Part shown: piece after piece, positions 1 through 64,000 of the stretch | Position numbering within the stretch: the stretch's first letter is position 1 | Layout of the letters: each line of letters starts with the position of its first letter | Assembly: GCA_024137785.1 (NCBI GenBank) | Contig: JAHRHZ010000054.1 | Span: 3,718,493-3,782,492 of the forward strand | DNA from: Ginglymostoma cirratum | Lineage: Eukaryota | Direction of reading: 5' to 3' | Length of the DNA: 64,000 bases | The notes under the pieces: model-generated | Database searches by the model: none | The model's input: only the letters and a program-made list of their open reading frames with translations | Told to the model about the DNA's origin: nothing | Position numbers and translations under genes: made by a program

Positions 1-134
1 CCCTTCCTCAGAACTGTTCTGAGGAAGGGTCACCGGACCCGAAACGTTAACTCTGTTTTCTCCTCCACAGATGCTGCCAGACCTGCTGAGCTTTTCAGCA
101 ACTTTGTTTTTGTTCCTAATTCCTTCTGCAGTTT
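1..134 (+). mobile_element. Short Penelope-like fold-back element with minimal hammerhead core (cut by the window edge)
   Basis: Palindromic centre cccttcctcagaac-t-gttctgaggaaggg; body shared with the copies at 670, 54563 and 63325. Confidence 0.75.
16..51 (+). ncRNA. Minimal type I hammerhead ribozyme motif (intact core)
   Basis: gtt-CTGAGGA-A-GGGTC(accg)GACCC-GAAAC-GTT-aac: both conserved core boxes, 5-bp stem II, palindromic ACGT stem III, 3-bp stem I. Activity not shown. Confidence 0.6.
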
Positions 135-669
135 GTCCTGTTCAGCTTTGTAGTTGTCCACCTTCAGTAATTTTGTAGCATCTCCAAATTCCATTCTGCT
201 TGTGACTACTAAACTTCACTGGTAACAATCTCCAAAGTTAGCAACAATTCCTGTCACTAGCTTTTGGATTAATTTGGAGTGCCAATTGCATGTCCAATAT
301 AAAATATTTTCACCAATGCCATTTTTTAAATAAAAAAATTTAGGTACAAGCCTTTCCAGTGGAAATGCATATCAAAGGTCTTCCTGGAAATGTAATATCA
401 CCATATCGACAGCCTTACTCCTATTAAACCCTTTCAGCAGTCAGTGCAGGTGAACTGGCTGCTTTTTAAAAAGTTCTACGTTTAGCTGCTTTGAAATGAG
501 CTTTAACATTAACATTCCACTTTTATGTGGTGTATTATAGCCTGCAGTCATTATTTTAAATTTTAATAATGTTGTTTCTTCTCAGTCACTTTGGTTTCTT
601 GTCATTTTATTCTACCCTTGTTTAAGAATCAGCTCTCCTAATATCTGAAGCAATAAATTTAACTGCAAC

Positions 670-820
670 AGAAACAAAGTTGCAGGAAAAGCTGAGGAAG
701 GGTTACCGGACCTGAAACATTAACTCTGTTCTTCCTTTCTCAGATGCTGCCAGATCTGCTGAGCTTTTCCAGCAACTTTGTTTTTGTTCCTGATTTACAG
801 CATCCGCAGTTCTTTTGGTT
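670..820 (+). mobile_element. Short Penelope-like fold-back element with 16-bp TSD
   Basis: TSD taaatttaactgcaac at 654-669 and 821-836; inverted arm 670-693 pairs with 762-785; degenerate hammerhead CTGAGGAAGGGTTACCGGACCTGAAACATT. Confidence 0.8.
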
Positions 821-1136
821 TAAATTTAACTGCAACCTGTACTCACATCTCCATTATTCAGCCTTGGCCTGCTGTCTTCCACAGACATTGTTAGTTATAG
901 CATGACTAAGATTACCTCAGTCTTACACAACAGCTGTTTTGTATGATGGTTGTGGCTATTATTGTTGACTAGGGTATAGGGGTAATAAAGTCGTATGTTT
1001 CATTGCACAATCAGATACGCCAGTATTCAAACATTTCCTTGATGTTACCAGTTCAGAACATGGTTAGTACTACATGTATTGACAGTTGTTAGATATTTAT
1101 TTGTGTTCAATAAAATAACAGAGCTTTATATTACAG

Positions 1137-1219
1137 AATTGTTGCTGCAAGATTGAATGGCTCATTGGATTTCTATTGTCTAGACACCAATAAAACCATC
1201 AACCAGCTGCAGTACCGAG
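1137..1219 (+). CDS. SCAP: SCAP coding exon (5th from last), (R)[27 protein letters not shown](G)
   Basis: ttacag|AATT...CGAG|gtaagt; 83 bp, phase 2 to 1; matches the [16 protein letters not shown] motif. Confidence 0.93.
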
Positions 1220-2010
1220 GTAAGTGAAAGATATTTATTTGAAATGGATAGTTCCCTTATGTTCCTGCCTCCCCCTCCAAAGTTAGTACAAATTTACATG
1301 TTTTCTAGTGTTAGCTGTTAACAGGATGCACAACTCAATAATGTTGCCATCAAATAAAGCATAAAACTAGGAGATTCGTGGCTGATGATGAGGAACAAGT
1401 TAATAAAATGGCGTAAATGCCACCAAAATCTCATTGACATTATAAGATGCTTCCAAAGTCACATTCCTTAATTTCTTAGCCTCTCAGTACTTTTAGGCCA
1501 GTGTTGTAAATGGCTGTCACACAGAAGCTGCATTTTTAAGCATTGAAGCTTGGTCAGCAATTCATTAACCCTTTTTTGAAAATTATGTGATTAAAATCGT
1601 AAATCAAAAACAGTGAATACCGATTATTCTGAAATCTCCAACTCAATCCTACTGGCGCACTGTGTTTATAATCATGTCTTCCTGTATGTCCTTACATCCT
1701 CCAGTTCTGTGACAGACAACAGAGACATCAGTTACTATTTTTGCTGTGCGTCAGAATTCCCTTTTATAACTTTTGTCCCTTGATATGTCACTTTATAGTT
1801 TTGATGAGGATTTTAAAAGTATCTTTTAAATGTGCGCTTCCTCCAAACTTACATCAAACTACTCTTTGATGCGTAAGTTCCCCGTTCAGCTGGTTATAAA
1901 GGGATGAGAGCTGTTTTGCTATGATATGGTTGTCCTGTGTGTGCAAGTTGTTAAATGACTTCTCATTCCATACTTGGAGCACTAATTCTGTAGTCTGACA
2001 TCTTGTTCAG

Positions 2011-2177
2011 GAACACCCAACAGATCCACAATCCCATCATCACCAGTCTTCAGCAGTGGCGATACCATAGTTTGTCAGTTAACGCACATGGTTCCTTGTG
2101 CACACCAAAAGCCCATCACGGTGCTGAAAGCAGCTGCTGGCAGAGTAGTCACAGGAAGTCAGGACCACACACTCAGA
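2011..2177 (+). CDS. SCAP: SCAP coding exon, (G)[55 protein letters not shown]
   Basis: gttcag|GAAC...CAGA|gtgagt; 167 bp, phase 1 to 0; WD40 repeat CAHQKPIT...GSQDHTLR. Confidence 0.95.
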
Positions 2178-2296
2178 GTGAGTACATTTCAGTTGCATTT
2201 AAAATAATGATTGTGTTAATTGGGTGATAATCTCACATTTGGGCTTCTGTTTACAGAACATGAGAACATAATTTGGGCTGATAACCCCTGGAGCAG

Positions 2297-2725
2297 GTCT
2301 TATGAGGAAAGGTTGAAGGAACTAGGGCTTTTTTCATTGGAGCGAAGACGGATGAGAGGTGACTTGATAGAGTTGTATAAGATAATGAGAGGCATAGATA
2401 GAGTGGATAGCCAGAGACTTTTACCCAGGGCAGAAGTGACTATTATGAGGGGACATAATTTTAAGGTGATTGGAGGGAGGTATAGGGGAGCGATGTCAGA
2501 GGTAGGTTCTTTACACAGAGTGGTGGACATGTGGAATGCGCTGCCGGCAGTGGTAGTGGAGTCAGATACTTTAGAGACACTTAAGCAACTCTTGGATAGG
2601 CACATGGAGGATAGCAAAATATAGGGTATGCAGGTTAGTTTGATCTTAGTAGGATAATAGGTTGGCACAACAACGTGGGCCGAAGGGCCTGTACTGTGCT
2701 TTACTGTTCCATGTTTCTATGTTCT
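2297..2725 (+). mobile_element. CR1-clade LINE 3' fragment (HER1-like)
   Basis: ORF 2220..2624: SYEERLKELGLFSLERRRMRGDLIELYKIM...; 3' tail gggccgaagggcctgtactgtgc...ctatgttcta. Confidence 0.88.
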
Positions 2726-2874
2726 AAGTGTAGACTTAAGTCATGCAACCCATTCAGCTTTTTATCTTATTCAGAATGAATTTTCAGTGTAAGCAAGAGG
2801 CAACATGTAGATAAAAGAATGCAGAGAAAATAAAGTGTAAATATGGGAGATTTGAGCAAAGCAAACTTGGAATC

Positions 2875-2990
2875 AAAAGTGGAATGCTGCAGAAACTGGA
2901 AATCTGATATAAAAATAGCAAATGCTTGAAATATTCAACAAGTCTGGCAGCATCTGTTGAAAGAGAAACAAAGTTAATGTTTCATCAGAA
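2875..2990 (-). mobile_element. Degenerate copy of the Penelope-like short element
   Basis: Reverse-complement similarity (gtctggcagcatctgt...aaagttaatgtttc) to the 670-820 body. Confidence 0.55.
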
Positions 2991-3051
2991 AGAGTGAATT
3001 GATTGCATTTAGTACATTAGTTTGTTTACTGAGCTTCTGTTCATTTTGCAG

Positions 3052-3132
3052 ATATATCGACTTGAGGACTCCTGTTGTCTTTATACGTTACAGGGTCACT
3101 CAGGAGGGATCACAGCAGTATATATAGACCAG
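3052..3132 (+). CDS. SCAP: SCAP coding exon, [27 protein letters not shown]
   Basis: ttgcag|ATA...CAG|gtactg; 81 bp, phase 0 to 0; WD40 GH dipeptide. Confidence 0.95.
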
Positions 3133-4678
3133 GTACTGTCATATGTAACCAAAATATTTCGCTGAGTTTGGCAATAAATTAGAGAACCAATAAGTATCAG
3201 ATGTTCTTTCAGTTTACACCTCATACAGTTCGTATATTGCAAATATTTTCATACAGTGGTTTAATTAATTTAGAAGTTGGTAAAATCAGTGCAGTTTCTC
3301 CTTGCTTAATTGCATGATTCTCGAATTATTTCACTAAGCCGGAAAGCTATGTGTTCAACACGATATGGAACACAGTCTCGGATCATTTGGGTTTTATGGG
3401 AACTCTTCAACATATGAGGTGCTAACTTTGAAAGGTGTTAAATCATTTGCTCTTCTCGTTGAGTAACAGATCCCAAAACACTAAGGAAAGAAGTGTTCTC
3501 TGTGTATCCCGGACTGTCAAGTTATTTTTGCTTGTACATTTGCCCTGGTAATAGTTTATTTGTAGAAAATTGCAAAATATATTGAAATACAGAAATGCTA
3601 CACATGGTAGCATGCCTTTACTTCTAATTCTTGTGCTCCTCCTGGGTTTATGGCCCTGAGTCCCCTGATCTCCTATCAGTACATGTATGCCCTGGAAACC
3701 AAGAGAAGAATCAGTGACTAGCATTGGCTGGCTTCTTGTCAGTCAAATTCGTACTTACAAATGATATAATATGGTTGAACTTTCCTCAGTGCTTGAAATT
3801 AATAGTGTGTTGCAGGAATGATGGAGGTGAAAAAAAATTAAATAATGTAATGAGTTGTTATGTGCCAGAAACAGCAACGTGCCTGTTTCATATAGTGAAT
3901 TTCTTTGAAGTGTAGTGACCTTTATTGCTATACAAGCAAGCATAGAGGCCGTTTTGCACAAAATAAAACCCCACAGCCGTCAGTGATTGTTGCTAATTAA
4001 ACATTTTGTGATAGCATTAATAATGGAAAATTATCATCCAAAACAGCGCTAATATAGCGGTTTATGTTTTTAAGATATAAAGGAGTACAATGTCCCGATA
4101 ATGCAGCACCATTTAGTACTTAAGTGAAGCGTGGGCCCCCAGCTGCTTTATGGATGAAAAAATGTACCATTGACAGCAGCATCTTGTTGTGGCTGAACAA
4201 CCAGCCAGCAACACATAACTGCAAGTCGGGGTCAATATTGCATGATCCAAGGAACCAGTAAGGGAACGAAAGAGAGATGATACTAAGCTATCCGCATGCG
4301 ATGAAAGTTAGGAGAGTTTAATTTCTGCACCTGATTGACGTAACTTAAAATATAGCTTTCTACAAGTTTAATTGTTTCCAGCGAATTGCTAGCATTTAGT
4401 GAAAATTGTTGATAACTGTTGACATTTGTACTATCTTTTATGAAAGTTAGTTATCGTGTCCATACTTCAGTTTTCTTTCTTTCTGCCACCTCAGACATTT
4501 GTTCCGTGACATGTAGTTTGTGAATGAATCGTGAGCATTGACTTATTTTCAACTCCCAAAGGACTAGTTTATAGAATGAAAGTTCAGCACAAGATAATGG
4601 GGTTTTAGTGCTGACTGTAACAGAACTGGTTAACTTTATCAACTTTGCAGTTGCTTTACTTGAAATGTCTTCTTTCAG

Positions 4679-4885
4679 ACAATGGGGTTGGCTAGTGGAG
4701 GCCAAGATGGAGCTATTTGCCTCTGGGATGTATTAACTGGAAGCCGAGTGAGTCATATGCATGGTCACCGTGGTGACGTTATAGCTCTCATCTGCACCTC
4801 CAGCTGTGTAATCAGTGGTGGATTAGATGACATGATCTGTATATGGGACCGCAGCTCTGGTATCAAACTTTATTCCATTCAACAG
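4679..4885 (+). CDS. SCAP: SCAP coding exon, [69 protein letters not shown]
   Basis: tttcag|ACA...CAG|gtgggt; 207 bp; overlaps ORF 4682..4936; two WD motifs. Confidence 0.96.
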
Positions 4886-5489
4886 GTGGGTGCAGTAGCA
4901 TTTTTTTCTCCTTCTTTGTCTTTTTGTGTTGGTTAGAGAGTCGGTTAACTCAACTAGATTTTTTAACTCCAAAGAAACCTAAATTGCAGAGTTAAAGCCC
5001 ACTCAGCAGGCTAAGACCGAGAAAAATAACAATGTAGTCCAAGATTTCCAACTGAAACGTTGAGGGTTGAAATTTCACCATGTAAAGCTGGGAACTAGAT
5101 TAATCAAATCAAAAATAATTACCATAGATTCCCAGATTGTCATAACAAAGCAATTCATTTACAGGGGAGCTAGTCACCTCTACTTGTTCTTAGTGCATGG
5201 GATTTCAGTCTTCCTCCTCCCCCGTTCCCCCTGTGGTTTGCAGTGAGTTGACAATGAGCGTAATGAGGCATTCTTTGTAATCTGTCATAAGCATGGATGA
5301 GGGTTTTACACCTGATGAGCTGAGGCAAAGATGGAGATGGATAATGAAGTGAAAGTAGGCAGTCTTGGTGATGAAGAGGATATCAGAGTGGAAACATGGC
5401 ATAAGATCAAGTAGGGAACTAAGGCTGTGAACAGTGGAGTTCTGCCTCCTATAGTTGCTGGGGAGAGGAGTGGAGTCAAACATGTGAAT

Positions 5490-6262
5490 TAGGATCAGGG
5501 GAAATAATTTAGTGGCGATTAACATTTGCACCACGCAAATGCCAGGCCATGGCTGTCTTCATTAAGATTCTATCTAACCACCATCCCTTGATATTGTGGC
5601 ATTACCTTACTGAGTTACCCACTATCAACGCCCTGGGAGTTACCATTGACCAGAAATTCAACTGGCCTTGCCATACAAATACAGTAGCTACAAGGCAATG
5701 TCAGAGACTCCGAATACTGCAGTGAGTATCTGATGCCCTGACTCTCCAAAGGCTGGCCTCCATCTACAAGGCACGTCTGGATTGTGATGGGATACTCCCC
5801 ACTTGGATAAATGCAACTTCAACAACGCTCAAAGCTTGAAACCATTCAGGACAAAGCAAACCCACTTGATTGGCACCACATTTACAAGCATCCGCTACTC
5901 TCTCCTCCACTCATGTGTATGATCTACAAGATACACTGCAGAAATTTGCTCAAGATCCTTAAACAGCAGCTTCCAAACCCATGACCACTTCCATCTAGAA
6001 TGATGAGGACAGCAGATACTTGGGAGTTCCCCTCCAAGCTACTCACCACCCTGACTTGGAAATATATCATTGTTCCTTCACTGTCGCTGGGTCAAACTTC
6101 TGAATTGCTGCCCGAAGGGCATTCATTACGTTTTTACCTACGGCACATGGACTGCAGCAGTTCACGTAGCTCACCACCAGCTTCTCAAAGGCAACTGGAA
6201 TGGGGAGTAAATGCTGGCCAGCCAGCGAGCGATGCCCATGTCCCACGAGAGAATTTAAAAAG
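5490..6262 (+). mobile_element. LINE 3' fragment of a second family (L2/Crack-like; clade uncertain)
   Basis: Same sequence family as 39720-40650 and 54170-55390 (ccattgaccagaaa..., caggacaaagca...ttgattggcacc; tail aaatgctggccagccagcga). Confidence 0.75.
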
Positions 6263-6289
6263 AGAGATATATATTAACAGCTGACTGGT

Positions 6290-6900
6290 CTTCACATTCC
6301 TACCTAACCCTGCTAACTTTTCAGCCCATTGCTTATCAGGAATCTATTGATTACTGCTCTTCAAAATATTCAAAGGTGCTTCTATCACAATTTTATGAGG
6401 AAGAGAGTTTGAGAGACTCCTAACTTCTCAGAAGAATTTTCTTCTCCCCTCTGGATGACTGCTTATTTTGAAAATGTAACCCTTTGTTCTAGATTCTCCC
6501 ATGAGAGGAATCATCTGTTCCACACCCACACTGCTAAGATGTCTCAAGAACGTATATGTTTCAATCAAGTCACCTCTCAGGCTTTATACACTGTTCTCCA
6601 GAGGCGGACTCACCAATGTAATTGAAGCATTATCTCCCTACTTTTGTAATCAGTTCTCTTCTCGTTGGATTACAACATTCTACTAGCCTTCCTAATTGCT
6701 TACTCTATCAACATAGTAATCTTTTGTGACTTGTGCACTAGCATACCCTGATCCCCCTGCCACTTGGTACGCAGCAGTCCTTCACTATTTAGATAATATG
6801 TTTCCTATTTATTCATCCCACCGAAATGGGCAGTTTTAGAATTTTGCATTTTCATACATGATATTCCATTTGCAAGATATTTGCCCACTCATTTAATCCT
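6290..6900 (-). mobile_element. Degenerate CR1-like LINE fragment
   Basis: Reverse-complement CR1 3' motifs (tttcaatcaagtcacctctc, gttctagattctccc). Confidence 0.6.
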
Positions 6901-7239
6901 CAGTGGTTATGAAATGCAGTATGTGGCAGAGAACAAAAGCAGTGAATCTTTCTTCATTTCCTTAGCAGAGCAGTTGTTCATGGTGAATTGGATGCTGCAG
7001 TTTTAAAAAAGACACTGAAAGTGTAATATGGTAAATATCACAAGAACTACATGACACAGGAATTGAAGACTAAATGAACCTCTTTATGTGAAGCTACTTT
7101 TTTTAGCTGACCATAAAACTTCTGAAAGTATCTTCCTTTTTCCTAAACTAGTCTCATACCAGTCATGGGTTGAGATGATTCATAAGCTACGCTCAAGTGT
7201 GTATTATTGCTGACATAACAGGAAAGGTGTGAGGGTCTT

Positions 7240-7710
7240 TGAGACGGAGGAGATTTATCAGAATGATTCCAGGGAGGCTGAATATTAACTACAACGTTGG
7301 ATTAGAGAAGCTGAAGTAGTTCTCACTGAAGCAAAAGACATTGTGGGGAATTTGGATGTGCATAAGATTATGAAAGGGGATGTACATTTCAGGTGTGAGA
7401 GGAGATGCAGGATGATGTAAGGAAGAACTTTTTAATGCTTTTGTATGAGAATGGTGGAAACAAGGGACAAATAGTTCAGGTGAGGAAAAGAGATGCTGGG
7501 ATGATATGAGGAAGAACTTTTTAACATTTGTGCTTATAAGAATGGTGGAAACAAAGATTATCACTTTCGATAGGAAATTGATGGACATTTGAGAATAAAT
7601 TCGCAGGGCAAGTGGGGAATATGATTGACTGGATGCTTTAGAGAGAACCACGATGGTCCCAGTGTGTTGAATGGCTGCCTGTTGCGCCATTATGATTCTA
7701 TTACAATTCT
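7240..7710 (+). mobile_element. Degenerate CR1-like LINE 3' fragment
   Basis: ggagatttatcagaatgattccagg...atggctgcctgttgcgccattatgattctat. Confidence 0.6.
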
Positions 7711-8889
7711 GGGGTTATCCTGTCTGTCTGTGAAGTAGGACTTCCTGTTATCTGATACCAGTAATTTGTGTCATGACAAGTGGTAAATGCAACATGCTTG
7801 AGAGGTTCACTGACTTTGGATCCATGATTTTGAAGGTTCTCCGCCACTGGGTGTTTATTCCCACATCACGCCTGCATTTATTGTAGATATTTTCTAATCA
7901 ACCTGTTCAGAGATGGTATTATACACTTCTGGAGAGGACTTGAGCCCAGGTCTCCTGGCAGAGATAGGGGCATTAACACTGCACCCTGAGATGTCCTGTG
8001 ATACATATGGGTGCTTTGACATTCTATCTCACCTGGACTTTTTATAAAAACAAGCATCTCGTGTGTAATTACATCCAAATTATGCAGTTTAAATTCTGAT
8101 CTGCAAGCTGTTGAATAATTGCAAAGTGTCAGTGGCATGATGTCATTATGAATAATCTCACTAACTTCAGAGCAACATATTTTCTAAGCTTGCAGAGATA
8201 TGAATTTAGCTGGTGACAGACTTAAATCGTGCTGCAGCGTGAACAATATAAAAGCATTTTGTGTTGCTCATGAGTTTATAAGACCAGCTTATTCAACTGA
8301 AGTACATCCCATTACGTACATTCTTTTTCTGAGCATCAGGGCATTCATCTTGTTTAAAGGTCTTGTTATGAATAATAGGCTTATCAAGGTCACTGATGGC
8401 AAGCATCCACATTTCAAATAATAATTCACCTGTAGTTTTTCTTAATTCAAGTAGAGTAAAGCTTCCTGTATTTTACTCAATGACCTGATGTCAACTCAGT
8501 ACTGGTACATTCTTTGTACACCAGCATCCTCTCAAAGTGAGACAGCTACAAAGGGCAGTTATGTCTTCTGGATGCGTACCTGCTTGGAACTGAACTGATG
8601 TTGTGAGACTCATTTCACATACTAACCCCTACAGCCAGGAGATAAGGGTTTCGTCACATCCCACTGGGACTAGCTCTGAACTTCAGTTGTGGATCTACAC
8701 CATACAGTCTTTGAGAAAGAAGTATTTTAAAACAGAATTATCATACCTGAAAGAAAGGATACTTTAGATAAGGTTCTGAATTCAGTAGATTACTAAGGAA
8801 AATAAAGAATCTTGAGTCATTAAAAATCTCCATGTGGCTTTTCACGTCCATTTTCTCATTGTTTTTAATCTCTTGAACTTTTTTTGCAG

Positions 8890-9135
8890 GACACGGGTTG
8901 TGGAGCAAGTTTAGGAGTGATATCCGACAACTTTCTAGTGACTGGAGGCCAAGGCTGCGTCAGCCTCTGGGATATTGGCTATGGAGACTTACTTCAGACA
9001 GTCTACCTAGGCAAAAGTAATGAGTTGCAGCTTGTTCGACAGCTGCTGGTCCTGGACAATGCTGCCATCGTGTGTGACTTCGGCAATGAGCTTAGCCTTG
9101 TTTACTTTCCTTCAGTTCTGGAGAAGTTGGACTGA
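8890..9135 (+). CDS. SCAP: SCAP terminal coding exon, [14 protein letters not shown]...[13 protein letters not shown]
   Basis: ttgcag|GAC...TGA, followed by a second stop TAA; ORF 8884..9135; conserved SCAP C-terminus. Confidence 0.96.
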
Positions 9136-9614
9136 TAAAGCGCGAGTCTTATACTAACGTGTCTCTGCCTCGAATAAGAAGAATGGATGCAAAATTGCAA
9201 TCGTGATCCCGAGTTTCTATGTGATTAGAGAAAAGATACACTGAATGGTTAGAAGCTCGTGCATGGGGATAAAATCTGCCTGGGATTTTAGAGAAAGGAA
9301 GCAAAACAAATTTATAATTTTATAATTTATATAACAAAGCTTCAGAACTGTGTCCTGCATGGTGCAGGTACAGTAAATCGCCTTAAAGCACTATGGTGAC
9401 TTATCAAGCAGGTCAAATGTTAGTAATCAAGTCTGGTTTTATTCAGTTTTTTTGGAATGTTGTGTCATGTGAAACAAACGTAAAATATGATGCAAAGAAG
9501 ATAGTGCAGATGTATTTTTTAAATTAAAACTAATTTTTTGTAAGAAGTTGATTTTTTTTATATAAAAACAGGTGCAAGTATAAAAAAGGATAGGCCTGTG
9601 CAAGAGAGATTAAG

Positions 9615-9720
9615 CTGATTTATGATTTTATTGTCACGTGTATTTTACAGTCAGAAAAAACAGTAAAATACAGTGAAAAGCTTTTCCACAGTCACCACGA
9701 TCTGACATCATTTTGAATAG
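9615..9720 (-). mobile_element. Short 3' remnant resembling the Rex1/Babar-like tail, in the SCAP 3' UTR
   Basis: Reverse complement resembles 47880-47930 (aaagcttttcactgta...gacaa.aaatc). Confidence 0.45.
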
Positions 9721-10964
9721 TTTTAAGAATATGAAAAAAATAGAAAGATGTAGCAACATAAACTGTAACTGAATTCTTGCATATCATGAGCAATTTCTAG
9801 AGATGGAAAGGAAAGTACCAAAAAGGCTGGAAATACAAATAAAAAAAGAGAAATTGTAATGAAGGAAAAAGAAACTTCATTTTAAAAAAATCTCATCAGA
9901 CTAACAGTCAGTCTGACTGGTGTTTCGGAAAGTAAAACATCTGAGACCTTATTCAGAATCCGAGACTTTTGAGTATGAGGTACTCGTTAAAAGTCAATGA
10001 GCCACAATTGAAATATTATCTTCTGTACAGGTACTGATGACCTGTGTATATAAGATATTCTTTTCTATGATATCATGTAAAGTGGAATCCTGTTATAGTT
10101 AACCATGCTGCTCAACATTCAACAACAACTGTCTGATTATCCTCTTTACCTTCTATTGCCCGTGTGGTTGTCTAGCCACAACACCCCCGTCCTACCCGTG
10201 TTTCTTGGCCTCCCTTCATGCCTGTGTTTGTCAGCTTCTCCTCATTTTGTGATACATCTTTTCACTTCCCACTTTCTGTATACCTGTGTGCAGTTCAGAT
10301 TAATGCCATAAAATGGACTTTACACAGTTTTGTTTGTTCCATTGAACACATTTCACCGTACCCAAGCAATCTGAGTGAAGCACTGCTCGCCCATCTAAGT
10401 TACTCAGTAAAGTGGTACTGAGGGCAGAAGCTGCAAGGTTACCTGTGTAGAGATCAAGAAACAGCTGCAGCACTGTAGTTCCATATCTATGGATTTGTTC
10501 ATATCTAATGTACTAGCATTGAGTCTCATGATTCCTCCAATGTTGTCAACATTGGCACTCTTCACAGCTAAGTCCAAATAAGTCTCATTAATAATATATA
10601 TTTGAATGCTAAATAATGAAACTGAAGCAAATTTTTTCTCAATAATAAGAATTGCTACTAAAGCCTTCACTGCAAATAACCTACACTAGTATAATCAGAG
10701 TTTTACAGGTGTGGATAGGGAACTTATTTGATCTAAGATGCCTGTGCTGGTATGATAGTTACCTATTTCTGCCCATTCCCTCTTAATCTATTTTAATCTT
10801 TAATTGTTTATCCATATTCTTTCAAAAAAATCTGTGGATTCTGCTTACCCCCACTGTTTCTGCATAGGGTTTGAACGGCATATTCCATCTTTGTAAAGAA
10901 AAAGAAAGCATTTTTCTAGCTATCCTCTTGATTAATTTGATGATTATCTTAAATTTGTGCATTC

Positions 10965-11525
10965 TACAGTGTTGCTGAGACCACATACAAGAGTGTTTTG
11001 CACATACTCCTTAATTGAACACACATATAACTGCCTTAGAAGCCGTTCAGACAAGGTTCATATGACTTATTCCTGCTTATCTTATGAAGAAAGGTTGAAC
11101 AAATTAGACCTATGCCCATTGGAATTTAGAAGAATGAAAGGTGATCTGACTGAAATGTACAAGATCTTGACGGGACTGGATAGGGGGATATATGGAAGAT
11201 GTTTCCACTAGTGGTGGAGACGAAAACTAGGTGACATAATTTAAGAATATAAGGTCTCCATTTTAAGTCAGAGATGAGGAGAAACTTTTCTCTAAGGGTC
11301 ATCAGAGTGTGGAATTGTCTTCCCCCGCAGAAAGTGGAGGCTGGATTTTTAGATTGAATCAAGGCTGCGTTAGATAAGCCTTGTTAAACAAGGGAATCTA
11401 GAATTATATGCCTCAGACAGGAAAGCGGAGCTAAGACCACAATCAGCTCAGCCATGACCTTACTGAATGGTGGAGCAGGTTTGAAGGGCCAAATGGCATA
11501 CTCCTGCCCTGACGTCCCATGTACC
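10965..11525 (+). mobile_element. CR1-clade LINE 3' fragment
   Basis: ORF 10957..11211: LSYEERLNKLDLCPLEFRRMKGDLTEMYKIL; tail gaagggccaaatggcatactcctgc. Confidence 0.85.
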
Positions 11526-13388
11526 TAGTTAATGATTCATTGATTAATGAAAATAGCTATTTCCTAATTATATTCTCAAACACTTCATAATTTTAAACTG
11601 ATGCCAGGTCTCCTAATAACCATCATCATGTAACCAATTGCAATAATTTCAGTAGTTTCAAAATTAAATAATGCAGTGTTATTTTGGGAAACGAACCATG
11701 TTCATTCTAAAACAAACACTATAAAAGGATTCCCCTTTACTTTAATTGACAGTTTTTATAATGAAGGAAATTTTTAATGGTCACTGAGGTTCAATAAAGA
11801 GACTATCCATACATGCATTTTACTTTTGCTGCCACATATTAGTTGATGGGTTATGTCTTATGGATGAATCTCACTTTATTAAGATTTCAACATGTAATTG
11901 TCGTAAAACAGTGCATTAGATCAATGTGTTTAAAAATATAACACACTCATTAAGCAGCTGAAGATGCTGAGACACCGTTAAGAATACTGTTTAACATGGA
12001 AGCACATGTGAATTGAAGCTGAATTGATTGTCTTTTTCAGCTTCCCCTGCTTCCAATTCACCAGTTCCATAGAATCTGTAAAAGGTTCATAATACTGACA
12101 ATAATCTAAACTGTGACTAAAAATTAATAAGGGACAAATCCTGTACTATTCCTTCATATTGATCTGTCTGTCCTCTGTTTTCTGTCTAATTATAGAAGCA
12201 GTCTATTATTATTCAGCTTTGTCACACTTTTAATTTCTTGGGGCAAATGTTTTTGAGTGGCTAAATTTCAAAAGTGTAAGAAAAGCTGGAAAAATTAGTG
12301 GTAGGGTAGTGGTTTAATTCTGTACTGATGAGAAATCAAACAGCACTCTTTAGTCACCTATTGCAAGCTTAATTTAAAAATAAATTTATTTATTATGCAT
12401 GTATTTTTGAAATATATACTGTAATACAGGATATTATGCTGTCATAAGATCAACTTAATGTCACTTATTTATGGGGATTAACTATAAAAGGTGATGCTCT
12501 GTACTGGAAATTTGGTCTTTCGTCTCACTACTGATAGAATGTTGGTCATTGCCTTTCTCGGAGGGGCGGGAAGTGGGAGGGTACAAATGTCCTTTTTCAC
12601 CAGTCTGCTTGAGTTGCTATCGCCAGCTGTGGTCAGGAGGCTGGAGGGGACCTGCTCCTCGCGGCTGCTCTGACATTCTTGCTGTACTTTGCTGAATCTT
12701 GCGTGTCTTCTTTTCCCCTTTTATATTCTTAGAACCTCTGTTCTCCCATTTGTCTCCATCTTTCTATATTTATTTGTCATTTATTTCTGTCTCTGTTTTT
12801 CTCTCCCATTTCCCTTCCCTTTGCCTGTCACTCTGTATATCTTCCTGTTTCACTCTCAACTATATCTCTATCTATCATTCTGCTCCTTTCTACCTTTGAC
12901 CTTCTAGTCTCTACTTTAAATTTCACTACAGCAGTGCTGGTGAGTACAGGAACTTGGAGCCGAATTGGGAGCAATCTGCAATCCCAAAATGTTGCTGCAT
13001 TGAGCATATACTTTTCCTAAACTCAGACTTTTTACTCAAAACAGAGATGGTTTAATATTTATAACTATCTAATTGTGTGTAGAGATTTTTTTTAAAGTAT
13101 GAAATGTGTTTGTTTATTGTGATTAAGTTCTGGCTGGATTCTGTGCACACTGCCAGTGTTTGAAAACTTGTATCTGAAAGAGCTGGAAACAAGCCCTGGT
13201 CTCCCTATGGATACTGACAAGATTTTTTTTTTCAGGTTTCCATCATGATAGCTCTCTTGAACGTAAAAGTAATATTTCCTGATTTGTTTTGTAAATTTTT
13301 TTAAAGTGTCAGACGATATTAGAGAAACAAAATTAGAGAAATGTACAGAACCAAAGAACATTTCTTAATTTTTTTGCAATAAGATTTT

Positions 13389-13394
13389 AATAAA
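13389..13394 (+). terminator. Candidate distal polyadenylation signal (AATAAA) for SCAP
   Basis: AATAAA preceded by U-rich, UTR-like sequence and followed by a U/GU-rich tract (attgttttatattgtttttatg). Other AATAAA hexamers near 9838, 11793 and 12379 are alternatives. Confidence 0.35.
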
Positions 13395-15874
13395 AAGACA
13401 TGCGAATATTGTTTTATATTGTTTTTATGCTAATAGATGCTAACTGGTCCACTTTAAGCTTTCCTTTTGTTATGTAGTCTCTTCCAGTTTTCTCCCCTCC
13501 CAAAGGCACTGTGTGTGGCTAAGGTGTAATTTGAATTACTTCCCTCTATCTGCCTTAGATGTTTAGTTTTGTTTTGTGAAGGGTGTTGCACCGAGCCCTT
13601 CCTGGTCTCTCCTGATTATTGCTTTCCAGGAGCAAGGAACAAGATTTTGTTTCCTGTCTCCTTAACCTGTGAGCTGTACAGCTGTCAAGACCTTCCTAAA
13701 TTAAACTAAATGACATGGGATGATATTGGGTCAGAACTCACTGGAAAATAATGTTGGTTTAATGGCATGTATCGTTATTAACCTGCAGATCGAACCAGCT
13801 ATTTCAGGACGTTTAGGAGATAAGTAAGTTGCATAACTCCAGAACACACTAGCTGATGCTTAAGTTGATGCCCTTTCTCTGTTTAATGAATATTAGATGC
13901 CTAATTTTTACCCAGAGTTTCCAATAATATGAAAAATTACAACTGGAGATAGATCATTAGAGTCCTAAAACTTTAAGGCGTAGAGTTTGGAGATTAAGGG
14001 CATTCTTGCGAAAGTGGGATATCTGTCAGATGCTTTCTTATGTCCTACATAATTTTCCTTTTATAACTTGTACTTATCCTTTTTTTGGTCAGCGAAGTGA
14101 AAACACATAGTCATGATTAGGAATCTCCAACACATAGTTCTGAAAAACCTAAATATAACAATAGCATTTCTTTTACTTGGTGACTTTCTTATTCTTCTGC
14201 CAGTTATTCTTTCCTTGATACCTTCAGTGCCTCTGTTTAATCTTGAAAATGTCATTTTCTCAAATGGTAAAATCAACATCATGATCTTCAGTTCCTGTTG
14301 TATCCCAACATCTCCCTTTCACTGTCCTGGCCATCGTCCCAGGCTGAAAATCTCTTTTTTTCTAACCTTGAGCTGTTGTTTACCTTTGAGCTTAGCTTTC
14401 AGTGCCTCATTATCTCCACCTGTATCTTTGTGCCTCAGCTCATTCTCTTCTGAAACCTTCCTCCAGAGTTGATGATTCCAACGGTATCCTGGCTGTCTCC
14501 CCATCATTCGCCTTTCAAAAATAAAACCATACAAAAGTTATATTGCCTGCCCCAAAACATGCATCACATGCTATTCACCTGTTTATGCCGATGCTTATTG
14601 AGGTGCATTAACCCTATTCCATTAATGTCTCAAACACAAGTGTCAGGATCTGACCACAAAACTTTCTTTGTGTCCCCTACCCATTCGTATTACCTTCTCT
14701 AGCAGTAGAACACAAGATGACCTCTGTGTTCTTACAAACTTTGCCTCTTGTGCATTTAACCTAAACCTTAGACCAACTGTTGGCATCCATACCTTGATCT
14801 GTCTGGGCTGTTTGTTATGGAAATCTCTCAATAGCCATTCCTCAAAATCTTCCTCTTAACTGGTGTCAATTTTTGTTTGACTATACTCCTATGAAACACA
14901 TTGGGATGTTTCGTTTCACACTGATGTCATAACCGTCAGGGTATTGCCCAAGCTGAGGTCAAGCTCAAGCTCAACATATGGAGTATATGAAAAACTGGAA
15001 GACGTTGAACAGTTCGGGACAGTTTTTGCATTTAAACTGGATTTGACTAATAAACGAGATCACTAATTAGGGCTGTAAGCCACCTGATTATGCCAATCAG
15101 GTAACTTTGGCAAAGAGCCAAACATAGCTTTTAGGCAAATAAGAGATGGTTTATTGCCCCTTAATGGCTGAAAAACCTGGTCGTGAGACACTGCAGGGCT
15201 AAGTACTGATGGTTTCCCAGCAACTCTTTGTTCTTTGTCTTCCTAAAATATCAGACAAAAAACATCCTCCTCCAAGGCTCACAGTAAAGGCAATTCTCTC
15301 CTGAAGCCTGATCAAGCTTCCACATATTAGGATCTTGATCATTTTGTATATTCTGAAGAGCTGAACTGTGACTACTTTCCAAAGATTTGGAACTTCAATT
15401 TTTGTGAGCTGAAGCTTGCCTAAAATTCCTTCCATTGGACTACGCCTATTTTCTGTTTTTGAGACTAGTAGGGGTGTTTTCTCTTTTGCCCTTTGAAAAT
15501 ATAGTCTCTGCAGAATTGTGTTTTTCGTGTTGCATGAGTGTTTCTTTTGGGATTAAACAAGGGATAGCATTGCAACTTTGTTTTTAAGAAATGGGTTAAC
15601 ACCTAATGGCAAAATTGGTTTTGTTTAATACAAATTATTCTGGTTCATTTAAAAACAAATGGAAGTATAAAAACAGAATCAAAGGGAATTGTTTTGGGAA
15701 GCACTGGTGTATGACCTAAAAAATAAACTGCAATAACTCAACAAGGGTCCTCAACAACACTTTCCAAAATTGTAAACTCTTGCCACCTAGAAGGACAAAG
15801 GTAACAAATGCCTGGGAATTTAATTTTGAAGAAGTTACCAAGTTACAGAATGGAGTAAAGACTTACAACAGGAG

Positions 15875-16172
15875 AGTTAGCACTGCTGCCTCACAGAGCC
15901 AGGGACCCCGGTTCGATTCCAGCCTTGGGCGACTGTGTGGAGTTTGCACACTGTCTCCGTGTCTGCATGGGTTTCCTCCGGGTGCTCCGGTTTCCTCCCA
16001 CAGTCCAAAGATGCACAGGTTAGGTGGATTGGCCATGCTAAATTTACCGTAGTGTTCAGGGAGGTGTACATTAGGTGGGTCATAGAGGGATGGGTCTGGG
16101 TGGGATGCTCTGAGGTTCGGTGTGGACTTGTTGGGCTGAAGGGCTTGTTTCCAAACTGTAGGGATTCTATGA
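15875..16172 (+). mobile_element. tRNA-derived V-SINE (HE1-like)
   Basis: B-box ggttcgattcc; V-domain tgtggagtttgcac...gggtttcctccgggtgctccggtttcctcccacagtccaaagat; CR1-like 3' tail. Confidence 0.88.
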
Positions 16173-16239
16173 TGAAGCTTGTGCTTGAGAATCTTGGGAA
16201 CCTTTTGCAGTTCTTTGATTTCAAGTCATTAATTTTTCA

Positions 16240-16850
16240 TAAAGGCAGTGTCATACAGCACACAAGAGGCCCTTCAGCCTGTGCTGATCTATGTATGCTT
16301 ATACCACTATTCAGTACTTGGCCTATTAGTAGTATGTGATTAACAATGTTAGTTAAAGATTGAGAGGCTTCTGGCCTTTGCTGTCCTCCTAGACAGTGCA
16401 TTCCAGATTTTCACAACCCTGAGTGAAAAGAGTCCCCACTAAATCTCCTGCCATCTTATTATTGACCTTTCAACTCAGGGAAACAGCCGTTTCCTTATCC
16501 ACCCTTTCTGTGCCCCTGAACGTTCTCTGCTCTGAACAACCCAAACCTATCCAGCCCCTCTCCGTAGCTAAAACATACTGGTGAATCCCCTCTGCATCCT
16601 CTCCAGTGTAATCAAATCCTCCTTAGTGTGGTGACCAGAGCTGCACATACTACCCCAGAGTTCTCTGCAGGTCCAACATAATTTCTTCTGGGCTATCTAG
16701 TGTCCTGCAATTTGTTGAGTACTCCCTTTTCTTGTTACTTCTTCCAAAGTGTGTCACCTCACACTTATCAGGGTTAATTTCCATTAGCCAGTGATTTGCC
16801 CATCTGACCAATCCATCTACATCTTTCTGTAACCTAAGACCTGCATCCTC
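16240..16850 (-). mobile_element. Degenerate CR1-like LINE fragment
   Basis: Reverse-complement CR1 3' motifs (gtgaatcccctctgcatcctctccagtg; ggcccttcagcc). Confidence 0.65.
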
Positions 16851-19800
16851 ACTATCTTGTAGCTTGATGTGACCAACTGATTTACTAAGTCATTTCAAAG
16901 AGTAATCTGTATTGTTGTGTGTCTGAAGGGTAAAGTCTCAATTTCAGCTGATCACTACAATCAATACTGCACTAATTGAGACTGTAATAGGTAATGTGGT
17001 TCGGTAGCTCGATGTATGACACAAGCAATTTCTTCAACCATCTCAAGTTTCATCCATATTTGTCTTTGAGAGCAGCTAGACCATGAAAGAATGCAAAAAT
17101 ATAAATGTCAAAATGGAAGTTGGGCTGCAGTACACTTGCTTAGATTGCTGATATCTATATGTTATAAAAGGCCACCAAGTTGGACATTACCAGAATGCCC
17201 ATTCCACTTGCCTTACTCATGAAGATTTGCTTTATTTTGGGAAGTGCATGTGTGTGTTTGAAATAATCAAAGACAAGATAATCAAATAGTTATTTATAGC
17301 ACAATTATATTACAGTGGAATGTACAATTGAAATTTAGTGTTTGTTATTGGATAACGTACACATGCAAAAGATCAATCCATCTCAAAGCCCCACAACCCC
17401 ACCCCCCCCCCAATCACTATATGCTAAACTAAGATGCTGAATCGCAAAAATGTTACTCATTGCTGCACTGATAGCATAGAACTCCACGCTTCAGAAGGTA
17501 AGGAGTGGGATTAGTGTGTATAAAAGAACAAGGAATTAAGGGAGGATGGCTGAGAGCTGTAAACAAAGAAATATTTTCAAATATCTTTTACAAATTAAAA
17601 TTAAACCAGTTAATAAAGATTCCTCAGCCAACTTCTGTGTAATGTAGAATTTCCTTTGTGCAAAGCTGAAGTCCGTGGCTCATTATTTCTAAATTTTCAT
17701 TATGACAAAGTTGACAATGAGCTGATAGTTTGCAATACCGATGCCAGTTCAGATTCAATGTTAGGGTGCAAGCCTCCTCCTTCCAACAACACCCATCCCA
17801 ACTACACTATCTTTTCCTCGCTCTCCATTCTATTGCCCTCCCTACCTAAAACTGTTACTGTGCACTTCACATGACAAAAATTGAAGTGTTTATCTGGACT
17901 GGACTAGCCAAATTTTACTGAACTATGTTCTAAGCCACTGAAATAATGTCAGTAGGTACTTCAAATTGATCTTTCCCAATGTTGGTAACTTTACTCCAAC
18001 TTGTGGAATGAAATCAAATTCTAATTGCTTAACAGAATGATGGCACATTTCAATAAATGTAAACTTAAAACAAGTTCTACTGTTTCTGTAGGGAAAGTGA
18101 TGTGTCAGGTATGCCCCATGGTTGTGTTCTTTCAATTGTGCTTGACGTGCAGACGCTAATTGAGGATTAGCAAAGGAGAAGTGGGATCATTTTCTGTCTG
18201 TTGACAGTCTGGTAATCTCTCCACCACTATCAGATTTCATTGTCATCCAATTGTGCAATTGGATAGAACATGGAGCCTAAGCCTCAATAGAAACTTTAAT
18301 TTGGAATCAAACAGTTCTATTCACTGATGAGATGAGACAATGAAACCACACGAAAACAAAAATCAGTTCATCTAGATTTGAGTCTCAGTGGAGATCTAAA
18401 TATACACTATGGCATAAGGTAACTTCCAATACATACAGTTTTTCAGTCTGTCCTATAATGTATTCAGTGGCTCTGTACCATCCATAAGTGGTTTTAACTC
18501 GATTGTAAACTGGGAAAAAGACTAAAATAGCTTGACAATTAATAACATACTTTGTAAATAAAAGTGTTATTTTACAGGAAATCTGGGCAAACTTGATACC
18601 CAAAATCTTTAGCTTTTATTTCAATTACATAGGGAAAACTACTTTAGAGAAATTAGAATACAAAGCTGAGTGGGGAAAGGCAACAATGTTGTTAACTGAT
18701 ATATGTGGAGCTCTGGAAATCTGGTCCTTCAATTCTGGGTAATTGAATCTTGTTATTCTTGTTTAAACTTCACAGGCCAGGAGGTTTAGAATAGCTGTTC
18801 TTTGCACAGGTTAATGAGTGGAAAAAATTGTGAATCATAAAATCAACAAACATCATTACAAAAAAGGTCTGATAAATACTGGCACATTGGGGTGCATATA
18901 AATCACTAAATTTGGATCTAACCTTTCTGTAGCCATGAAGTTCACGGTCTGTACATACGAAGGACAGAATGCTCAATTAGTTAGTGAGGTATCACTTTAA
19001 ATCTTTCAACCGATATTTCCAGTACAACCAATTATAAGGGGAGACTGGCTGAAATTAACTGTTCTCGCCTCACACTCTAATCCTCTGTAGGTAGGATTTG
19101 TTAGTGAAATGATTAAATATAATTTACATCATGGTAGAATGAGACAATTTTGTCCACAGTAACTACAGAAACAAAAAACTTGCAGCTTCTTGAAATCTGA
19201 AGAATTTAAAAGACGACAGTGAATCAGATGGTGGCTGACCTGTAGAGTGTTTCCAGCATTTTGTATTTTATTTCTCCCTGTATGTTTTGCATGTGATTCA
19301 TTGGGTTAATTTTTTTTGAGAAATGGTAAAAATAAACTATTTATTATTTCAATTCTGCACAGATCTTGAGATATGCTTCCTTCATTTGACTATCAATATT
19401 TTATTTTACTGCAATCAAAGCATATGCTATCTACATTTAAACAGGACATTGGCCAAAGGTAAAGTACTCTGTTTACCAGTTATTCTTCCACTTTTCATTT
19501 TTTATGAAATTATTAACACACCTAGCTTGAGCTTCAGTATTTGCATTGTAATGTTAACACTGCTACGGACTGTGGGAAAACAGTGCTGCACACAATGTAT
19601 GAAAGGTAGCACAAGACCGAAAGGAGACTATCTATTGTATTAGGTTTGAGATCATACACAATGGCCCAAAGAGAAGGAAAGCCAAATCTTAAAATAATCA
19701 ATTTAAGTGTACTTTAGGAATTTTAATGTCCATCAAAAAAGGGTGAAAGTGCTAATCACAGACTACCATCTGCTGGACAGCTGAAGGAATAACAGGAGGG

Positions 19801-21746
19801 TTAAAATGCAAGAGTCAAGCAATTCATGCTTCCTGTACACTTAAAAGATTCAGTCCCATTGTTAGAAGAATAGTAACTGATGTTGGTTTTAGCATTTAGA
19901 TAACTCTGCATATTCATTGCTCGAAAGGGAAAGTAGTAATATACCAGCTCAGCCGCCAATTATTTAACAGCACTCAAATAGCCAAGTTACATTTCCTATC
20001 TCCCTAAAGATTTCTTTCTCTTCTCAGCTGACTGCCAACTTGCATATCCAGTTATGGATAACATACTGGGTTTCTGAAAACAATTCAAATGAATTACTGC
20101 AAACTTACTAATAGCCCTTAACAGTGCATTTTAAAACCCTGGCCATTAATCTTACCTTAAATTCATTAATTTTGGTAGCACAAATGTTCTGATTTTTTTT
20201 TCCCTAACAACAGAAATAAACTTGTTTCCATGGTTAAGAAAATAGCACTACATTTCAGCAGCATCCCATTCTATCAAATCTGGCAGTGTAATGCATCCAT
20301 CATCTATCAATGTGCACAGAAAAACCACAGGGTCAGTCCAGAACGATGCTCAGCAAATCCTGGATCAACAATATATGCAAGTTAAGCAGTGGAACTGCAC
20401 TGAATTTCAGTCAGGCTTTGACATTGTCTAGTTTGGGCCCTGTGGCAACTGAGTGGAACTCAGGCTGAGGCAGCAGGAGTTGGAACTGAAGCTACAACAG
20501 ATTCTTGGCAGCAACAAACATCACCACGAAAGAAAGGTAATCTAAAAGCAGACAAATAATTGACTCAGTCATTGGAATGAGGCTGGAAGATTCTGCACAT
20601 TCCAAAGCTGATGGTACTGACAGGTCATTGATCTGAAGAAAATCACAAATCAACAGTGAGCTGATCAGCATGGAATGTTCCCTCATATAAAAGGAAGTCC
20701 CCAGTAGACTTCCAAAATATAACTGTGGCTTAGTGCTGGCAATATAAACAGAGCTGAAATTGTTTCTGCCTTTAAATAGTTTTGCTGTGGAGCAGACCTG
20801 ACAAAAGGAGGAAACAGCATGATTGCTAACCCAACAACACAAGAGAGGTGAAACGCAGATCCATCAATTGAGAAGCACCACTCCAGCAGAAATGATTGAA
20901 ACTGACTCAGTTATATATACTGCAGACACTCAATGACCAAACTCAAAATAGAAAAGACACAGATGGGTGAAGTACTGTAGGATGGTCAGTAACTACAGAA
21001 CCACACCAGAGTACAGGTCTGTTCAGGAACAGTATTTGAGAAAACTCAGGGGAAATCAATGAAGCTGTGTCATCTAACAACACTCCAAATAAAATGAGTT
21101 ACTGAGAATCTACTGCAAGGCAGAGCTGGCTGACTAAGTAATGGGGAGGACAAAAACCATGAAGACACAATGTCTAAGATGCTCAACAGGAAGAGATCTG
21201 GATCAGCAAGGGCCAACTGCATGGCCAATGGGCAAAATGTCCAAATGCACTGGCAGTACAGCTATGGGTCAAACAGCAAGAATAAGCACTGAGTGGGTTC
21301 AACCTCCACAGGTCAAAAAAGGACGACAAACTGGCTTTCCAGGCTATCATTTTTGAGAGAGATTTCTGAAGCAGATCTTAAACTAGAGTTGGTCACAACA
21401 TAAAACCCCTATGTTAACGGACCAAGTAAACATATATCAACCATTGGAAACAGTGGTTTAAATATAATCAAACAAGTAAGCAAGAATTTACTATCATCTG
21501 CGTTAATACTAGGTTTAAAAGGAATCTTGATTTTTGTACATTCAGAAATTGGTTATGATACAAGCCTGGGCACTGTTCTTTCCAGTTTACATGCAAATAG
21601 CTTGCAGTTTTAATCTGTCCCTATTGTGTAGAAATTCAAATGAAGGCTGATCAAGTTTTCTGTCGTCTTGTCCCCTTCTTTAAAAAATGCATCTCCAAAT
21701 CCCAAGGATTCATGTTCATTATCCTGGGAGATCTCAGACCAACTAA

Positions 21747-22367
21747 TCATGTTTTATTTAGAGTCCACAACGGATCCAGAAGATTCAAAGGATCTTCACC
21801 AGTGTGAGTAGCCTGCAGGCCCTGGCCATCCTGGGGCTGCAAGAAGTTGTGCTTGCTAATTTTCTGCCTGTTCCGGGGATTGGTGTCTAGGGTGAAGGTC
21901 TCTGCAGTTAAGGATGCCAAAAGATCCAGTGAGGTGGTCTTGCTGTCTGCGTTTGTTATGGGATTCGTGGAGGTTGCTTGTAAAACAACTGGACAATCTC
22001 CTACGTTCACTTTCATTTCATCCAACTCTCGGCTTGTATCACAACTCACTGAGCTGACACTGTTTGTTTCAACAGCTGATTGACTTGATGGCGTCATCTG
22101 TGATGGTATAGTTGGTTCTGCCACTGCACTAGTGACCTCAACCTTGAGGTCCTGCTGAAGCAGATCATTAGACAGTGGTATGGTATCAGTCTGAGAATCA
22201 GACCAAATATCAAAGCTTGGATCAAATGAAGGCAGAGAGTTCAGTTTGCCATCGCCAATGGTCCCAGCAGATGTCTTGATGCTGAGCTTTGCAATGGTGG
22301 CCTGGATGGAACTAATTGGTAAATCACCTCCAAGAACTAAATCCTGGGATTCTTGGCGAGTATAAAC
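21747..22367 (-). CDS. PTPN23: PTPN23 terminal exon, VYTRQESQDLVLGGDLPISSIQATIAKLSI...DPLNLLDPLWTLNKT*
   Basis: ctgtag|GTT...TGA; 621 bp; includes ORF 21747..22124; conserved C-terminus. Confidence 0.95.
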   Translation of the reverse strand, partial: VYTRQESQDLVLGGDLPISSIQATIAKLSIKTSAGTIGDGKLNSLPSFDPSFDIWSDSQTDTIPLSNDLLQQDLKVEVTSAVAEPTIPSQMTPSSQSAVETNSVSSVSCDTSRELDEMKVNVGDCPVVLQATSTNPITNADSKTTSLDLLASLTAETFTLDTNPRNRQKISKHNFLQPQDGQGLQATHTGEDPLNLLDPLWTLNKT

Positions 22368-24119
22368 CTACAGAGCAAAAAATAAATGAGAATGAATGAG
22401 GAAAAAACCCTTTCTCTTTCTAACTGAAAGAATGTTCCCTTCACAGTTAAATAATTACAATATTACATTCTTTTCCCCACAGAAGCTCAATGATTTACAG
22501 TGCTAGGTGCTAAAAGATGAATAAAAGGTAAGCAAATTAGGAAGTAGTAATTCAGTAACACTAAAGTTACTTTTGAAAACACAGATTGTGGGAGGAAGAA
22601 ACACAACATGTGAAGATTCACAGTTTTGAGATTCAGGAAACATATGTAAGGGCAGGAGGTAATTTTAAGGAGCGAAAACAGAAAACATTTGAAACTTTTA
22701 CTCCTTTTTAAAGGGGAAAGCAAAAGTGACTAACTAATCTCCTCTGGTAGTATTGGTTCAGAGGAGATTATTAGCTGAAATACCTCTTGTTCAAGTTAAA
22801 ATAGAGGTTTCAGAACCTTTGATAGGAATTCAAAGTCTTGATTTACAATTGCATGCAAAGGTGGGACCTTATCGTGCAGCACTCCTTCAATACTACACTA
22901 AAATGGCAACCTAGCAGAAGAATTCAATGCCTCCAATTTTGGATCTAGGCACGAGAATGTTACTACTCAAGCCATCACCCCATGTAATTTGCTGATCTAC
23001 ACTGTCTCCCATTCTGTCAAATCTTAATTTTAAAATTCTTGTCTTGGTCTTCCGATCTCACCACGGCAGCACTGTACTATGGCATCAATGCTAATAGATC
23101 AGGGGAAAGATACAGATGGGAATCCTGGAAGTTTGGATTTCACCCCCCGTTCCAGGTAGAAGTGTGACAGCACTTTCTAAAAGCAATATATTGTTTCACA
23201 GGGTGAGATGATGAACTGATGTCATTCTCAAATGACAGCAAGCAGATGCCTGTGTAATGGTGCTGAAGGCTATAAAATGAAGTAGTCTGCCCAAGAGAAT
23301 ACAATGAGTTTGTTTTGTTTTCTCCCAGCTGCCTCCCTCACTTTCCAGCTTCCTCTGCAACACCGGAGTTTCTCTCGGCCTTCGTGTCTGCACTTGGTAA
23401 CCTTACTGTAATAATTATTCCAAATATATAAACTGCCTAATCAGTTACTGGAAGTAAGATGATTGCTGCCCTTGGACACTCCTTCATTAGCCACAAAGTG
23501 GGCAGTTTGGAAAAAAGCTGAGGTCAAGGTTCAAGATTCTAGCAGCAGACCCCACCCATGCCCATCCAATACTGAGTGTTAAAATTCATTCATCAGCCCT
23601 CAGAACTCTGAACCCTACCACTAGCCTCAAACATCTCAATTTTCATTTCTCAGTGTTACAAACTGTCCCTTCAATTGCCTGAGTCCTAGGTTCTGAAATT
23701 TCCTCTCCAAATTTCTCTGCGACCATGTCCTTCAAAGTCAGATGTGATCATTTTTTTTCTTATACCTGATGTGGTTCAGTGGCAAAATGTATTTGGTAAC
23801 ATTCCCTGGATGTACTTTGGGATATTCTACTGTTATGACTGGTGGCCAGTTTTTAAACTGTCCAAGGCCTGAACAGGGGAATTCCCTCCCTATATCTATC
23901 TACTTCTCCCTTTCCACACTTCAGATACTCTTTAAAACCTACTTCTTTCACCAAGCTTTTAGACATCTGATCAAACATATATGGATCAATAATATATTTT
24001 GTTTCATGTTCCTGCAATACAACTTGGGATTTAAATGCAATTTGGAATTGTGGTTCTAAATAAATGAGTTGTTAAAGGCAATAGTTTATAAACTAAGTTT
24101 CAAAAACATGAACAAGTAC

Positions 24120-24233
24120 CTTTTGCGATGAACTGCTCGGTATTTTGCTGGAAAACGTAGTGATAACTCCATGCCTCAGCAGAACAAGCTCCACATGATT
24201 AAGAATGGCTTCATAACAGAACTTCAGGTGGAG
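24120..24233 (-). CDS. PTPN23: PTPN23 exon (~e24), LHLKFCYEAILNHVELVLLRHGVITTFSSKIPSSSSQK
   Basis: ttttag|CTC...AAG|gtactt; 114 bp. Confidence 0.93.
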
Positions 24234-26136
24234 CTAAAATGATAAACCGCAAAGCAGATCAGAAAAGCAGCAGCTGCCATGCATGTCTTTTATGTTTATA
24301 TGTTGACTTCCCTCCCACAAACCACAAAAACAATTGCTGGGAACTGAAAAGTATACTTTAGCAGACTGCATTGGTAAATTATTTAAGTACACAAGATTGC
24401 AATACAGCATAATATTTTTGGTGATGGCTCAATCAGTTTCAGAAGAAGGCTGAGCTAAATGTTGCACTCCAGTCAAGCGGACGTAGAAAGTTAATGTAAA
24501 CTGGTTTTAGTGGGTCATTCAAACCACTTGTGTGTCAACACACCAAATGGCTATAAACAATTTGACCAGTGTTGGGACTGTGGCCAAAGCCAATCCTGCC
24601 TTTGCCCATTGAGCACCCATGCAAGCATTCTAAAAGAAGGATGTACCAAGGGAGTAGAAGATTAGGAGGAAATAGAAAGGACACAAACACCCAGTCCACA
24701 ATGGAATCCTCTACTAGACAGTGACTTTAATAAATAGTGCAAAACACGAGAAATAAACTTAAATTTTAGATTTGTATCGCAGAACACAAAAGTAAAGTCT
24801 TCTAATCAGCTGACAATTTGGATTATTTTCAAAATGATTTTCTTGAATATAAGAAGTTAATGATATCACTTGCAGGATATGATGTGCATGTGGCACTATT
24901 TTAAGCAAATTAACTACACCTACACACTTTACTAATTATATAGAAGGCTGCTAAAGGACAATAAACAAAAGTGAAGCATTGTTTCAAGTTGGGGGTCACT
25001 TGCTCAAACATATGTCAGAGCGAAAAAAATTATTTAAGCCTTAAACTGATTTTTAGGAGATTGATTTTGTAGCAACATCAATGACAATGTTATTTAGATA
25101 TTGCAAGGCAGGTGGAAAGGTTATTAAATTAGAAAGGATCGTCACAATCAAAAGCTTTTGAAGCATCCAGAAATTTGTAGTTTGGGCTACACCCAATTGA
25201 AAAATTCTTAACATTGTCTTTAGCTGAATTGACCACATGCACGTGGTCTCGACCCTGGTAATTACACTTTGGGAATTCACTCAAAATCAAGGATGAACAA
25301 ACATCACTGAAATGACAGAAGTTGGAAAAAGCCAGAGCTCTGCCAAAGCTCACCATGTTTGCAGAATCTTCCTTTCTATATCATTTTCTCAAATGCAATT
25401 AGGAACGGGCAACAAATGCTGCCAGTCTTGCCTGCAATACCCATATCACTAAAATAAAAACATTCTACCTTGCCTGATGGCACAATACTGTCATGGACAG
25501 GCAAATATGTACCAATAGTTGGAGCATTCATGCCAAATATACAGTTCTTTTCTATAGACGAGGTAGAGATCAGCTAGTTTATATGGTGGGATCCAGAGTC
25601 TTGGATGCTGGTGATCACCAAATTTCACACCCAACAAATGACATCTCCAATACATGCAAGTTCTAAACAAGGATTACGGTTTTGTCTAGTTGATTGTAAA
25701 ATCAAAATATGCGGGTGTTTTCAACCAGATCATCAACCTCAATTCCTTGGAATGAAAGTTTCTGTTTTGATGAAGATGCTTTCTTTTGGCTTTAACAACA
25801 TCATTAGAATAGTCCATGATGAATTCATGTTTTTAAGTAAATCTTGTGCTATACAAGCCAGCAGTCTGAATTCTGTAACAATCACAGAAGAGTTCCACAA
25901 GGTTACATTTGGCTGTTCTAACATATCAGTTAAATTCAATTTCACTAAAGATCTTGTTGCAAGATTTTCAATAGGTCACATGAAAAGCAGTAATGCATTA
26001 CAGTTAAAACGTTGTGGAGCTGGATGAACACAGCAGGCCGAGCAGCATCAGAGGAGCAGGAAAGCTGATGTTTCGGGTCGAGACCCTTCTTCAGAACCTT
26101 TGATAGGAATTCAAAGTCTTGATTTACAATTGCATG

Positions 26137-26536
26137 NNNNNNNNNNNNNNNNNNNNNNNNNNNNNNNNNNNNNNNNNNNNNNNNNNNNNNNNNNNNNNNN
26201 NNNNNNNNNNNNNNNNNNNNNNNNNNNNNNNNNNNNNNNNNNNNNNNNNNNNNNNNNNNNNNNNNNNNNNNNNNNNNNNNNNNNNNNNNNNNNNNNNNNN
26301 NNNNNNNNNNNNNNNNNNNNNNNNNNNNNNNNNNNNNNNNNNNNNNNNNNNNNNNNNNNNNNNNNNNNNNNNNNNNNNNNNNNNNNNNNNNNNNNNNNNN
26401 NNNNNNNNNNNNNNNNNNNNNNNNNNNNNNNNNNNNNNNNNNNNNNNNNNNNNNNNNNNNNNNNNNNNNNNNNNNNNNNNNNNNNNNNNNNNNNNNNNNN
26501 NNNNNNNNNNNNNNNNNNNNNNNNNNNNNNNNNNNN
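26137..26536. other. Assembly gap (400 N)
   Basis: Run of N; flanks 26050-26136 and 26537-26623 are identical. Confidence 0.99.
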
Positions 26537-26649
26537 AGAGGAGCAGGAAAGCTGATGTTTCGGGTCGAGACCCTTCTTCAGAACCTTTGATAGGAATTCA
26601 AAGTCTTGATTTACAATTGCATGCAAAGGTGGGACCTTATCGTGCAGCA

Positions 26650-26680
26650 CTGAAGAAGGGTCTCGACCCGAAACGTCAGC
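26650..26680 (+). ncRNA. Minimal hammerhead ribozyme core
   Basis: CTGAAGA-A-GGGT(ctcg)ACCC-GAAAC-GTC with the canonical GUC cleavage triplet; the stem I 5' strand is replaced by captured sequence. Confidence 0.55.
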
Positions 26681-28220
26681 TTTCCTGCTCCTCTGATGCT
26701 GCTCGGCCTGCTGTGTTCATCCAGCTCCACAATGTTTTATCTCAGATTCTCCAGCATCAGCAGTTCCTATTATCTATGCATTACAGTTAGTTGGGGAAGA
26801 TGAAAGATTGAGAAAGAAACAAACTCCATGCAAGTAAAAAACTTTTTAGCTGGATTTCTGGAATGGAAACCAAATTACATGGGGGTTTTGCGTAATTGGG
26901 AACAGAATTAGAAGTCAGAAGCAGTTGGATGGCTCTGTGCAGTCAGAAAGAACTCTGGACAAAGTTCAGAGTTAGTAAACAGCTAATTGATAGAATTAAG
27001 CCTCAAAAAATGTCTTGGGAGCTGTGGTAGCTCATAGGAAGCTATGCGCAATTAATAGTTCAGGCGGCAGAATGAGGTGCGAAGGAAATCCACAAGCAAT
27101 ATTTGCTTTGTGCAACTGAGCAAGATCAGATCTCAGGAAAAAGCCAGTGGCATTATTAGATTGGCGAATCTAGCTGTCTATAAAAAAGAAACGCTCAAGA
27201 TGAGCCCGACAGTAAGTGTTGCAATTCAGTGTTCAGAATCCAGGGAGTACAGACTCAGAAAAAGATCAGTAATTGTGACAATCCATGACAGAGCTGGATC
27301 AAAAGTGAAAAATCGTAATCCCGTAAGAAATTTTAATTTATTGTAACTTCCTACAGAAGAGAAATGGAAAAAAGAAAAAGATGAGAAGAGAAGGTATGCA
27401 GATTTCACTAAAATCTGAAGGGAGTAGAGGGGCAGGTTACAGAGAAATTCACGGGAACAGGTTTGACCACATTTGCTGTTTGATGTGTTCTGTGAATGTT
27501 CAACGATTGTTTGTCTATTACCATTTACACATCATACTAAGATCAGACATTAGAATACAAATTATAATTAGCTTTGAACAGTCTACACTTCTTTGTAATT
27601 AATTTTTACGTTTGATTAAGTTTTACTTATAATAACTTGTTATTCTTTGCTGATTAAATAGGCCTGACTAACCTGTTTCATACTAAATACTTACCATCTG
27701 AAACCCTATAAATGGCCATATCATAGCTTGGTTAAATTAAAAGAACTGACAAGATCTGTGGAGCAGTGGGACTACAAAGGGATCAGTGCATCTCTCTAGA
27801 CTTGGTTATAACTGCCTATAGACAGATCAGAAGGTAGTTTTTCAATACATGCAATATTAATCTATATAACTCAGAAGATCCCAGATACAATTTCTGCTAT
27901 TTGCCAAGTTAACTTGATGATGATAATGGTAAAGATCACAAAAGAACTTCTGGGATCTGAATCAGAAAACTGCTGCAACTCAGCGAGCATCAAATCCTTC
28001 AGAAGAGGAATGGCAAAAAGGAAAGTTATGCAGGTGAAACTCAGAAATAAAGAAAAACTTAGACTTGGGTGTTTCACTCCGTCAATATGTAGCACCTTTT
28101 AAAAACACTGCATGTTCAACAGAATACTTTGATATTGTATTGTTTGAAGCAACAGGATGAAAGAACAACGATCAACTGAAGGAAACTCAAGTCAAAGGAA
28201 TATGTTGTTCACTTCCTCAC

Positions 28221-28359
28221 CTTGTCTTGGAGCATGTGCTTCCTCTGCTGTCTCATTTTCCGCACAATCTGAGGCACATCAGGGATTCCATTACCAGCCT
28301 CTACTTCTTGTACAGCAGCATAGACAAGACAGAAAGCACCGGTCCTTCTAACTCCAGAG
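28221..28359 (-). CDS. PTPN23: PTPN23 exon (~e23), SGVRRTGAFCLVYAAVQEVEAGNGIPDVPQIVRKMRQQRKHMLQDK
   Basis: ttttag|CTCT...CAAG|gtgagg; 139 bp. Confidence 0.95.
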
Positions 28360-29146
28360 CTAAAAGAATCAATATTAGAAATTTATTTTTGGTGTGTTGG
28401 TTATCTAACAAACACAAAGTCAAAATTTAAGGGTCTAAAAAAAGTGACACCCAACTATCAAATTTTACATGCTTAATGCTTTCACCCTACACAAGGGTCA
28501 CAGACATAGATCAAGCTAAGGTTGAGAGATCTTACCAACCATTTCCAAAGTGGACTTAGGGGCACATATGACGTTTAATCAAACCAACCTAGGCTTCTCT
28601 TTTATTTTAAAAAGGGATCTGGTCCTAGGACGTAGCCTGAAGTAAAACGGATATCCACATTTCAGGCAGTGCTCTCAAGCCTGTGCTGCCATTTAACTAT
28701 ATTGCTAGTAATTCCTATTTCAACACTTACAGGTCTTTTCCCTTCGATGCCCATGCCTGAAAAAAAAAATTGATTGTTGTCTTCAAAATTTCAACTGTCC
28801 AAAGTATTCACAACCTTTTGGGGAAGAGATCTCCCTGATTCTTTCAGTGAATAAGTGCCACCATGTTTTACTCCTAAATAGTCCACCTCTAATTTTAAGA
28901 TCTTCCCTCTCATTTTGGATTACTGCACCAACTGCTGATGTTAAGACACACAGCAGCCATTTACCTAACCCTGCATCCATAAAGCCCTAGTTATTTGCAG
29001 CAAATATACAAGCAAATGGTTTCCTAGACCACATCAGAGAGTGTGTGTCAATCATGTTGGTGCAGGAATGGCTCTTAAATTCTTCTGCACAGTATTCCAC
29101 CCAATCAATCATGCTCCATGCTCATGAAGTCAGTAATCAAGAATAC

Positions 29147-29251
29147 CTGCAATGCACAACAATTGGTGTATGAAGTGGACGCTGATGCAGGTAGTGCCCA
29201 TGTACCTCTTGAATAAAACGCAGTAGATTACTTTTACTGTCTGGCAAACCC
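29147..29251 (-). CDS. PTPN23: PTPN23 exon (~e22), GLPDSKSNLLRFIQEVHGHYLHQRPLHTPIVVHC(S)
   Basis: ttgtag|GGGT...GCAG|gtattc; 105 bp; catalytic Cys. Confidence 0.95.
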
Positions 29252-29773
29252 CTACAAAAAGAAAATAAAAAGCATCATTTCAGGCTTATTATTTCCACTG
29301 AAGTTTCGGATTTTACAAGATATGCATCAAAGACAAAAAAAAAAATTCAGTTCAGAATGTAACGTAGTATACCACACGCAAATCAATGCAGCTTAAAAGG
29401 GGTGCAATGGAGGTGAGGCCCGGTTTCATGGATGCCAGCAAACATTCAGTATCCCACTCATATTTCAAGACAAGGTAATGTGTATTGACAATCCACTGAT
29501 GGCACAGTTAAATGTAGCATTCCCAAGTGCACATTCTCCACCAGTACATGATTAAGTGCCATTTGAATTTACCAACCATTGTTCATAGTGGGAGGGGTGT
29601 TATGGGTATCTGCAATCAATAAATGACTGTTCCAGCTATGGTCAAACAACTCAGCATTAACCAGCAGTGAAACAGGGAACTTTTCCAATTTGCATGATGG
29701 GGTGAACATGGTTCATTCTAGATATTTTAAACATTCAATTAATGTATGAACTATAAACAAATAGAACACTTAC

Positions 29774-29958
29774 AGTTCAGGCCATGATGTAAACTGTAAG
29801 TGAATGATCGTTCGCTTCAGGCTCTGGTCTCTATATTGCAGACCGATCATCCGCTCCACGTGAGTCTGTGTTATTTTCTGTGTTGTCAGGGTCAAAGTGA
29901 TAGGCCCATGCACTATTTGCTGGCCTCGCTCTGTAGGGAAGTAACGGATTACCTTTTG
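29774..29958 (-). CDS. PTPN23: PTPN23 exon (~e21), QKVIRYFPTERGQ...HLQFTSWPE(L)
   Basis: ttacag|CAA...AACT|gtaagt; 185 bp; WPE variant of the WPD loop. Confidence 0.95.
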
Positions 29959-31099
29959 CTGTAACAGGAGGAGATAGAATAATATATTGAGAGACATGTC
30001 ACTCAAAATCATTTTCTCCTCGTAAGTTATATCTCTATTAATTCCATATTCAGGACCTTAATCCAAAAACGTTAATTCCAAGGGGTTCTCTGAAAAATAT
30101 TTTAATGCAATGCACCTATACACTGCAGAGAAGTAGAGCTGGATCCAATTAGCTACCATGAGATTCTGATTTCAAACATTCCATTGTAGTTGGATAGATG
30201 ACCATAAAAAAATGAAGGCACAGAATTTAATGACCCCAATTATTTTATCAAATAAGTTTCGAAGATCCTTTTCACACTGTGAAGATCTAAAAGTTGTTTG
30301 ATCACAGCTAAATCCAATCCTCAGTTCATCTTGCATCTAGTATCAGCAATAAGTTATTAATTTAAAAACCAGGAGAAGGAACAAGGATCCGTCTCCTCTT
30401 CTCTAACCCAAAGACACAATGTCAATTTTAGAATCCATTAACACTGCCCAGCTAAAATCAGCTAGGATTTGAGAGTGGGAATCAAACCTCTCAATTGTGT
30501 TAGGTTAATAGGGTTCACCTAATCCATGACGTGGTGAGCCAAAAGGTGAACACCAAAGCGATATTTAATTCGCAGAACTCCATAGCACAATATTGCCCAA
30601 AATTTGCATTTTCCAAAAAGGCCACAAAATTGGTTAGTTTAAACAATACTACTTTGTACAGTAGTGGAGGAGACTTCTCTGAAAATGCCAATGTCTTTAT
30701 TAATACTGAAAGGAGGTTTAGTGTCCTAGGAGCTAAGAACTGTACTATTGGCCACAAATGATGATGGTGGTGAAAAAAAACAAAGCAAACCAACCTTCTT
30801 ATGCTGTTAATTATGCTCAGTGAAGCACTTTTGTTGTTGAGGTAGAACATAAGATAAATGGCTCTTGGGAACTTGGATGTTGCAGCCTCCAGAGTTCATA
30901 ATTAAACCCTTCATTGGTGCAAAAACAGAGTATTGGGAAGCCAGAGATGTCCACCCACAATTTCAACAGATCTTTTTGACAACTGGACAAGGGACACTGT
31001 CTCTGACATAACTTGACAAGTGGAGGACATGAACAACTGAATGAGAATAAAAATACCTAGACATACGAAAAGGATCTTTAACATTAGAGTGTCAGCCAT

Positions 31100-31390
31100 A
31101 CTTGGTAGAATTCTTGCTTCAGAGTCATGAGGCTCTTGTTCAAAGTTCCACTCCACAGTGTGAGCTCAAAAACCAAGGGTGGCACTCCAATGCAGTACTA
31201 AGGGACTGCTGCACTAGTGGAGGTGCTCACCTTTGGATGAGACACTACAAACAGAGGCCCAATCTGCCTACTCAGTTGAATGCGTAAATGGTACGCCACT
31301 AGTTGAAGAATTGCCAGTGAGTAAAACCTGTAGAGTCCTGGCCAACATTTATTCCTCATCAGTGAAACAGTTTATTTGGTCATGATCATA
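31100..31390 (+). mobile_element. Deu-domain SINE (SacSINE1/AmnSINE1-like), degenerate
   Basis: gctgcactagtggaggtgctcacctttggatgagacac...gaggcccaatctgcctactcag...gtcctggccaacatttattcctca resembles the Deu-domain core. Confidence 0.65.
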
Positions 31391-32426
31391 CAGCAAGCTT
31401 TGTTTTAACCAGCACCTTATGAACTGGCGGTCTCTAAACTGGCAAAACGTATATGCCTGAAATACTGGAAGTTTACTTATTATCATGATCTTCGCAATGT
31501 CCAAGTAGTCAGTTGAGGGTGTGAATAAGAAAGCTCTCTGCCGGTAAGTTTTAATTAAGGCAAAGCTGCATTATTATACAAGTGATTTATGTTCTAAAGT
31601 GTAACAGTAATGTATATACCCTCTGCATTATGTTTTATTACTTAGTATGTTTTTACATTGGTTATGTGGACCTCTTGATCAATTGGTACATTCCTGGCCC
31701 CATCAGTGCCAGTCAATAAAAGGTTTGGTGTATTGCTGTTTGTTGGAGTTGGCTGTGCACAAATTAGCTGCTGGTTCCTACAGTGCAACGACTGGCTATA
31801 AAACAAAGACTACCTGGTGGCCACAGGAGCACAAATCTTTCTTTTTCTTTCCCTATTACATTAATCAGCATTATTAAAACAAAAAAAACAATATCAAGAA
31901 GGGGTCCAATTTGAATCAAACTTGTCCATCCAATTATGTTACTAGTGCTTAAGGAAACAATGAATCATAGCCAATTAAAACTTCAATGTATTTACTAGCT
32001 CTATTGTAATAAAATGAAGAATTTTACTGCTTAAGTGTGTAGTTCATCTACTTATGGATTATATTAAAACCCAAAGGATACTTATGATTGCGTGTTCAAA
32101 TAGGTACGTGGGTAAATAAATTTGAGCACTTGCCTCAGGCAAATAAATGAAAGATTACCTAGCCCGAACTATCTTTATTCTTTGAATCAAAGACATTCTC
32201 CAGAGTTTTGAGGCATGTTAGCAAATACCCACTGCAACAGTATACAAGGTGCAGAGTGCAAAATAATATTAGCAGTGAGCCTTAGCTATTTGGATGCATA
32301 CACCAGGCATAAAAAGCAGAAACAAAACACTCCTTGCCCCAAAGCATGTTTTTTATCCTCAATCAGTACTAACTTACTCATTAACCTTGTTAAAAATCAA
32401 ACCAAATATCCATCATTAGGACATAC

Positions 32427-34944
32427 CTTTTCTACTTCCTGTTCAGAGACCAGCATAACCACGAGTGACACTTTTTGCTCATAAATCATTAGCCAGAAGT
32501 CTGCTGCGGTTCCCACCAATGGAGCCTGTGTAGCAATGATTCTTGGACAGTAAGAGGATAAATCCTCAATCATACTAGCATTGATGTAGTCGTCTTTTCC
32601 TGATTGGATTATAATCCTATTTTTGTCATAAGGCATGATATCTTGATGACGATTTTTCATGGTGTAACAGCGAGCAACAGCAATTGACAACTGTCTGACA
32701 TCTTTTTCTTGAGCATCCTGCAAGTCCTTCCATTTACAATCCAATTCAGTCAAGGTTCCATATGAGGGCCTGTCCATGGAGTCAACAACAGTCTTAAAGC
32801 TTTCCAATTCTGTCAACAACTTTCTTACATGCTCTGGCTTCTCATATGGATCTTTCTCTATGATTTGAATTCCCTTTGGTTTCTGCCCTTCCTTCGAGTC
32901 GACTTTGGTAGGCAGGAGAAGAGGCTGAGTCACTGTAGTCTGGGGCCCTCCATGCTGGCTATCTGGGCTGGATGACAAAAGATCGTCGGTTGAAGAGTTT
33001 TGCCTCTGAAAAGGTACTTCAGAAACAGGTGCTGTTGCTCCAGGTGTAAGAGATGGTGGCGGTCTCTGCTGTAAGACCGTAGATCCAGCCATTGCAGTGG
33101 GCAATAATGCAGCAGGAAGAGTACCAACCTGCCCTTGTGGAGGCTGTGGGGAAGGAGCTGGTGCAGGTGGCAGTGGGGATCCAGATACAATAGCACTAGC
33201 TGGCATCTGGCCAACCGTTGAACTCTGCACAGGTTGAATTGAATGTGCAGCATGATGACCTGCTGAGACAGGCTGAGGTCCTCCAACTTGATTTGGTAAA
33301 ATTGCAGATTGTGGCCCAGCATGCAGATGAGGTGGTGGAGAGGAGAATGGCATGGACGAGCCCCCTTGAGCTGAGGATCCAGGCAGCAACGTCATTGGTT
33401 GTGACTCTGAAGTAGATGCTACTGTATGACATTTTTGAGACTGTGGAACCACTGCAGCAGGAATGTTCTGGCCTGGTTGAAGGTTACTTGGATTGCCTGG
33501 AAAAACAACGTTGCCTGCATGAGGTAGAATCCCTGGTGCAGCAGCTTTATCTTGAGCAGGATGCTGATACAGATGAGGTCTTAAGTGTGGTTGCATCTCA
33601 GACTGAGGCGGTGCCGAAAGTGGGACTGGAGAATGGGGTGGAATCTGCGCAGTATTTTGAGGTCTTGGTTGAGGCTGCAACTGTGGTCTTGCCTGTGGGA
33701 AAAACTGAGCTTGATAAGGTTGCTGAGTATGTATTTGAGGCCTAATGTGAAGTTCCTGGTTTGGGTGCACCTGATTTGGTTGCTGGAACATATGCTGTGG
33801 CCCAGGGGCAGTACAAGCAAATGATGGCACATTCGAGAACTGGGACTGGGATGGCTGGCTGAATGAGTGACCACCAGGATGATACGGATATTGGCCAATT
33901 GCCCTCATTGCAGGTCCAGAGGGGACACCAGCTGCACCTGGTAAAGGCATACTGGGCTGCTGTCTCATTCTCACATCATAGATTGGCGGTCTATTAAGCT
34001 GTCCGCTCACTGACTGTGGATCTGGTGTAAAGCTTGAAATTGGAGTCTGTATACTATCCACTGTAGTAGTTGAAGTATTTGGTTGTGGTACAATATTTCC
34101 TCCTGGTATCTGACTACAGAATTGTCCAGGATAGGCAAGTGTAGGCCCAACAGACGGAGGTGGTGTATGCAAACCAGTGTTAACCGGTACAGTTGAAGAA
34201 ACTTGTTGACCCAATCCATAAGATGCAGTAGGACCAACAGCACTGGGATGACCCATTGAAGAGGGAACAGGCATGGAATTTGGCAAGTGCTGTGGTGAAG
34301 TCCCTCTTGGAGCTAAATGGCCAGCTGTAAAACGGGGCTGAGCTGGAACGGGATCTCTAATCATGGTAACTGCAGGATAGGATGGAGGAGGTGGTGACGA
34401 TGCAGAGATATGTCGAGGGAGTACTGGGCAGGACACAGATGGACCCATCCTTTGGGTTGGTAGACCAGATGTACCACTAACTGAAGGAGGCCCTGAATGA
34501 CTGATTCCCATGTAAGGCCCTTGGGCAATCCCAGCAGTTGAACCTGGTGGTGGGATCACTCCCGCATGAAAATATGGATGTGCATGACGAGTTGTTGAAG
34601 CAGGGTCCGGAAACTGTTGAACATGTAACGGTGGCTGTTGCAGTGCACTAGTAGTCCTACAAGCTGCAAAAGCCTCTGGCTCCGAATGTCTCATTCTCGG
34701 AAAAACAACAGGCTCTGTGGGATATGCTCCAATGCTATCTACAGACATTCCATTTATGTGTGCTGCTAAAGTATTTGGTGGTAAGCTTTTTAATTCATTG
34801 GGAAGATCATTAAAAGCAAGAGCTGCATTAAAAGTACGTATATCTATATCTTCGATACTGGATAAAGAATCAAGTTCTGCATCAGAAGTTTTCTGCAGAG
34901 GTTTTGGTGCTGTTGGTCTTGGTGGCGGCTTCTTTTTCATTTCC
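32427..34944 (-). CDS. PTPN23: PTPN23 large exon (~e20): proline/His-rich domain plus start of the PTP domain
   Basis: tttcag|GGAAATG...AAAG|gtatgt; 2518 bp; ORF 32397..35087; KKKPPPRPTAPKP, DDLLSSSPDSQHGG, KNRHQDIMPYD, DYINAS, IATQAP. Confidence 0.96.
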
Positions 34945-35259
34945 CTGAAAAGTAAGTAAATTTGGTGACGTTTTACACCATTATAGTGAAATGTTGTGCT
35001 TTGTCCAAGTATATTATGCACATCATTTATCATTAACTGGTCTTCACAGCAATCAGAGAAACTGCTAATGGAAAAATATTGCACCAAGAAACATTAGCCT
35101 AGCCAAACATCCCAACTCTATGGAGCAACAAAGTCTTGTACAAGCCTTCCTTGCCACACTGAAGAAATACCAAACGCAAAATCCTATACTATAGAATTTG
35201 CTTCTGAGTTTACAGAACAAGAAACGCCAAGAATTCCATAGACTACTGACACAAAAAAA

Positions 35260-36480
35260 ATTTCTCCTCATTCCTTTCTTAAAAAGGAATCCTCATTTTT
35301 AATCTACATCCCCTACAAGGAGGAAGATGTCCTGGTACCCATTTTATCAAGTCCCTTCAGGATCTTAATGCATCAATAAAATCACTTTCACTCATCTAAC
35401 ATCTGTAAACCTTTTTCTCAGATAAAGCTAAATACATCGTACACAGTGCTCTAAGGACTCCAGATGCGGTCTTAAGATCCTGTAAAGCTTCAGTAAATTT
35501 TTTTTTCCCTCCCTGAAGAAGGGTCCCGACCTGAAACGTCAACTTTCCTGCTCCTCTGATGCTGCCTGGCCTGCTGTGCTCCTCCAGCTCCGCACTGTTA
35601 TCTCTGACTCCAGCATCTGCTGTTCTTACTATCTTCCAGTAAAACATTCCTACTTTCATAATCCATTCTTTTGCAATAAACACCAACATTCCATCTGCCT
35701 TCCTAATCACTTACTGTACCTACTTTTGCAATCATGCAACTGGACACTCAGATACCTCTGTACCACTGGCAATGCAATTTCTCTCCAATCAAACAGTATC
35801 CTGCTTTTCTATTCTTCTTCACAAGTGAATAACTTCAAATTTTTCCACATTATACTCATCTGCCAATATCTGCCCACTCCGTTACCCTAGCTATATTCCT
35901 TTGTGGACCCTTCATCTCTTTTTGGCAACTTATCTTCTTACATAAACTTCCTTACATATGGTTCCCTTATTTAAATCATTGATATTAACTGTAAATAGTC
36001 AAGGCCCCATCATTCTGACCGATATCCAACCGATATCGCTTGCCAACCTGAAAAAAACCAATGTATCTCTATCCTCTGCTTCCTGTAGGCTAACAATTCC
36101 CTTATCCATGCTAATATGTTAGCTCTTACACCAAGTGCTCTAATCTTTCACAGAGACTCCACCTTTGACACCTTATCAAATGCCTTGTTAAAATTAAAGT
36201 ACATCACATCCATTGGTTCCCATTTACCTACTTTGCTTGCTATTTATTTCAAATAACTCTAATAAGTTACTTAAACATGATTCTGCTTTCACAAAACCAT
36301 GTTGGACTCTGCCTGATAGAATGATTTTCTAAGCATCTTACTATAAAAATATAGAAAATAGAAGATGGCCATTCAGCCCTTCAAGCCAGTTCCAACATTC
36401 AGTATGACCATGGCTGATCACCCAACTCAGTACCATTTTCCACTTCACCTCATACCCTTTGATCCCTTTAGCCTGAAGAA
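35260..36480 (-). mobile_element. Degenerate CR1-like LINE fragments (interrupted at 35513)
   Basis: ORF 35396..35710 begins IRKADGMLVFIAK; RT remnants caccttatcaaatgcctt. Confidence 0.7.
35513..35633 (+). mobile_element. Penelope-like short element (same subfamily as 26650) nested in a CR1 fragment
   Basis: CTGAAGAAGGGTCCCGACCTGAAACGTCaactttcctgctcctctgatgctgcctggcc..., collinear with 26650-26775. Confidence 0.8.
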
Positions 36481-37039
36481 ATATATCTTACCTAATTGAC
36501 TAAGGATTCTAGCCTGTTCTCTATGAAAGATGATAAGCTAATTAGCCAATAGTTTCCTATTCTGTCTTCTTGCTTGAATAAACTTATCACTTACAATATT
36601 TTAATGAGTGGAATTAATTTTTCCTCAATTTAAAGGACAGAGTCTACCTTCAGGAAGGAGGTATCACAAGAGAAATCCATCAAATGTGGACACATTTCAA
36701 ATTAGATGCTATCCTGTTTAGGTGAGTGTTAAATCTCTAACCATGTAATGTCAGGGTTGATATTTTGATATGTGGGTTTAATTGTTCAAAGATCTAACTA
36801 ATGATCTATGAAGAAAATACTGAGAAATCTGACCTAAGAACTGTCAAACCAGTAACAAAGTGAAATGATAAAAGTTGGTCTGATAGGCAGTCTGAAAGCT
36901 GATCAGTTAGTCATAACAGTCATCATAAAATAGACCAAGAAGATTCTGCCCAACAAATTTGTTTCACGTTTTTGAAGATTTGAAACAGTAGGTTGCAACA
37001 CTATTGGAGAAAACAAATTTTGAGAGTAAATTTGCAAGT

Positions 37040-38750
37040 AAATTTTCCAAGACAGATATCAAGAGCTTATTAAAACCATAGTGAACAGAAGCTCCTTCGA
37101 GAATGAGGGTGCGCAATTAATAATGGGGAAACCAGGAAACAGCACAGGAATTGAATAAATGCTTTACATCAGTCTTCATAGCAGAAGGCACTATTAGCAT
37201 TCCAAAATTCCTAAATATTCAAGGGGCTAAAGGAGGAAAGGAAATAAATGCAATAACTAATCACCGGAAATAAAGCACTAGGGAAACTCATGGGACTAAA
37301 CACCAACAAAAATCCCAGATCCTGATGTGATGCATCCTAGGATATTAAAGGAAGTAGCTACACAGATAGTTGATGCACTGGTAGCAATTTCCCAGGAATC
37401 CTTAAGATTCTGAATAAGTCCCAGCGAATTGGAAAACTGCCACATACCACCTTTATGTAATAAGGGAAATAGACAAAAAAAAAGGTAACTATAGGTCAGG
37501 TGGTTTTGTCAGTGTTACTGGGGAAATGTTAGGGTCTATTACAAAGCATTTAGAAATATATAACATGATAAAGCAGAGTCAGCATGGCTTTATAAGAGGG
37601 AAAGCATGCCAGAGAAATTAACAAAGGAATTAACAAGCAGGATTGATGAAGGGAAGCGGTGGATGCAAGAGATTTGAACTTTCAGAAGACATTTGTAAGT
37701 CACCACATATTAGGCTACCGAATAAGATAAAAGCCCATGGTTTCGAAGGCAGTATATTAGCATGGATAAAGGATTGGGTAACCACAAGACGAAAGAGTGA
37801 GTGAGGGGGTCATTTTCAGGACGATAACCTGTAACTAGTAATGTGCCACAAGGATCAATGCTGAGGCCAAAATCATTGTATATATGAGAAAAATGAATGT
37901 AAACCTGAAAAGTGAATTTAGCCAGGTTTGCTGTTGACACAAAAATGTTTGCCTTTATTTCAAAGGGAATAGAATATAAAAGTAGGGAATATAGAAGTAA
38001 AAAACCCAAAGAACTACAGATCCTAGAAATCAGAAATGACAACAGAAATTGCTGGAAAAACCTCAACAGGTCTGGCAGCATCTTTGGAGAGAAAGCAGAG
38101 TTAATGTTTTGGATCTGATGACCCTTCTTCACATGGGTCACCAGACTCTAAACGTTAACTTTGATAAAAGTGGGGAAGATTTGCTAAAAAGAAAAATAAG
38201 AAACTTAGTCAGATTACAACTTGAATGCTGTGAACAGTTTTCTTATCTAAGGAAAGATATGCTGCAATGGAGATGAGCAGTTCCAAGAAGGTTCACTAGG
38301 CTGGTATCAGATATGGAATGACTGTCTTATGAGAAGACAGTGAGTAAATTGGGCCTGTACTTTATGGAATATAGCAGAATGACAGGCAACCTTACTGAAA
38401 CATACAAGATATTTAAAGGGCTTAACAGGGTAGAGTGGAATTGTTGCTGCCCCTTGTGGCAGAGTCTAGGATCAGTGGATGTCATCTCAGAATAAGGGGT
38501 TGTATATTTAAAACAGAGATGAGAAGAAATTTCTTCTCATCTAAGGGTTGTGAATTTGTGGAATTTTTCACTGCAGCGGGGGTTGAGGTTGGGTCAGTAA
38601 ATGGATTCAAGCTGAGATAGTAAGGGTATAGGGTTATATGGAAAAGTCAGGAAAATGGAGTTGAGGATTATCAGATCAGCCACGATCTTACTGAAGCAGA
38701 CTTGATGGGCTGAATGGCTTCCTTCTGTTCCTACATTTTATGGTCTTATG
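37040..38750 (+). mobile_element. CR1-clade LINE (RT region to 3' tail), degenerate
   Basis: RT remnants (gatgtgatgcatcctaggatattaaagg; cagcatggcttt; gtgccacaaggatcaatgctg); 3' tail gggctgaatggcttccttctgttcc. Confidence 0.85.
37995..38163 (-). mobile_element. Penelope-like short element with partial inverted arm, nested in a CR1 LINE
   Basis: Reverse-complement copy of the 670-type body; near-TSD ataaaagt(a/g)gggaa at 37976-37989 and 38164-38177. Confidence 0.7.
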
Positions 38751-39719
38751 GACATCTAAGAAGCTTTGACAAATCTCATGGAAAGCTTACTAACTAAATA
38801 TAAGGCACAGTGAATGCTGAGCAACATGGAATGGGATCAAACATTTATCAAAAATTAGAATAGGAAGTACTTGTGACATGTAGAACTTGAGAATACAGCA
38901 GAAAGCATATTTAAATCAGTTTAAATAAAACAAACAAGCATTATGTTGAAAGCCTGAATAATATTTGCAACATCAAAATATCAGGAATATTGTGAACAGA
39001 CCACATTTTTTTTTGGAACAATAAACTGAAATGAAGGTTGGATTGCTAGAACTAAAAAAAAACTTGGGAGATTTCGAACTCAAAAAGCCCAGAAGTGCTG
39101 CATATACATACTGCTGGTTTTTTTTTTTAAAAGCAGTACTAAGGAGCATTTGAGACCGAGAATCTCCAAGAATCTTACAAGTTAAGGAAAATCTATTTGA
39201 CAACAACAAGCCTCTGATGGCCTGAGCTCCAGAATATTTAAAAGCCACACTGGCCAAGAACAGCACAGAAGAAGTATCCAAGACCCACAGACAGAATGCA
39301 TCTACCTCTCTTCCTTCATGTGGGGAGCAAACAGAAAAACCAAAAACTTATAAGAAATAATTCATATATGAAAGGTCACGTCCACCCTGATCAACCAGGC
39401 AACAGAATGCCATCGTTGCAGAAATCAAGGGAATTTTAAGTAGATAACCTACAACTTTGTGATTGTTTGGTTACTCTATATCTTATTCTGCCCATAGTAC
39501 AGATAAACATACAAATCAGGAGTAGGATATTCAGCCCGATCCAAAAGGATCTGCACATGCCAATCGATGTGTGGATGCATAAGCCTCAGGCTCTCAAAGT
39601 GGACACTTTGCACAGACCTCAACTGCAGAAAAAATAAATAGGGAATATAGGCTCCACCAATCAGTAAGAAGATGTCTGATCTGATTCTTGCCTACCCTGA
39701 TAACTTTCCAAATTCACTC

Positions 39720-40650
39720 AAGGGATGTGGTTTTCACTAGCTGGGACTGCTAGATTTTTTAGCCATTCCTAGTCGCCCTTAAGAACATGATGGTAAGCTG
39801 CCCTCTTGAACCACGGAAATCCATTTGATGTAGGTACATCCACAATGCCATTAGGAAGGGAGTGCCAGAATGTTGAAATAGCAATGCTGAAGGAACAGCA
39901 ATATATTTCCATGTTAGGATGATGAGTAGCTTTGAGGGCAACTTGCAGATGGCAGTGGTGGTTTCCATGTTTGCTGCCCTTGACCTTCTAAATGGTAGTG
40001 GTCATGGGGGAGCAAAGTGCTTCTAAGGAGCTTCGGTGAATTTCTGCAGTGCATCTTGTAAACAGTGTAGTTTGCTGTTACTGAAGTTTGGTGATGAAGG
40101 GAGTGAATGTTTGTAAATGTGGTGCCAATCAAGTGGGCTGCTTTGTTCTGGATGGTATCTAGTTTCTTGTCTGCTACTGGAACTGCGCTCAACCAGGCGG
40201 TGGGGAGTTCCATCACACTCTTGATTTGTGCCTTGTAGATGGCAGACAAGGCTATGGTTAGTCAGATGGTGATTTATTCACTAGACACTTACCTGTTCTT
40301 AAAGCCACAGCATTTACACAGCTAGTCCAGTTCAGCTTCTGTTTAATGTCAACAACCAGAATATTGATAGTGATGGTCATGACTACTGAATGTCAAGAGG
40401 TGATGATTAGATTTTCTCTTGTTGCAGATGGTCACTGGCACCACACAATTGCTAGGTAACATTTGTTACCACTTGTCAGCCCAAACTTAGATAGTGTCCA
40501 GGTCTTGCTACATTTGATCATGGACTGCTTCGAGTCTGAGGAGTTGTGAATGGTGCTGAACATTGTGCAATCATCAGCAAGCATCTCTACTTCTGACATG
40601 ATGCAAGGAAGACCATTGATTAAATGGCTGAAGGTGGCTGGACCTAGGAC
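39720..40650 (-). mobile_element. L2/Crack-like LINE 3' fragment
   Basis: ORF 39914..40249: IYKAQIKSVME...LDTIQNKAAHLIG; same family as 5490-6262. Confidence 0.8.
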
Positions 40651-41289
40651 CTTGCAAACAAGAATCTACTTCTACTTTAAAAATATTCAAGCACTCTGCT
40701 TCTATAACCTTTTCAGGTAGAGACTGCGAAACAGTTTAAGATAGAGCCAAAAACAATCGTGATTGTGTGCATGTATGTTGGGATACAGGGGTGGGGGCAG
40801 GAAGATGGCACATAGTTACAGCTGCATAGTCATAAATTAGAAACTCTAACTTTGGCAAGACAAATGAAAGGTGTTAAAGTAGTAGTTATTTTCTGTCACT
40901 GACAACATTTGATGTTAATTACTGGTGTCCTGAGCTGTAGTCAATCAGACAAATTGGTCATTTTGGTGGTCACATCAGGATTTTATACATTTACCCCTTT
41001 TATAACAGCTTGTGGGACACTGCAGTGTTATCATCAGTAAACTCTTTCCACTTAAATTGTGACAATATTTAAAACTCAGAGTGATAGGGTCAGTGCACCA
41101 GAGGCATGGGCTTTGTGGATTTGAATGCTCTTTTCTCATCAGTTACTTGTCTTACATTCTTAGATTACAAGCTTGACAGTGTTTTAACAAATAGCATAAT
41201 TAGTTCATTGTCACACTTAGCAACCAAAATCTACATTACATTCATCTAATTCCCACAAGATACCGTATTTTCCAATTCTGGAATAACAT

Positions 41290-42565
41290 GATCGCCAACA
41301 TGGTTTTGTGTGCGGGCCATCGGGTCTCATTAAACTGACTGAATTTTTTGAAGTAGTGATAAAGAAGATTGAAGAAGGCAAAGTGGTGGATGCTGTCTCA
41401 ATGTCAAATACCTTGCTGAAGTCCAATGTTCTGGCATGGCTAACTGGGTTAGCAAGGCTAAATCACAAGGAATCCAGGGAGCGGTAGCCATTTAGATTCA
41501 AAATTGGCTTGAAGGTTGGAAGCAGAGGGTGGTGGTGGACGGTTGTTTTTTGGACTAGAGACCTGTGACTGGCGGTGTACCACAAGAAGCTGTGCTGGGT
41601 CCATTTCATTTTGTCATTTATATAAATGATTTGGATGTGAAATTGAGGAGATATGGTTAATAAGTTTGCAGATAACACCAAAATTGGGGGTGTAATGGAA
41701 AGCGAAGAAGGTTATCTTAAAGTGCAATGGGGCTTTGATCAGATGGGCCAATGGGTGACAGATGGAGTTTAGTTTAGATAAATGTGAGGTGTTGCATTTT
41801 GGTAAGGCAAATCAGGGCAAGACTTACACAGTTAATGGCAGGGTCCTGGGGAGTGTTGCTGCACACTTTGGGTGCAGGTTCATAGCTCCTTGAAATTGGA
41901 GTTGCCAGTAGACAGGGTATTGAGGGTGGTGTTTGGTACACATGCCTTTATTGGTCAATGCAGTGAGCATTGGAGTTGGGATGTCATGTTGCAACTATGT
42001 AAGACATTGGTTAGGCCAATTTTGCAATATTGAATACAATTCTGGTCTCCCTGCTGATAGGAAAGATGCTGTGAAACTTGAAAGGGTTTGGAAAAGATTT
42101 ACAAAAATGTTGCCAACGTTGGAGGAAGAGGCCAAATAGGCTGGGGCTATTTTCCCTGGAATGTCGGAGGCTGAGAGGTGGCTTCAGAGGTTTATAAAAT
42201 CATGAGGGGCATGGACAGGGTGAATAGCTAAGCTCTTCTTCCCAGGGTAAGGGAGTCCAAAACTGCAGGCCTTAAACTTAAAGGCAAGAGGGAAAGATTT
42301 AAAAAGGGACAAAGGGGCAAAGGAGCAACTTTTTCACACAAAGGGTAGTGTGTGTATGGAATAAGCCGCCAGAGGATGTGGTGAAGGCTGGTACAATTAC
42401 GACATTTAAAAAGGTGTCTGGATGGGTATATAAATAGGAAGGGTTTAGGCGGGATATGTGCTAAATGCTGGCAAATGGGACTAAATGAATTTAGAATACC
42501 TGTTCAGCACAGACAGGTTGGTCCGAAGGAACTGTTTCCATGCTGTACAACTCTACAATTCTATG
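41290..42565 (+). mobile_element. CR1-clade LINE (RT to 3' tail), degenerate
   Basis: YINDLD...KFADNTKIGG; RKDAVKLERVWKRFTKML; 3' tail. Confidence 0.88.
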
Positions 42566-43001
42566 GTCAACGCACACGATACAGGATGAGAGATATTGCA
42601 ACAGGCACAATAGTTTGCACACTATGGTTATATAATTGTAAACAGTTTTGTGCTATATATTAGCCTGTTTTATAGAATCTTCCCACATCTGTGACACAGT
42701 CAAAAGAGTTTACACAACTGAGAACATGAATGGAAAACAAAAATGTTAACAGATAACGCTGAAGGAGAAGGGATTATCGAAAAGTATTTCAAATAATAAA
42801 GAGCATGGAAGAAAAGAAAGGTCCGAAGTATTGCTTGAAGTTAAATTAACAAAAAGAGCAAAAGCAAATGGTAGGCATGATGTAACCTCTCCTCCTTAAT
42901 TAAGCTAGTCTTCTTATCCTTTTCAAATCACCATGCTGTTCATGTAATTACAGGGCTTTACTTTTTGATTCAGTTTCTCAATTACAGAAAAACATGCTTA
43001 C

Positions 43002-43181
43002 TGCTCCAGTACGAGTTGCCTTTGGTCTTCCTGAGATTTGCAGATGTCTTTCATTTTATCCAATAGCCTTGTTACTTTGTTTTCTAGATCTGCATAGAAC
43101 TCTTTTCCTTCTTGGGATTTCTTCATCAGGTCTTCGTAAGCTTCATACGATGCTACTAGCATCTGAATAGTAACGTTCCAC
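43002..43181 (-). CDS. PTPN23: PTPN23 exon (~e19), WNVTIQMLVASYEAYEDLMKKSQEGKEFYADLENKV...QLVLE(Q)
   Basis: ctttag|GTGG...AGCA|gtaagc; 180 bp; contains the FYADLE motif (UBAP1-binding Phe in human HD-PTP). Confidence 0.95.
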
Positions 43182-43419
43182 CTAAAGAGCAACAGGAAGT
43201 GCCAATTTTAAACTTGTGCTGTTAATTTTAAAGCAATACAGTAATATCATTAAATGTCTTTTCTGCATTACTTTTACAAATCATAAATATGTCTATTAAA
43301 AAAATTAATGTCATGTCAGGATAGAAGAGATTTCATTTTCTTCTTACAGGCACAGAGTCTTAAGCAGCATTAGCCAACATTTCAGCGAAGAGCAATCTAG
43401 TGAAACTGAACAAGATAAC

Positions 43420-43700
43420 AGGAAGAAGTCATTCACGTGAAATTTAACTGTTTCGCTCCACAGATGCTGCCTGACTTGCTGAATTTTTTCCAATATTTTT
43501 AATATTTCTAATATTCACAATGTATTGCTTTTGTGCTCAAGATGAATACAGAAAGAGCCTGGAAATTCTCAGCTGATCAGGCTTTATCCGTGAAGAAACA
43601 GAAATATTTCAGGTTGAGAACTTTAATCAGTTCTGCCTGACCTACTAAGTATTCCCAACATCTGTTTTCACTTCTGATTACTACAGTTCTTTTCCTTTGT
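43420..43700. mobile_element. Two old degenerate copies of the Penelope-like short element
   Basis: ctccacagatgctgcctgacttgctgaa and an inverted ctggaaattctcag...ctgacctactaag arrangement. Confidence 0.45.
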
Positions 43701-43829
43701 AGAAGGGTGATAGCACAACTTCAGGCTCAGTGCTAAGATTATTGTCCAAATGCACAATTAGTAGTTGTTTTTGCACAAAGAAACTGCAGCACGATTATTT
43801 TACTAGATGTGTAAACACCTCAACTATTA

Positions 43830-44180
43830 ATGGTGGCCAAAATTCAAATTCCAGTTTGGTGGCTGGAGGATTTAAATTCAGTTAATTAAATAAATCTGGA
43901 ATAAAAACTTGATGATGATCATGAAACTACTGAACTGTCAGAAAAATCCATCTAACTCAACATCCTTTAGGGGAGGAAATTTAGTATCTTTATCCAGTCT
44001 GACCTATACGTGACTGCGAACGCACAGCAGTCTGGTTGACTCACTGCCCTGAGAATGGTCGAGGAAATCATACAGCGCATTCAATAAAGTGGCTCATCAC
44101 CGCTGAGTCAAGAGAAATTAAGAACAAGTAATAAATGCTGACTTTGACAAGAATGTTCACATACTTTAAACCAATAAAAT
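43830..44180 (+). mobile_element. Degenerate copy of the 46028-type SINE
   Basis: Collinear with 46028-46367 (atttaaattcagttaa...cctttagggg.aggaaa...ataaatgctg). Confidence 0.6.
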
Positions 44181-44654
44181 AAAACCTGCAAACTACTGTT
44201 CAGAGAATACGGCAGTTATTCAACTGGTATCAGACTTTGTTCTTCCACATTTGTCTGGGCCTTTAAAGGAATGGGTCATTGATTACTCAAATGTTAATTT
44301 TAGCTTTATCAAACACAGATGCATGACAACATTCACCAAACCGTGCTGAATAAAAACTGCTCAGAAAAGCAATACCTTAACAAAATTCCTTAGACATAAC
44401 ACAGACTCTGCAAAACCAAAAATAGCCTGGCCTTATCCACTCAAATGGACTTAAATTATGTAAGAAATAAGTAATTCTTCATTTCATTGAAATTGTAAGT
44501 ACAAAGGTGTCTTTCATTTGTTGCTCTCCCACTTCTCATTGGTTTTGAATGAATCTACATTGAACACCACCTTCATGTAGTATATGCCCTCCTGATTCTT
44601 TTTACCATCCACTAAGATGAGGAGAAATGTCCTCATACAATAAAGAGCCTGTGG

Positions 44655-44890
44655 AAATCATTACCACAGGAAATGGTTGAGGTCAAAGCAGTATGTTTTC
44701 AAGAAGGAAGTAGATATAGCTATTGCAGCTAAAGGGATCAAGAGATGTGCGGCAGCATTTGGGTGTGGGAGTGGGGGTAGTGCAATATTAGAGTTTTGAG
44801 TTTCATGATCAGCCATAATCATAATAAATAGTGGAGCAGGCTTGGAGGGGTTGAATAGCATACTCCTCCTATTTTCTATATTTCTACATA
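44655..44890 (+). mobile_element. CR1-like LINE 3' end
   Basis: gatcagccataatc...ggagcaggcttggaggggttgaatagcatactcctcctattttctat. Confidence 0.7.
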
Positions 44891-46027
44891 TCAATGGCCC
44901 TCAATTCAATCAATTACTCCACCTCTGCATCTTTTCTACAGTTCATTTGTGCCATAGTTCCATTCCTATTTTTCTCAGTGGAATGAGTACATTTCCTACA
45001 AAAGTTTGCCAATCTTCTCTACATGGTAATTATTATGTTGTCTCAAATTCAACAATTTTTGCTTTTCCCCATCTGAACACGATCATTACAAATCTGAGTC
45101 TGGTGCACAAATCTAATCTGAATCAGTGGAATCTCTCCATTAGAGGCCCAAAGAGTTCTGGTTTTCGATATGAGACTTAGGTTCTTGACAAATTTACAGA
45201 TATATTATTGCGCACTTACTAAGCTTTTTGTTACATTGCAAACGTAGTTGGCTGGCTGTCTAAATGACTAATTGTCTGCTTGCTAACTATATAGAGTAAG
45301 ATATATCACATGCATCACATGCCATGAGATCATCTAAATGTCTTAAAGATTCAGTGCCTAAAATCTATGCACTTATACCACATGGTTGGCCTGCCTACCT
45401 TATTCCAAAGTCAACTCCCTCTAATGGGCAGAAGTGCAACATCAAATATCCCTCGAGTTAAATCAGGATGTCAATTATTCTCACTGATAATGGAGTTCAT
45501 AAATTGTTTTAATTCAACAGTTGATGAAACACAAAAATCATAGAATATAATAAAGGCCATTTTGCCACTCAGTTCAATTCACATTCAAGTAAATTATAAA
45601 CATAAAAGACTGGTTGTTCCCTTCTTTATGTAAGCACAAGAACTTTCCCTGACAAAAGGTAGAAATTCAAAAATTGCAAATGGCTGTCAATTTATATGGG
45701 CAATGGAGACGCTCAGATTAAGATACAAGGATTTAAATGACACTGATTATATCAGGAAGCAGGCAAGTGAATTACAATATTCTTAATTAAGATTCTTGTC
45801 TTTCCACAGATACTTCTTGAATAGAGTTTCTCCAGCAATTCATAATTTCAGATTTCTTGTATGTTATATTTTGCAATAATAATTATGTTCTCTTAAGAAT
45901 AATGTCTGTCAGCAAATCACGCTTATTCTCACCTCCATTAGCTACATTCCTGTTATACACTGACAATGCAATAGGATTTTAAAGGCAATTTCTCTAATGA
46001 CAATTTGTACATTCCTACAACTCCATA

Positions 46028-46367
46028 GGGAGGCAATGGCTTAGTGGTATTATTAATCCAGAGACCCAGGTAATGCCCTATGAACCTGGGTTCAAATCCC
46101 GCCATGGCAGATGGTGGAATTTGAATTCAATTAAAACCTGGAATTAAGAGTCTAATAATGACCACGAATCCATCGCTGATTGTTGGGAAAAACCCATCTG
46201 GGTCACTAATGCCCTTTAGGGAAGGAAACTGCCATCCTTATCTTGTCTGGCCTACATGTGACTCCGGACCCACAGCAATTTGGCTGAAACTTAACTGCCC
46301 TCTGGGCAATTAAGGGATGGCAATAAATGCTAGCCTAGCCAGCGATGCCCTCATCCCTTGAATGAAT
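46028..46367 (+). mobile_element. tRNA-derived SINE with an L2/Crack-like LINE tail
   Basis: A-box tggcttagtgg, B-box ggttcaaatcc; tail aataaatgctagcctagccagcgatgcc...(tgaa)n. Confidence 0.8.
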
Positions 46368-47429
46368 GAAGGGGGGAAAAAAGAATCCAACTATTGCTCT
46401 AAGTCTAGTGTCCCCACCCCTTACACTAATTCATCAACAGAAATCAGCAAGCATACCCATAACGTTCAGAATTTCTTTCCGAACTCTATTTCGCTCATCT
46501 TCAAATATCATCTTAAATCCCATCCCTGACCTCAATCTTGATCTATCACATGCTTCCCTACAACCATTCTCAATAATTAGGCAATGTCCCCATATGTCTG
46601 TAAAACACTTTTTTTCAGCATGTTAAAAGGTGTTTAGCAAAGATGTTAAAAGATGCAATTTATTAGCTTTCATAGCACTGCAAAATAAATAATTGTTCAG
46701 TGCAAATATCTGCAAAATTATTTATTAAATTGTATCAGCCCATGTACTGATAACTATTGGGACTTATCTTCAGATGGTTGTTTTGAATTTCTTTGGTACC
46801 TCTTAATTGATAGTTTAATTTTGTCTTTCCTTTGTGTCTCTAATAAGCTCCCTAACTATCAGCTGTAATTTGCTTTAACTGAAAACTATATTCAAATTGA
46901 TCCAGTGTAGTGTAATAGACCTTTCTGATAGCAATCTCCATTGGCTCCCAGAGTACATTTCAGTTATAATTTAACGGAACTGTAAAACAGAACAACAAAT
47001 TCCTAGGCTTGTATAGGAATTTTATACATACTCAAACTTTTTTTTTTTTAAGTTCAAGCTAATTACAGTTGGGAAACATTGAGACACTTTTTTTCAATGA
47101 TTTTTACATAAAAGTACATTTGTTGAACTATGGCTGCAAGACTTCTGAACATGTTATCTAAATGGGGAGTTCTACTTCAGCACAAAGCAACCACTGGAGG
47201 GCTATTCAATTATGGTGAGGTTCGCAGGTAAATTTGATCCTCTTCTCACCAACCATCCACTTAAAAATAGGGGTTACCAAATGATGATCAGGAACTGCAA
47301 TTATTGTACTAGACCAGACACACATCATAACAAAGCTCATAACCATTGTTCAAATCAGGAATTAAACATAGGACTTTCCTGGTTTGAATAAAGCACCACA
47401 CAGAACCAAAGAAGCACCGCAGAAAGCAA

Positions 47430-47930
47430 ACTGACTGGATGCATAGAGATAGTAGGATGCATAACAGCCTGGACTGCTCTGCCCAGGACTACAGAAGGTT
47501 GTGTGCACAGCCCAGACCATCACAGAAGCCAACCTCCCATTCATGGGCTCTACTTACACTTTTCGTTGCCGTGGAAAGACTGCCTACATCATCAAAGACC
47601 CATCCCACCCTGATAATGCTCTTCTACAACTTCTTCTGTCAGGCAGAAAATACAGAAGCTTGAACAAACGCACCAGCGGGTTGAAGAGTAGCTTCTTCCC
47701 TGCTGTTATCAGATTGATGAATGGACTCTCTTACTTCAAATAACATTGATTTTGTTAATGCTGTTCTTGCTTCACACACATCCTGTGCAGTATAAGCTGT
47801 ATGCCTCACTCTATCCAAGTTTTTTTTACCCTATGATCTGCATGTCCTTGTTTACTATGATCTGCCTGTAATGCTCACAAAGAAAGCTTTTCACTGTACT
47901 TAGGTAGACATGACAACAAATCAAATGAAA
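47430..47930 (+). mobile_element. Rex1/Babar-like LINE 3' fragment
   Basis: ORF 47501..47743: IIKDPSHP...LLSGRKYRSLNKRTSGLKSSFFPAVIRLMN, typical of the Rex1/Babar C-terminus. Confidence 0.82.
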
Positions 47931-47998
47931 CATGGAGTATTGTGCAAGCAAAGTGTTTCAATAAGCATCAGACAGCCTTCTTTTGATTAGCTACTCAC

Positions 47999-48150
47999 TT
48001 ATGTTCTGCTTCAGCAAGAATTTTCCTAATTGTAGCATATTTGACATTAGCATCTGTCAGAGCCTTCAAGATGTTTTCTTGGGCAGCAAGATTTTGATCA
48101 ATGTAAACTTTTAGTTGATCATATTTCTTCAGTTGTTCTTCAAAAAGTTT
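47999..48150 (-). CDS. PTPN23: PTPN23 exon (~e18), KLFEEQLKKYDQLKVYIDQNLAAQENILKALTDANVKYATIRKILAEAEH(K)
   Basis: ttgcag|AAA...CATAA|gtgagt; 152 bp. Confidence 0.94.
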
Positions 48151-48608
48151 CTGCAATTACATAGTTATACATAAGAAAATCGTACAAATTGTACTGGATA
48201 CATCACAATTTTACTTGTGCCTTTCCAGATGACCAAAAATAAATTATCTTCCCAACTGCAAACCAACTACTTGACAATAAAAAGTCTTCACACCACTGCG
48301 GAATAAGTTTGTGCAAGGGCCAAGAGCATGAGGGGAAATCATAAAAACACAATTGTGACAATAAGAAACACATGAACTAAATCTACAATAATTCATGTTG
48401 CTAATATGTAGCCCAAACTGCCACTGCACCATACACCATTTCAGTCTGAGTTTTGGATCTGACAAGCAATTTGGACAAAGATTAGAACATAAGTTACAGG
48501 ATCCAGCTAGCATTAGCTGCACTTGGGAAGGTCATTTACGACATTATTTTTGAATTATTTTAATGGCTTTAGTCATTACACGTAAATATGGTGCAGTTGT
48601 TGATTCAC

Positions 48609-48763
48609 CTTCATTTCTGAATGGTCTGTTGTAACGAGCGTTGTGGTAATGTCATCCTTCTGAATGGTATCTCTCAACTGCTGTATGAGTGAGGAACGCT
48701 GGTCTCTCATTTCCTCAACCTTCAGTAAAATTCGCTTCATGTTCTGGAGAACGCCCTTTTCCT
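48609..48763 (-). CDS. PTPN23: PTPN23 exon (~e17), EKGVLQNMKRILLKVEEMRDQRSSLIQQLRDTIQKDDITTTLVTTDHSEMK
   Basis: taacag|AGGA...GAAG|gtgaat; 155 bp. Confidence 0.95.
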
Positions 48764-49420
48764 CTGTTAAAATGCAGAGCCAAAAACACTGTGCATTACT
48801 GAACCTGAAGGTAAGGATGCCAAGAACCATCCAAGGCCACTGGTTATAGCCAGCAGACCCAACTAACAGCATGGAAGACTTAAATGTAGGAATGGAACGT
48901 TACAAGACAGGCCAAAGGTGCCCACGAAAGAGAGATGAATGGAACCTCTTGTTTGAAAGCAGCTTTCCTGTTGAATGTTGAGTACTGCACTTGATACAAA
49001 TAAAGACAGATACAGAGGGCAAGTAACGTGTCTGTGTGAAGTAAGCTTGCCACAGATACAGTGTAGATTGTTCTGTTGTGAATGGGTTGGTAAGAAAGTG
49101 TCAAGTAAACAGGAAGCTATGTTTAAAAATCAGAAGTAAATAAAGCAGGGCAAAATATTCCCCAAGTTTCTTACCAGTTTATGAATTACATATATTTGAG
49201 TTTTTTAAAAGAAAGAGAGTTGGAGGTATGGGGTACAGAGGATCCTCCAGTTGAATAGCCAACCTGCACTCTAGTGAAAGTGAGTACATTATAAACAACA
49301 CTATGAAGTACAAGTTGAAGGGTACATGTAACAATAACTGAACAGTACAATTCTTCAAAGAGAAAAACATTACCAGATATAAATTATATTGCCAAATGTA
49401 TAGAAAATACACGTCAATAC

Positions 49421-49717
49421 CATCAGAGACAGTGGGAGTTGGTAAAGCAGCACGAAGATCTTCTAGGGGTCCACTTAAAAGCCGTAAGTTACTGATATGT
49501 AAATTCATTGCCTTATGCAGCTCAGTATTGGTGAAGCTGGCTTTCTCATGCACTTCCATGTACTTGGACCACTCCTTGCTGAGTTCAGATATTCCGCTCG
49601 TTGTGCCCCTTTTTCCAGTGGCCTCTTGTAATTTCTGGTCAGCAAGTTCATCCTGGTCCATAAGATCCTTAAACTCTCTCAGGGATGCCTCAACATCAGT
49701 GTATACTCCAGATAGAA
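49421..49717 (-). CDS. PTPN23: PTPN23 exon (~e16), LSGVYTDVEASLREFKDLMDQDE...EDLRAALPTPTVSD(E)
   Basis: ccccag|TTCT...GATG|gtattg; 297 bp; V/coiled-coil domain; ORF 49179..49661. Confidence 0.95.
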
Positions 49718-50078
49718 CTGGGGAAAAATTTTAACAATAGTTACCTTTTCCATCAATTTGTAGGGTTTGGCTGCAACGCACAACACAGAGATCAAGAAAG
49801 TGCAATCAACAGTTTGTGTTAAGTTGGTCAAGTAAAAGAAAGTTGTCAAACAAAAATTGCTAATGAGCTATACATGTGGCTATGGTGACATTATTGTCAT
49901 TACATGCATTTTTGTTTTGTAAATTCATGCATCACACAAAGAAAATGGATCACAGAGTAAAATGTCATAGAAAATTAAAAATGAATCATAGAGACTTTGA
50001 GAACATAGACATGTCAGAGAGCCAAAGAAGATAGCACATAAATAACTGAACTGGAGTTTGTATTTGCATAAAACATAC

Positions 50079-50224
50079 CTTGCATGGATTGAACCAAATT
50101 TTTCACAGTATCCGGGCGGACACTCAGTGCTGCACACTTTTCCATCAGGACTGGTGGGATATGACTATACATGTCTAAATTGTCTATTGACTCTGGGTCA
50201 ATTCTCAAAGAATCCATGAACTGC
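50079..50224 (-). CDS. PTPN23: PTPN23 exon (~e15), QFMDSLRIDPESIDNLDMYSHIPPVLMEKCAALSVRPDTVKNLVQSMQ(V)
   Basis: taacag|GCAG...CAAG|gtatgt; 146 bp. Confidence 0.95.
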
Positions 50225-50702
50225 CTGTTATAAAATGAAACAAGACAAAGCAGATTTAAAAATCAAATGAAATTCTCTGCTTCCCTTTAGACAATTTTCT
50301 CAAATCACAACAGTAAGATATGTACTATCAAAAGACATACTTAAGCTTCTGTCAAGCATACTGAAATACAAAGAGAAATTGATTTTCTCTTTACACACTG
50401 ACTCCTTTTAAGTCATAGAATTAATGTGGCTCCAAAATGGATAGTTAAAAGCATTTTTTTTTTTAAAACTAGATCACAAAACTGTAAGGCAGCAACATAA
50501 TTATTGTTTTAGTCATTGTCACAAGAATCCAAAGCACAGAAAAAGGTTGTTCAGCCTCATGTCCACGCCAAGCGAAAACGACTGCCTAACTATTCTAATC
50601 TCATTTTCCAAGACTTGGCCCATGGCCTTGGCATCATAAGTACAAATTTAAATGTTTCTTAAAGCTATGAAGGTTTTTGCCTCAACACCCTTAAAGACAG
50701 CG

Positions 50703-51345
50703 TTTGGTACACTTACCTTCATTGGTCAGTGCATCGAGTCTAGGAGTTTGACAGGTTATGTTGTAGCTTATAGGACATGTTAGGCCACTTTTGGAATATT
50801 GCATGCAATTCTAGTCTCTCTGCTATAGGAAAGATATGGTGAAACTTGAAAGGGCTCTGAAAAGATTTACAAAGGTCATTGCCAGCGTTGTAGGGTTTGA
50901 CCTATAGAGAGAGGCTAAATAGGCTGGGACTATTTTCTCTGATGTGTCAGAAGCTGAGAGGTGTCATCATAGAGGTTAATAAAATCATGAGGGACATGGA
51001 TAGGGTGAATAGCCAAGGTCTTTACCCCAGGGTAGGGGAGTTCAAAACTAGAGGGCACAGCTTTGAGGGGAAAGGAAAAAGATTTAAAAGAGACCAAAGG
51101 GGCAACATTTTCACACAGTGGATGGTGCATGCACGGATCAAGCTGCCAGAGCAAGTGGAGGAGGCTGGTACAATTACAACATTTAAAATGCATCTGGATG
51201 GGTATATGAATAGTAAGAGTAAGGGTTTAGAGGGACACGGGCCGAATGCTGGCAAATGGGACTAGATTATTTTAGGATATCTGGTCAGCATGGATGAGTT
51301 GAACCAAAGGGTCTGTTTCCACGCTGTATAACTCTATGACTATGA
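50703..51345 (+). mobile_element. CR1-clade LINE 3' fragment
   Basis: ORF 50897..51265: TYRERLNRLGLFSL...; tail actctatgactatgac. Confidence 0.88.
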
Positions 51346-51470
51346 CATCTCAAATCATACCAAAAGATGAGGGGTTACCCTGTTGAAGCTACCAAATACA
51401 TACATGCCAAATAGCATGAGCAGCAAATGATATACGGAGCTAAATGATTACGTAACTAAAGGATCAGATC

Positions 51471-51505
51471 GGGGAGGGGGGGGGGGGGGGGGCGGGCGGG
51501 CAGGG
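51471..51505 (+). repeat. G-rich tract / potential G-quadruplex
   Basis: gggga-(long G run)-cgggcggggcaggg. Confidence 0.7.
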
Positions 51506-52119
51506 CAGTGGCACCAGCACATCCATTCACGAAGTGCTACAGCAGTTATAACCCATTTGGATCACGTCTAGGGGTCCCTAGCATCATAGATGGTAGCCTT
51601 CAGTCAATTCAATTTAATCCACATGAAATCCAGAAATTGCTGAAAGCGCTGGACACTGCAAAGATGCTAGCCCTTGACAATATTCAGGCAATAGGATGGA
51701 AGACATGCTCTAAAACATGCCACACCCTTATCCAAGCTGTTCCAGTATACCTACAGCACCCAGCATTTAACAAATAATTTGAAAAATTGCTCAGGTATGT
51801 CTTGTGCAAATCAGGAAAATCCAACCCAGCCATTCACCACTGCATCAGTCTACTTGCGATCAGTAGCAAAGTGACAAAAGGCATCAACAGTGTTATTAAA
51901 CAGCACTTGCGTACTGATAATCTGCTCAGAGACTCTCAGTTTCGAATGGTCACTCAGCTCCTGAGAAAATAGATGAACTTCAGAGGTGAGGGGATAATGG
52001 ATGGCCTTGACATCAAGGCTGCATTTGACAAGTATGAAATCAAGGGGCCCTAGAATAACTAAAGTCAATGGGAATCGGGGCAAACTCTCTGCTGGTTAGG
52101 GTGATCATAGCTAGTCAAA

Positions 52120-54160
52120 TTAAAAAAAAAAAAAGATTGCAGAGATTTTTCTTTAACATATCTGAAAGGCAAGACAGCAGGGCAAGAATGGACATTGGGC
52201 CATTGGAAAATGAGTCTAGTAATGGCAAACACAGAAATGGTGGAGGAATGGAATAGGTACTTTGCATCAGGTTGCACAGTAGAAGACACCAGCAGCATAC
52301 TAGAAATTCGAGAGAGTCTGGGGGCAGAAGTGATTGCAGTGGCCATCACTAAGGATAAGGTGCTGGGCAAGCTGAAAGGCCTGAACTTAGACAAGTCACC
52401 CAGACCAGATAGACTACACTGGAGGGTTCTGAAAGAGATAGGAGATTGTAGAGGCATTGGTGTTGATCTTTCAGGAATTAGTGGAGCCAGGGAGGATCAC
52501 CGAGGACTGAAAACTTGCAGATATAAAATGCCGGTTTAAGGACGGAGGCAGAGGACAAGAAACTATAGGTTTGTTAGACTGACCTCAGTTGTTGGTAAGA
52601 TTTTAAGAGTCCATTATTAAGGGTGAGATTGCAGAGTACTTGGAAATGTGTGGCAAAATAGAGCTGAGTCAGCACAACTTCTATCAAGGGACATCATGTC
52701 TGACAAGTCTGTTAGAATTCTTTGAGGGGATACTGAAAAAAATTATACAAAGGACAGCCAGTGGACATGATATATTTGGATTTCCAGAGAACATTTGACA
52801 AGGTGTTGCACAGAAGACTGGGGCAAGATATGGCATAGAAGATTGGTTGACTGTCAGAAGGCAGAGAATAGGGATAAAGGGGTCTTTTTCAAGATGGCAG
52901 CCTGAGACGAGTGGACTCCCTCAGGAGTCCTGTTGCGACTACAACTACAATAGTTGTACATTAATGATCTGGACGAAGAAACTGAGGGCATTGCTCTTAG
53001 GTTTGCAGATGACACAAAGATAGGTGGACTGTAGGTAATGTTATGGAAGTGGGGAGAGTGCAGAAGGACTTGGACAGACCAGAAGAGTGAGCAAAGAAGT
53101 GGCACATGCAAATCAATATGTGAAAAGTGTGAGCTAATACACTTCGGGAGGTAGAATAGAAGCATAGGCAGTCTTCTAAATTGGGAAAGGTGTCAGAAAT
53201 CTGAAACACAAAGGGACTTAGGAGTCCTAGTTCAGGGTTCTCTTAAGGTTATCAAGCAGGTTTAGTTGGTAGTTAGGAAGGCAAACTATTCATTTCAAGA
53301 GTGCTAGAAGCAGAGACGTTGTGCTGAGGTTGTACAAGGCTCTGGTTAGACTGCATTTGTAATATTGTGAGCATTTTGAGCCCCGTACCTAAGGGAAGCT
53401 ATGATCATAGAATCCCTACAGTGTGGAAACAGGCCCTTCAGCCCAACAAATCCACACCGACTCTTGCAGCATCCCACCCAAACCCATCCCCCTATAACCC
53501 CAACAAGCTACATAGCCTTGAACACTATAGGCAATTAAGCGTGGCCAATCCACATAGCCAGTACATTTTTGGACTGTGGGAGAAAACCGGAGCACCCGGA
53601 GGAAATCTACGCAGACACAGGGAGAATGTGCAAACTCCACACAAACAGTCGCCCGAAGGTGGAATCGAACCCGGGTCCCTGGTGCTGGGAGGCAGCAGAG
53701 CTAAAAACTGAGCTGCTGTGCCGCCCGGAGGGGGTCCAGAAGAGATTCACAAGAATGATACAGGCAATGAAGTACTTGTGGGATGAAGAGCAGTTGAGGA
53801 CTCTGTATCTGTACAGAAGAGTTTAGAAGGATAACTTCCAGAATACTGAAAGCCCTAGACAGAATGGGTTTTCACTAGCAGACTGGGATTCGAAGGCACA
53901 GCTTCAGAATTAAAGGATTACACCCTTTAGAACTGAGATGAGAAGGAATTTCTTCAACCAGAGGTTGAATAGTCTCATTACCACAGATGGCTGTGGAGGG
54001 CAGGTCATTGAGTGTATTTAAGACAGTAAGGGGATCAAGAGTTATGGGAGAAGGCAGAAGAACGGAGTTGAGAACATCAGCCGTCAGTCATGTACGAACG
54101 GCAAAGCAGACATGAAGGGCTGAATTGTCTAATTCTGCCCCTATACGTTGTGGTCTTATA
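52120..54160 (+). mobile_element. CR1-clade LINE nested in the previous LINE
   Basis: ORF 52195..52539: KVLGKLKGLNLDKSPRPDRLHWRVLKE; YLDFQRTFDKV; FADDTK; 3' tail at ~54110-54160. Confidence 0.85.
53404..53726 (-). mobile_element. V-SINE (HE1-like) nested in the CR1
   Basis: Reverse complement of the 15875-16172 family. Confidence 0.88.
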
Positions 54161-54562
54161 ACTGACACAAAAGAAGATGGCAGCATCTTGTTGTATGTCA
54201 GTCATCCCAGCTCCAGGACATCATTGCAGGAATTCCTCATGAAGTATCCTAGCTGCTCCATCAATGACATTTCCTCTATCAGATTGAGGACTAGGGATGC
54301 TTGCTAATGACTGCAAAATATTCAGCACCATTCACAATTTCTCAGACACCGAAACAGTTCAGTCCAGATGCAGCAAGACGTCCAGGTTTGGGCTGATTAA
54401 TGGCAAGTATCATTTGCATTACACACGTGCCAGGTAATGACCATCTCCAACAAGAGACTCATCTTAATCATCCCCTAATACGCAATGGCATTGCTGAATC
54501 CCCCACTATCAAAATCGTAGGGGTCACCATTGATCAGAAATGGAAGTGAAGTAGCCATACAA

Positions 54563-54809
54563 ACAACAAAAACATAAATTGCTGGAAAAACTCAGCAGGT
54601 CGGGCAACATCTGTGGAGAGAAATCAGTGTTAACATTTCAAATTGAGTCACTCTTCATCAAAACAGAGATCTGTGTTCCGAGGAAGGGTGACTCGACCCG
54701 AAACGTTAACTGATTTCTCCCCACGGATGCTGCCAGACCTGCTGGGCTTTTCCAGCAATTTCTATTTTTGTTTCTGATTTGCAATATCCACAGTTCTTTT
54801 GGTTTTATT
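54563..54809 (+). mobile_element. Penelope-like fold-back element with long inverted arms and 11-bp TSD
   Basis: TSD tagccatacaa at 54552-54562 and 54810-54820; arm ~54565-54665 inverted to ~54675-54773; hammerhead-like CCGAGGAAGGGTGACTCGACCCGAAACGTTAAC. Confidence 0.85.
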
Positions 54810-55570
54810 TAGCCATACAAGCACTTTATCTAAAAGAGTATGACAGAAATAGCAAATAACTCACTTCCTTGAAAGATTGCCCACCATCTACAAAGTCCAA
54901 GTCAGGAATGTGATGGAGTGCTCTCCACATGCCTAGATAATTGCAGCTCCAACATCATTCAAAAAGCCTGACACCACCCAAGACAAATCAGGCCAGATGA
55001 CTGGCATCACATCCACATTCACTCCTTCCCCACCCGACTAACAACTCAGAGTGACAGTAGTCTGTACCATCTACAACATGCAGAGCAGAGATTCACCAAG
55101 AGTCTTTAGACAGCACCTTTCAAAGCCATAACATCTTTATCTGGATAGACATGGATAGCAGGTAACTGGAACATCATGACCTGCATATATCACCACTTAC
55201 TATCCTCATGTGAAAATATGCTGTTGTTCCTTTTCTATGGCTGGGTCAAAATCCTGGAATTCCTTTCCTAACAGCACAGTGGGTCTACCTACACCAAACT
55301 GCAGCAATTCAAGAAGGCAGTGCACCATCATCTTCTCAAGTGCAATTAAGGCAAGAAAATGCTAGCCTAGCCAGTGAAGTCTAGATTCCAGATTTTGTTT
55401 TTTTTAAAAATCACTTTGTAAAGAAGTTCCAGCTTTTTATAAGCTGATTAGCATTTAGATTCAAGAACATTTTTAATAACAAGTTGAGTGATATTACAAT
55501 TTCTGAAAACTCATTGCACAATGTAATTAGGTTCTGAACTATACCAGCTGTATGCGGGGCAAATACGTAC

Positions 55571-55636
55571 TCTAATACTTCATTTTTGCTGTCTATTTTA
55601 GCCATCACCTCTCGTAACAACTTTGCCTTTTCTTCA
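55571..55636 (-). CDS. PTPN23: PTPN23 exon (~e14), EEKAKLLREVMAKIDSKNEVL(E)
   Basis: ttctag|TGAA...TAGA|gtacgt; 66 bp; within ORF 55411..55779. Confidence 0.94.
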
Positions 55637-56756
55637 CTAGAAAAACAGAACGGGAAAAGGGTAAGACATGGCACAGATACAGCTTCAAACATATAATGTT
55701 TCAAAATATTATAATTACAACATTTTGTCTTTATAAACCTGAAGGTTGAACAAAACAAATCCGCAACTACTGTAGTCATTTTGCAATCTTTTTGTTCAAA
55801 ATTTAGATTATTAAATTAATAATTTAATGTATGTAAAGGAAGCAACACACAAGCACTTTTGGACACCAATAACAGAATAGAGAGCAGTGAAAACCTGAAT
55901 TTAAAAAAGTAAACAGTAGACACTGCAGGCTAATTTGTATCTAGGAAAAGACAAAGAAAGTTTAATACCCCATCGAGATGTTACCCAGACAAACTGTGAA
56001 ATTCTGACTTGTCCTTTTCATGTTTTAAATGTACAGTGGCTGATCAAAAATTATTTGGCAAGCAAGTCATTACAGTTTTGATCACACAATGGTTTTTCAT
56101 GAAATGTGTTAGCAACCTCTCTATTCACCAAATTGAATTTTGAATACATTCATCCAAAATTCATATCAATTCTCCGATAACTCATTCAACAGCTTTCGCT
56201 GTGTAAAATAATTTCCCATGTTCCCATTTACCAGTTTCTACCTTCTAGCTCCTGCTACTTGATCCTTCAAGTCAGCATTTCAGGTTTGTCAATGCCACTG
56301 TCATCTCAAAGTCATACACCATCCTGGCTTTACCATGTTGTTCCCCTAATGGAAATAGAGCAAAAATCAAAGAAATCTCCAACATCATTGTGGGAGCACT
56401 TCCACCAGGCCAGTTTGAAATATTTCAAGGTAGCTACCACCTTCTCTCAGGCAACTAGGGACAGATAATCAATATCAGCCTTGCCAGCAGAACACCTGTT
56501 TGAAGGTGAACAATGAAATTCTCATAAGTCTTTTCCCTTCTAAATACAGAATGGTTAAATTCCTAAAGCATCTATGACTTACATACATGTTTACAGAGAA
56601 ATGGGTAGAGCTAATAAATTAGCTTTTTTTAAAAAAAACAAGCAAAAGGAACTACTCTTGTAATGGTGCAATGACTTTTAGAAGAACACATTTCAAAGTT
56701 CCTGTGCTTAATTTTCAGTCATGTAGCTGTTCAGAAGCTGCAAGCCTCAGGCTCAC

Positions 56757-56871
56757 CTGTAGAGAGACGAGGCCTCATGGGCTTCCATAGGCACCAATTT
56801 TGCAAAAATGTCAGGACCAGTCACGTTTGGATCAGTTGGATTGACAGGAAGGGCTTTTACCAGAGATGCTC
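56757..56871 (-). CDS. PTPN23: PTPN23 exon (~e13), (G)ASLVKALPVNPTDPNVTGPDIFAKLVPMEAHEASSLY(S)
   Basis: taatag|GAGC...ACAG|gtgagc; 115 bp; ORF 56753..56959. Confidence 0.95.
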
Positions 56872-57285
56872 CTATTAAAAATAGATTGCCACAAGAGTTA
56901 AAATACCTGCACCTCCTTCCAGAAATAAAATTGTATTTAATGCACTTGAACATGCACAAAAATGCTCTAAATTTTAATGTAAATTTTTAAAATTAAACAG
57001 CTCAGTTCAAGGGCTAAAGTTCAGGGCTGGATGCATTAAGTTGTAAGGAACAGAGGAGATGACATTAGGAAATACTGAGTTAAAGAAAAAGATGGAAGAA
57101 TCAAGAATTGTAGTGATTTGAATCTTGGAAACAAAGTATTAGGATATGAGTCAGTGTTTGTTGTAAGCAATATCCTACACACAGACTATCAATAAAAAAT
57201 GCAAATTAGGCAATCAAAAACTAAATTATTTCAAGTAGTTTTAAATTTGAATGCGGTCAATAGAAAATAACCTTCGAGAACTTGC

Positions 57286-57365
57286 CTTTTACAGATGTGA
57301 GTGAATCCAGGGGTGGTACAGCCTCATGATAGACAAAATCATTGTCCTTCTTGGCAGCATTGTAC
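57286..57365 (-). CDS. PTPN23: PTPN23 exon (~e12), YNAAKKDNDFVYHEAVPPLDSLTSVK(G); GC donor
   Basis: cttag|GTAC...AAAAG|gcaagt; 80 bp; Bro1 KDNDF(I/V)Y motif; frame kept only with the GC-AG donor. Confidence 0.92.
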
Positions 57366-57889
57366 CTAAGTGAAACAAAGAAGGCAGAGACTGTAGAAAA
57401 AAAACTCAACGTAAAAATATTTTTGTGTTTCTCCCCTGTTTCTTCTTACCCAAATGCCAAAATTTGTGAAAGGTGCTCATAATACAACCTCCATAAAGAT
57501 TTTCAATTTATAACTGAAATAAACTAGTGCCATCAGGAAATCTTTCACTGACAGATAAGAGCCAAACATCACATATTACTGGTTCTCAAGAGTGGTACAA
57601 TCTGTTCTGCTTCAACTGATATAAAACGGAACACAAAATGGAAGGAAATAATTCAGTTGTACAGAATGCCTTAGTCAGATCCTCTTAAGTATGGCTTTTA
57701 GCTTTTGGCATCAGACAAGGATATATTAGTGTCGGAAGGGGTGCAATACAGGTTCACTAGAATGACACCAAGGTTTAACTAATTACATTAAGGGATTGCA
57801 GTCAGCTTGGATTCACTTAAGTTTATAGTACTAGCCTTCAACCATTTAGAGGTAAACATGATGTGCAATATGGTCCTTGAATTTGATAA

Positions 57890-58500
57890 GTGACAAAGAT
57901 CATTGCCCATTCCAAATAAGACTTTAAATGCTAATTCTATTTGTTTGCACAGGTACTGCTAGATCTGGAGATTCTCTAGCATTATGTTTTGTTTCAAGCC
58001 TCCATAAGTATATGCAATATTTTGCTTTTAGATAGCTGTGGCTGCTCCAGATGGCCAGAGCAACACAAGATCTCTAGAAGAATATCCTTACTGACTAATA
58101 CAAGGCAGTTTAGGATAATTTGAGAAAATCTTCCCCAATAAGCAAGAAGCCTATAATTCCCACAAATTGATTTATAATGCTTCTTGAATAGTGAAACATT
58201 TGTGGCATTAATGAAATTAGGAGGTAGTTTTATTATTCCACAGATTTTGTGAAAAGGTTGAGAGTTCAAGTGAATGCTCATGACCACAAGCTTTATAGAT
58301 CTTTGTAGGAAATAATGACTAGATCACCTGCTTTGTTGTCCTACCTAAATTTGATCTCTCAAGTTGTTGAAGGAATGCTTTGATTATTTTGGCAATACAG
58401 TTGCCTCCCAAACAAAAACATTTCTGTAATACTTCTTCCAAAGATCTCAGATGGCTGCATTATCTGAGAACAGTATTACAAATTTCAGCTCAAAAAGGGA
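57890..58500 (-). mobile_element. Degenerate RTE-clade LINE fragment
   Basis: ORF 57994..58287: NATNVSLFKK...ICGNYRLL...IILNCL...KDILLE resembles the RTE motif DAxIVxxFKKGDxxxCGNYRGISLL. Confidence 0.6.
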
Positions 58501-58915
58501 GGAACCATTTGTTTTGACATAGTCTCAATGGGCTGAATGGCCTGCTTCCACACTAGGGATTCTATGATGCGTCAACACAAATAGAGAATATTGTTAGATG
58601 ACAACATCACATGATAATTAAGTTAGTGAAAATGAAAAAGTAACCTGAAAACCTAAAAAGTCTTCAAAGAAAAATTACACACCTTGACCTATGAAGTAGA
58701 CAACATCCTTATTGAAGGATAGACCACATGATGTGCTGTTTTTGGAGCACTGCTGAGCGATGCAACACCTACAAGTTTAACTATCTGTGTAGTGGTCAGT
58801 CATAGTGAGGTACAGACTTGAACTGCCTGTCTCCGAAGTTTGGAGATCTCGGAAACAGTGTTAGGTGCAGCGAATCAAGCTCTCTCTCATAAAGGCAAGT
58901 AATAGGTGCTAAGGA

Positions 58916-58971
58916 ACAGCATGAGAAGACTACAGCATGAGAAGACTACAGCATGAGAAGACTACAGCATG
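58916..58971. repeat. Perfect 16-bp tandem repeat (acagcatgagaagact) x ~3.5
   Basis: Read directly from the sequence. Confidence 0.9.
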
Positions 58972-59889
58972 CCCTGCAACAGCAAATAGATGATAGAGAC
59001 TTACATTGAGTGTAAACAGAGATTAGGCTCCTTGCACTGCTCCAATAGAGTCAGAAGACGCACAACACAGGTAAGGACTTACTGACGAGGCAACGATAGA
59101 GACATTGGGAAAAAGAATCTGTGCTTTTTAAGAGAGCAGTAACGTCAAAGAATGCTAAAAAGGAAAGCAGTGTGTGACATGTTGCATTTCTAAGCTCCTA
59201 CTTATGTTCTTCAGCCTTCCATTAGGTGATACTCATTAAAAGGAGAGTACATTAAAAGCAGAATATTTTCACCTTGGGGTGTTTCTTCTCTCATTCTAAA
59301 ATCAATTAAAGTGTGTTAGATGTCATAAAAGGTGCTTGATTATTGTATTTTCAGACTGGAATTGTGCACTATTGTAACATTTAAAAAGGAAAGTAGGATA
59401 AAAGTTGTTCAAATAATAATTCAAATTATAAAATAAGGGAAAAGGGGTGGTACATGCATTTAATTAGAATACTATTTTGTCAGATTTGCAACCTGGATTT
59501 CAATGCCAGTTGCAGAGAACACAAAAAATGCCTCAACTTGGCAGTTAGTGACATTAAACTAACAAGCACCCTTAGAAGGCATGTGAATGACTAACATGTA
59601 AAATGGTAATGTCAGACAAAAATGAGTACTTCTGATATTGGAAGTAAGGTAGGTTGTGGTGTTACAATTGAGAGAACTATACTCTAATTGTTTTACTATT
59701 CACCTAGGAGTCTACAACGCCAACATTTCCTTTAGGTACAGCTGCGCAGTTGCTCTGAGGATCAGCACACATTGAGTTGGCATACCAGTCACTTCCCTGC
59801 ATTGAGTCATGGGTTTGGAACTGCCTGTCTCACACGATCAGACAACGTAGCTGAATGCTGGATGCTAGTTACTCAAAATGATGAAAATG

Positions 59890-60127
59890 GATATCTCGAT
59901 ACCACGTGCAATGTGTAAGACAACTAACACGGATGCTTTTAAGGGGAAGTTAAACACTAGTGAGACAGAAATAGAAGGATGCAGTGTTAAGATGAGATGA
60001 AGTGGGCTCAGAAATAGCCTTTGTGGAGACACACATGGCGACACGGAAAAGGCACCAGAGTGGGAGTGGATGCGTTGCCCTTGTTGAGGTTGAATGGCCT
60101 CTTTCAACACTGTAACCATTCTATGAT
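59890..60127 (+). mobile_element. CR1-like LINE 3' end
   Basis: ggttgaatggcctctttcaacactgtaaccattctatgatt tail. Confidence 0.6.
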
Positions 60128-60151
60128 TGTAAATCTCTTTAAATTACTTAC

Positions 60152-60210
60152 TTTCCTCCAATTACATCCATAGTAAATCGTAGAGCTTCTTGAACAGTCT
60201 CAGGTTGGCC
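60152..60210 (-). CDS. PTPN23: PTPN23 exon (~e11), GQPETVQEALRFTMDVIGG(K)
   Basis: ttttag|GGC...GGAAA|gtaagt; 59 bp. Confidence 0.93.
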
Positions 60211-60354
60211 CTAAAAAACAAAATGAGTCTAGTTTGCTTTTGCACAGGATATTTCATACATTGCTAACAGAGTTGGCAATGTCTTCCCCTCCTATCTTCT
60301 GTGCTGTTGATGTATTTAGAGTTTTTTTTTTGAGGAAAGCTCGTATGGTACATA

Positions 60355-61280
60355 TTTGGGAACCACTTGATGTAGTATATCTGGATTTACAAAAGGCATT
60401 CAATAAGGTGCTACACACAAGATTAATAGGCAGTAATGAAGGGCTTGTGAAGCCGGGTATTAAAGTATCCTGAGAAGAGAGCTGTTAATGATAGGGAACA
60501 AAAAGTGGGTGTAAATGGGGCATTTTCAAGTTGACACATTGTAAGTAATGACACACCACAAGCATCAATGCTGGCATCTCAGCTTTTTAAAATCTATGTT
60601 AATGACTTCGATGAAGAAATGGAAAGCAACGGATCTTAGATCCTTCATCACACAGAAATAGCTGGAAAAGTGAAGAGGGATATACAGATTGGATAAAAAC
60701 AAAAAGGGAAGCTATACTATCCTGTAACTGTATAAAACACTGGTTAAGCCAAAGCTAGAGTACTGCGTGCAGTTCTGAAATCTACATTATACAAGGGGTG
60801 TGACAGCACTAGAGGGTGCAGAGGAGATTTACCAGGGTGTTGCCTGAGCTGGAGAGCTTGACCACACTTCAATTGTTTTCCTTAGATCAGAGAAGACTGA
60901 GATAGGACATGATTGAAATGTATAAAATTATGAGGGGCGTAGATAGGGTAGACAGGAACAAACGCTTCCCCTTAAATGGATGGATCATTGACCAAGGACA
61001 TAGCTTTAAGGCAAAGGACAGAAGGTTCAGTGGAAATGAGGGGAAAAACTTTTTCATCCAGAGGATGGTCAGAATCTGGAACACATTGCCTGTAAGGCTG
61101 GTAGAGGCAGAAACCCTCATAACATTTAAGTAGCACTTAGATGTGTACTTGTGATGCATAGACACATAAGGTTACGGGCCACTTGCAGGAAAATTATATT
61201 AAAATTGTTAGTTTCCTGTTTTGACCAGCACCAACTCGATGGCTGAAAGACATTTTTCTACGCTGCAGACTTCTGTGACT
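60355..61280 (+). mobile_element. CR1-clade LINE fragments
   Basis: DVVYLDLQKAFNKV; ORF 60909..61133: MIEMYKIMRGVDRVD... Confidence 0.85.
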
Positions 61281-61394
61281 GAGTAACATACTTGAATAAT
61301 TAGTTTCAAATATTTTTTCAACATTATGCAACTGCAACATTTTATACTCAAAAATTTATCTGCCCAAAAATAAAAAAAATGACTCAAAGCTCAC

Positions 61395-61451
61395 CTTTGC
61401 ATATTTCACTGCTTCATTCAACTTGTCCAATGAGCTTTGGAAGTAAGCAAG
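61395..61451 (-). CDS. PTPN23: PTPN23 exon (~e10), LAYFQSSLDKLNEAVKYAK
   Basis: ctgtag|CTT...AAG|gtgagc; 57 bp. Confidence 0.92.
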
Positions 61452-61593
61452 CTACAGTGAGAAAACAAAATCCACAATTTTAAGATCACACGACATCTAA
61501 AGAGGTGGGCAAATACATGAATTTAAATTCAACTGCAGATTCAGTTTACACTCTCAAAGGTTATATCAACAGTGAAAAATATTTCCTACTCAC

Positions 61594-61641
61594 TCTTTCT
61601 CCATACTTCTGTTGTTCTTCTGATTGCTTACCCATATGAAG
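61594..61641 (-). CDS. PTPN23: PTPN23 exon (~e9), LHMGKQSEEQQKYGER
   Basis: ttccag|CTT...AGA|gtgagt; 48 bp; Bro1 domain. Confidence 0.92.
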
Positions 61642-62309
61642 CTGGAATAAAAGTACAAAAAAGTCTTAAGATTGGCAGGAGCTGGAAAACTCCAGCTACT
61701 ATAAAGATAGAATGATTGTCAGAACTGCTGTGACCGATAAAAATATCATACTAATCACTTAAACTGATGCCTCCTTCTTGCTTGGGTATTTTTTAAATCA
61801 GCTTCACAGCTGAAGTGCATAGTTTTTGTCAAAAGGAAACCTTAACTTGTCCAACATATAACTTACTGCAATGAGTCAGTCTTGTCTCTAGTTTCACTAT
61901 ATTAGGTACTTCACATGCAAGAGGTAAATTCCATGACTTTGGAAGTAAATAAAAACATACAGATTAACTAGGGCTACATTGGACAGGGAAATTTAGCAAG
62001 TAAGAGAAATGCACCTTCCCAATTTACAAATGTCCAACTTTCAAACGCTTGCACGTATGAATATAATCTCAGACTGGAGTGCAATTTTAATGATTCGATA
62101 TACAAAATTCTCCTGTACTAATGAACGGTTCCTTTACATTGTCTTGAATTGTGCTCTGACTTGATAAAAATCGATTAGCAAATGGACTCCAAAATGGGAC
62201 GCATTTGCAACCCAGGGTCTGCCTGTAACACCTTAGAACTGAACCTAAAAGACTGATTATATAAATCTGTGTATGTTTCACAATAAACTGCCCACATAGA
62301 TGACCCAAT

Positions 62310-62610
62310 AGGCATCACTCTTGTCTCAGAAACATTAGAGACGAGATGTCAAAATCCAGGCTGATACTTCAGTACGGTAATAAGTTAGTACTAATTAAGG
62401 GGAACTGCTGTCTTTTGGTTGCAATATAACACGGATACCTCAACTGCCCTCTCAGTTGGAAATAAAAGATACGGGGACATTTTAGAAGAGCAGAGGAGTC
62501 CTCCCCAGTGTCCTGCACAGTTTATGAACTCATTGTGTGTAAATGACTGCCATGTTTCTCACATCATAACAGTGGTAACACTTCAGTGGCCAAGAAAGCA
62601 CTGGAACGGT
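62310..62610 (+). mobile_element. Deu-domain SINE, degenerate
   Basis: ctgccctctcagttggaaataaaagat...gaagagcagaggagtcctccccagtgtcctg. Confidence 0.6.
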
Positions 62611-63324
62611 CAAATCAAAAGACAACAAAAGGCAACAAAAACAGATTTCAGCAGTAGACGAGCTGATAAAATAAACCAGAATGACAAATTAAAAATTAAT
62701 CTCAAGCTCACTATAAGTCTTCAAATAAAACATTGTTTTCAAAGCCATACATTTAAAACCAATTTGTATTGCATTTTTAATTAATATGTATATTTGATCT
62801 AGATGAAATGACCACTGAGTTGCTGATATAACACTGACGATTAAAGGACTGGTCAGTTTAGACAACAAATCTAATTAAAAAATACTCTATTGAACACAAA
62901 GAATTTAAATTAGTTGATAACTTCTGCAGAAAAGGATTGTTATGAAATGATCACAAACATCGAAATAGACACGAAAGAATGCTTTGTTCACTGATTAGAA
63001 ACAGTCTTGAAGAAGTAGCTGCCTGAGAAGTAACTGTAGCAATTACAGCAACCGATGGATAAAAACACTTGGTAAACTGAGGAAGATATTGATAAAGAAG
63101 CAGTTTATCAAGATTTATTTCATACAGAATTGCTTAAGGTTAGGCAAAATCATGTAATCTGTCACATAAAATTTGGAAAGCAGATATAAAAAAATGACTG
63201 TTGTTACACTTCGAAAATTAATGGAGGGTCTGAATAGCCAGGCACACAGAGTTCAGAACTATAATGTCTGGTTTTTCCAGTGAGAAGTTCACAAATTTTT
63301 GACCAACTGACACTGTTTAGAATA

Positions 63325-63467
63325 TCAAGTTCTGAAGGAGGGTCACTGGACCCAAAACATTAACTCTGATTTCTTGCCACAGATGCTGCCAGGCCTGCTG
63401 AGCTTTTCCAGAAACTTCTGTTTTTGTTTTGAATTTCCAGCATCTGCAGTTCTTTCCATTTTTGTTT
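63325..63467 (+). mobile_element. Penelope-like short element with 13-bp TSD (1 mismatch)
   Basis: actgtt(t/c)agaata at 63312-63324 and 63468-63480; agtt-CTGAAGG-A-GGGTC(actg)GACCC-AAAAC-ATT-aact (degenerate core). Confidence 0.8.
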
Positions 63468-64000
63468 ACTGTTCAGAATACTGTTCTGGTAATTATTATT
63501 GCACCTCAAGTCTTTACCATCTGACGGCCATGATGTAAACCCCACCACTTTCTGGGGTAAAATACAGAAAAACTGAAAATAGGAACATGTACTGACCTAT
63601 TGAGTCTACTCTGCCACTTAACAGGATAATAAATGATCACTTATGTCAATGATATACACCCGCTCTCGCTATTCTAAATAAGAACATGCCTGCTTGAGCA
63701 GTAAGCTTGTTTACATTAGAACTGTTAATAAGACATAATATTCTTCATTATTAGTTCTATCCGACAGACTTCATCTAAATGCAGATTGATCTTCATTCTG
63801 CATTCCCAAGCATAAAAATGATCTGTGCATTGACAAACAGCCAAGCAATATTAAATAGGGAAACCTCTTTTTCTTGAGGTAGGATGCTCATTTGAGCCCT
63901 TTAGGACGTGTAAGCCTCATTGAGAATTAAGCTCAGTACCCTTTAATCCAAAGTTGGGAACTTGACCAAATAAGCAGAAATGTGTCAGTTAGTTTTATGT

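Follow-up and report, generated by a model that had tools for sequence, protein, structure and literature searches.

Predicted hammerhead-bearing repeats in Ginglymostoma cirratum as probable 5'-short pseudo-LTR insertions of Penelope-like elements

The pseudo-LTRs of metazoan EN+ Penelope-like elements (PLEs) carry a minimal hammerhead ribozyme, found mostly as single dispersed motifs that are thought to be truncated PLEs and number thousands per vertebrate genome (Cervera and de la Pena 2014, PMC4209133). The repeats described here share with that motif the CUGANGA and GAAA boxes, the extra base before stem II, the G10.1-C11.1 pair and the palindromic 15.2-16.2 positions. They differ in stem I, which is 3 bp long in one subfamily (A) and absent in the other (B), while the part of that paper drawn on here reports a 2-bp stem I in D. 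virilis and does not name sharks among the hosts. Penelope elements of Adineta vaga have an inverted pseudo-LTR (pLTR) that is 37 bp shorter, a 31-bp tail, target-site duplications (TSDs) of 8-10 bp, palindromic junctions and host DNA captured between pLTRs, all features resembling ours (Arkhipova et al. 2013, PMC3846280). As described in the sections cited, those elements are rare and mostly ORF-bearing, with the inversion explained by self-priming; unlike that case, a captured 68-nt piece could be traced here to a donor 3.1 kb away.

The PAc (Poseidon) element of Anolis carolinensis is alike: its hammerhead precedes, by slightly more than 100 nt, two internal RT start sites that delimit the tail, both target strands are cut and extended, and a dimer is predicted; in vitro, ribozyme cleavage was unnecessary (Frangieh et al. 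2024, PMC11167929). Its ORF starts at stem II, whereas no ORF start of this kind was seen here. The main text of that study does not discuss inverted arms, and the inverted pseudo-LTR with its one-sided tail has been described as unexplained (PMC8557442). Animal non-LTR retrozymes are likewise short, hammerhead-bearing, pLTR-derived and dispersed as monomers, and occur in one chondrichthyan, but are defined as head-to-tail tandems of at least two intact units (Li et al., bioRxiv 10.64898/2026.07.22.740005). The window copies are solo or head-to-head, with no head-to-tail tandem of intact units in the window; one tandem-type joint was seen elsewhere in the genome (26775 to 26650, 35 letters between, one contig of run X1). 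Finally, L1 twin priming and templated insertion, in the portion of PMC11702581 considered, involve second target-end priming, an inverted arm, an intact TSD, microhomology joins and templated genomic pieces at junctions. L1 arms barely overlap and are primed at the poly(A) end and a variable internal site, whereas the arms here usually overlap and both ends lie at fixed internal sites.

Seven strong arms, each ~130 nt long, were found in the window, the whole 64-kb stretch of DNA analysed; they start at 19, 692, 26650, 35513, 38131 (minus strand), 54678 and 63332. Running a profile of the seven over the window recovered additional copies at 2887-2983, 43435-43693 (three pieces), 19224, 57920 and 45798 (Table 1), and the same search of the reversed window as a control gave nothing below E 1.5. 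Alignments separated the arms into subfamilies A and B. The first-pass annotation, which had listed at least seven clear copies plus decayed ones in two subfamilies, was borne out on both counts. It had also reported that the window lacks an element ORF, and tblastn with six ORFs from outside loci found no PLE ORF at E<=1. The SCAP exon at 2022-2180 places copies 1 and 670 (16-51 and ~692-724) in sense orientation within that gene, as had been proposed.

Table 1. Repeat copies, their parts and host features in the window
Feature	Position	Strand	Basis or remark
Copy 1, inverted-arm stub cut by window start	1..15	-	palindrome centre at 15; 1-29 self-inverted, 96.6%
Copy 1, sense arm, subfamily A	16..135	+	profile and hammerhead descriptor
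Copy 670, left TSD, 16 bp	654..669	+	
Copy 670, inverted tail-less arm	670..693	-	covers ~+71..+94 only; 2-nt microhomology to sense arm
Copy 670, sense arm, 35-nt tail	692..820	+	core mutated at C11.1 and G16.2
Copy 670, right TSD	821..836	+	
SCAP coding stretch	2022..2180	+	introns house copies 1, 670, 2875
Decayed subfamily A copy, stem II deleted	2887..2983	-	profile
Decayed fragment	19224..19274	+	profile, E 1e-4
PTPN23 intron sequence, donor of copy 26007 spacer	22809..22883	+	PTPN23 itself on minus strand
Copy 26007, left TSD, 14 bp	25993..26006	+	
Copy 26007, inverted tail-less arm, subfamily B	26007..26094	-	+1..+88
Assembly gap within copy 26007	26137..26536	.	400 N
Copy 26007, spacer	26582..26649	+	68 nt
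Copy 26007, sense arm, 36-38 nt tail	26650..26775	+	core boxes intact, no stem I
Copy 26007, right TSD	26776..26789	+	
Copy 35513, solo arm, subfamily B	35513..35634	+	G.U at 10.1-11.1; no stem I; TSD not significant
Copy 37995, left TSD, 14 bp	37976..37989	+	1 mismatch
Copy 37995, long arm with tail, subfamily A	37990..38132	-	core mutated
Copy 37995, short inverted arm	38134..38163	+	+9..+38; ~106 nt short
Copy 37995, right TSD	38164..38177	+	
Decayed arm	43435..43520	+	profile
Decayed head-to-head pair	43553..43693	.	profile
Decayed copy, new here	45798..45852		profile, E 6e-3
Copy 54563, left TSD, 11 bp	54552..54562	+	
Copy 54563, inverted tail-less arm	54563..54668	-	
Copy 54563, sense arm, ~36-nt tail	54669..54809	+	U4 mutated
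Copy 54563, right TSD	54810..54820	+	
Decayed copy, new here	57920..58003	+	profile, E 9e-4
Copy 63325, left TSD, 13 bp	63312..63324	+	1 mismatch
Copy 63325, solo arm with tail, no inverted arm	63325..63467	+	core mutated (A9, G12)
Copy 63325, right TSD	63468..63480	+	

TSDs of 11-16 bp flank five of the ten copies examined, as first claimed; they are exact in copies 670, 26007 and 54563 and carry one mismatch in copies 37995 and 63325, and such scores arose by chance in 0-0.4% of cases (1963 random zone pairs). The only candidate at copy 35513 is 7-9 bp long (chance ~26%). An inverted, 5'-truncated arm was found in copies 1, 670, 26007, 37995, 54563 and 43553, while copy 63325, once counted among the fold-back copies, has a TSD but no real inverted arm. 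The inverted arm had been said to stop 35, 37 and ~36 nt short of the 3' end in three copies; we measured 35 nt in copy 670, 38 or 36 nt in copy 26007, where two ambiguous TSD bases decide, and ~36 nt in copy 54563. Both ends and an inverted arm are likewise present in copy 37995, yet that arm stops ~106 nt short (Table 1), so the supposedly fixed one-sided tail of 30-40 bp holds in three of the four inverted copies with both ends. The two arms of copy 26007 differ at two sites, both CpG. Six well-preserved subfamily A arms (copies 1, 670, 37995, both arms of 54563, and 63325) start at about -8 to +2 of the core. All four well-preserved inverted copies have a tailed arm that extends equally far 5' or further; the decayed pair at 43553 is the opposite, its tail-less arm (profile 15-88) reaching further 5' than the tailed one (profile 55-125), and a TSD search around this pair found none.

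A minimal-hammerhead descriptor (CUGANGA, GAAA, UH and palindromic 15.2-16.2) matched exactly at 19, 26650 and 35513 and had 0 matches in 100 simulated windows. In copy 1 the predicted ribozyme occupies 16-51, with stem I at 16-18/49-51, CUGANGA at 19-25, stem II at 27-40, GAAA at 41-44 and a predicted cut after 48; the cut predicted for copy 26007 falls between 26677 and 26678. The core had been called intact at all three positions, which is true of the boxes but not of the helices. Where 4-5 bp of stem I are expected for a minimal type I hammerhead, the arm at 19 is the only one in the window with any (3 bp), those at 26650 and 35513 have none, and the latter has a G.U at the conserved 10.1-11.1 pair. 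A15.1-U16.1 is retained in all nine aligned arms, and the palindromic ACGU stem III in the intact cores. Stem II is paired in 36 of 36 cells, with 10.1-11.1 being G-C in six of nine arms and G.U in three, and with one double change; shuffles equalled the whole-structure values 14-137 times in 500, and the full fold is lost in eight of the nine arms. The covariance-model check that had been suggested gave no support, as an Rfam search returned no hammerhead family at E<=5. A minimal type I hammerhead is nevertheless supported by the sequence, with self-cleavage predicted. The ribozyme would have been inherited from the parent element, and its cleavage would not be needed for these copies.

Ribozyme, inverted arm, TSD and tail are published hallmarks of PLEs, and the repeats are very probably the pseudo-LTR ends, from ribozyme to tail, of EN+ PLEs. 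Of 104 hits to the core motif in metagenome contigs, 29 follow a PLE protein match on the same strand at a distance of 54-164 nt; the hits were not de-duplicated and include the four query loci. ORFs at the outside loci carry GIY-YIG or RVT_1 (four of nine proteins), and 11 distinct insertions there have head-to-head arms, a tail and TSDs of 10-15 bp. Outside families that bear ORFs yield short copies of the same kind, whose 5' ends cluster a little upstream of the ribozyme (28 of 55 distinct hits lie within 31 nt), in a sample biased to short copies because loci were selected by a whole-core pattern and contigs break at long repeats. The whale-shark gene model P0121 crosses the catalytic region of a PLE RT in antisense (65.1 bits; maximum of 12 shuffles 18.1) and then a subfamily B arm in sense, although it comes from another species and may have an intron between the two parts. 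No PLE protein link was present in three of the four subfamily B gene models or in either subfamily A model. The first-pass link to PLEs is supported by the cores beside GIY-YIG/RT ORFs and by P0121.

Taken as a whole, the repeats are probably extreme 5'-short pseudo-LTR insertions made by the PLE RT/GIY-YIG protein. In seven of the 11 outside pairs the tail-less arm extends further 5' than the tailed arm, by at least 23 nt at L040, L071, L076 and L081 (the last with a tail-only arm) and by ~8-13 nt at L012, L036 and L100. Fold-back copying could not produce this geometry, which therefore favours twin priming at two internal RT start sites. The protein would bind the tail region of the element RNA and cut both target strands 11-16 nt apart, as the TSDs and PMC11167929 suggest. 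It is reasonably likely that each target 3' end then primes reverse transcription inside the RNA, a distal start site yielding the tailed arm and a start ~35-45 nt further 5' the tail-less arm. The result would be two outward-facing cDNAs, probably on one RNA, the second displacing the first. The cDNA ends would join head to head through 2-6 nt matches, a microhomology that is observed at the junctions, sometimes after nearby host sequence such as 26582-26649 had been copied.

Copies would stop 0-30 nt upstream of the core since the RNA begins there, at the 5' pseudo-LTR of a full-length mRNA or in a solo pseudo-LTR transcript. That a start site sets this boundary is close to an even call, and a fall-off or joining hotspot is nearly as likely a cause. 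No start-site difference between the two strands was found for PAc (PMC11167929), so strict pairing of a long and a short arm would need coordination. We tentatively suggest twin priming at fixed sites on one RNA, in which the tailed cDNA would displace, or stop at, the other, microhomology would join the ends and the RT could jump to nascent host pre-mRNA; the 5' pseudo-LTR of the mRNA would then give rise to SINE-like minis without a separate family. The papers searched gave no account of fixed-site twin priming for PLE inverted ends.

Copy 26007 straddles an assembly gap whose flanks repeat 87 bp exactly (26050-26136 = 26537-26623), and is thus one insertion with an unmerged contig overlap. 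Its spacer, together with 5-nt and 2-nt microhomologies (26577-26651), is identical at 75 of 75 positions to host intron DNA 3.1 kb away inside PTPN23, with no element around the donor, and has the polarity expected from PTPN23 pre-mRNA. The spacer-to-arm junctions were seen in the assembly alone, reads having given no spanning contig, while contig 8 of run X1 matched 26746-26900 without difference. The first-pass annotation had missed the host-intron origin of the spacer.

Among 12.9 million polyA reads of one run, 54,327 aligned to the 126-nt subfamily B arm used as bait, and 98% of these continue into unlike sequence; the mapping covers subfamily B. Upstream of 26650, the loose read ends agree on a pyrimidine-rich consensus (4425 reads, agreement 0.43), which indicates that longer subfamily B copies exist. 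Depth per mate class drops from ~20,000 to ~11,000 between 26725 and 26745 and almost vanishes beyond 26780, a step that fits two 3' ends but is confounded by the bait's own divergence at 26730-26736, which partly creates the edge at 26737. Five of the 15 listed inversion joints connect an arm from 26736-26737 (39-47 letters, tail) to an arm from 26649-26678, the far end of the other arm being out of view.

A self-propagating non-autonomous family, SINE-like or a monomeric retrozyme, whose solo pseudo-LTRs are transcribed from a start close upstream of the core and moved in trans by a PLE protein, is an unlikely but serious alternative. The tight start of the six subfamily A arms argues for it, as does the shark-type gene model P0125, in which a subfamily A pair is joined equally closely and an RT link is absent; PAc insertion needs only a short RNA (PMC11167929), one tandem joint exists in run X1, and PLE derivatives of this sort have been published (PMC8557442; bioRxiv 10.64898/2026.07.22.740005). 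Against it, reads carry subfamily B beyond the core on the 5' side and a gene model ties this subfamily to an RT; moreover, since families with ORFs have the same 5' pile-up in the outside contigs, copies that begin sharply need not form a family of their own. No pile-up of RNA molecule starts or ends appeared among the places listed, which weighs little in a fragmented, unstranded library. Of the first-pass proposal of a non-autonomous, Penelope-dependent family, the link to PLEs is supported and a separate family is doubtful for subfamily B; subfamily A is the likeliest case and may be non-autonomous, and such a family could exist alongside the 5'-short insertions.

Fold-back or self-priming, in which cDNA or antisense RNA folds back and is copied into the inverted arm while the tail arises at resolution, was proposed in the cited part of PMC3846280 and offered as a possibility in the first pass. 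It agrees with the near-perfect palindromic junctions at copy 1, copy 54563, L007 and P0123 and with all four well-preserved window pairs. We consider it improbable, since a copied arm cannot out-reach its template 5' and the tailed arm cannot derive from the tail-less one, yet seven of the 11 outside pairs have this geometry, four by 23-109 nt; inverted arms in host reads also begin at many different positions.

A retrozyme cycle, with a dimeric hammerhead cutting multimeric RNA and monomers circularising before reverse transcription, is very improbable. The palindromic stem III and the single tandem joint would suit it, and the two commonest inversion joints in polyA RNA (26651 to 26678/26679; 343 and 125 reads) lie at the predicted cut site. 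These joints had 0 contigs in either contig run, so they may stem from one or a few expressed loci, and 2-nt microhomology explains them too. No window copy starts at the predicted cut site, in agreement with the earlier view that cleavage does not explain the 5' boundary; eight of nine Xenopus dimers were uncleaved (bioRxiv 10.64898/2026.07.22.740005), and PAc cleavage is dispensable and protein-assisted (PMC11167929). Although some copies resemble long inverted repeats with TSDs, an origin as chance hairpins or as a MITE-like DNA transposon with terminal inverted repeats is extremely unlikely given the unequal arms, the TSD length varying over 11-16 bp, the solo arm with a TSD (63325), the tie of the core to RT+GIY-YIG ORFs and the empty simulated windows.

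The family itself is an ordinary, very abundant PLE product, and it matters for repeat annotation, false gene models and assembly gaps. What is added to the known picture is the arm geometry of seven in 11 pairs and one spacer copied from a host intron. The value of the repeats lies in the many natural insertions they offer for studying the origin of inverted ends and tails in PLEs: simply counting arm geometries can tell twin priming from self-priming, and templated spacers preserve traces of events at the integration site. If the proposed route is true, ordinary mRNA, primed at its 5' pseudo-LTR, would yield SINE-like ribozyme minis in large numbers.

Repeat arms of ~126-135 nt, counted from the CTGA of a minimal hammerhead core, are dispersed through the window in two subfamilies (A and B), commonly as a tailed arm paired with a tail-less inverted one; copies are named here by their starts. 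A profile built from seven arms recovers its own members at E <=1e-28, as it must by construction, together with inverted and decayed copies, and reversing the window leaves no match better than E 1.5, which upholds the first-pass annotation of these repeats as a real dispersed family. The target-site duplications (TSDs) that it assigned to five copies are likewise found, at 11-16 bp, in five of the ten copies examined, and such scores occur in 0-0.4% of 1963 random zone pairs; the TSD candidates of 2875, 19160, 35513, 43420 and 57920 lie within the range of chance. A fixed tail of 35-37 nt holds for three copies (35, 36-38 and ~36 nt), but in copy 37995, the fourth inverted copy with two ends, the inverted arm stops ~106 nt short; copy 63325 is without an inverted arm. 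Host genes and other repeats in the window are listed in the table, with the landmarks of copy 26007.

Positions of host-gene segments, other repeats and landmarks of copy 26007
Feature	Position	Strand	Remark
SCAP, 3' part	2022-2180	+	matches solved SCAP chains, E 6e-24
PTPN23	49416-49730	-	faces SCAP; E 8e-39
PTPN23 phosphatase-domain pieces	28212-32900		spread over this range
206-codon frame	21747-22367		presumably the last exon of PTPN23
LINE-like dispersed fragments	2220-2700, 11080-11506, 41931-42555, 50702-51336, 52065-52539		decayed RT-like frames; taken by us to be CR1-type
SINE-like pair	15877-16180 / 53396-53704	opposite	300 bp, 82% identical
Spacer donor	22809-22883		
Gap in copy 26007 with its flanking repeats	26050-26623		gap of 400 N between two identical 87-bp stretches
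Bait for reads	26582-26900		spacer, sense arm and right flank of copy 26007
Predicted cut site	26678/26679		

A scan of metagenome contigs for the same core gave 101 loci outside the shark. Of 104 motif hits, redundant and query loci counted, 29 have a same-strand match to a Penelope-like element (PLE) protein that ends 54-164 nt before the core, and ORFs beside the outside cores carry GIY-YIG or RT domains. At one locus a 961-codon frame begins with the core; its 630 homologues bear RT and GIY-YIG-type domains and represent a family found in invertebrates, with no shark protein among the best 120 of the 630. Since the outside arms can be aligned to shark arms for only ~40 nt downstream of the core, these loci are analogous PLE families and not the family of the shark repeats. 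By eye, both shark subfamilies and one outside family share a motif, GCATC(A/T)GCA, 20-25 nt away from the long end; it is a possible recognition site. Six public gene models (P0121-P0126) read through arms. The subfamily B arm, translated, matches four whale-shark gene models. In the whale-shark model P0121, residues 33-88 read the PLE RT catalytic region in antisense (65.1 bits; at most 18.1 in 12 shuffles) and the final 40 come from the sense strand of the subfamily B arm, which would link subfamily B directly to a PLE RT, in another species and with parts that may be split by an intron. No PLE link was found in the other five models, among them the two that subfamily A matches in translation, so the gene models give no PLE partner for subfamily A. 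A literature search for hammerheads in shark PLEs returned nothing specific.

Four sequencing runs were aligned to the bait at 82% likeness. In polyA RNA 54,327 of 12.9 million reads match it, 98% of them running into unlike sequence, and a related species has tens of thousands of matching contigs. The loose ends upstream of the core start at 26650 converge on a pyrimidine-rich sequence that ends in CCCATTT (consensus agreement 0.38-0.43 across three runs); some copies therefore extend further upstream, while most end within a few bases. Read depth is nearly halved over 26725-26745 and gone by ~26780, which fits two 3' ends, the step being confounded by divergence of the bait at 26730-26736. 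In run X1 a head-to-tail joint from the long 3' end (26775) to 26650, with 35 letters between and a depth of ~110, suggests a retrozyme-like tandem of ~160-nt units somewhere in the genome. Beyond 26775, polyA RNA gives a readable consensus with an ATG (15,461 reads, agreement 0.49) that may be the parent element's continuation or one highly expressed locus.

Among the outside ORF-linked families, 29 of 63 hits end <=30 nt upstream of the core. After shared flanks are merged, 28 of 55 5' ends lie within 31 nt, 2 at 32-94, 9 at 95-200 and 16 beyond, a count in which four loci with one common junction are unmerged and in which the pattern and short contigs favour short copies. Since ORF-linked families pile up there too, having many 5' ends shortly before the ribozyme is common to PLEs in general and does not prove that a family is separate. 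At outside loci a further group of 5' ends (~9 hits) falls ~95-131 nt upstream of the core, near the ORF stop. The simplest reading of the 5' boundary is that the RNA begins there, at a putative start; a passage of PMC8557442 places a start site within the pseudo-LTR for Penelope and one Chlamys element. The rival reading is that the RT falls off at the pyrimidine tract.

The cores at 19 (the arm of copy 1), 26650 and 35513, previously called intact, all match a minimal-hammerhead descriptor that gives 0 matches in 100 simulated windows, but stem I is present at copy 19 alone. Stem II is paired in 36 of 36 cells across nine arms, with weak covariation. An Rfam scan of the window gave no hammerhead, its sole matches being two weak miRNA-like hairpins; six stretches folded as single strands were not clearly more stable than expected (z +0.5 to -2.0) and failed to form the hammerhead, and viral contigs scanned for the core gave 0 matches. 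CpG sites account for many core changes, as would be expected under neutral decay after insertion. Passages of PMC4209133 describe minimal hammerheads of this type as inactive in monomers and weak in dimers, and a portion of a retrozyme preprint (bioRxiv 10.64898/2026.07.22.740005) reports that one of nine dimers cleaved. In the most frequent inversion joints in RNA (343 and 125 reads) the inverted arm starts at the predicted cut site; these joints occur in 0 contigs of either contig run, and may stem from few expressed loci. No pile-up of RNA ends is listed among reads on the bait, run X22 being excluded for its few read starts, fixed flanks and amplicon-like library. A third core variant, distinguished by its stem II loop and by a G.U pair, is seen in 5744 loose ends at 26681 (agreement 0.82) and would be a further subfamily absent from the window.

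Because 87 bp are repeated exactly on either side of its gap, copy 26007 is best read as one insertion, composed of TSD, inverted arm, 68-nt spacer, tailed sense arm and TSD, and the true locus is probably ~490 bp shorter than assembled. Together with flanking bases that also belong to the arms (5 nt to the left, 2 nt to the right), the spacer forms a 75-nt identity to a donor ~3.1 kb off; the gap overlap aside, no exact repeat in the window is longer. There is no element around the donor, so, on the sequence, host material would have been copied into the junction at integration, and the junction would have formed on site instead of being inherited. Misassembly of the spacer is unlikely, as the joins share just 5 + 2 nt with the donor and the left join is present at both contig ends of the gap; one contig supports the right end of the copy, and no read or contig spans the spacer joins, which rest on the assembly. 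In polarity the spacer agrees with copying of PTPN23 pre-mRNA into the left-arm cDNA; a DNA template fits equally, and the chance of such agreement in polarity is half.

The inverted arm could arise by self-priming, for which a passage of PMC3846280 implies that the arm reaching furthest 5' should also have the longer 3' end. All four well-preserved pairs in the window are compatible with such a fold-back, and the decayed 43553 pair alone is incompatible there. The outside loci speak against self-priming: in 11 distinct pairs there, each with an exact TSD of at least 10 bp and none sharing flanks, the tail-less arm lies further 5' seven times and the tailed arm twice, with one pair level and one complex. 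The excess is 109 nt in L040, 103 in L081, 68 in L076, 23 in L071 and ~8-13 in L012, L036 and L100; L081 joins a tail-only arm to a tail-less one. A reading of L012 as a non-overlapping pair was dropped, since at base level it shows a longer decayed arm. Four outside loci (L010, L042, L080, L084) have a common inverted junction (arm +51 to -17) with differing downstream sequence, and may be alleles, orthologues or re-transposed fold-back units. Of the 15 inversion joints listed from host reads, with 142 more beyond the list, five have an arm that begins at 26736-26737 and spans 39-47 letters, as long as the tail; the short reads do not reach the distal end of the second arm.

Geometry and joints together fit fixed-site twin priming, with two primings from the two target ends, one at each internal site. 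Parts of PMC11167929 state that the anole protein initiates internally on the RNA, at two sites that delimit the tail, that short RNAs suffice and that cleavage is dispensable. If one RNA were shared, the tailed cDNA would have to halt at or displace the other cDNA. No RNase H family is among the Pfam domains listed for homologues of the 961-codon ORF, and absence of that domain would permit displacement or halting on one RNA. In the literature searched, mainly main texts of open-access papers, we found neither the argument from arm geometry nor the locally templated spacer. The family consists of PLE pseudo-LTR ends: it is real, abundant and belongs to a known kind of element, and it contaminates shark protein sets.

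Follow-up and report, generated by a model that had tools for sequence, protein, structure and literature searches.

A 75-nt piece of a host intron has been copied into the centre of a Penelope-like insertion in the window analysed here (the whole stretch of 64,000 nt), and we consider it probable, at roughly 0.6, that its template was single-stranded flanking DNA, exposed by resection beside the insertion site during the joining of the two new ends. The donor, unique host sequence at 22809..22883 (+ strand), is identical over all 75 nt and on the same strand to the captured copy at 26577..26651 (+), which comprises a 68-nt loop with its junction overlaps, and pairwise comparison allowed no extension at either end. 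The insertion is one head-to-head, TSD-flanked terminal-repeat (pLTR) element of ~282 nt, composed of a short inverted arm (26007..26094, − strand, 88 nt), the loop, a long arm (26650..26741, +), and a one-sided tail of ~34 nt (26742..26775, +), between two intact copies of the 14-bp target-site duplication ATGCATTACAGTTA (25993..26006 and 26776..26789, both +). Between the arms there are two differences in 87 positions, each a CpG transition. A 400-N assembly gap (26137..26536) interrupts the element and probably holds no real sequence; the contigs flanking it overlap by 87 nt (26050-26136 = 26537-26623), which is indicative of one element of that length and places the donor ∼3.28 kb, and not 3.77 kb, from the loop. 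The first 47 nt of the loop are also present on the left contig (26090..26136, +), including the left microhomology of 5 nt, or of 7 nt (TTCAGAA) if the arm is extended to AGAAA as in most of the listed copies. Mapping of arms and duplications thus bears out what an earlier note on this DNA had claimed, namely an exact same-orientation match lying between the inverted arms of a TSD-flanked element, with a left junction found on both sides of the gap. Its claim of microhomology at both junctions holds for the left one; the right junction overlaps by only 2 nt, which is frequent by chance.

Judged from their sequence, the arms are a pLTR derivative of an EN+ Penelope-like element. In the available portions of published descriptions, such elements have an inverted 5′-truncated pLTR and a one-sided tail of 30–40 bp (PMC3846280, PMC8557442, PMC11167929), and the insertion studied here shows these hallmarks (88-nt inverted truncated arm, ~34-nt one-sided tail, 14-bp TSD), so far as those portions go sharing head-to-head terminal repeats, one-sided tail, TSD, and a hammerhead motif in the pLTR. 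Longer copies, 85–92% like the arm, flank decayed ORF remnants in a pLTR-ORF-pLTR layout, and the terminal repeat is thereby linked to an ORF with weak reverse transcriptase (RT) and GIY-YIG matches, which came from 3 and 2, respectively, of the 9 scanned frames: one copy (L200, pLTR-3.1 kb-pLTR) matched RVT_1 at E 0.0038, and two others (L198 and L191) matched GIY-YIG at E 0.038 and 0.014, all below the Pfam cut-offs. The right arm, at 26650-26682 (CTGAAGA..GAAAC-GTC), has a 4-bp stem II and both core boxes of a minimal-hammerhead motif of the kind described in PMC4209133, the search being for CUGANGA and GAAA-N-N-UH together with stem II and a palindromic stem III. The left-arm motif carries a CG-to-CA change, its CpG change lying in the stem III palindrome; folding gave no stable stem I (z ~0.5), and an Rfam search of the window gave no match at the gathering score. 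We describe the putative minimal type I hammerhead ribozyme as a motif only and assign it no part in the capture.

A genome search with the 75-mer returned three matches, all inside the window (the donor, the right contig, and the 47 nt on the left contig), with no daughter copy elsewhere in the genome. The 75-mer is therefore not part of the element consensus, and the multicopy origin against which the earlier note had set its claim of capture is rejected. In a related organism (organism B), a 74-mer with 2 differences is present, in donor context only, on two contigs, 5,754 and 353 nt long, neither of which runs into the arms; this argues that the donor is ancestral and that copying went from host to element, as the earlier note had proposed. 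That note had read the direction from a Deu-SINE-like remnant beside the donor; we set this aside as one weak match alone (30 nt, E 0.001, in 1.52 Mb searched). Exon borders place donor and element in one minus-strand protein-tyrosine-phosphatase gene, which we take to be PTPN23: the donor in its last intron (22368-24118), the element in the preceding one (24235-28208). As far as this gene is concerned, the insert amounts to an intronic duplication.

Local capture recurs among the other fold-back copies. From 71 fold-back loops chosen by eye, from partial lists, as non-element sequence, 42 match DNA within their own ±10 kb, the own donor beating every foreign match, whereas 239 of 4,970 loop-by-foreign-region pairs match at that same threshold of 38 bits; among the loops with no foreign match at all, 31 of 52 have a local donor. 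Three loops were counted by hand as donor-less despite a match in their own region: L033 (element tandem), L041 (element-internal), and L049 (36 nt, 86%). The predicted match of other loops to nearby DNA is thus supported and, together with the exact single-locus match here, speaks for the earlier reading of a local templated capture. Donors are 83–100% identical to their loops (40/42 diverged) and lie at a median of 616 nt and at most 5 kb, 38 of the 42 within 2 kb; they occur on both sides and both strands (14/10/9/9), show no link to element polarity (17:16), and gave copies of 34–257 nt, arm overlap included. The L103 loop combines sequence of both flanks, in each case taken from a 3′-ended strand. 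The remaining 29 loops have no local donor within ±10 kb, nor was one found for 7 of the donor-less loops within ±20 kb or for the loop at C25:23291270 within ±13 kb. Three donor-less loops were searched genome-wide: that of L137 matches a neighbouring fold-back 13 kb away, that of L057 only low-copy repeats at 87%, and that of L143 is a repeat whose best other match (83%) lies 48 kb off. The earlier note had credited other copies with a short spacer only; this is true of most of the pattern matches (4,065 with 0–44 nt), while 901 have spacers of 45–200 nt.

Microhomology at both junctions, as at this locus, proved the exception rather than the general pattern: filler bases occur at 49 of 72 junctions and overlaps of ≥3 nt at 10 of 72, and only 6 of 36 events lack filler at both junctions. 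Of the two junctions, the cleaner is more often the one at the distal end of the donor, away from the insertion (31:11, p=0.003), a polarity that weakens to 23:9 when homology cases are left out (p=0.02; Wilcoxon 0.12) and to 24:12 by a rule-free measure (p=0.065). Where the donor adjoins a solitary, older terminal repeat (four events), the distal end is in every case the one with the homology. Sequence does not reveal which junction primed, and the same polarity would be expected if the template were a nascent RNA that stops at the break. Loop-donor divergence (5.6%) is similar to arm-arm divergence (7.1%), also without CpG changes (4.6% vs 5.3%), and the two are correlated (Spearman 0.40, p=0.012, n=39), which supports the claimed timing at or near integration; the slightly lower loop divergence is compatible with some of the events being later. 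At this locus, the loop has 0 differences in 68 positions and the arms 2 in 87. The event is recent, as had been claimed, in a relative sense only: zero differences in 70 nt are unsurprising at the element's own arm divergence (p ~0.2), and both outer element ends were found in contigs of two other individuals.

What is established is the anatomy of the insertion, the uniqueness of the 75-mer, the copying direction, and the recurrence at dozens of fold-backs with donors mostly <2 kb away. In the mechanism that we propose, the element enzyme would cut both strands 14 bp apart, in line with the cutting and extension of both strands in vitro by a purified Penelope-like protein (PMC11167929, in its accessible text), and the front of the RNA would be reverse-transcribed onto both 3′ ends, leaving two same-sense tails that could not pair. 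About 80% of such breaks would be closed via short self-templated spacers. In roughly 2%, the break would persist and its 5′ ends be resected by hundreds to thousands of bases; one of the tails would then prime on the bared 3′ strand, in most cases once a few filler bases had been added, and copy 35–200 nt heading away from the break. Where this copy ends in homology (TTCAGAA here, an older terminal repeat in four cases), it would be joined to the second tail. The copying polymerase could be host Pol theta or the element's own RT.

An assembly or library chimera, in which the loop was pasted in during contig extension at the hairpin, is the least probable of the alternatives, and we see only a small risk of artefact in a loop that adjoins a gap and has no independent spanning read. 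Apart from this locus, none of the 42 donor events has a gap within 200 nt and only one reaches 100% identity, and chimeric gap-adjacent loops do occur in this assembly: at six other gap-adjacent fold-backs, the loop is the same, or nearly the same, as that of a fold-back elsewhere, which we read as assembly mis-extension. Those, however, borrow the loop from another fold-back, whereas the 75-mer occurs nowhere else and matches its own neighbourhood; k-mer path confusion cannot produce two junctions with overlaps of 5–7 and 2 nt, both contigs carry the left junction, neither TSD copy is damaged, and 25 gap-free, diverged, TSD-flanked events have the same structure. The class as a whole is no product of assembly, since 40 of 42 loops have diverged from their donors and 41 of 42 have no gap closer than 200 nt. 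Contigs of organism A (runs X2 and X3) leave the loop centre (26592-26646) uncovered, X3 covering both flanks, and are uninformative either way since such contigs drop hairpins and rare words; raw RNA reads (X22, X23) are thin at the locus and swamped by other element copies. Shared loops as proof of re-transposition are mostly rejected, one member adjoining a gap; one gap-free pair 1.1 Mb apart has a common diverged loop and different TSDs, and most other shared loops adjoin gaps.

Palindromes undergo centre-break rearrangement, and the loop could instead be a later repair patch, a near-perfect palindrome having inserted first and its tip having broken afterwards, so that a local DNA patch stabilised the element. 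We consider this unlikely, albeit the strongest alternative: copying after resection predicts the identical distance and polarity pattern, loop-donor divergence is slightly below that of the arms (here 0/68 vs 2/87), and three neighbouring fold-back pairs share a loop (L055, L131, L137/L180), as homology repair between copies would give. Against it, the arms are usually intact to the same point at the ribozyme 5′ edge with no loss at the tip, loop and arm divergences are similar in size and correlated, and at least 4,065 short-spacer palindromes persist unrepaired. The earlier note had also offered the pre-mRNA as template, the element RT switching from its own RNA to local nascent RNA (here that of the phosphatase) and back. 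Donor and element do lie within one transcription unit, priming by the 7-nt left homology would be on the minus strand, the strand of the pre-mRNA, and switching of L1 RT between RNAs is documented in the accessible part of PMC11702581. Nevertheless, neither the steep decay of donor distance nor a junction polarity that follows the side of the break would be given by a complete pre-mRNA, no spliced loop is found among the 42 events, and the template here would be antisense to the pre-mRNA if the homology junction is the final join. We hold an RNA template to be improbable, more so than late repair, and the junction polarity favours resected flank DNA, copied during end-joining of a double-primed insertion, over pre-mRNA.

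Templated junction patches are already known for LINEs. Zebrafish LINEs have flank-derived 5′ extra nucleotides (PMC4245944), and templated insertions at L1 integration sites are described in the available parts of 10.1101/2024.08.27.596794 and PMC11702581, where short non-element DNA is likewise copied during integration, with templates of <250 bp and duplication of a genomic segment. In those same parts, however, the L1 templates are somatic and as a rule lie no more than 15 bp from the integration site (22 cases in 3,598 insertions), whereas the donors here lie at a median of 616 nt and up to 5 kb, and the captures are germline and occupy the middle of a double-primed fold-back. Patchwork spacers, filler bases, minimal priming homology, and break-flanking templates recall Pol theta end joining (PMC12426944), and local donors (42/71) and filler (49/72 junctions) agree with inserts drawn from break-flanking DNA. 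Pol theta inserts are nevertheless break-adjacent and generally <25 bp (PMC12426944), and ours, at 34–200 nt (34–257 nt including arm overlap) and a median of 616 nt away, with donors hundreds to thousands of bases off, are not short inserts templated next to a break. Unrelated sequences captured between solo pLTRs, with host-derived spacers, appear in the accessible text of PMC3846280; as far as that text goes, they are not traced to the insertion neighbourhood, whereas 42 inversion-junction captures here map within a few kb. The kb reach and junction polarity in Penelope-like fold-backs had no description in the literature searched.

The formation of PLE inverted repeats is called an open question in PMC8557442, and self-priming was proposed as their origin in PMC3846280, in the portions available of both. 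A self-primed pre-integration hairpin has no reason to hold DNA of the target neighbourhood at its centre, and the local captures thus argue that the centre is an open junction at the target site. We tentatively suggest, at somewhat less than even odds, that Penelope-like insertion regularly proceeds via a long-lived double-tailed break with kb resection recorded by about a hundred or more fold-backs, that donor distance is a germline resection ruler, that polarity decides the origin of PLE inverted repeats in favour of double priming and against self-priming, and that a telomerase-like RT possibly copies flank DNA. If the ends were indeed joined by copying from the exposed flanks of the broken chromosome itself, the captures would be a fossil record of how these elements finish inserting, and the set gives countable predictions (distance, strand, and age) which can be tested in any long-read genome that carries these elements.

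The identity between 22809-22883 and 26577-26651 extends over exactly 75 nt, as the earlier note had stated, and a genome search located this 75-mer in three places, every one within the window, so that it is not a multicopy part of the element consensus. The contig ends at the 400-N gap share an 87-nt overlap, which is indicative of a single element of ~282 nt. It comprises, in order, the left TSD (25993-26006), the inverted arm (88 nt), the loop (68 nt), the full arm, the tail (~34 nt) and the right TSD (26776-26789). The two arms mismatch at two positions, both CpG. Splice sites and Pfam matches indicate a tyrosine-phosphatase gene on the minus strand, which we take to be PTPN23; its last intron contains the donor, and the intron before that contains the element. 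The contigs of two runs had a depth of 8-25 over the intron with the element (24206-27300) versus 0-4 in the last intron, which, on contigs alone, is possibly due to intron retention. The window also carries, at 54565-54806, a fold-back of an older and longer hammerhead-bearing subfamily and, at 35513-35634, a lone arm belonging to the element's own family.

The arms contain minimal hammerhead boxes of the kind described for Penelope-like terminal repeats (PMC4209133); folding of the arms yielded stem II and nothing else of the hammerhead, and an Rfam search of the window returned no match. Longer copies run on past the tail, and this continuation has 2,789 candidates genome-wide, 40 of which were scored. 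Among 11 loci examined, we found ORF remnants flanked by the same repeat, including one pLTR-3.1 kb-pLTR copy, with RT and GIY-YIG matches that are weak and under Pfam cut-offs. The truncated copy in inverted orientation, the tail on one side and the TSD agree with the Penelope-like anatomy described in two reports (PMC3846280, PMC8557442). We class the element as a putative shortened form of a Penelope-like element of the endonuclease-bearing type.

We then compared fold-backs genome-wide, where exact-motif head-to-head matches numbered 4,065 at motif spacings of 0-44 nt and 901 at spacings of 45-200 nt. Regions of ±10 kb were fetched around 70 elements from four listings (10/22; 11 among 50 listed of 901; 19/49; 30 among 50 listed of 66), picked by eye as having loops of non-element sequence; the loops measured 27-32 nt in five of the first ten. 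A donor was called if a match of at least 38 bits in the loop's own region outscored every foreign region. A local donor was found for 42 of the 71 loops (the 70 fetched and the window element), bearing out the prediction that other fold-back loops match DNA within ~10 kb; the proportion was 31/52 for loops without any foreign match and 32/38 for elements whose arms were ≥45 nt long, whose loops were ≥44 nt long and whose arms diverged by no more than 10%. Of the 4,970 pairings of a loop with a foreign region, 239 reached the threshold, and a few repeat-derived loops accounted for nearly all of these. Three loops (L033, L041 and L049) were scored as lacking a donor despite an own-region match, and the 42 events include L055 and L131, for which the best match is a neighbouring fold-back with the same loop. 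Loop-donor identity was 83-100% (below 100% in 40/42), 41 of the 42 events had no gap within 200 nt, and 25 were gap-free, diverged and had a TSD score of at least 11. The single listing without a pattern filter gave 6 captures among 50 listed, from which we extrapolate that roughly 100 of the 901, or ~2% of all exact-motif fold-backs, are captures.

Some loops were shared or unusual. L055 (C8:13359339) and L131 (C63:23337020) have the whole loop, including filler (unmatched junction bases), in common with neighbouring fold-backs 4.1 kb and 0.25 kb off, respectively, the original host donor of L055 being 0.2 kb from the second copy; L137 and L180 (C81:11385463, 11372365), 13 kb apart, likewise share a whole loop with filler. 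Two gap-free fold-backs 1.1 Mb apart, L159 (C25:23291270) and L160 (C25:24404385), hold the same captured loop (55-56 nt) and right junction at 95% similarity but differ in their TSDs, and L160 alone has a local donor; re-transposition or ectopic conversion of the captured loop is possible. The loop of the TSD-flanked L169 (C4:6798336; 2999-3046) contains CCCTAA repeats of telomere type, about four in number, for which the surrounding ±3 kb offered no source; telomerase or telomerase RNA possibly supplied this patch. The loop of L170 (C9:41637599; 3013-3064) consists of slipped TCAT/TCATCAT repeats resembling iterative synthesis from the arm end.

Donors were 46 nt to 5,025 nt away (median 616; 38/42 within 2 kb), the window case being the fourth farthest, and were distributed over left and right, direct and inverted as 14, 10, 9 and 9, unrelated to which arm bears the tail (17:16). 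In events without neighbouring-repeat homology, the 72 junctions comprised 49 with filler, 7 blunt, 6 with 1-2 nt overlap and 10 with at least 3 nt overlap. The cleaner junction was the donor end distal to the insertion in 31/42 (p=0.003), in 27/36 without six special rows and in 23/32 without homology cases (p=0.02; Wilcoxon 0.12); a rule-free measure gave 29:13 (p=0.02) and 24:12 (p=0.065). In four events the donor adjoins an older solitary terminal repeat, each time at the far end. Pooled divergence was 208/3,728 (5.6%) between loop and donor and 236/3,344 (7.1%) between arms, and the two were correlated (Spearman 0.40, p=0.012, n=39). One loop (L103/L104, C17:25143033) combines 110 nt of left flank (inverted, 162 nt off) with 30 nt of right flank (direct, 700 nt off).

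Breaks in the germline are typically resected over kilobases. In PMC11167929, a purified Penelope-like protein cleaved both strands of the target and extended them. Two same-sense cDNA tails unable to pair would form, and most tail pairs would close via short spacers made of arm-end sequence, which are seen among the 0-44 nt matches listed. In a minority, the 5' ends are probably resected, after which one tail would prime on the exposed 3' strand, copy away from the break and be joined at a point of homology between the end of the copy and the second tail. Such copying of resected flanks predicts distance decay, donors on both sides and in both orientations, near-end filler and far-end homology, all as seen. 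The earlier note's inference of a local templated capture is supported, while microhomology at both junctions is exceptional, only 6 of 36 events, the window element included, being filler-free at both.

Because the sequence does not directly show which side primed, two other explanations have to be weighed against resected-flank copying. Repair of a later break at the centre of a finished fold-back is unlikely, and templating by RNA, which the earlier note had offered, in the form of the PTPN23 pre-mRNA, beside nearby DNA, more doubtful still: at the window locus the right arm would have copied the plus strand leftwards and joined at TTCAGAA, which would make the template antisense to the pre-mRNA. 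Copying from host to element was confirmed, since in a related organism each of two DNA runs gave one contig (5,754 nt and 353 nt) that spans 26578-26651, differs from it at 2 positions and does not run on into the arms, indicating that the donor is ancestral.

The element adjoins an assembly gap, and both its outer ends are present in contigs of two other runs of the source species, none of which spans the loop. Gaps in this assembly measure 10, 100, 400 and 5000 N, presumably reflecting linked-read assembly. Six gap-adjacent fold-backs (C82:21686003, C23:18769039, C3:6479405, C14:65367865, C263:36119764 and C53:261456) have loops that recur, exactly or nearly so, in fold-backs at unlinked sites. 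Mis-extension through the arms is the likely cause, and such cases are a trap for claims of fold-backs spreading as units. Chimeras of this kind import the loop of another fold-back, whereas the window loop has no counterpart elsewhere and corresponds to neighbouring DNA; an assembly artefact is therefore very improbable here.

Published templated insertions of L1 measure <250 bp and typically lie no more than 15 bp from the insertion site (10.1101/2024.08.27.596794), in contrast to the median of 616 nt and maximum of 5,025 nt here. Zebrafish LINEs are reported to have extra nucleotides that derive from the flank (PMC4245944), and L1 to show twin priming and homologies at its junctions (PMC2912911, PMC11702581); inserts are generally <25 bp for Pol theta (PMC12426944) and 5-34 bp for yeast fold-backs (PMC11724301). 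A literature search covering mainly open-access papers yielded no description of local captures over kb distances at the inversion junctions of Penelope elements. The window capture is a real feature, of a known element class and a known kind of scar. The reach and regularity of the captures are unlike published cases and bear on the origin of Penelope-like inverted repeats.
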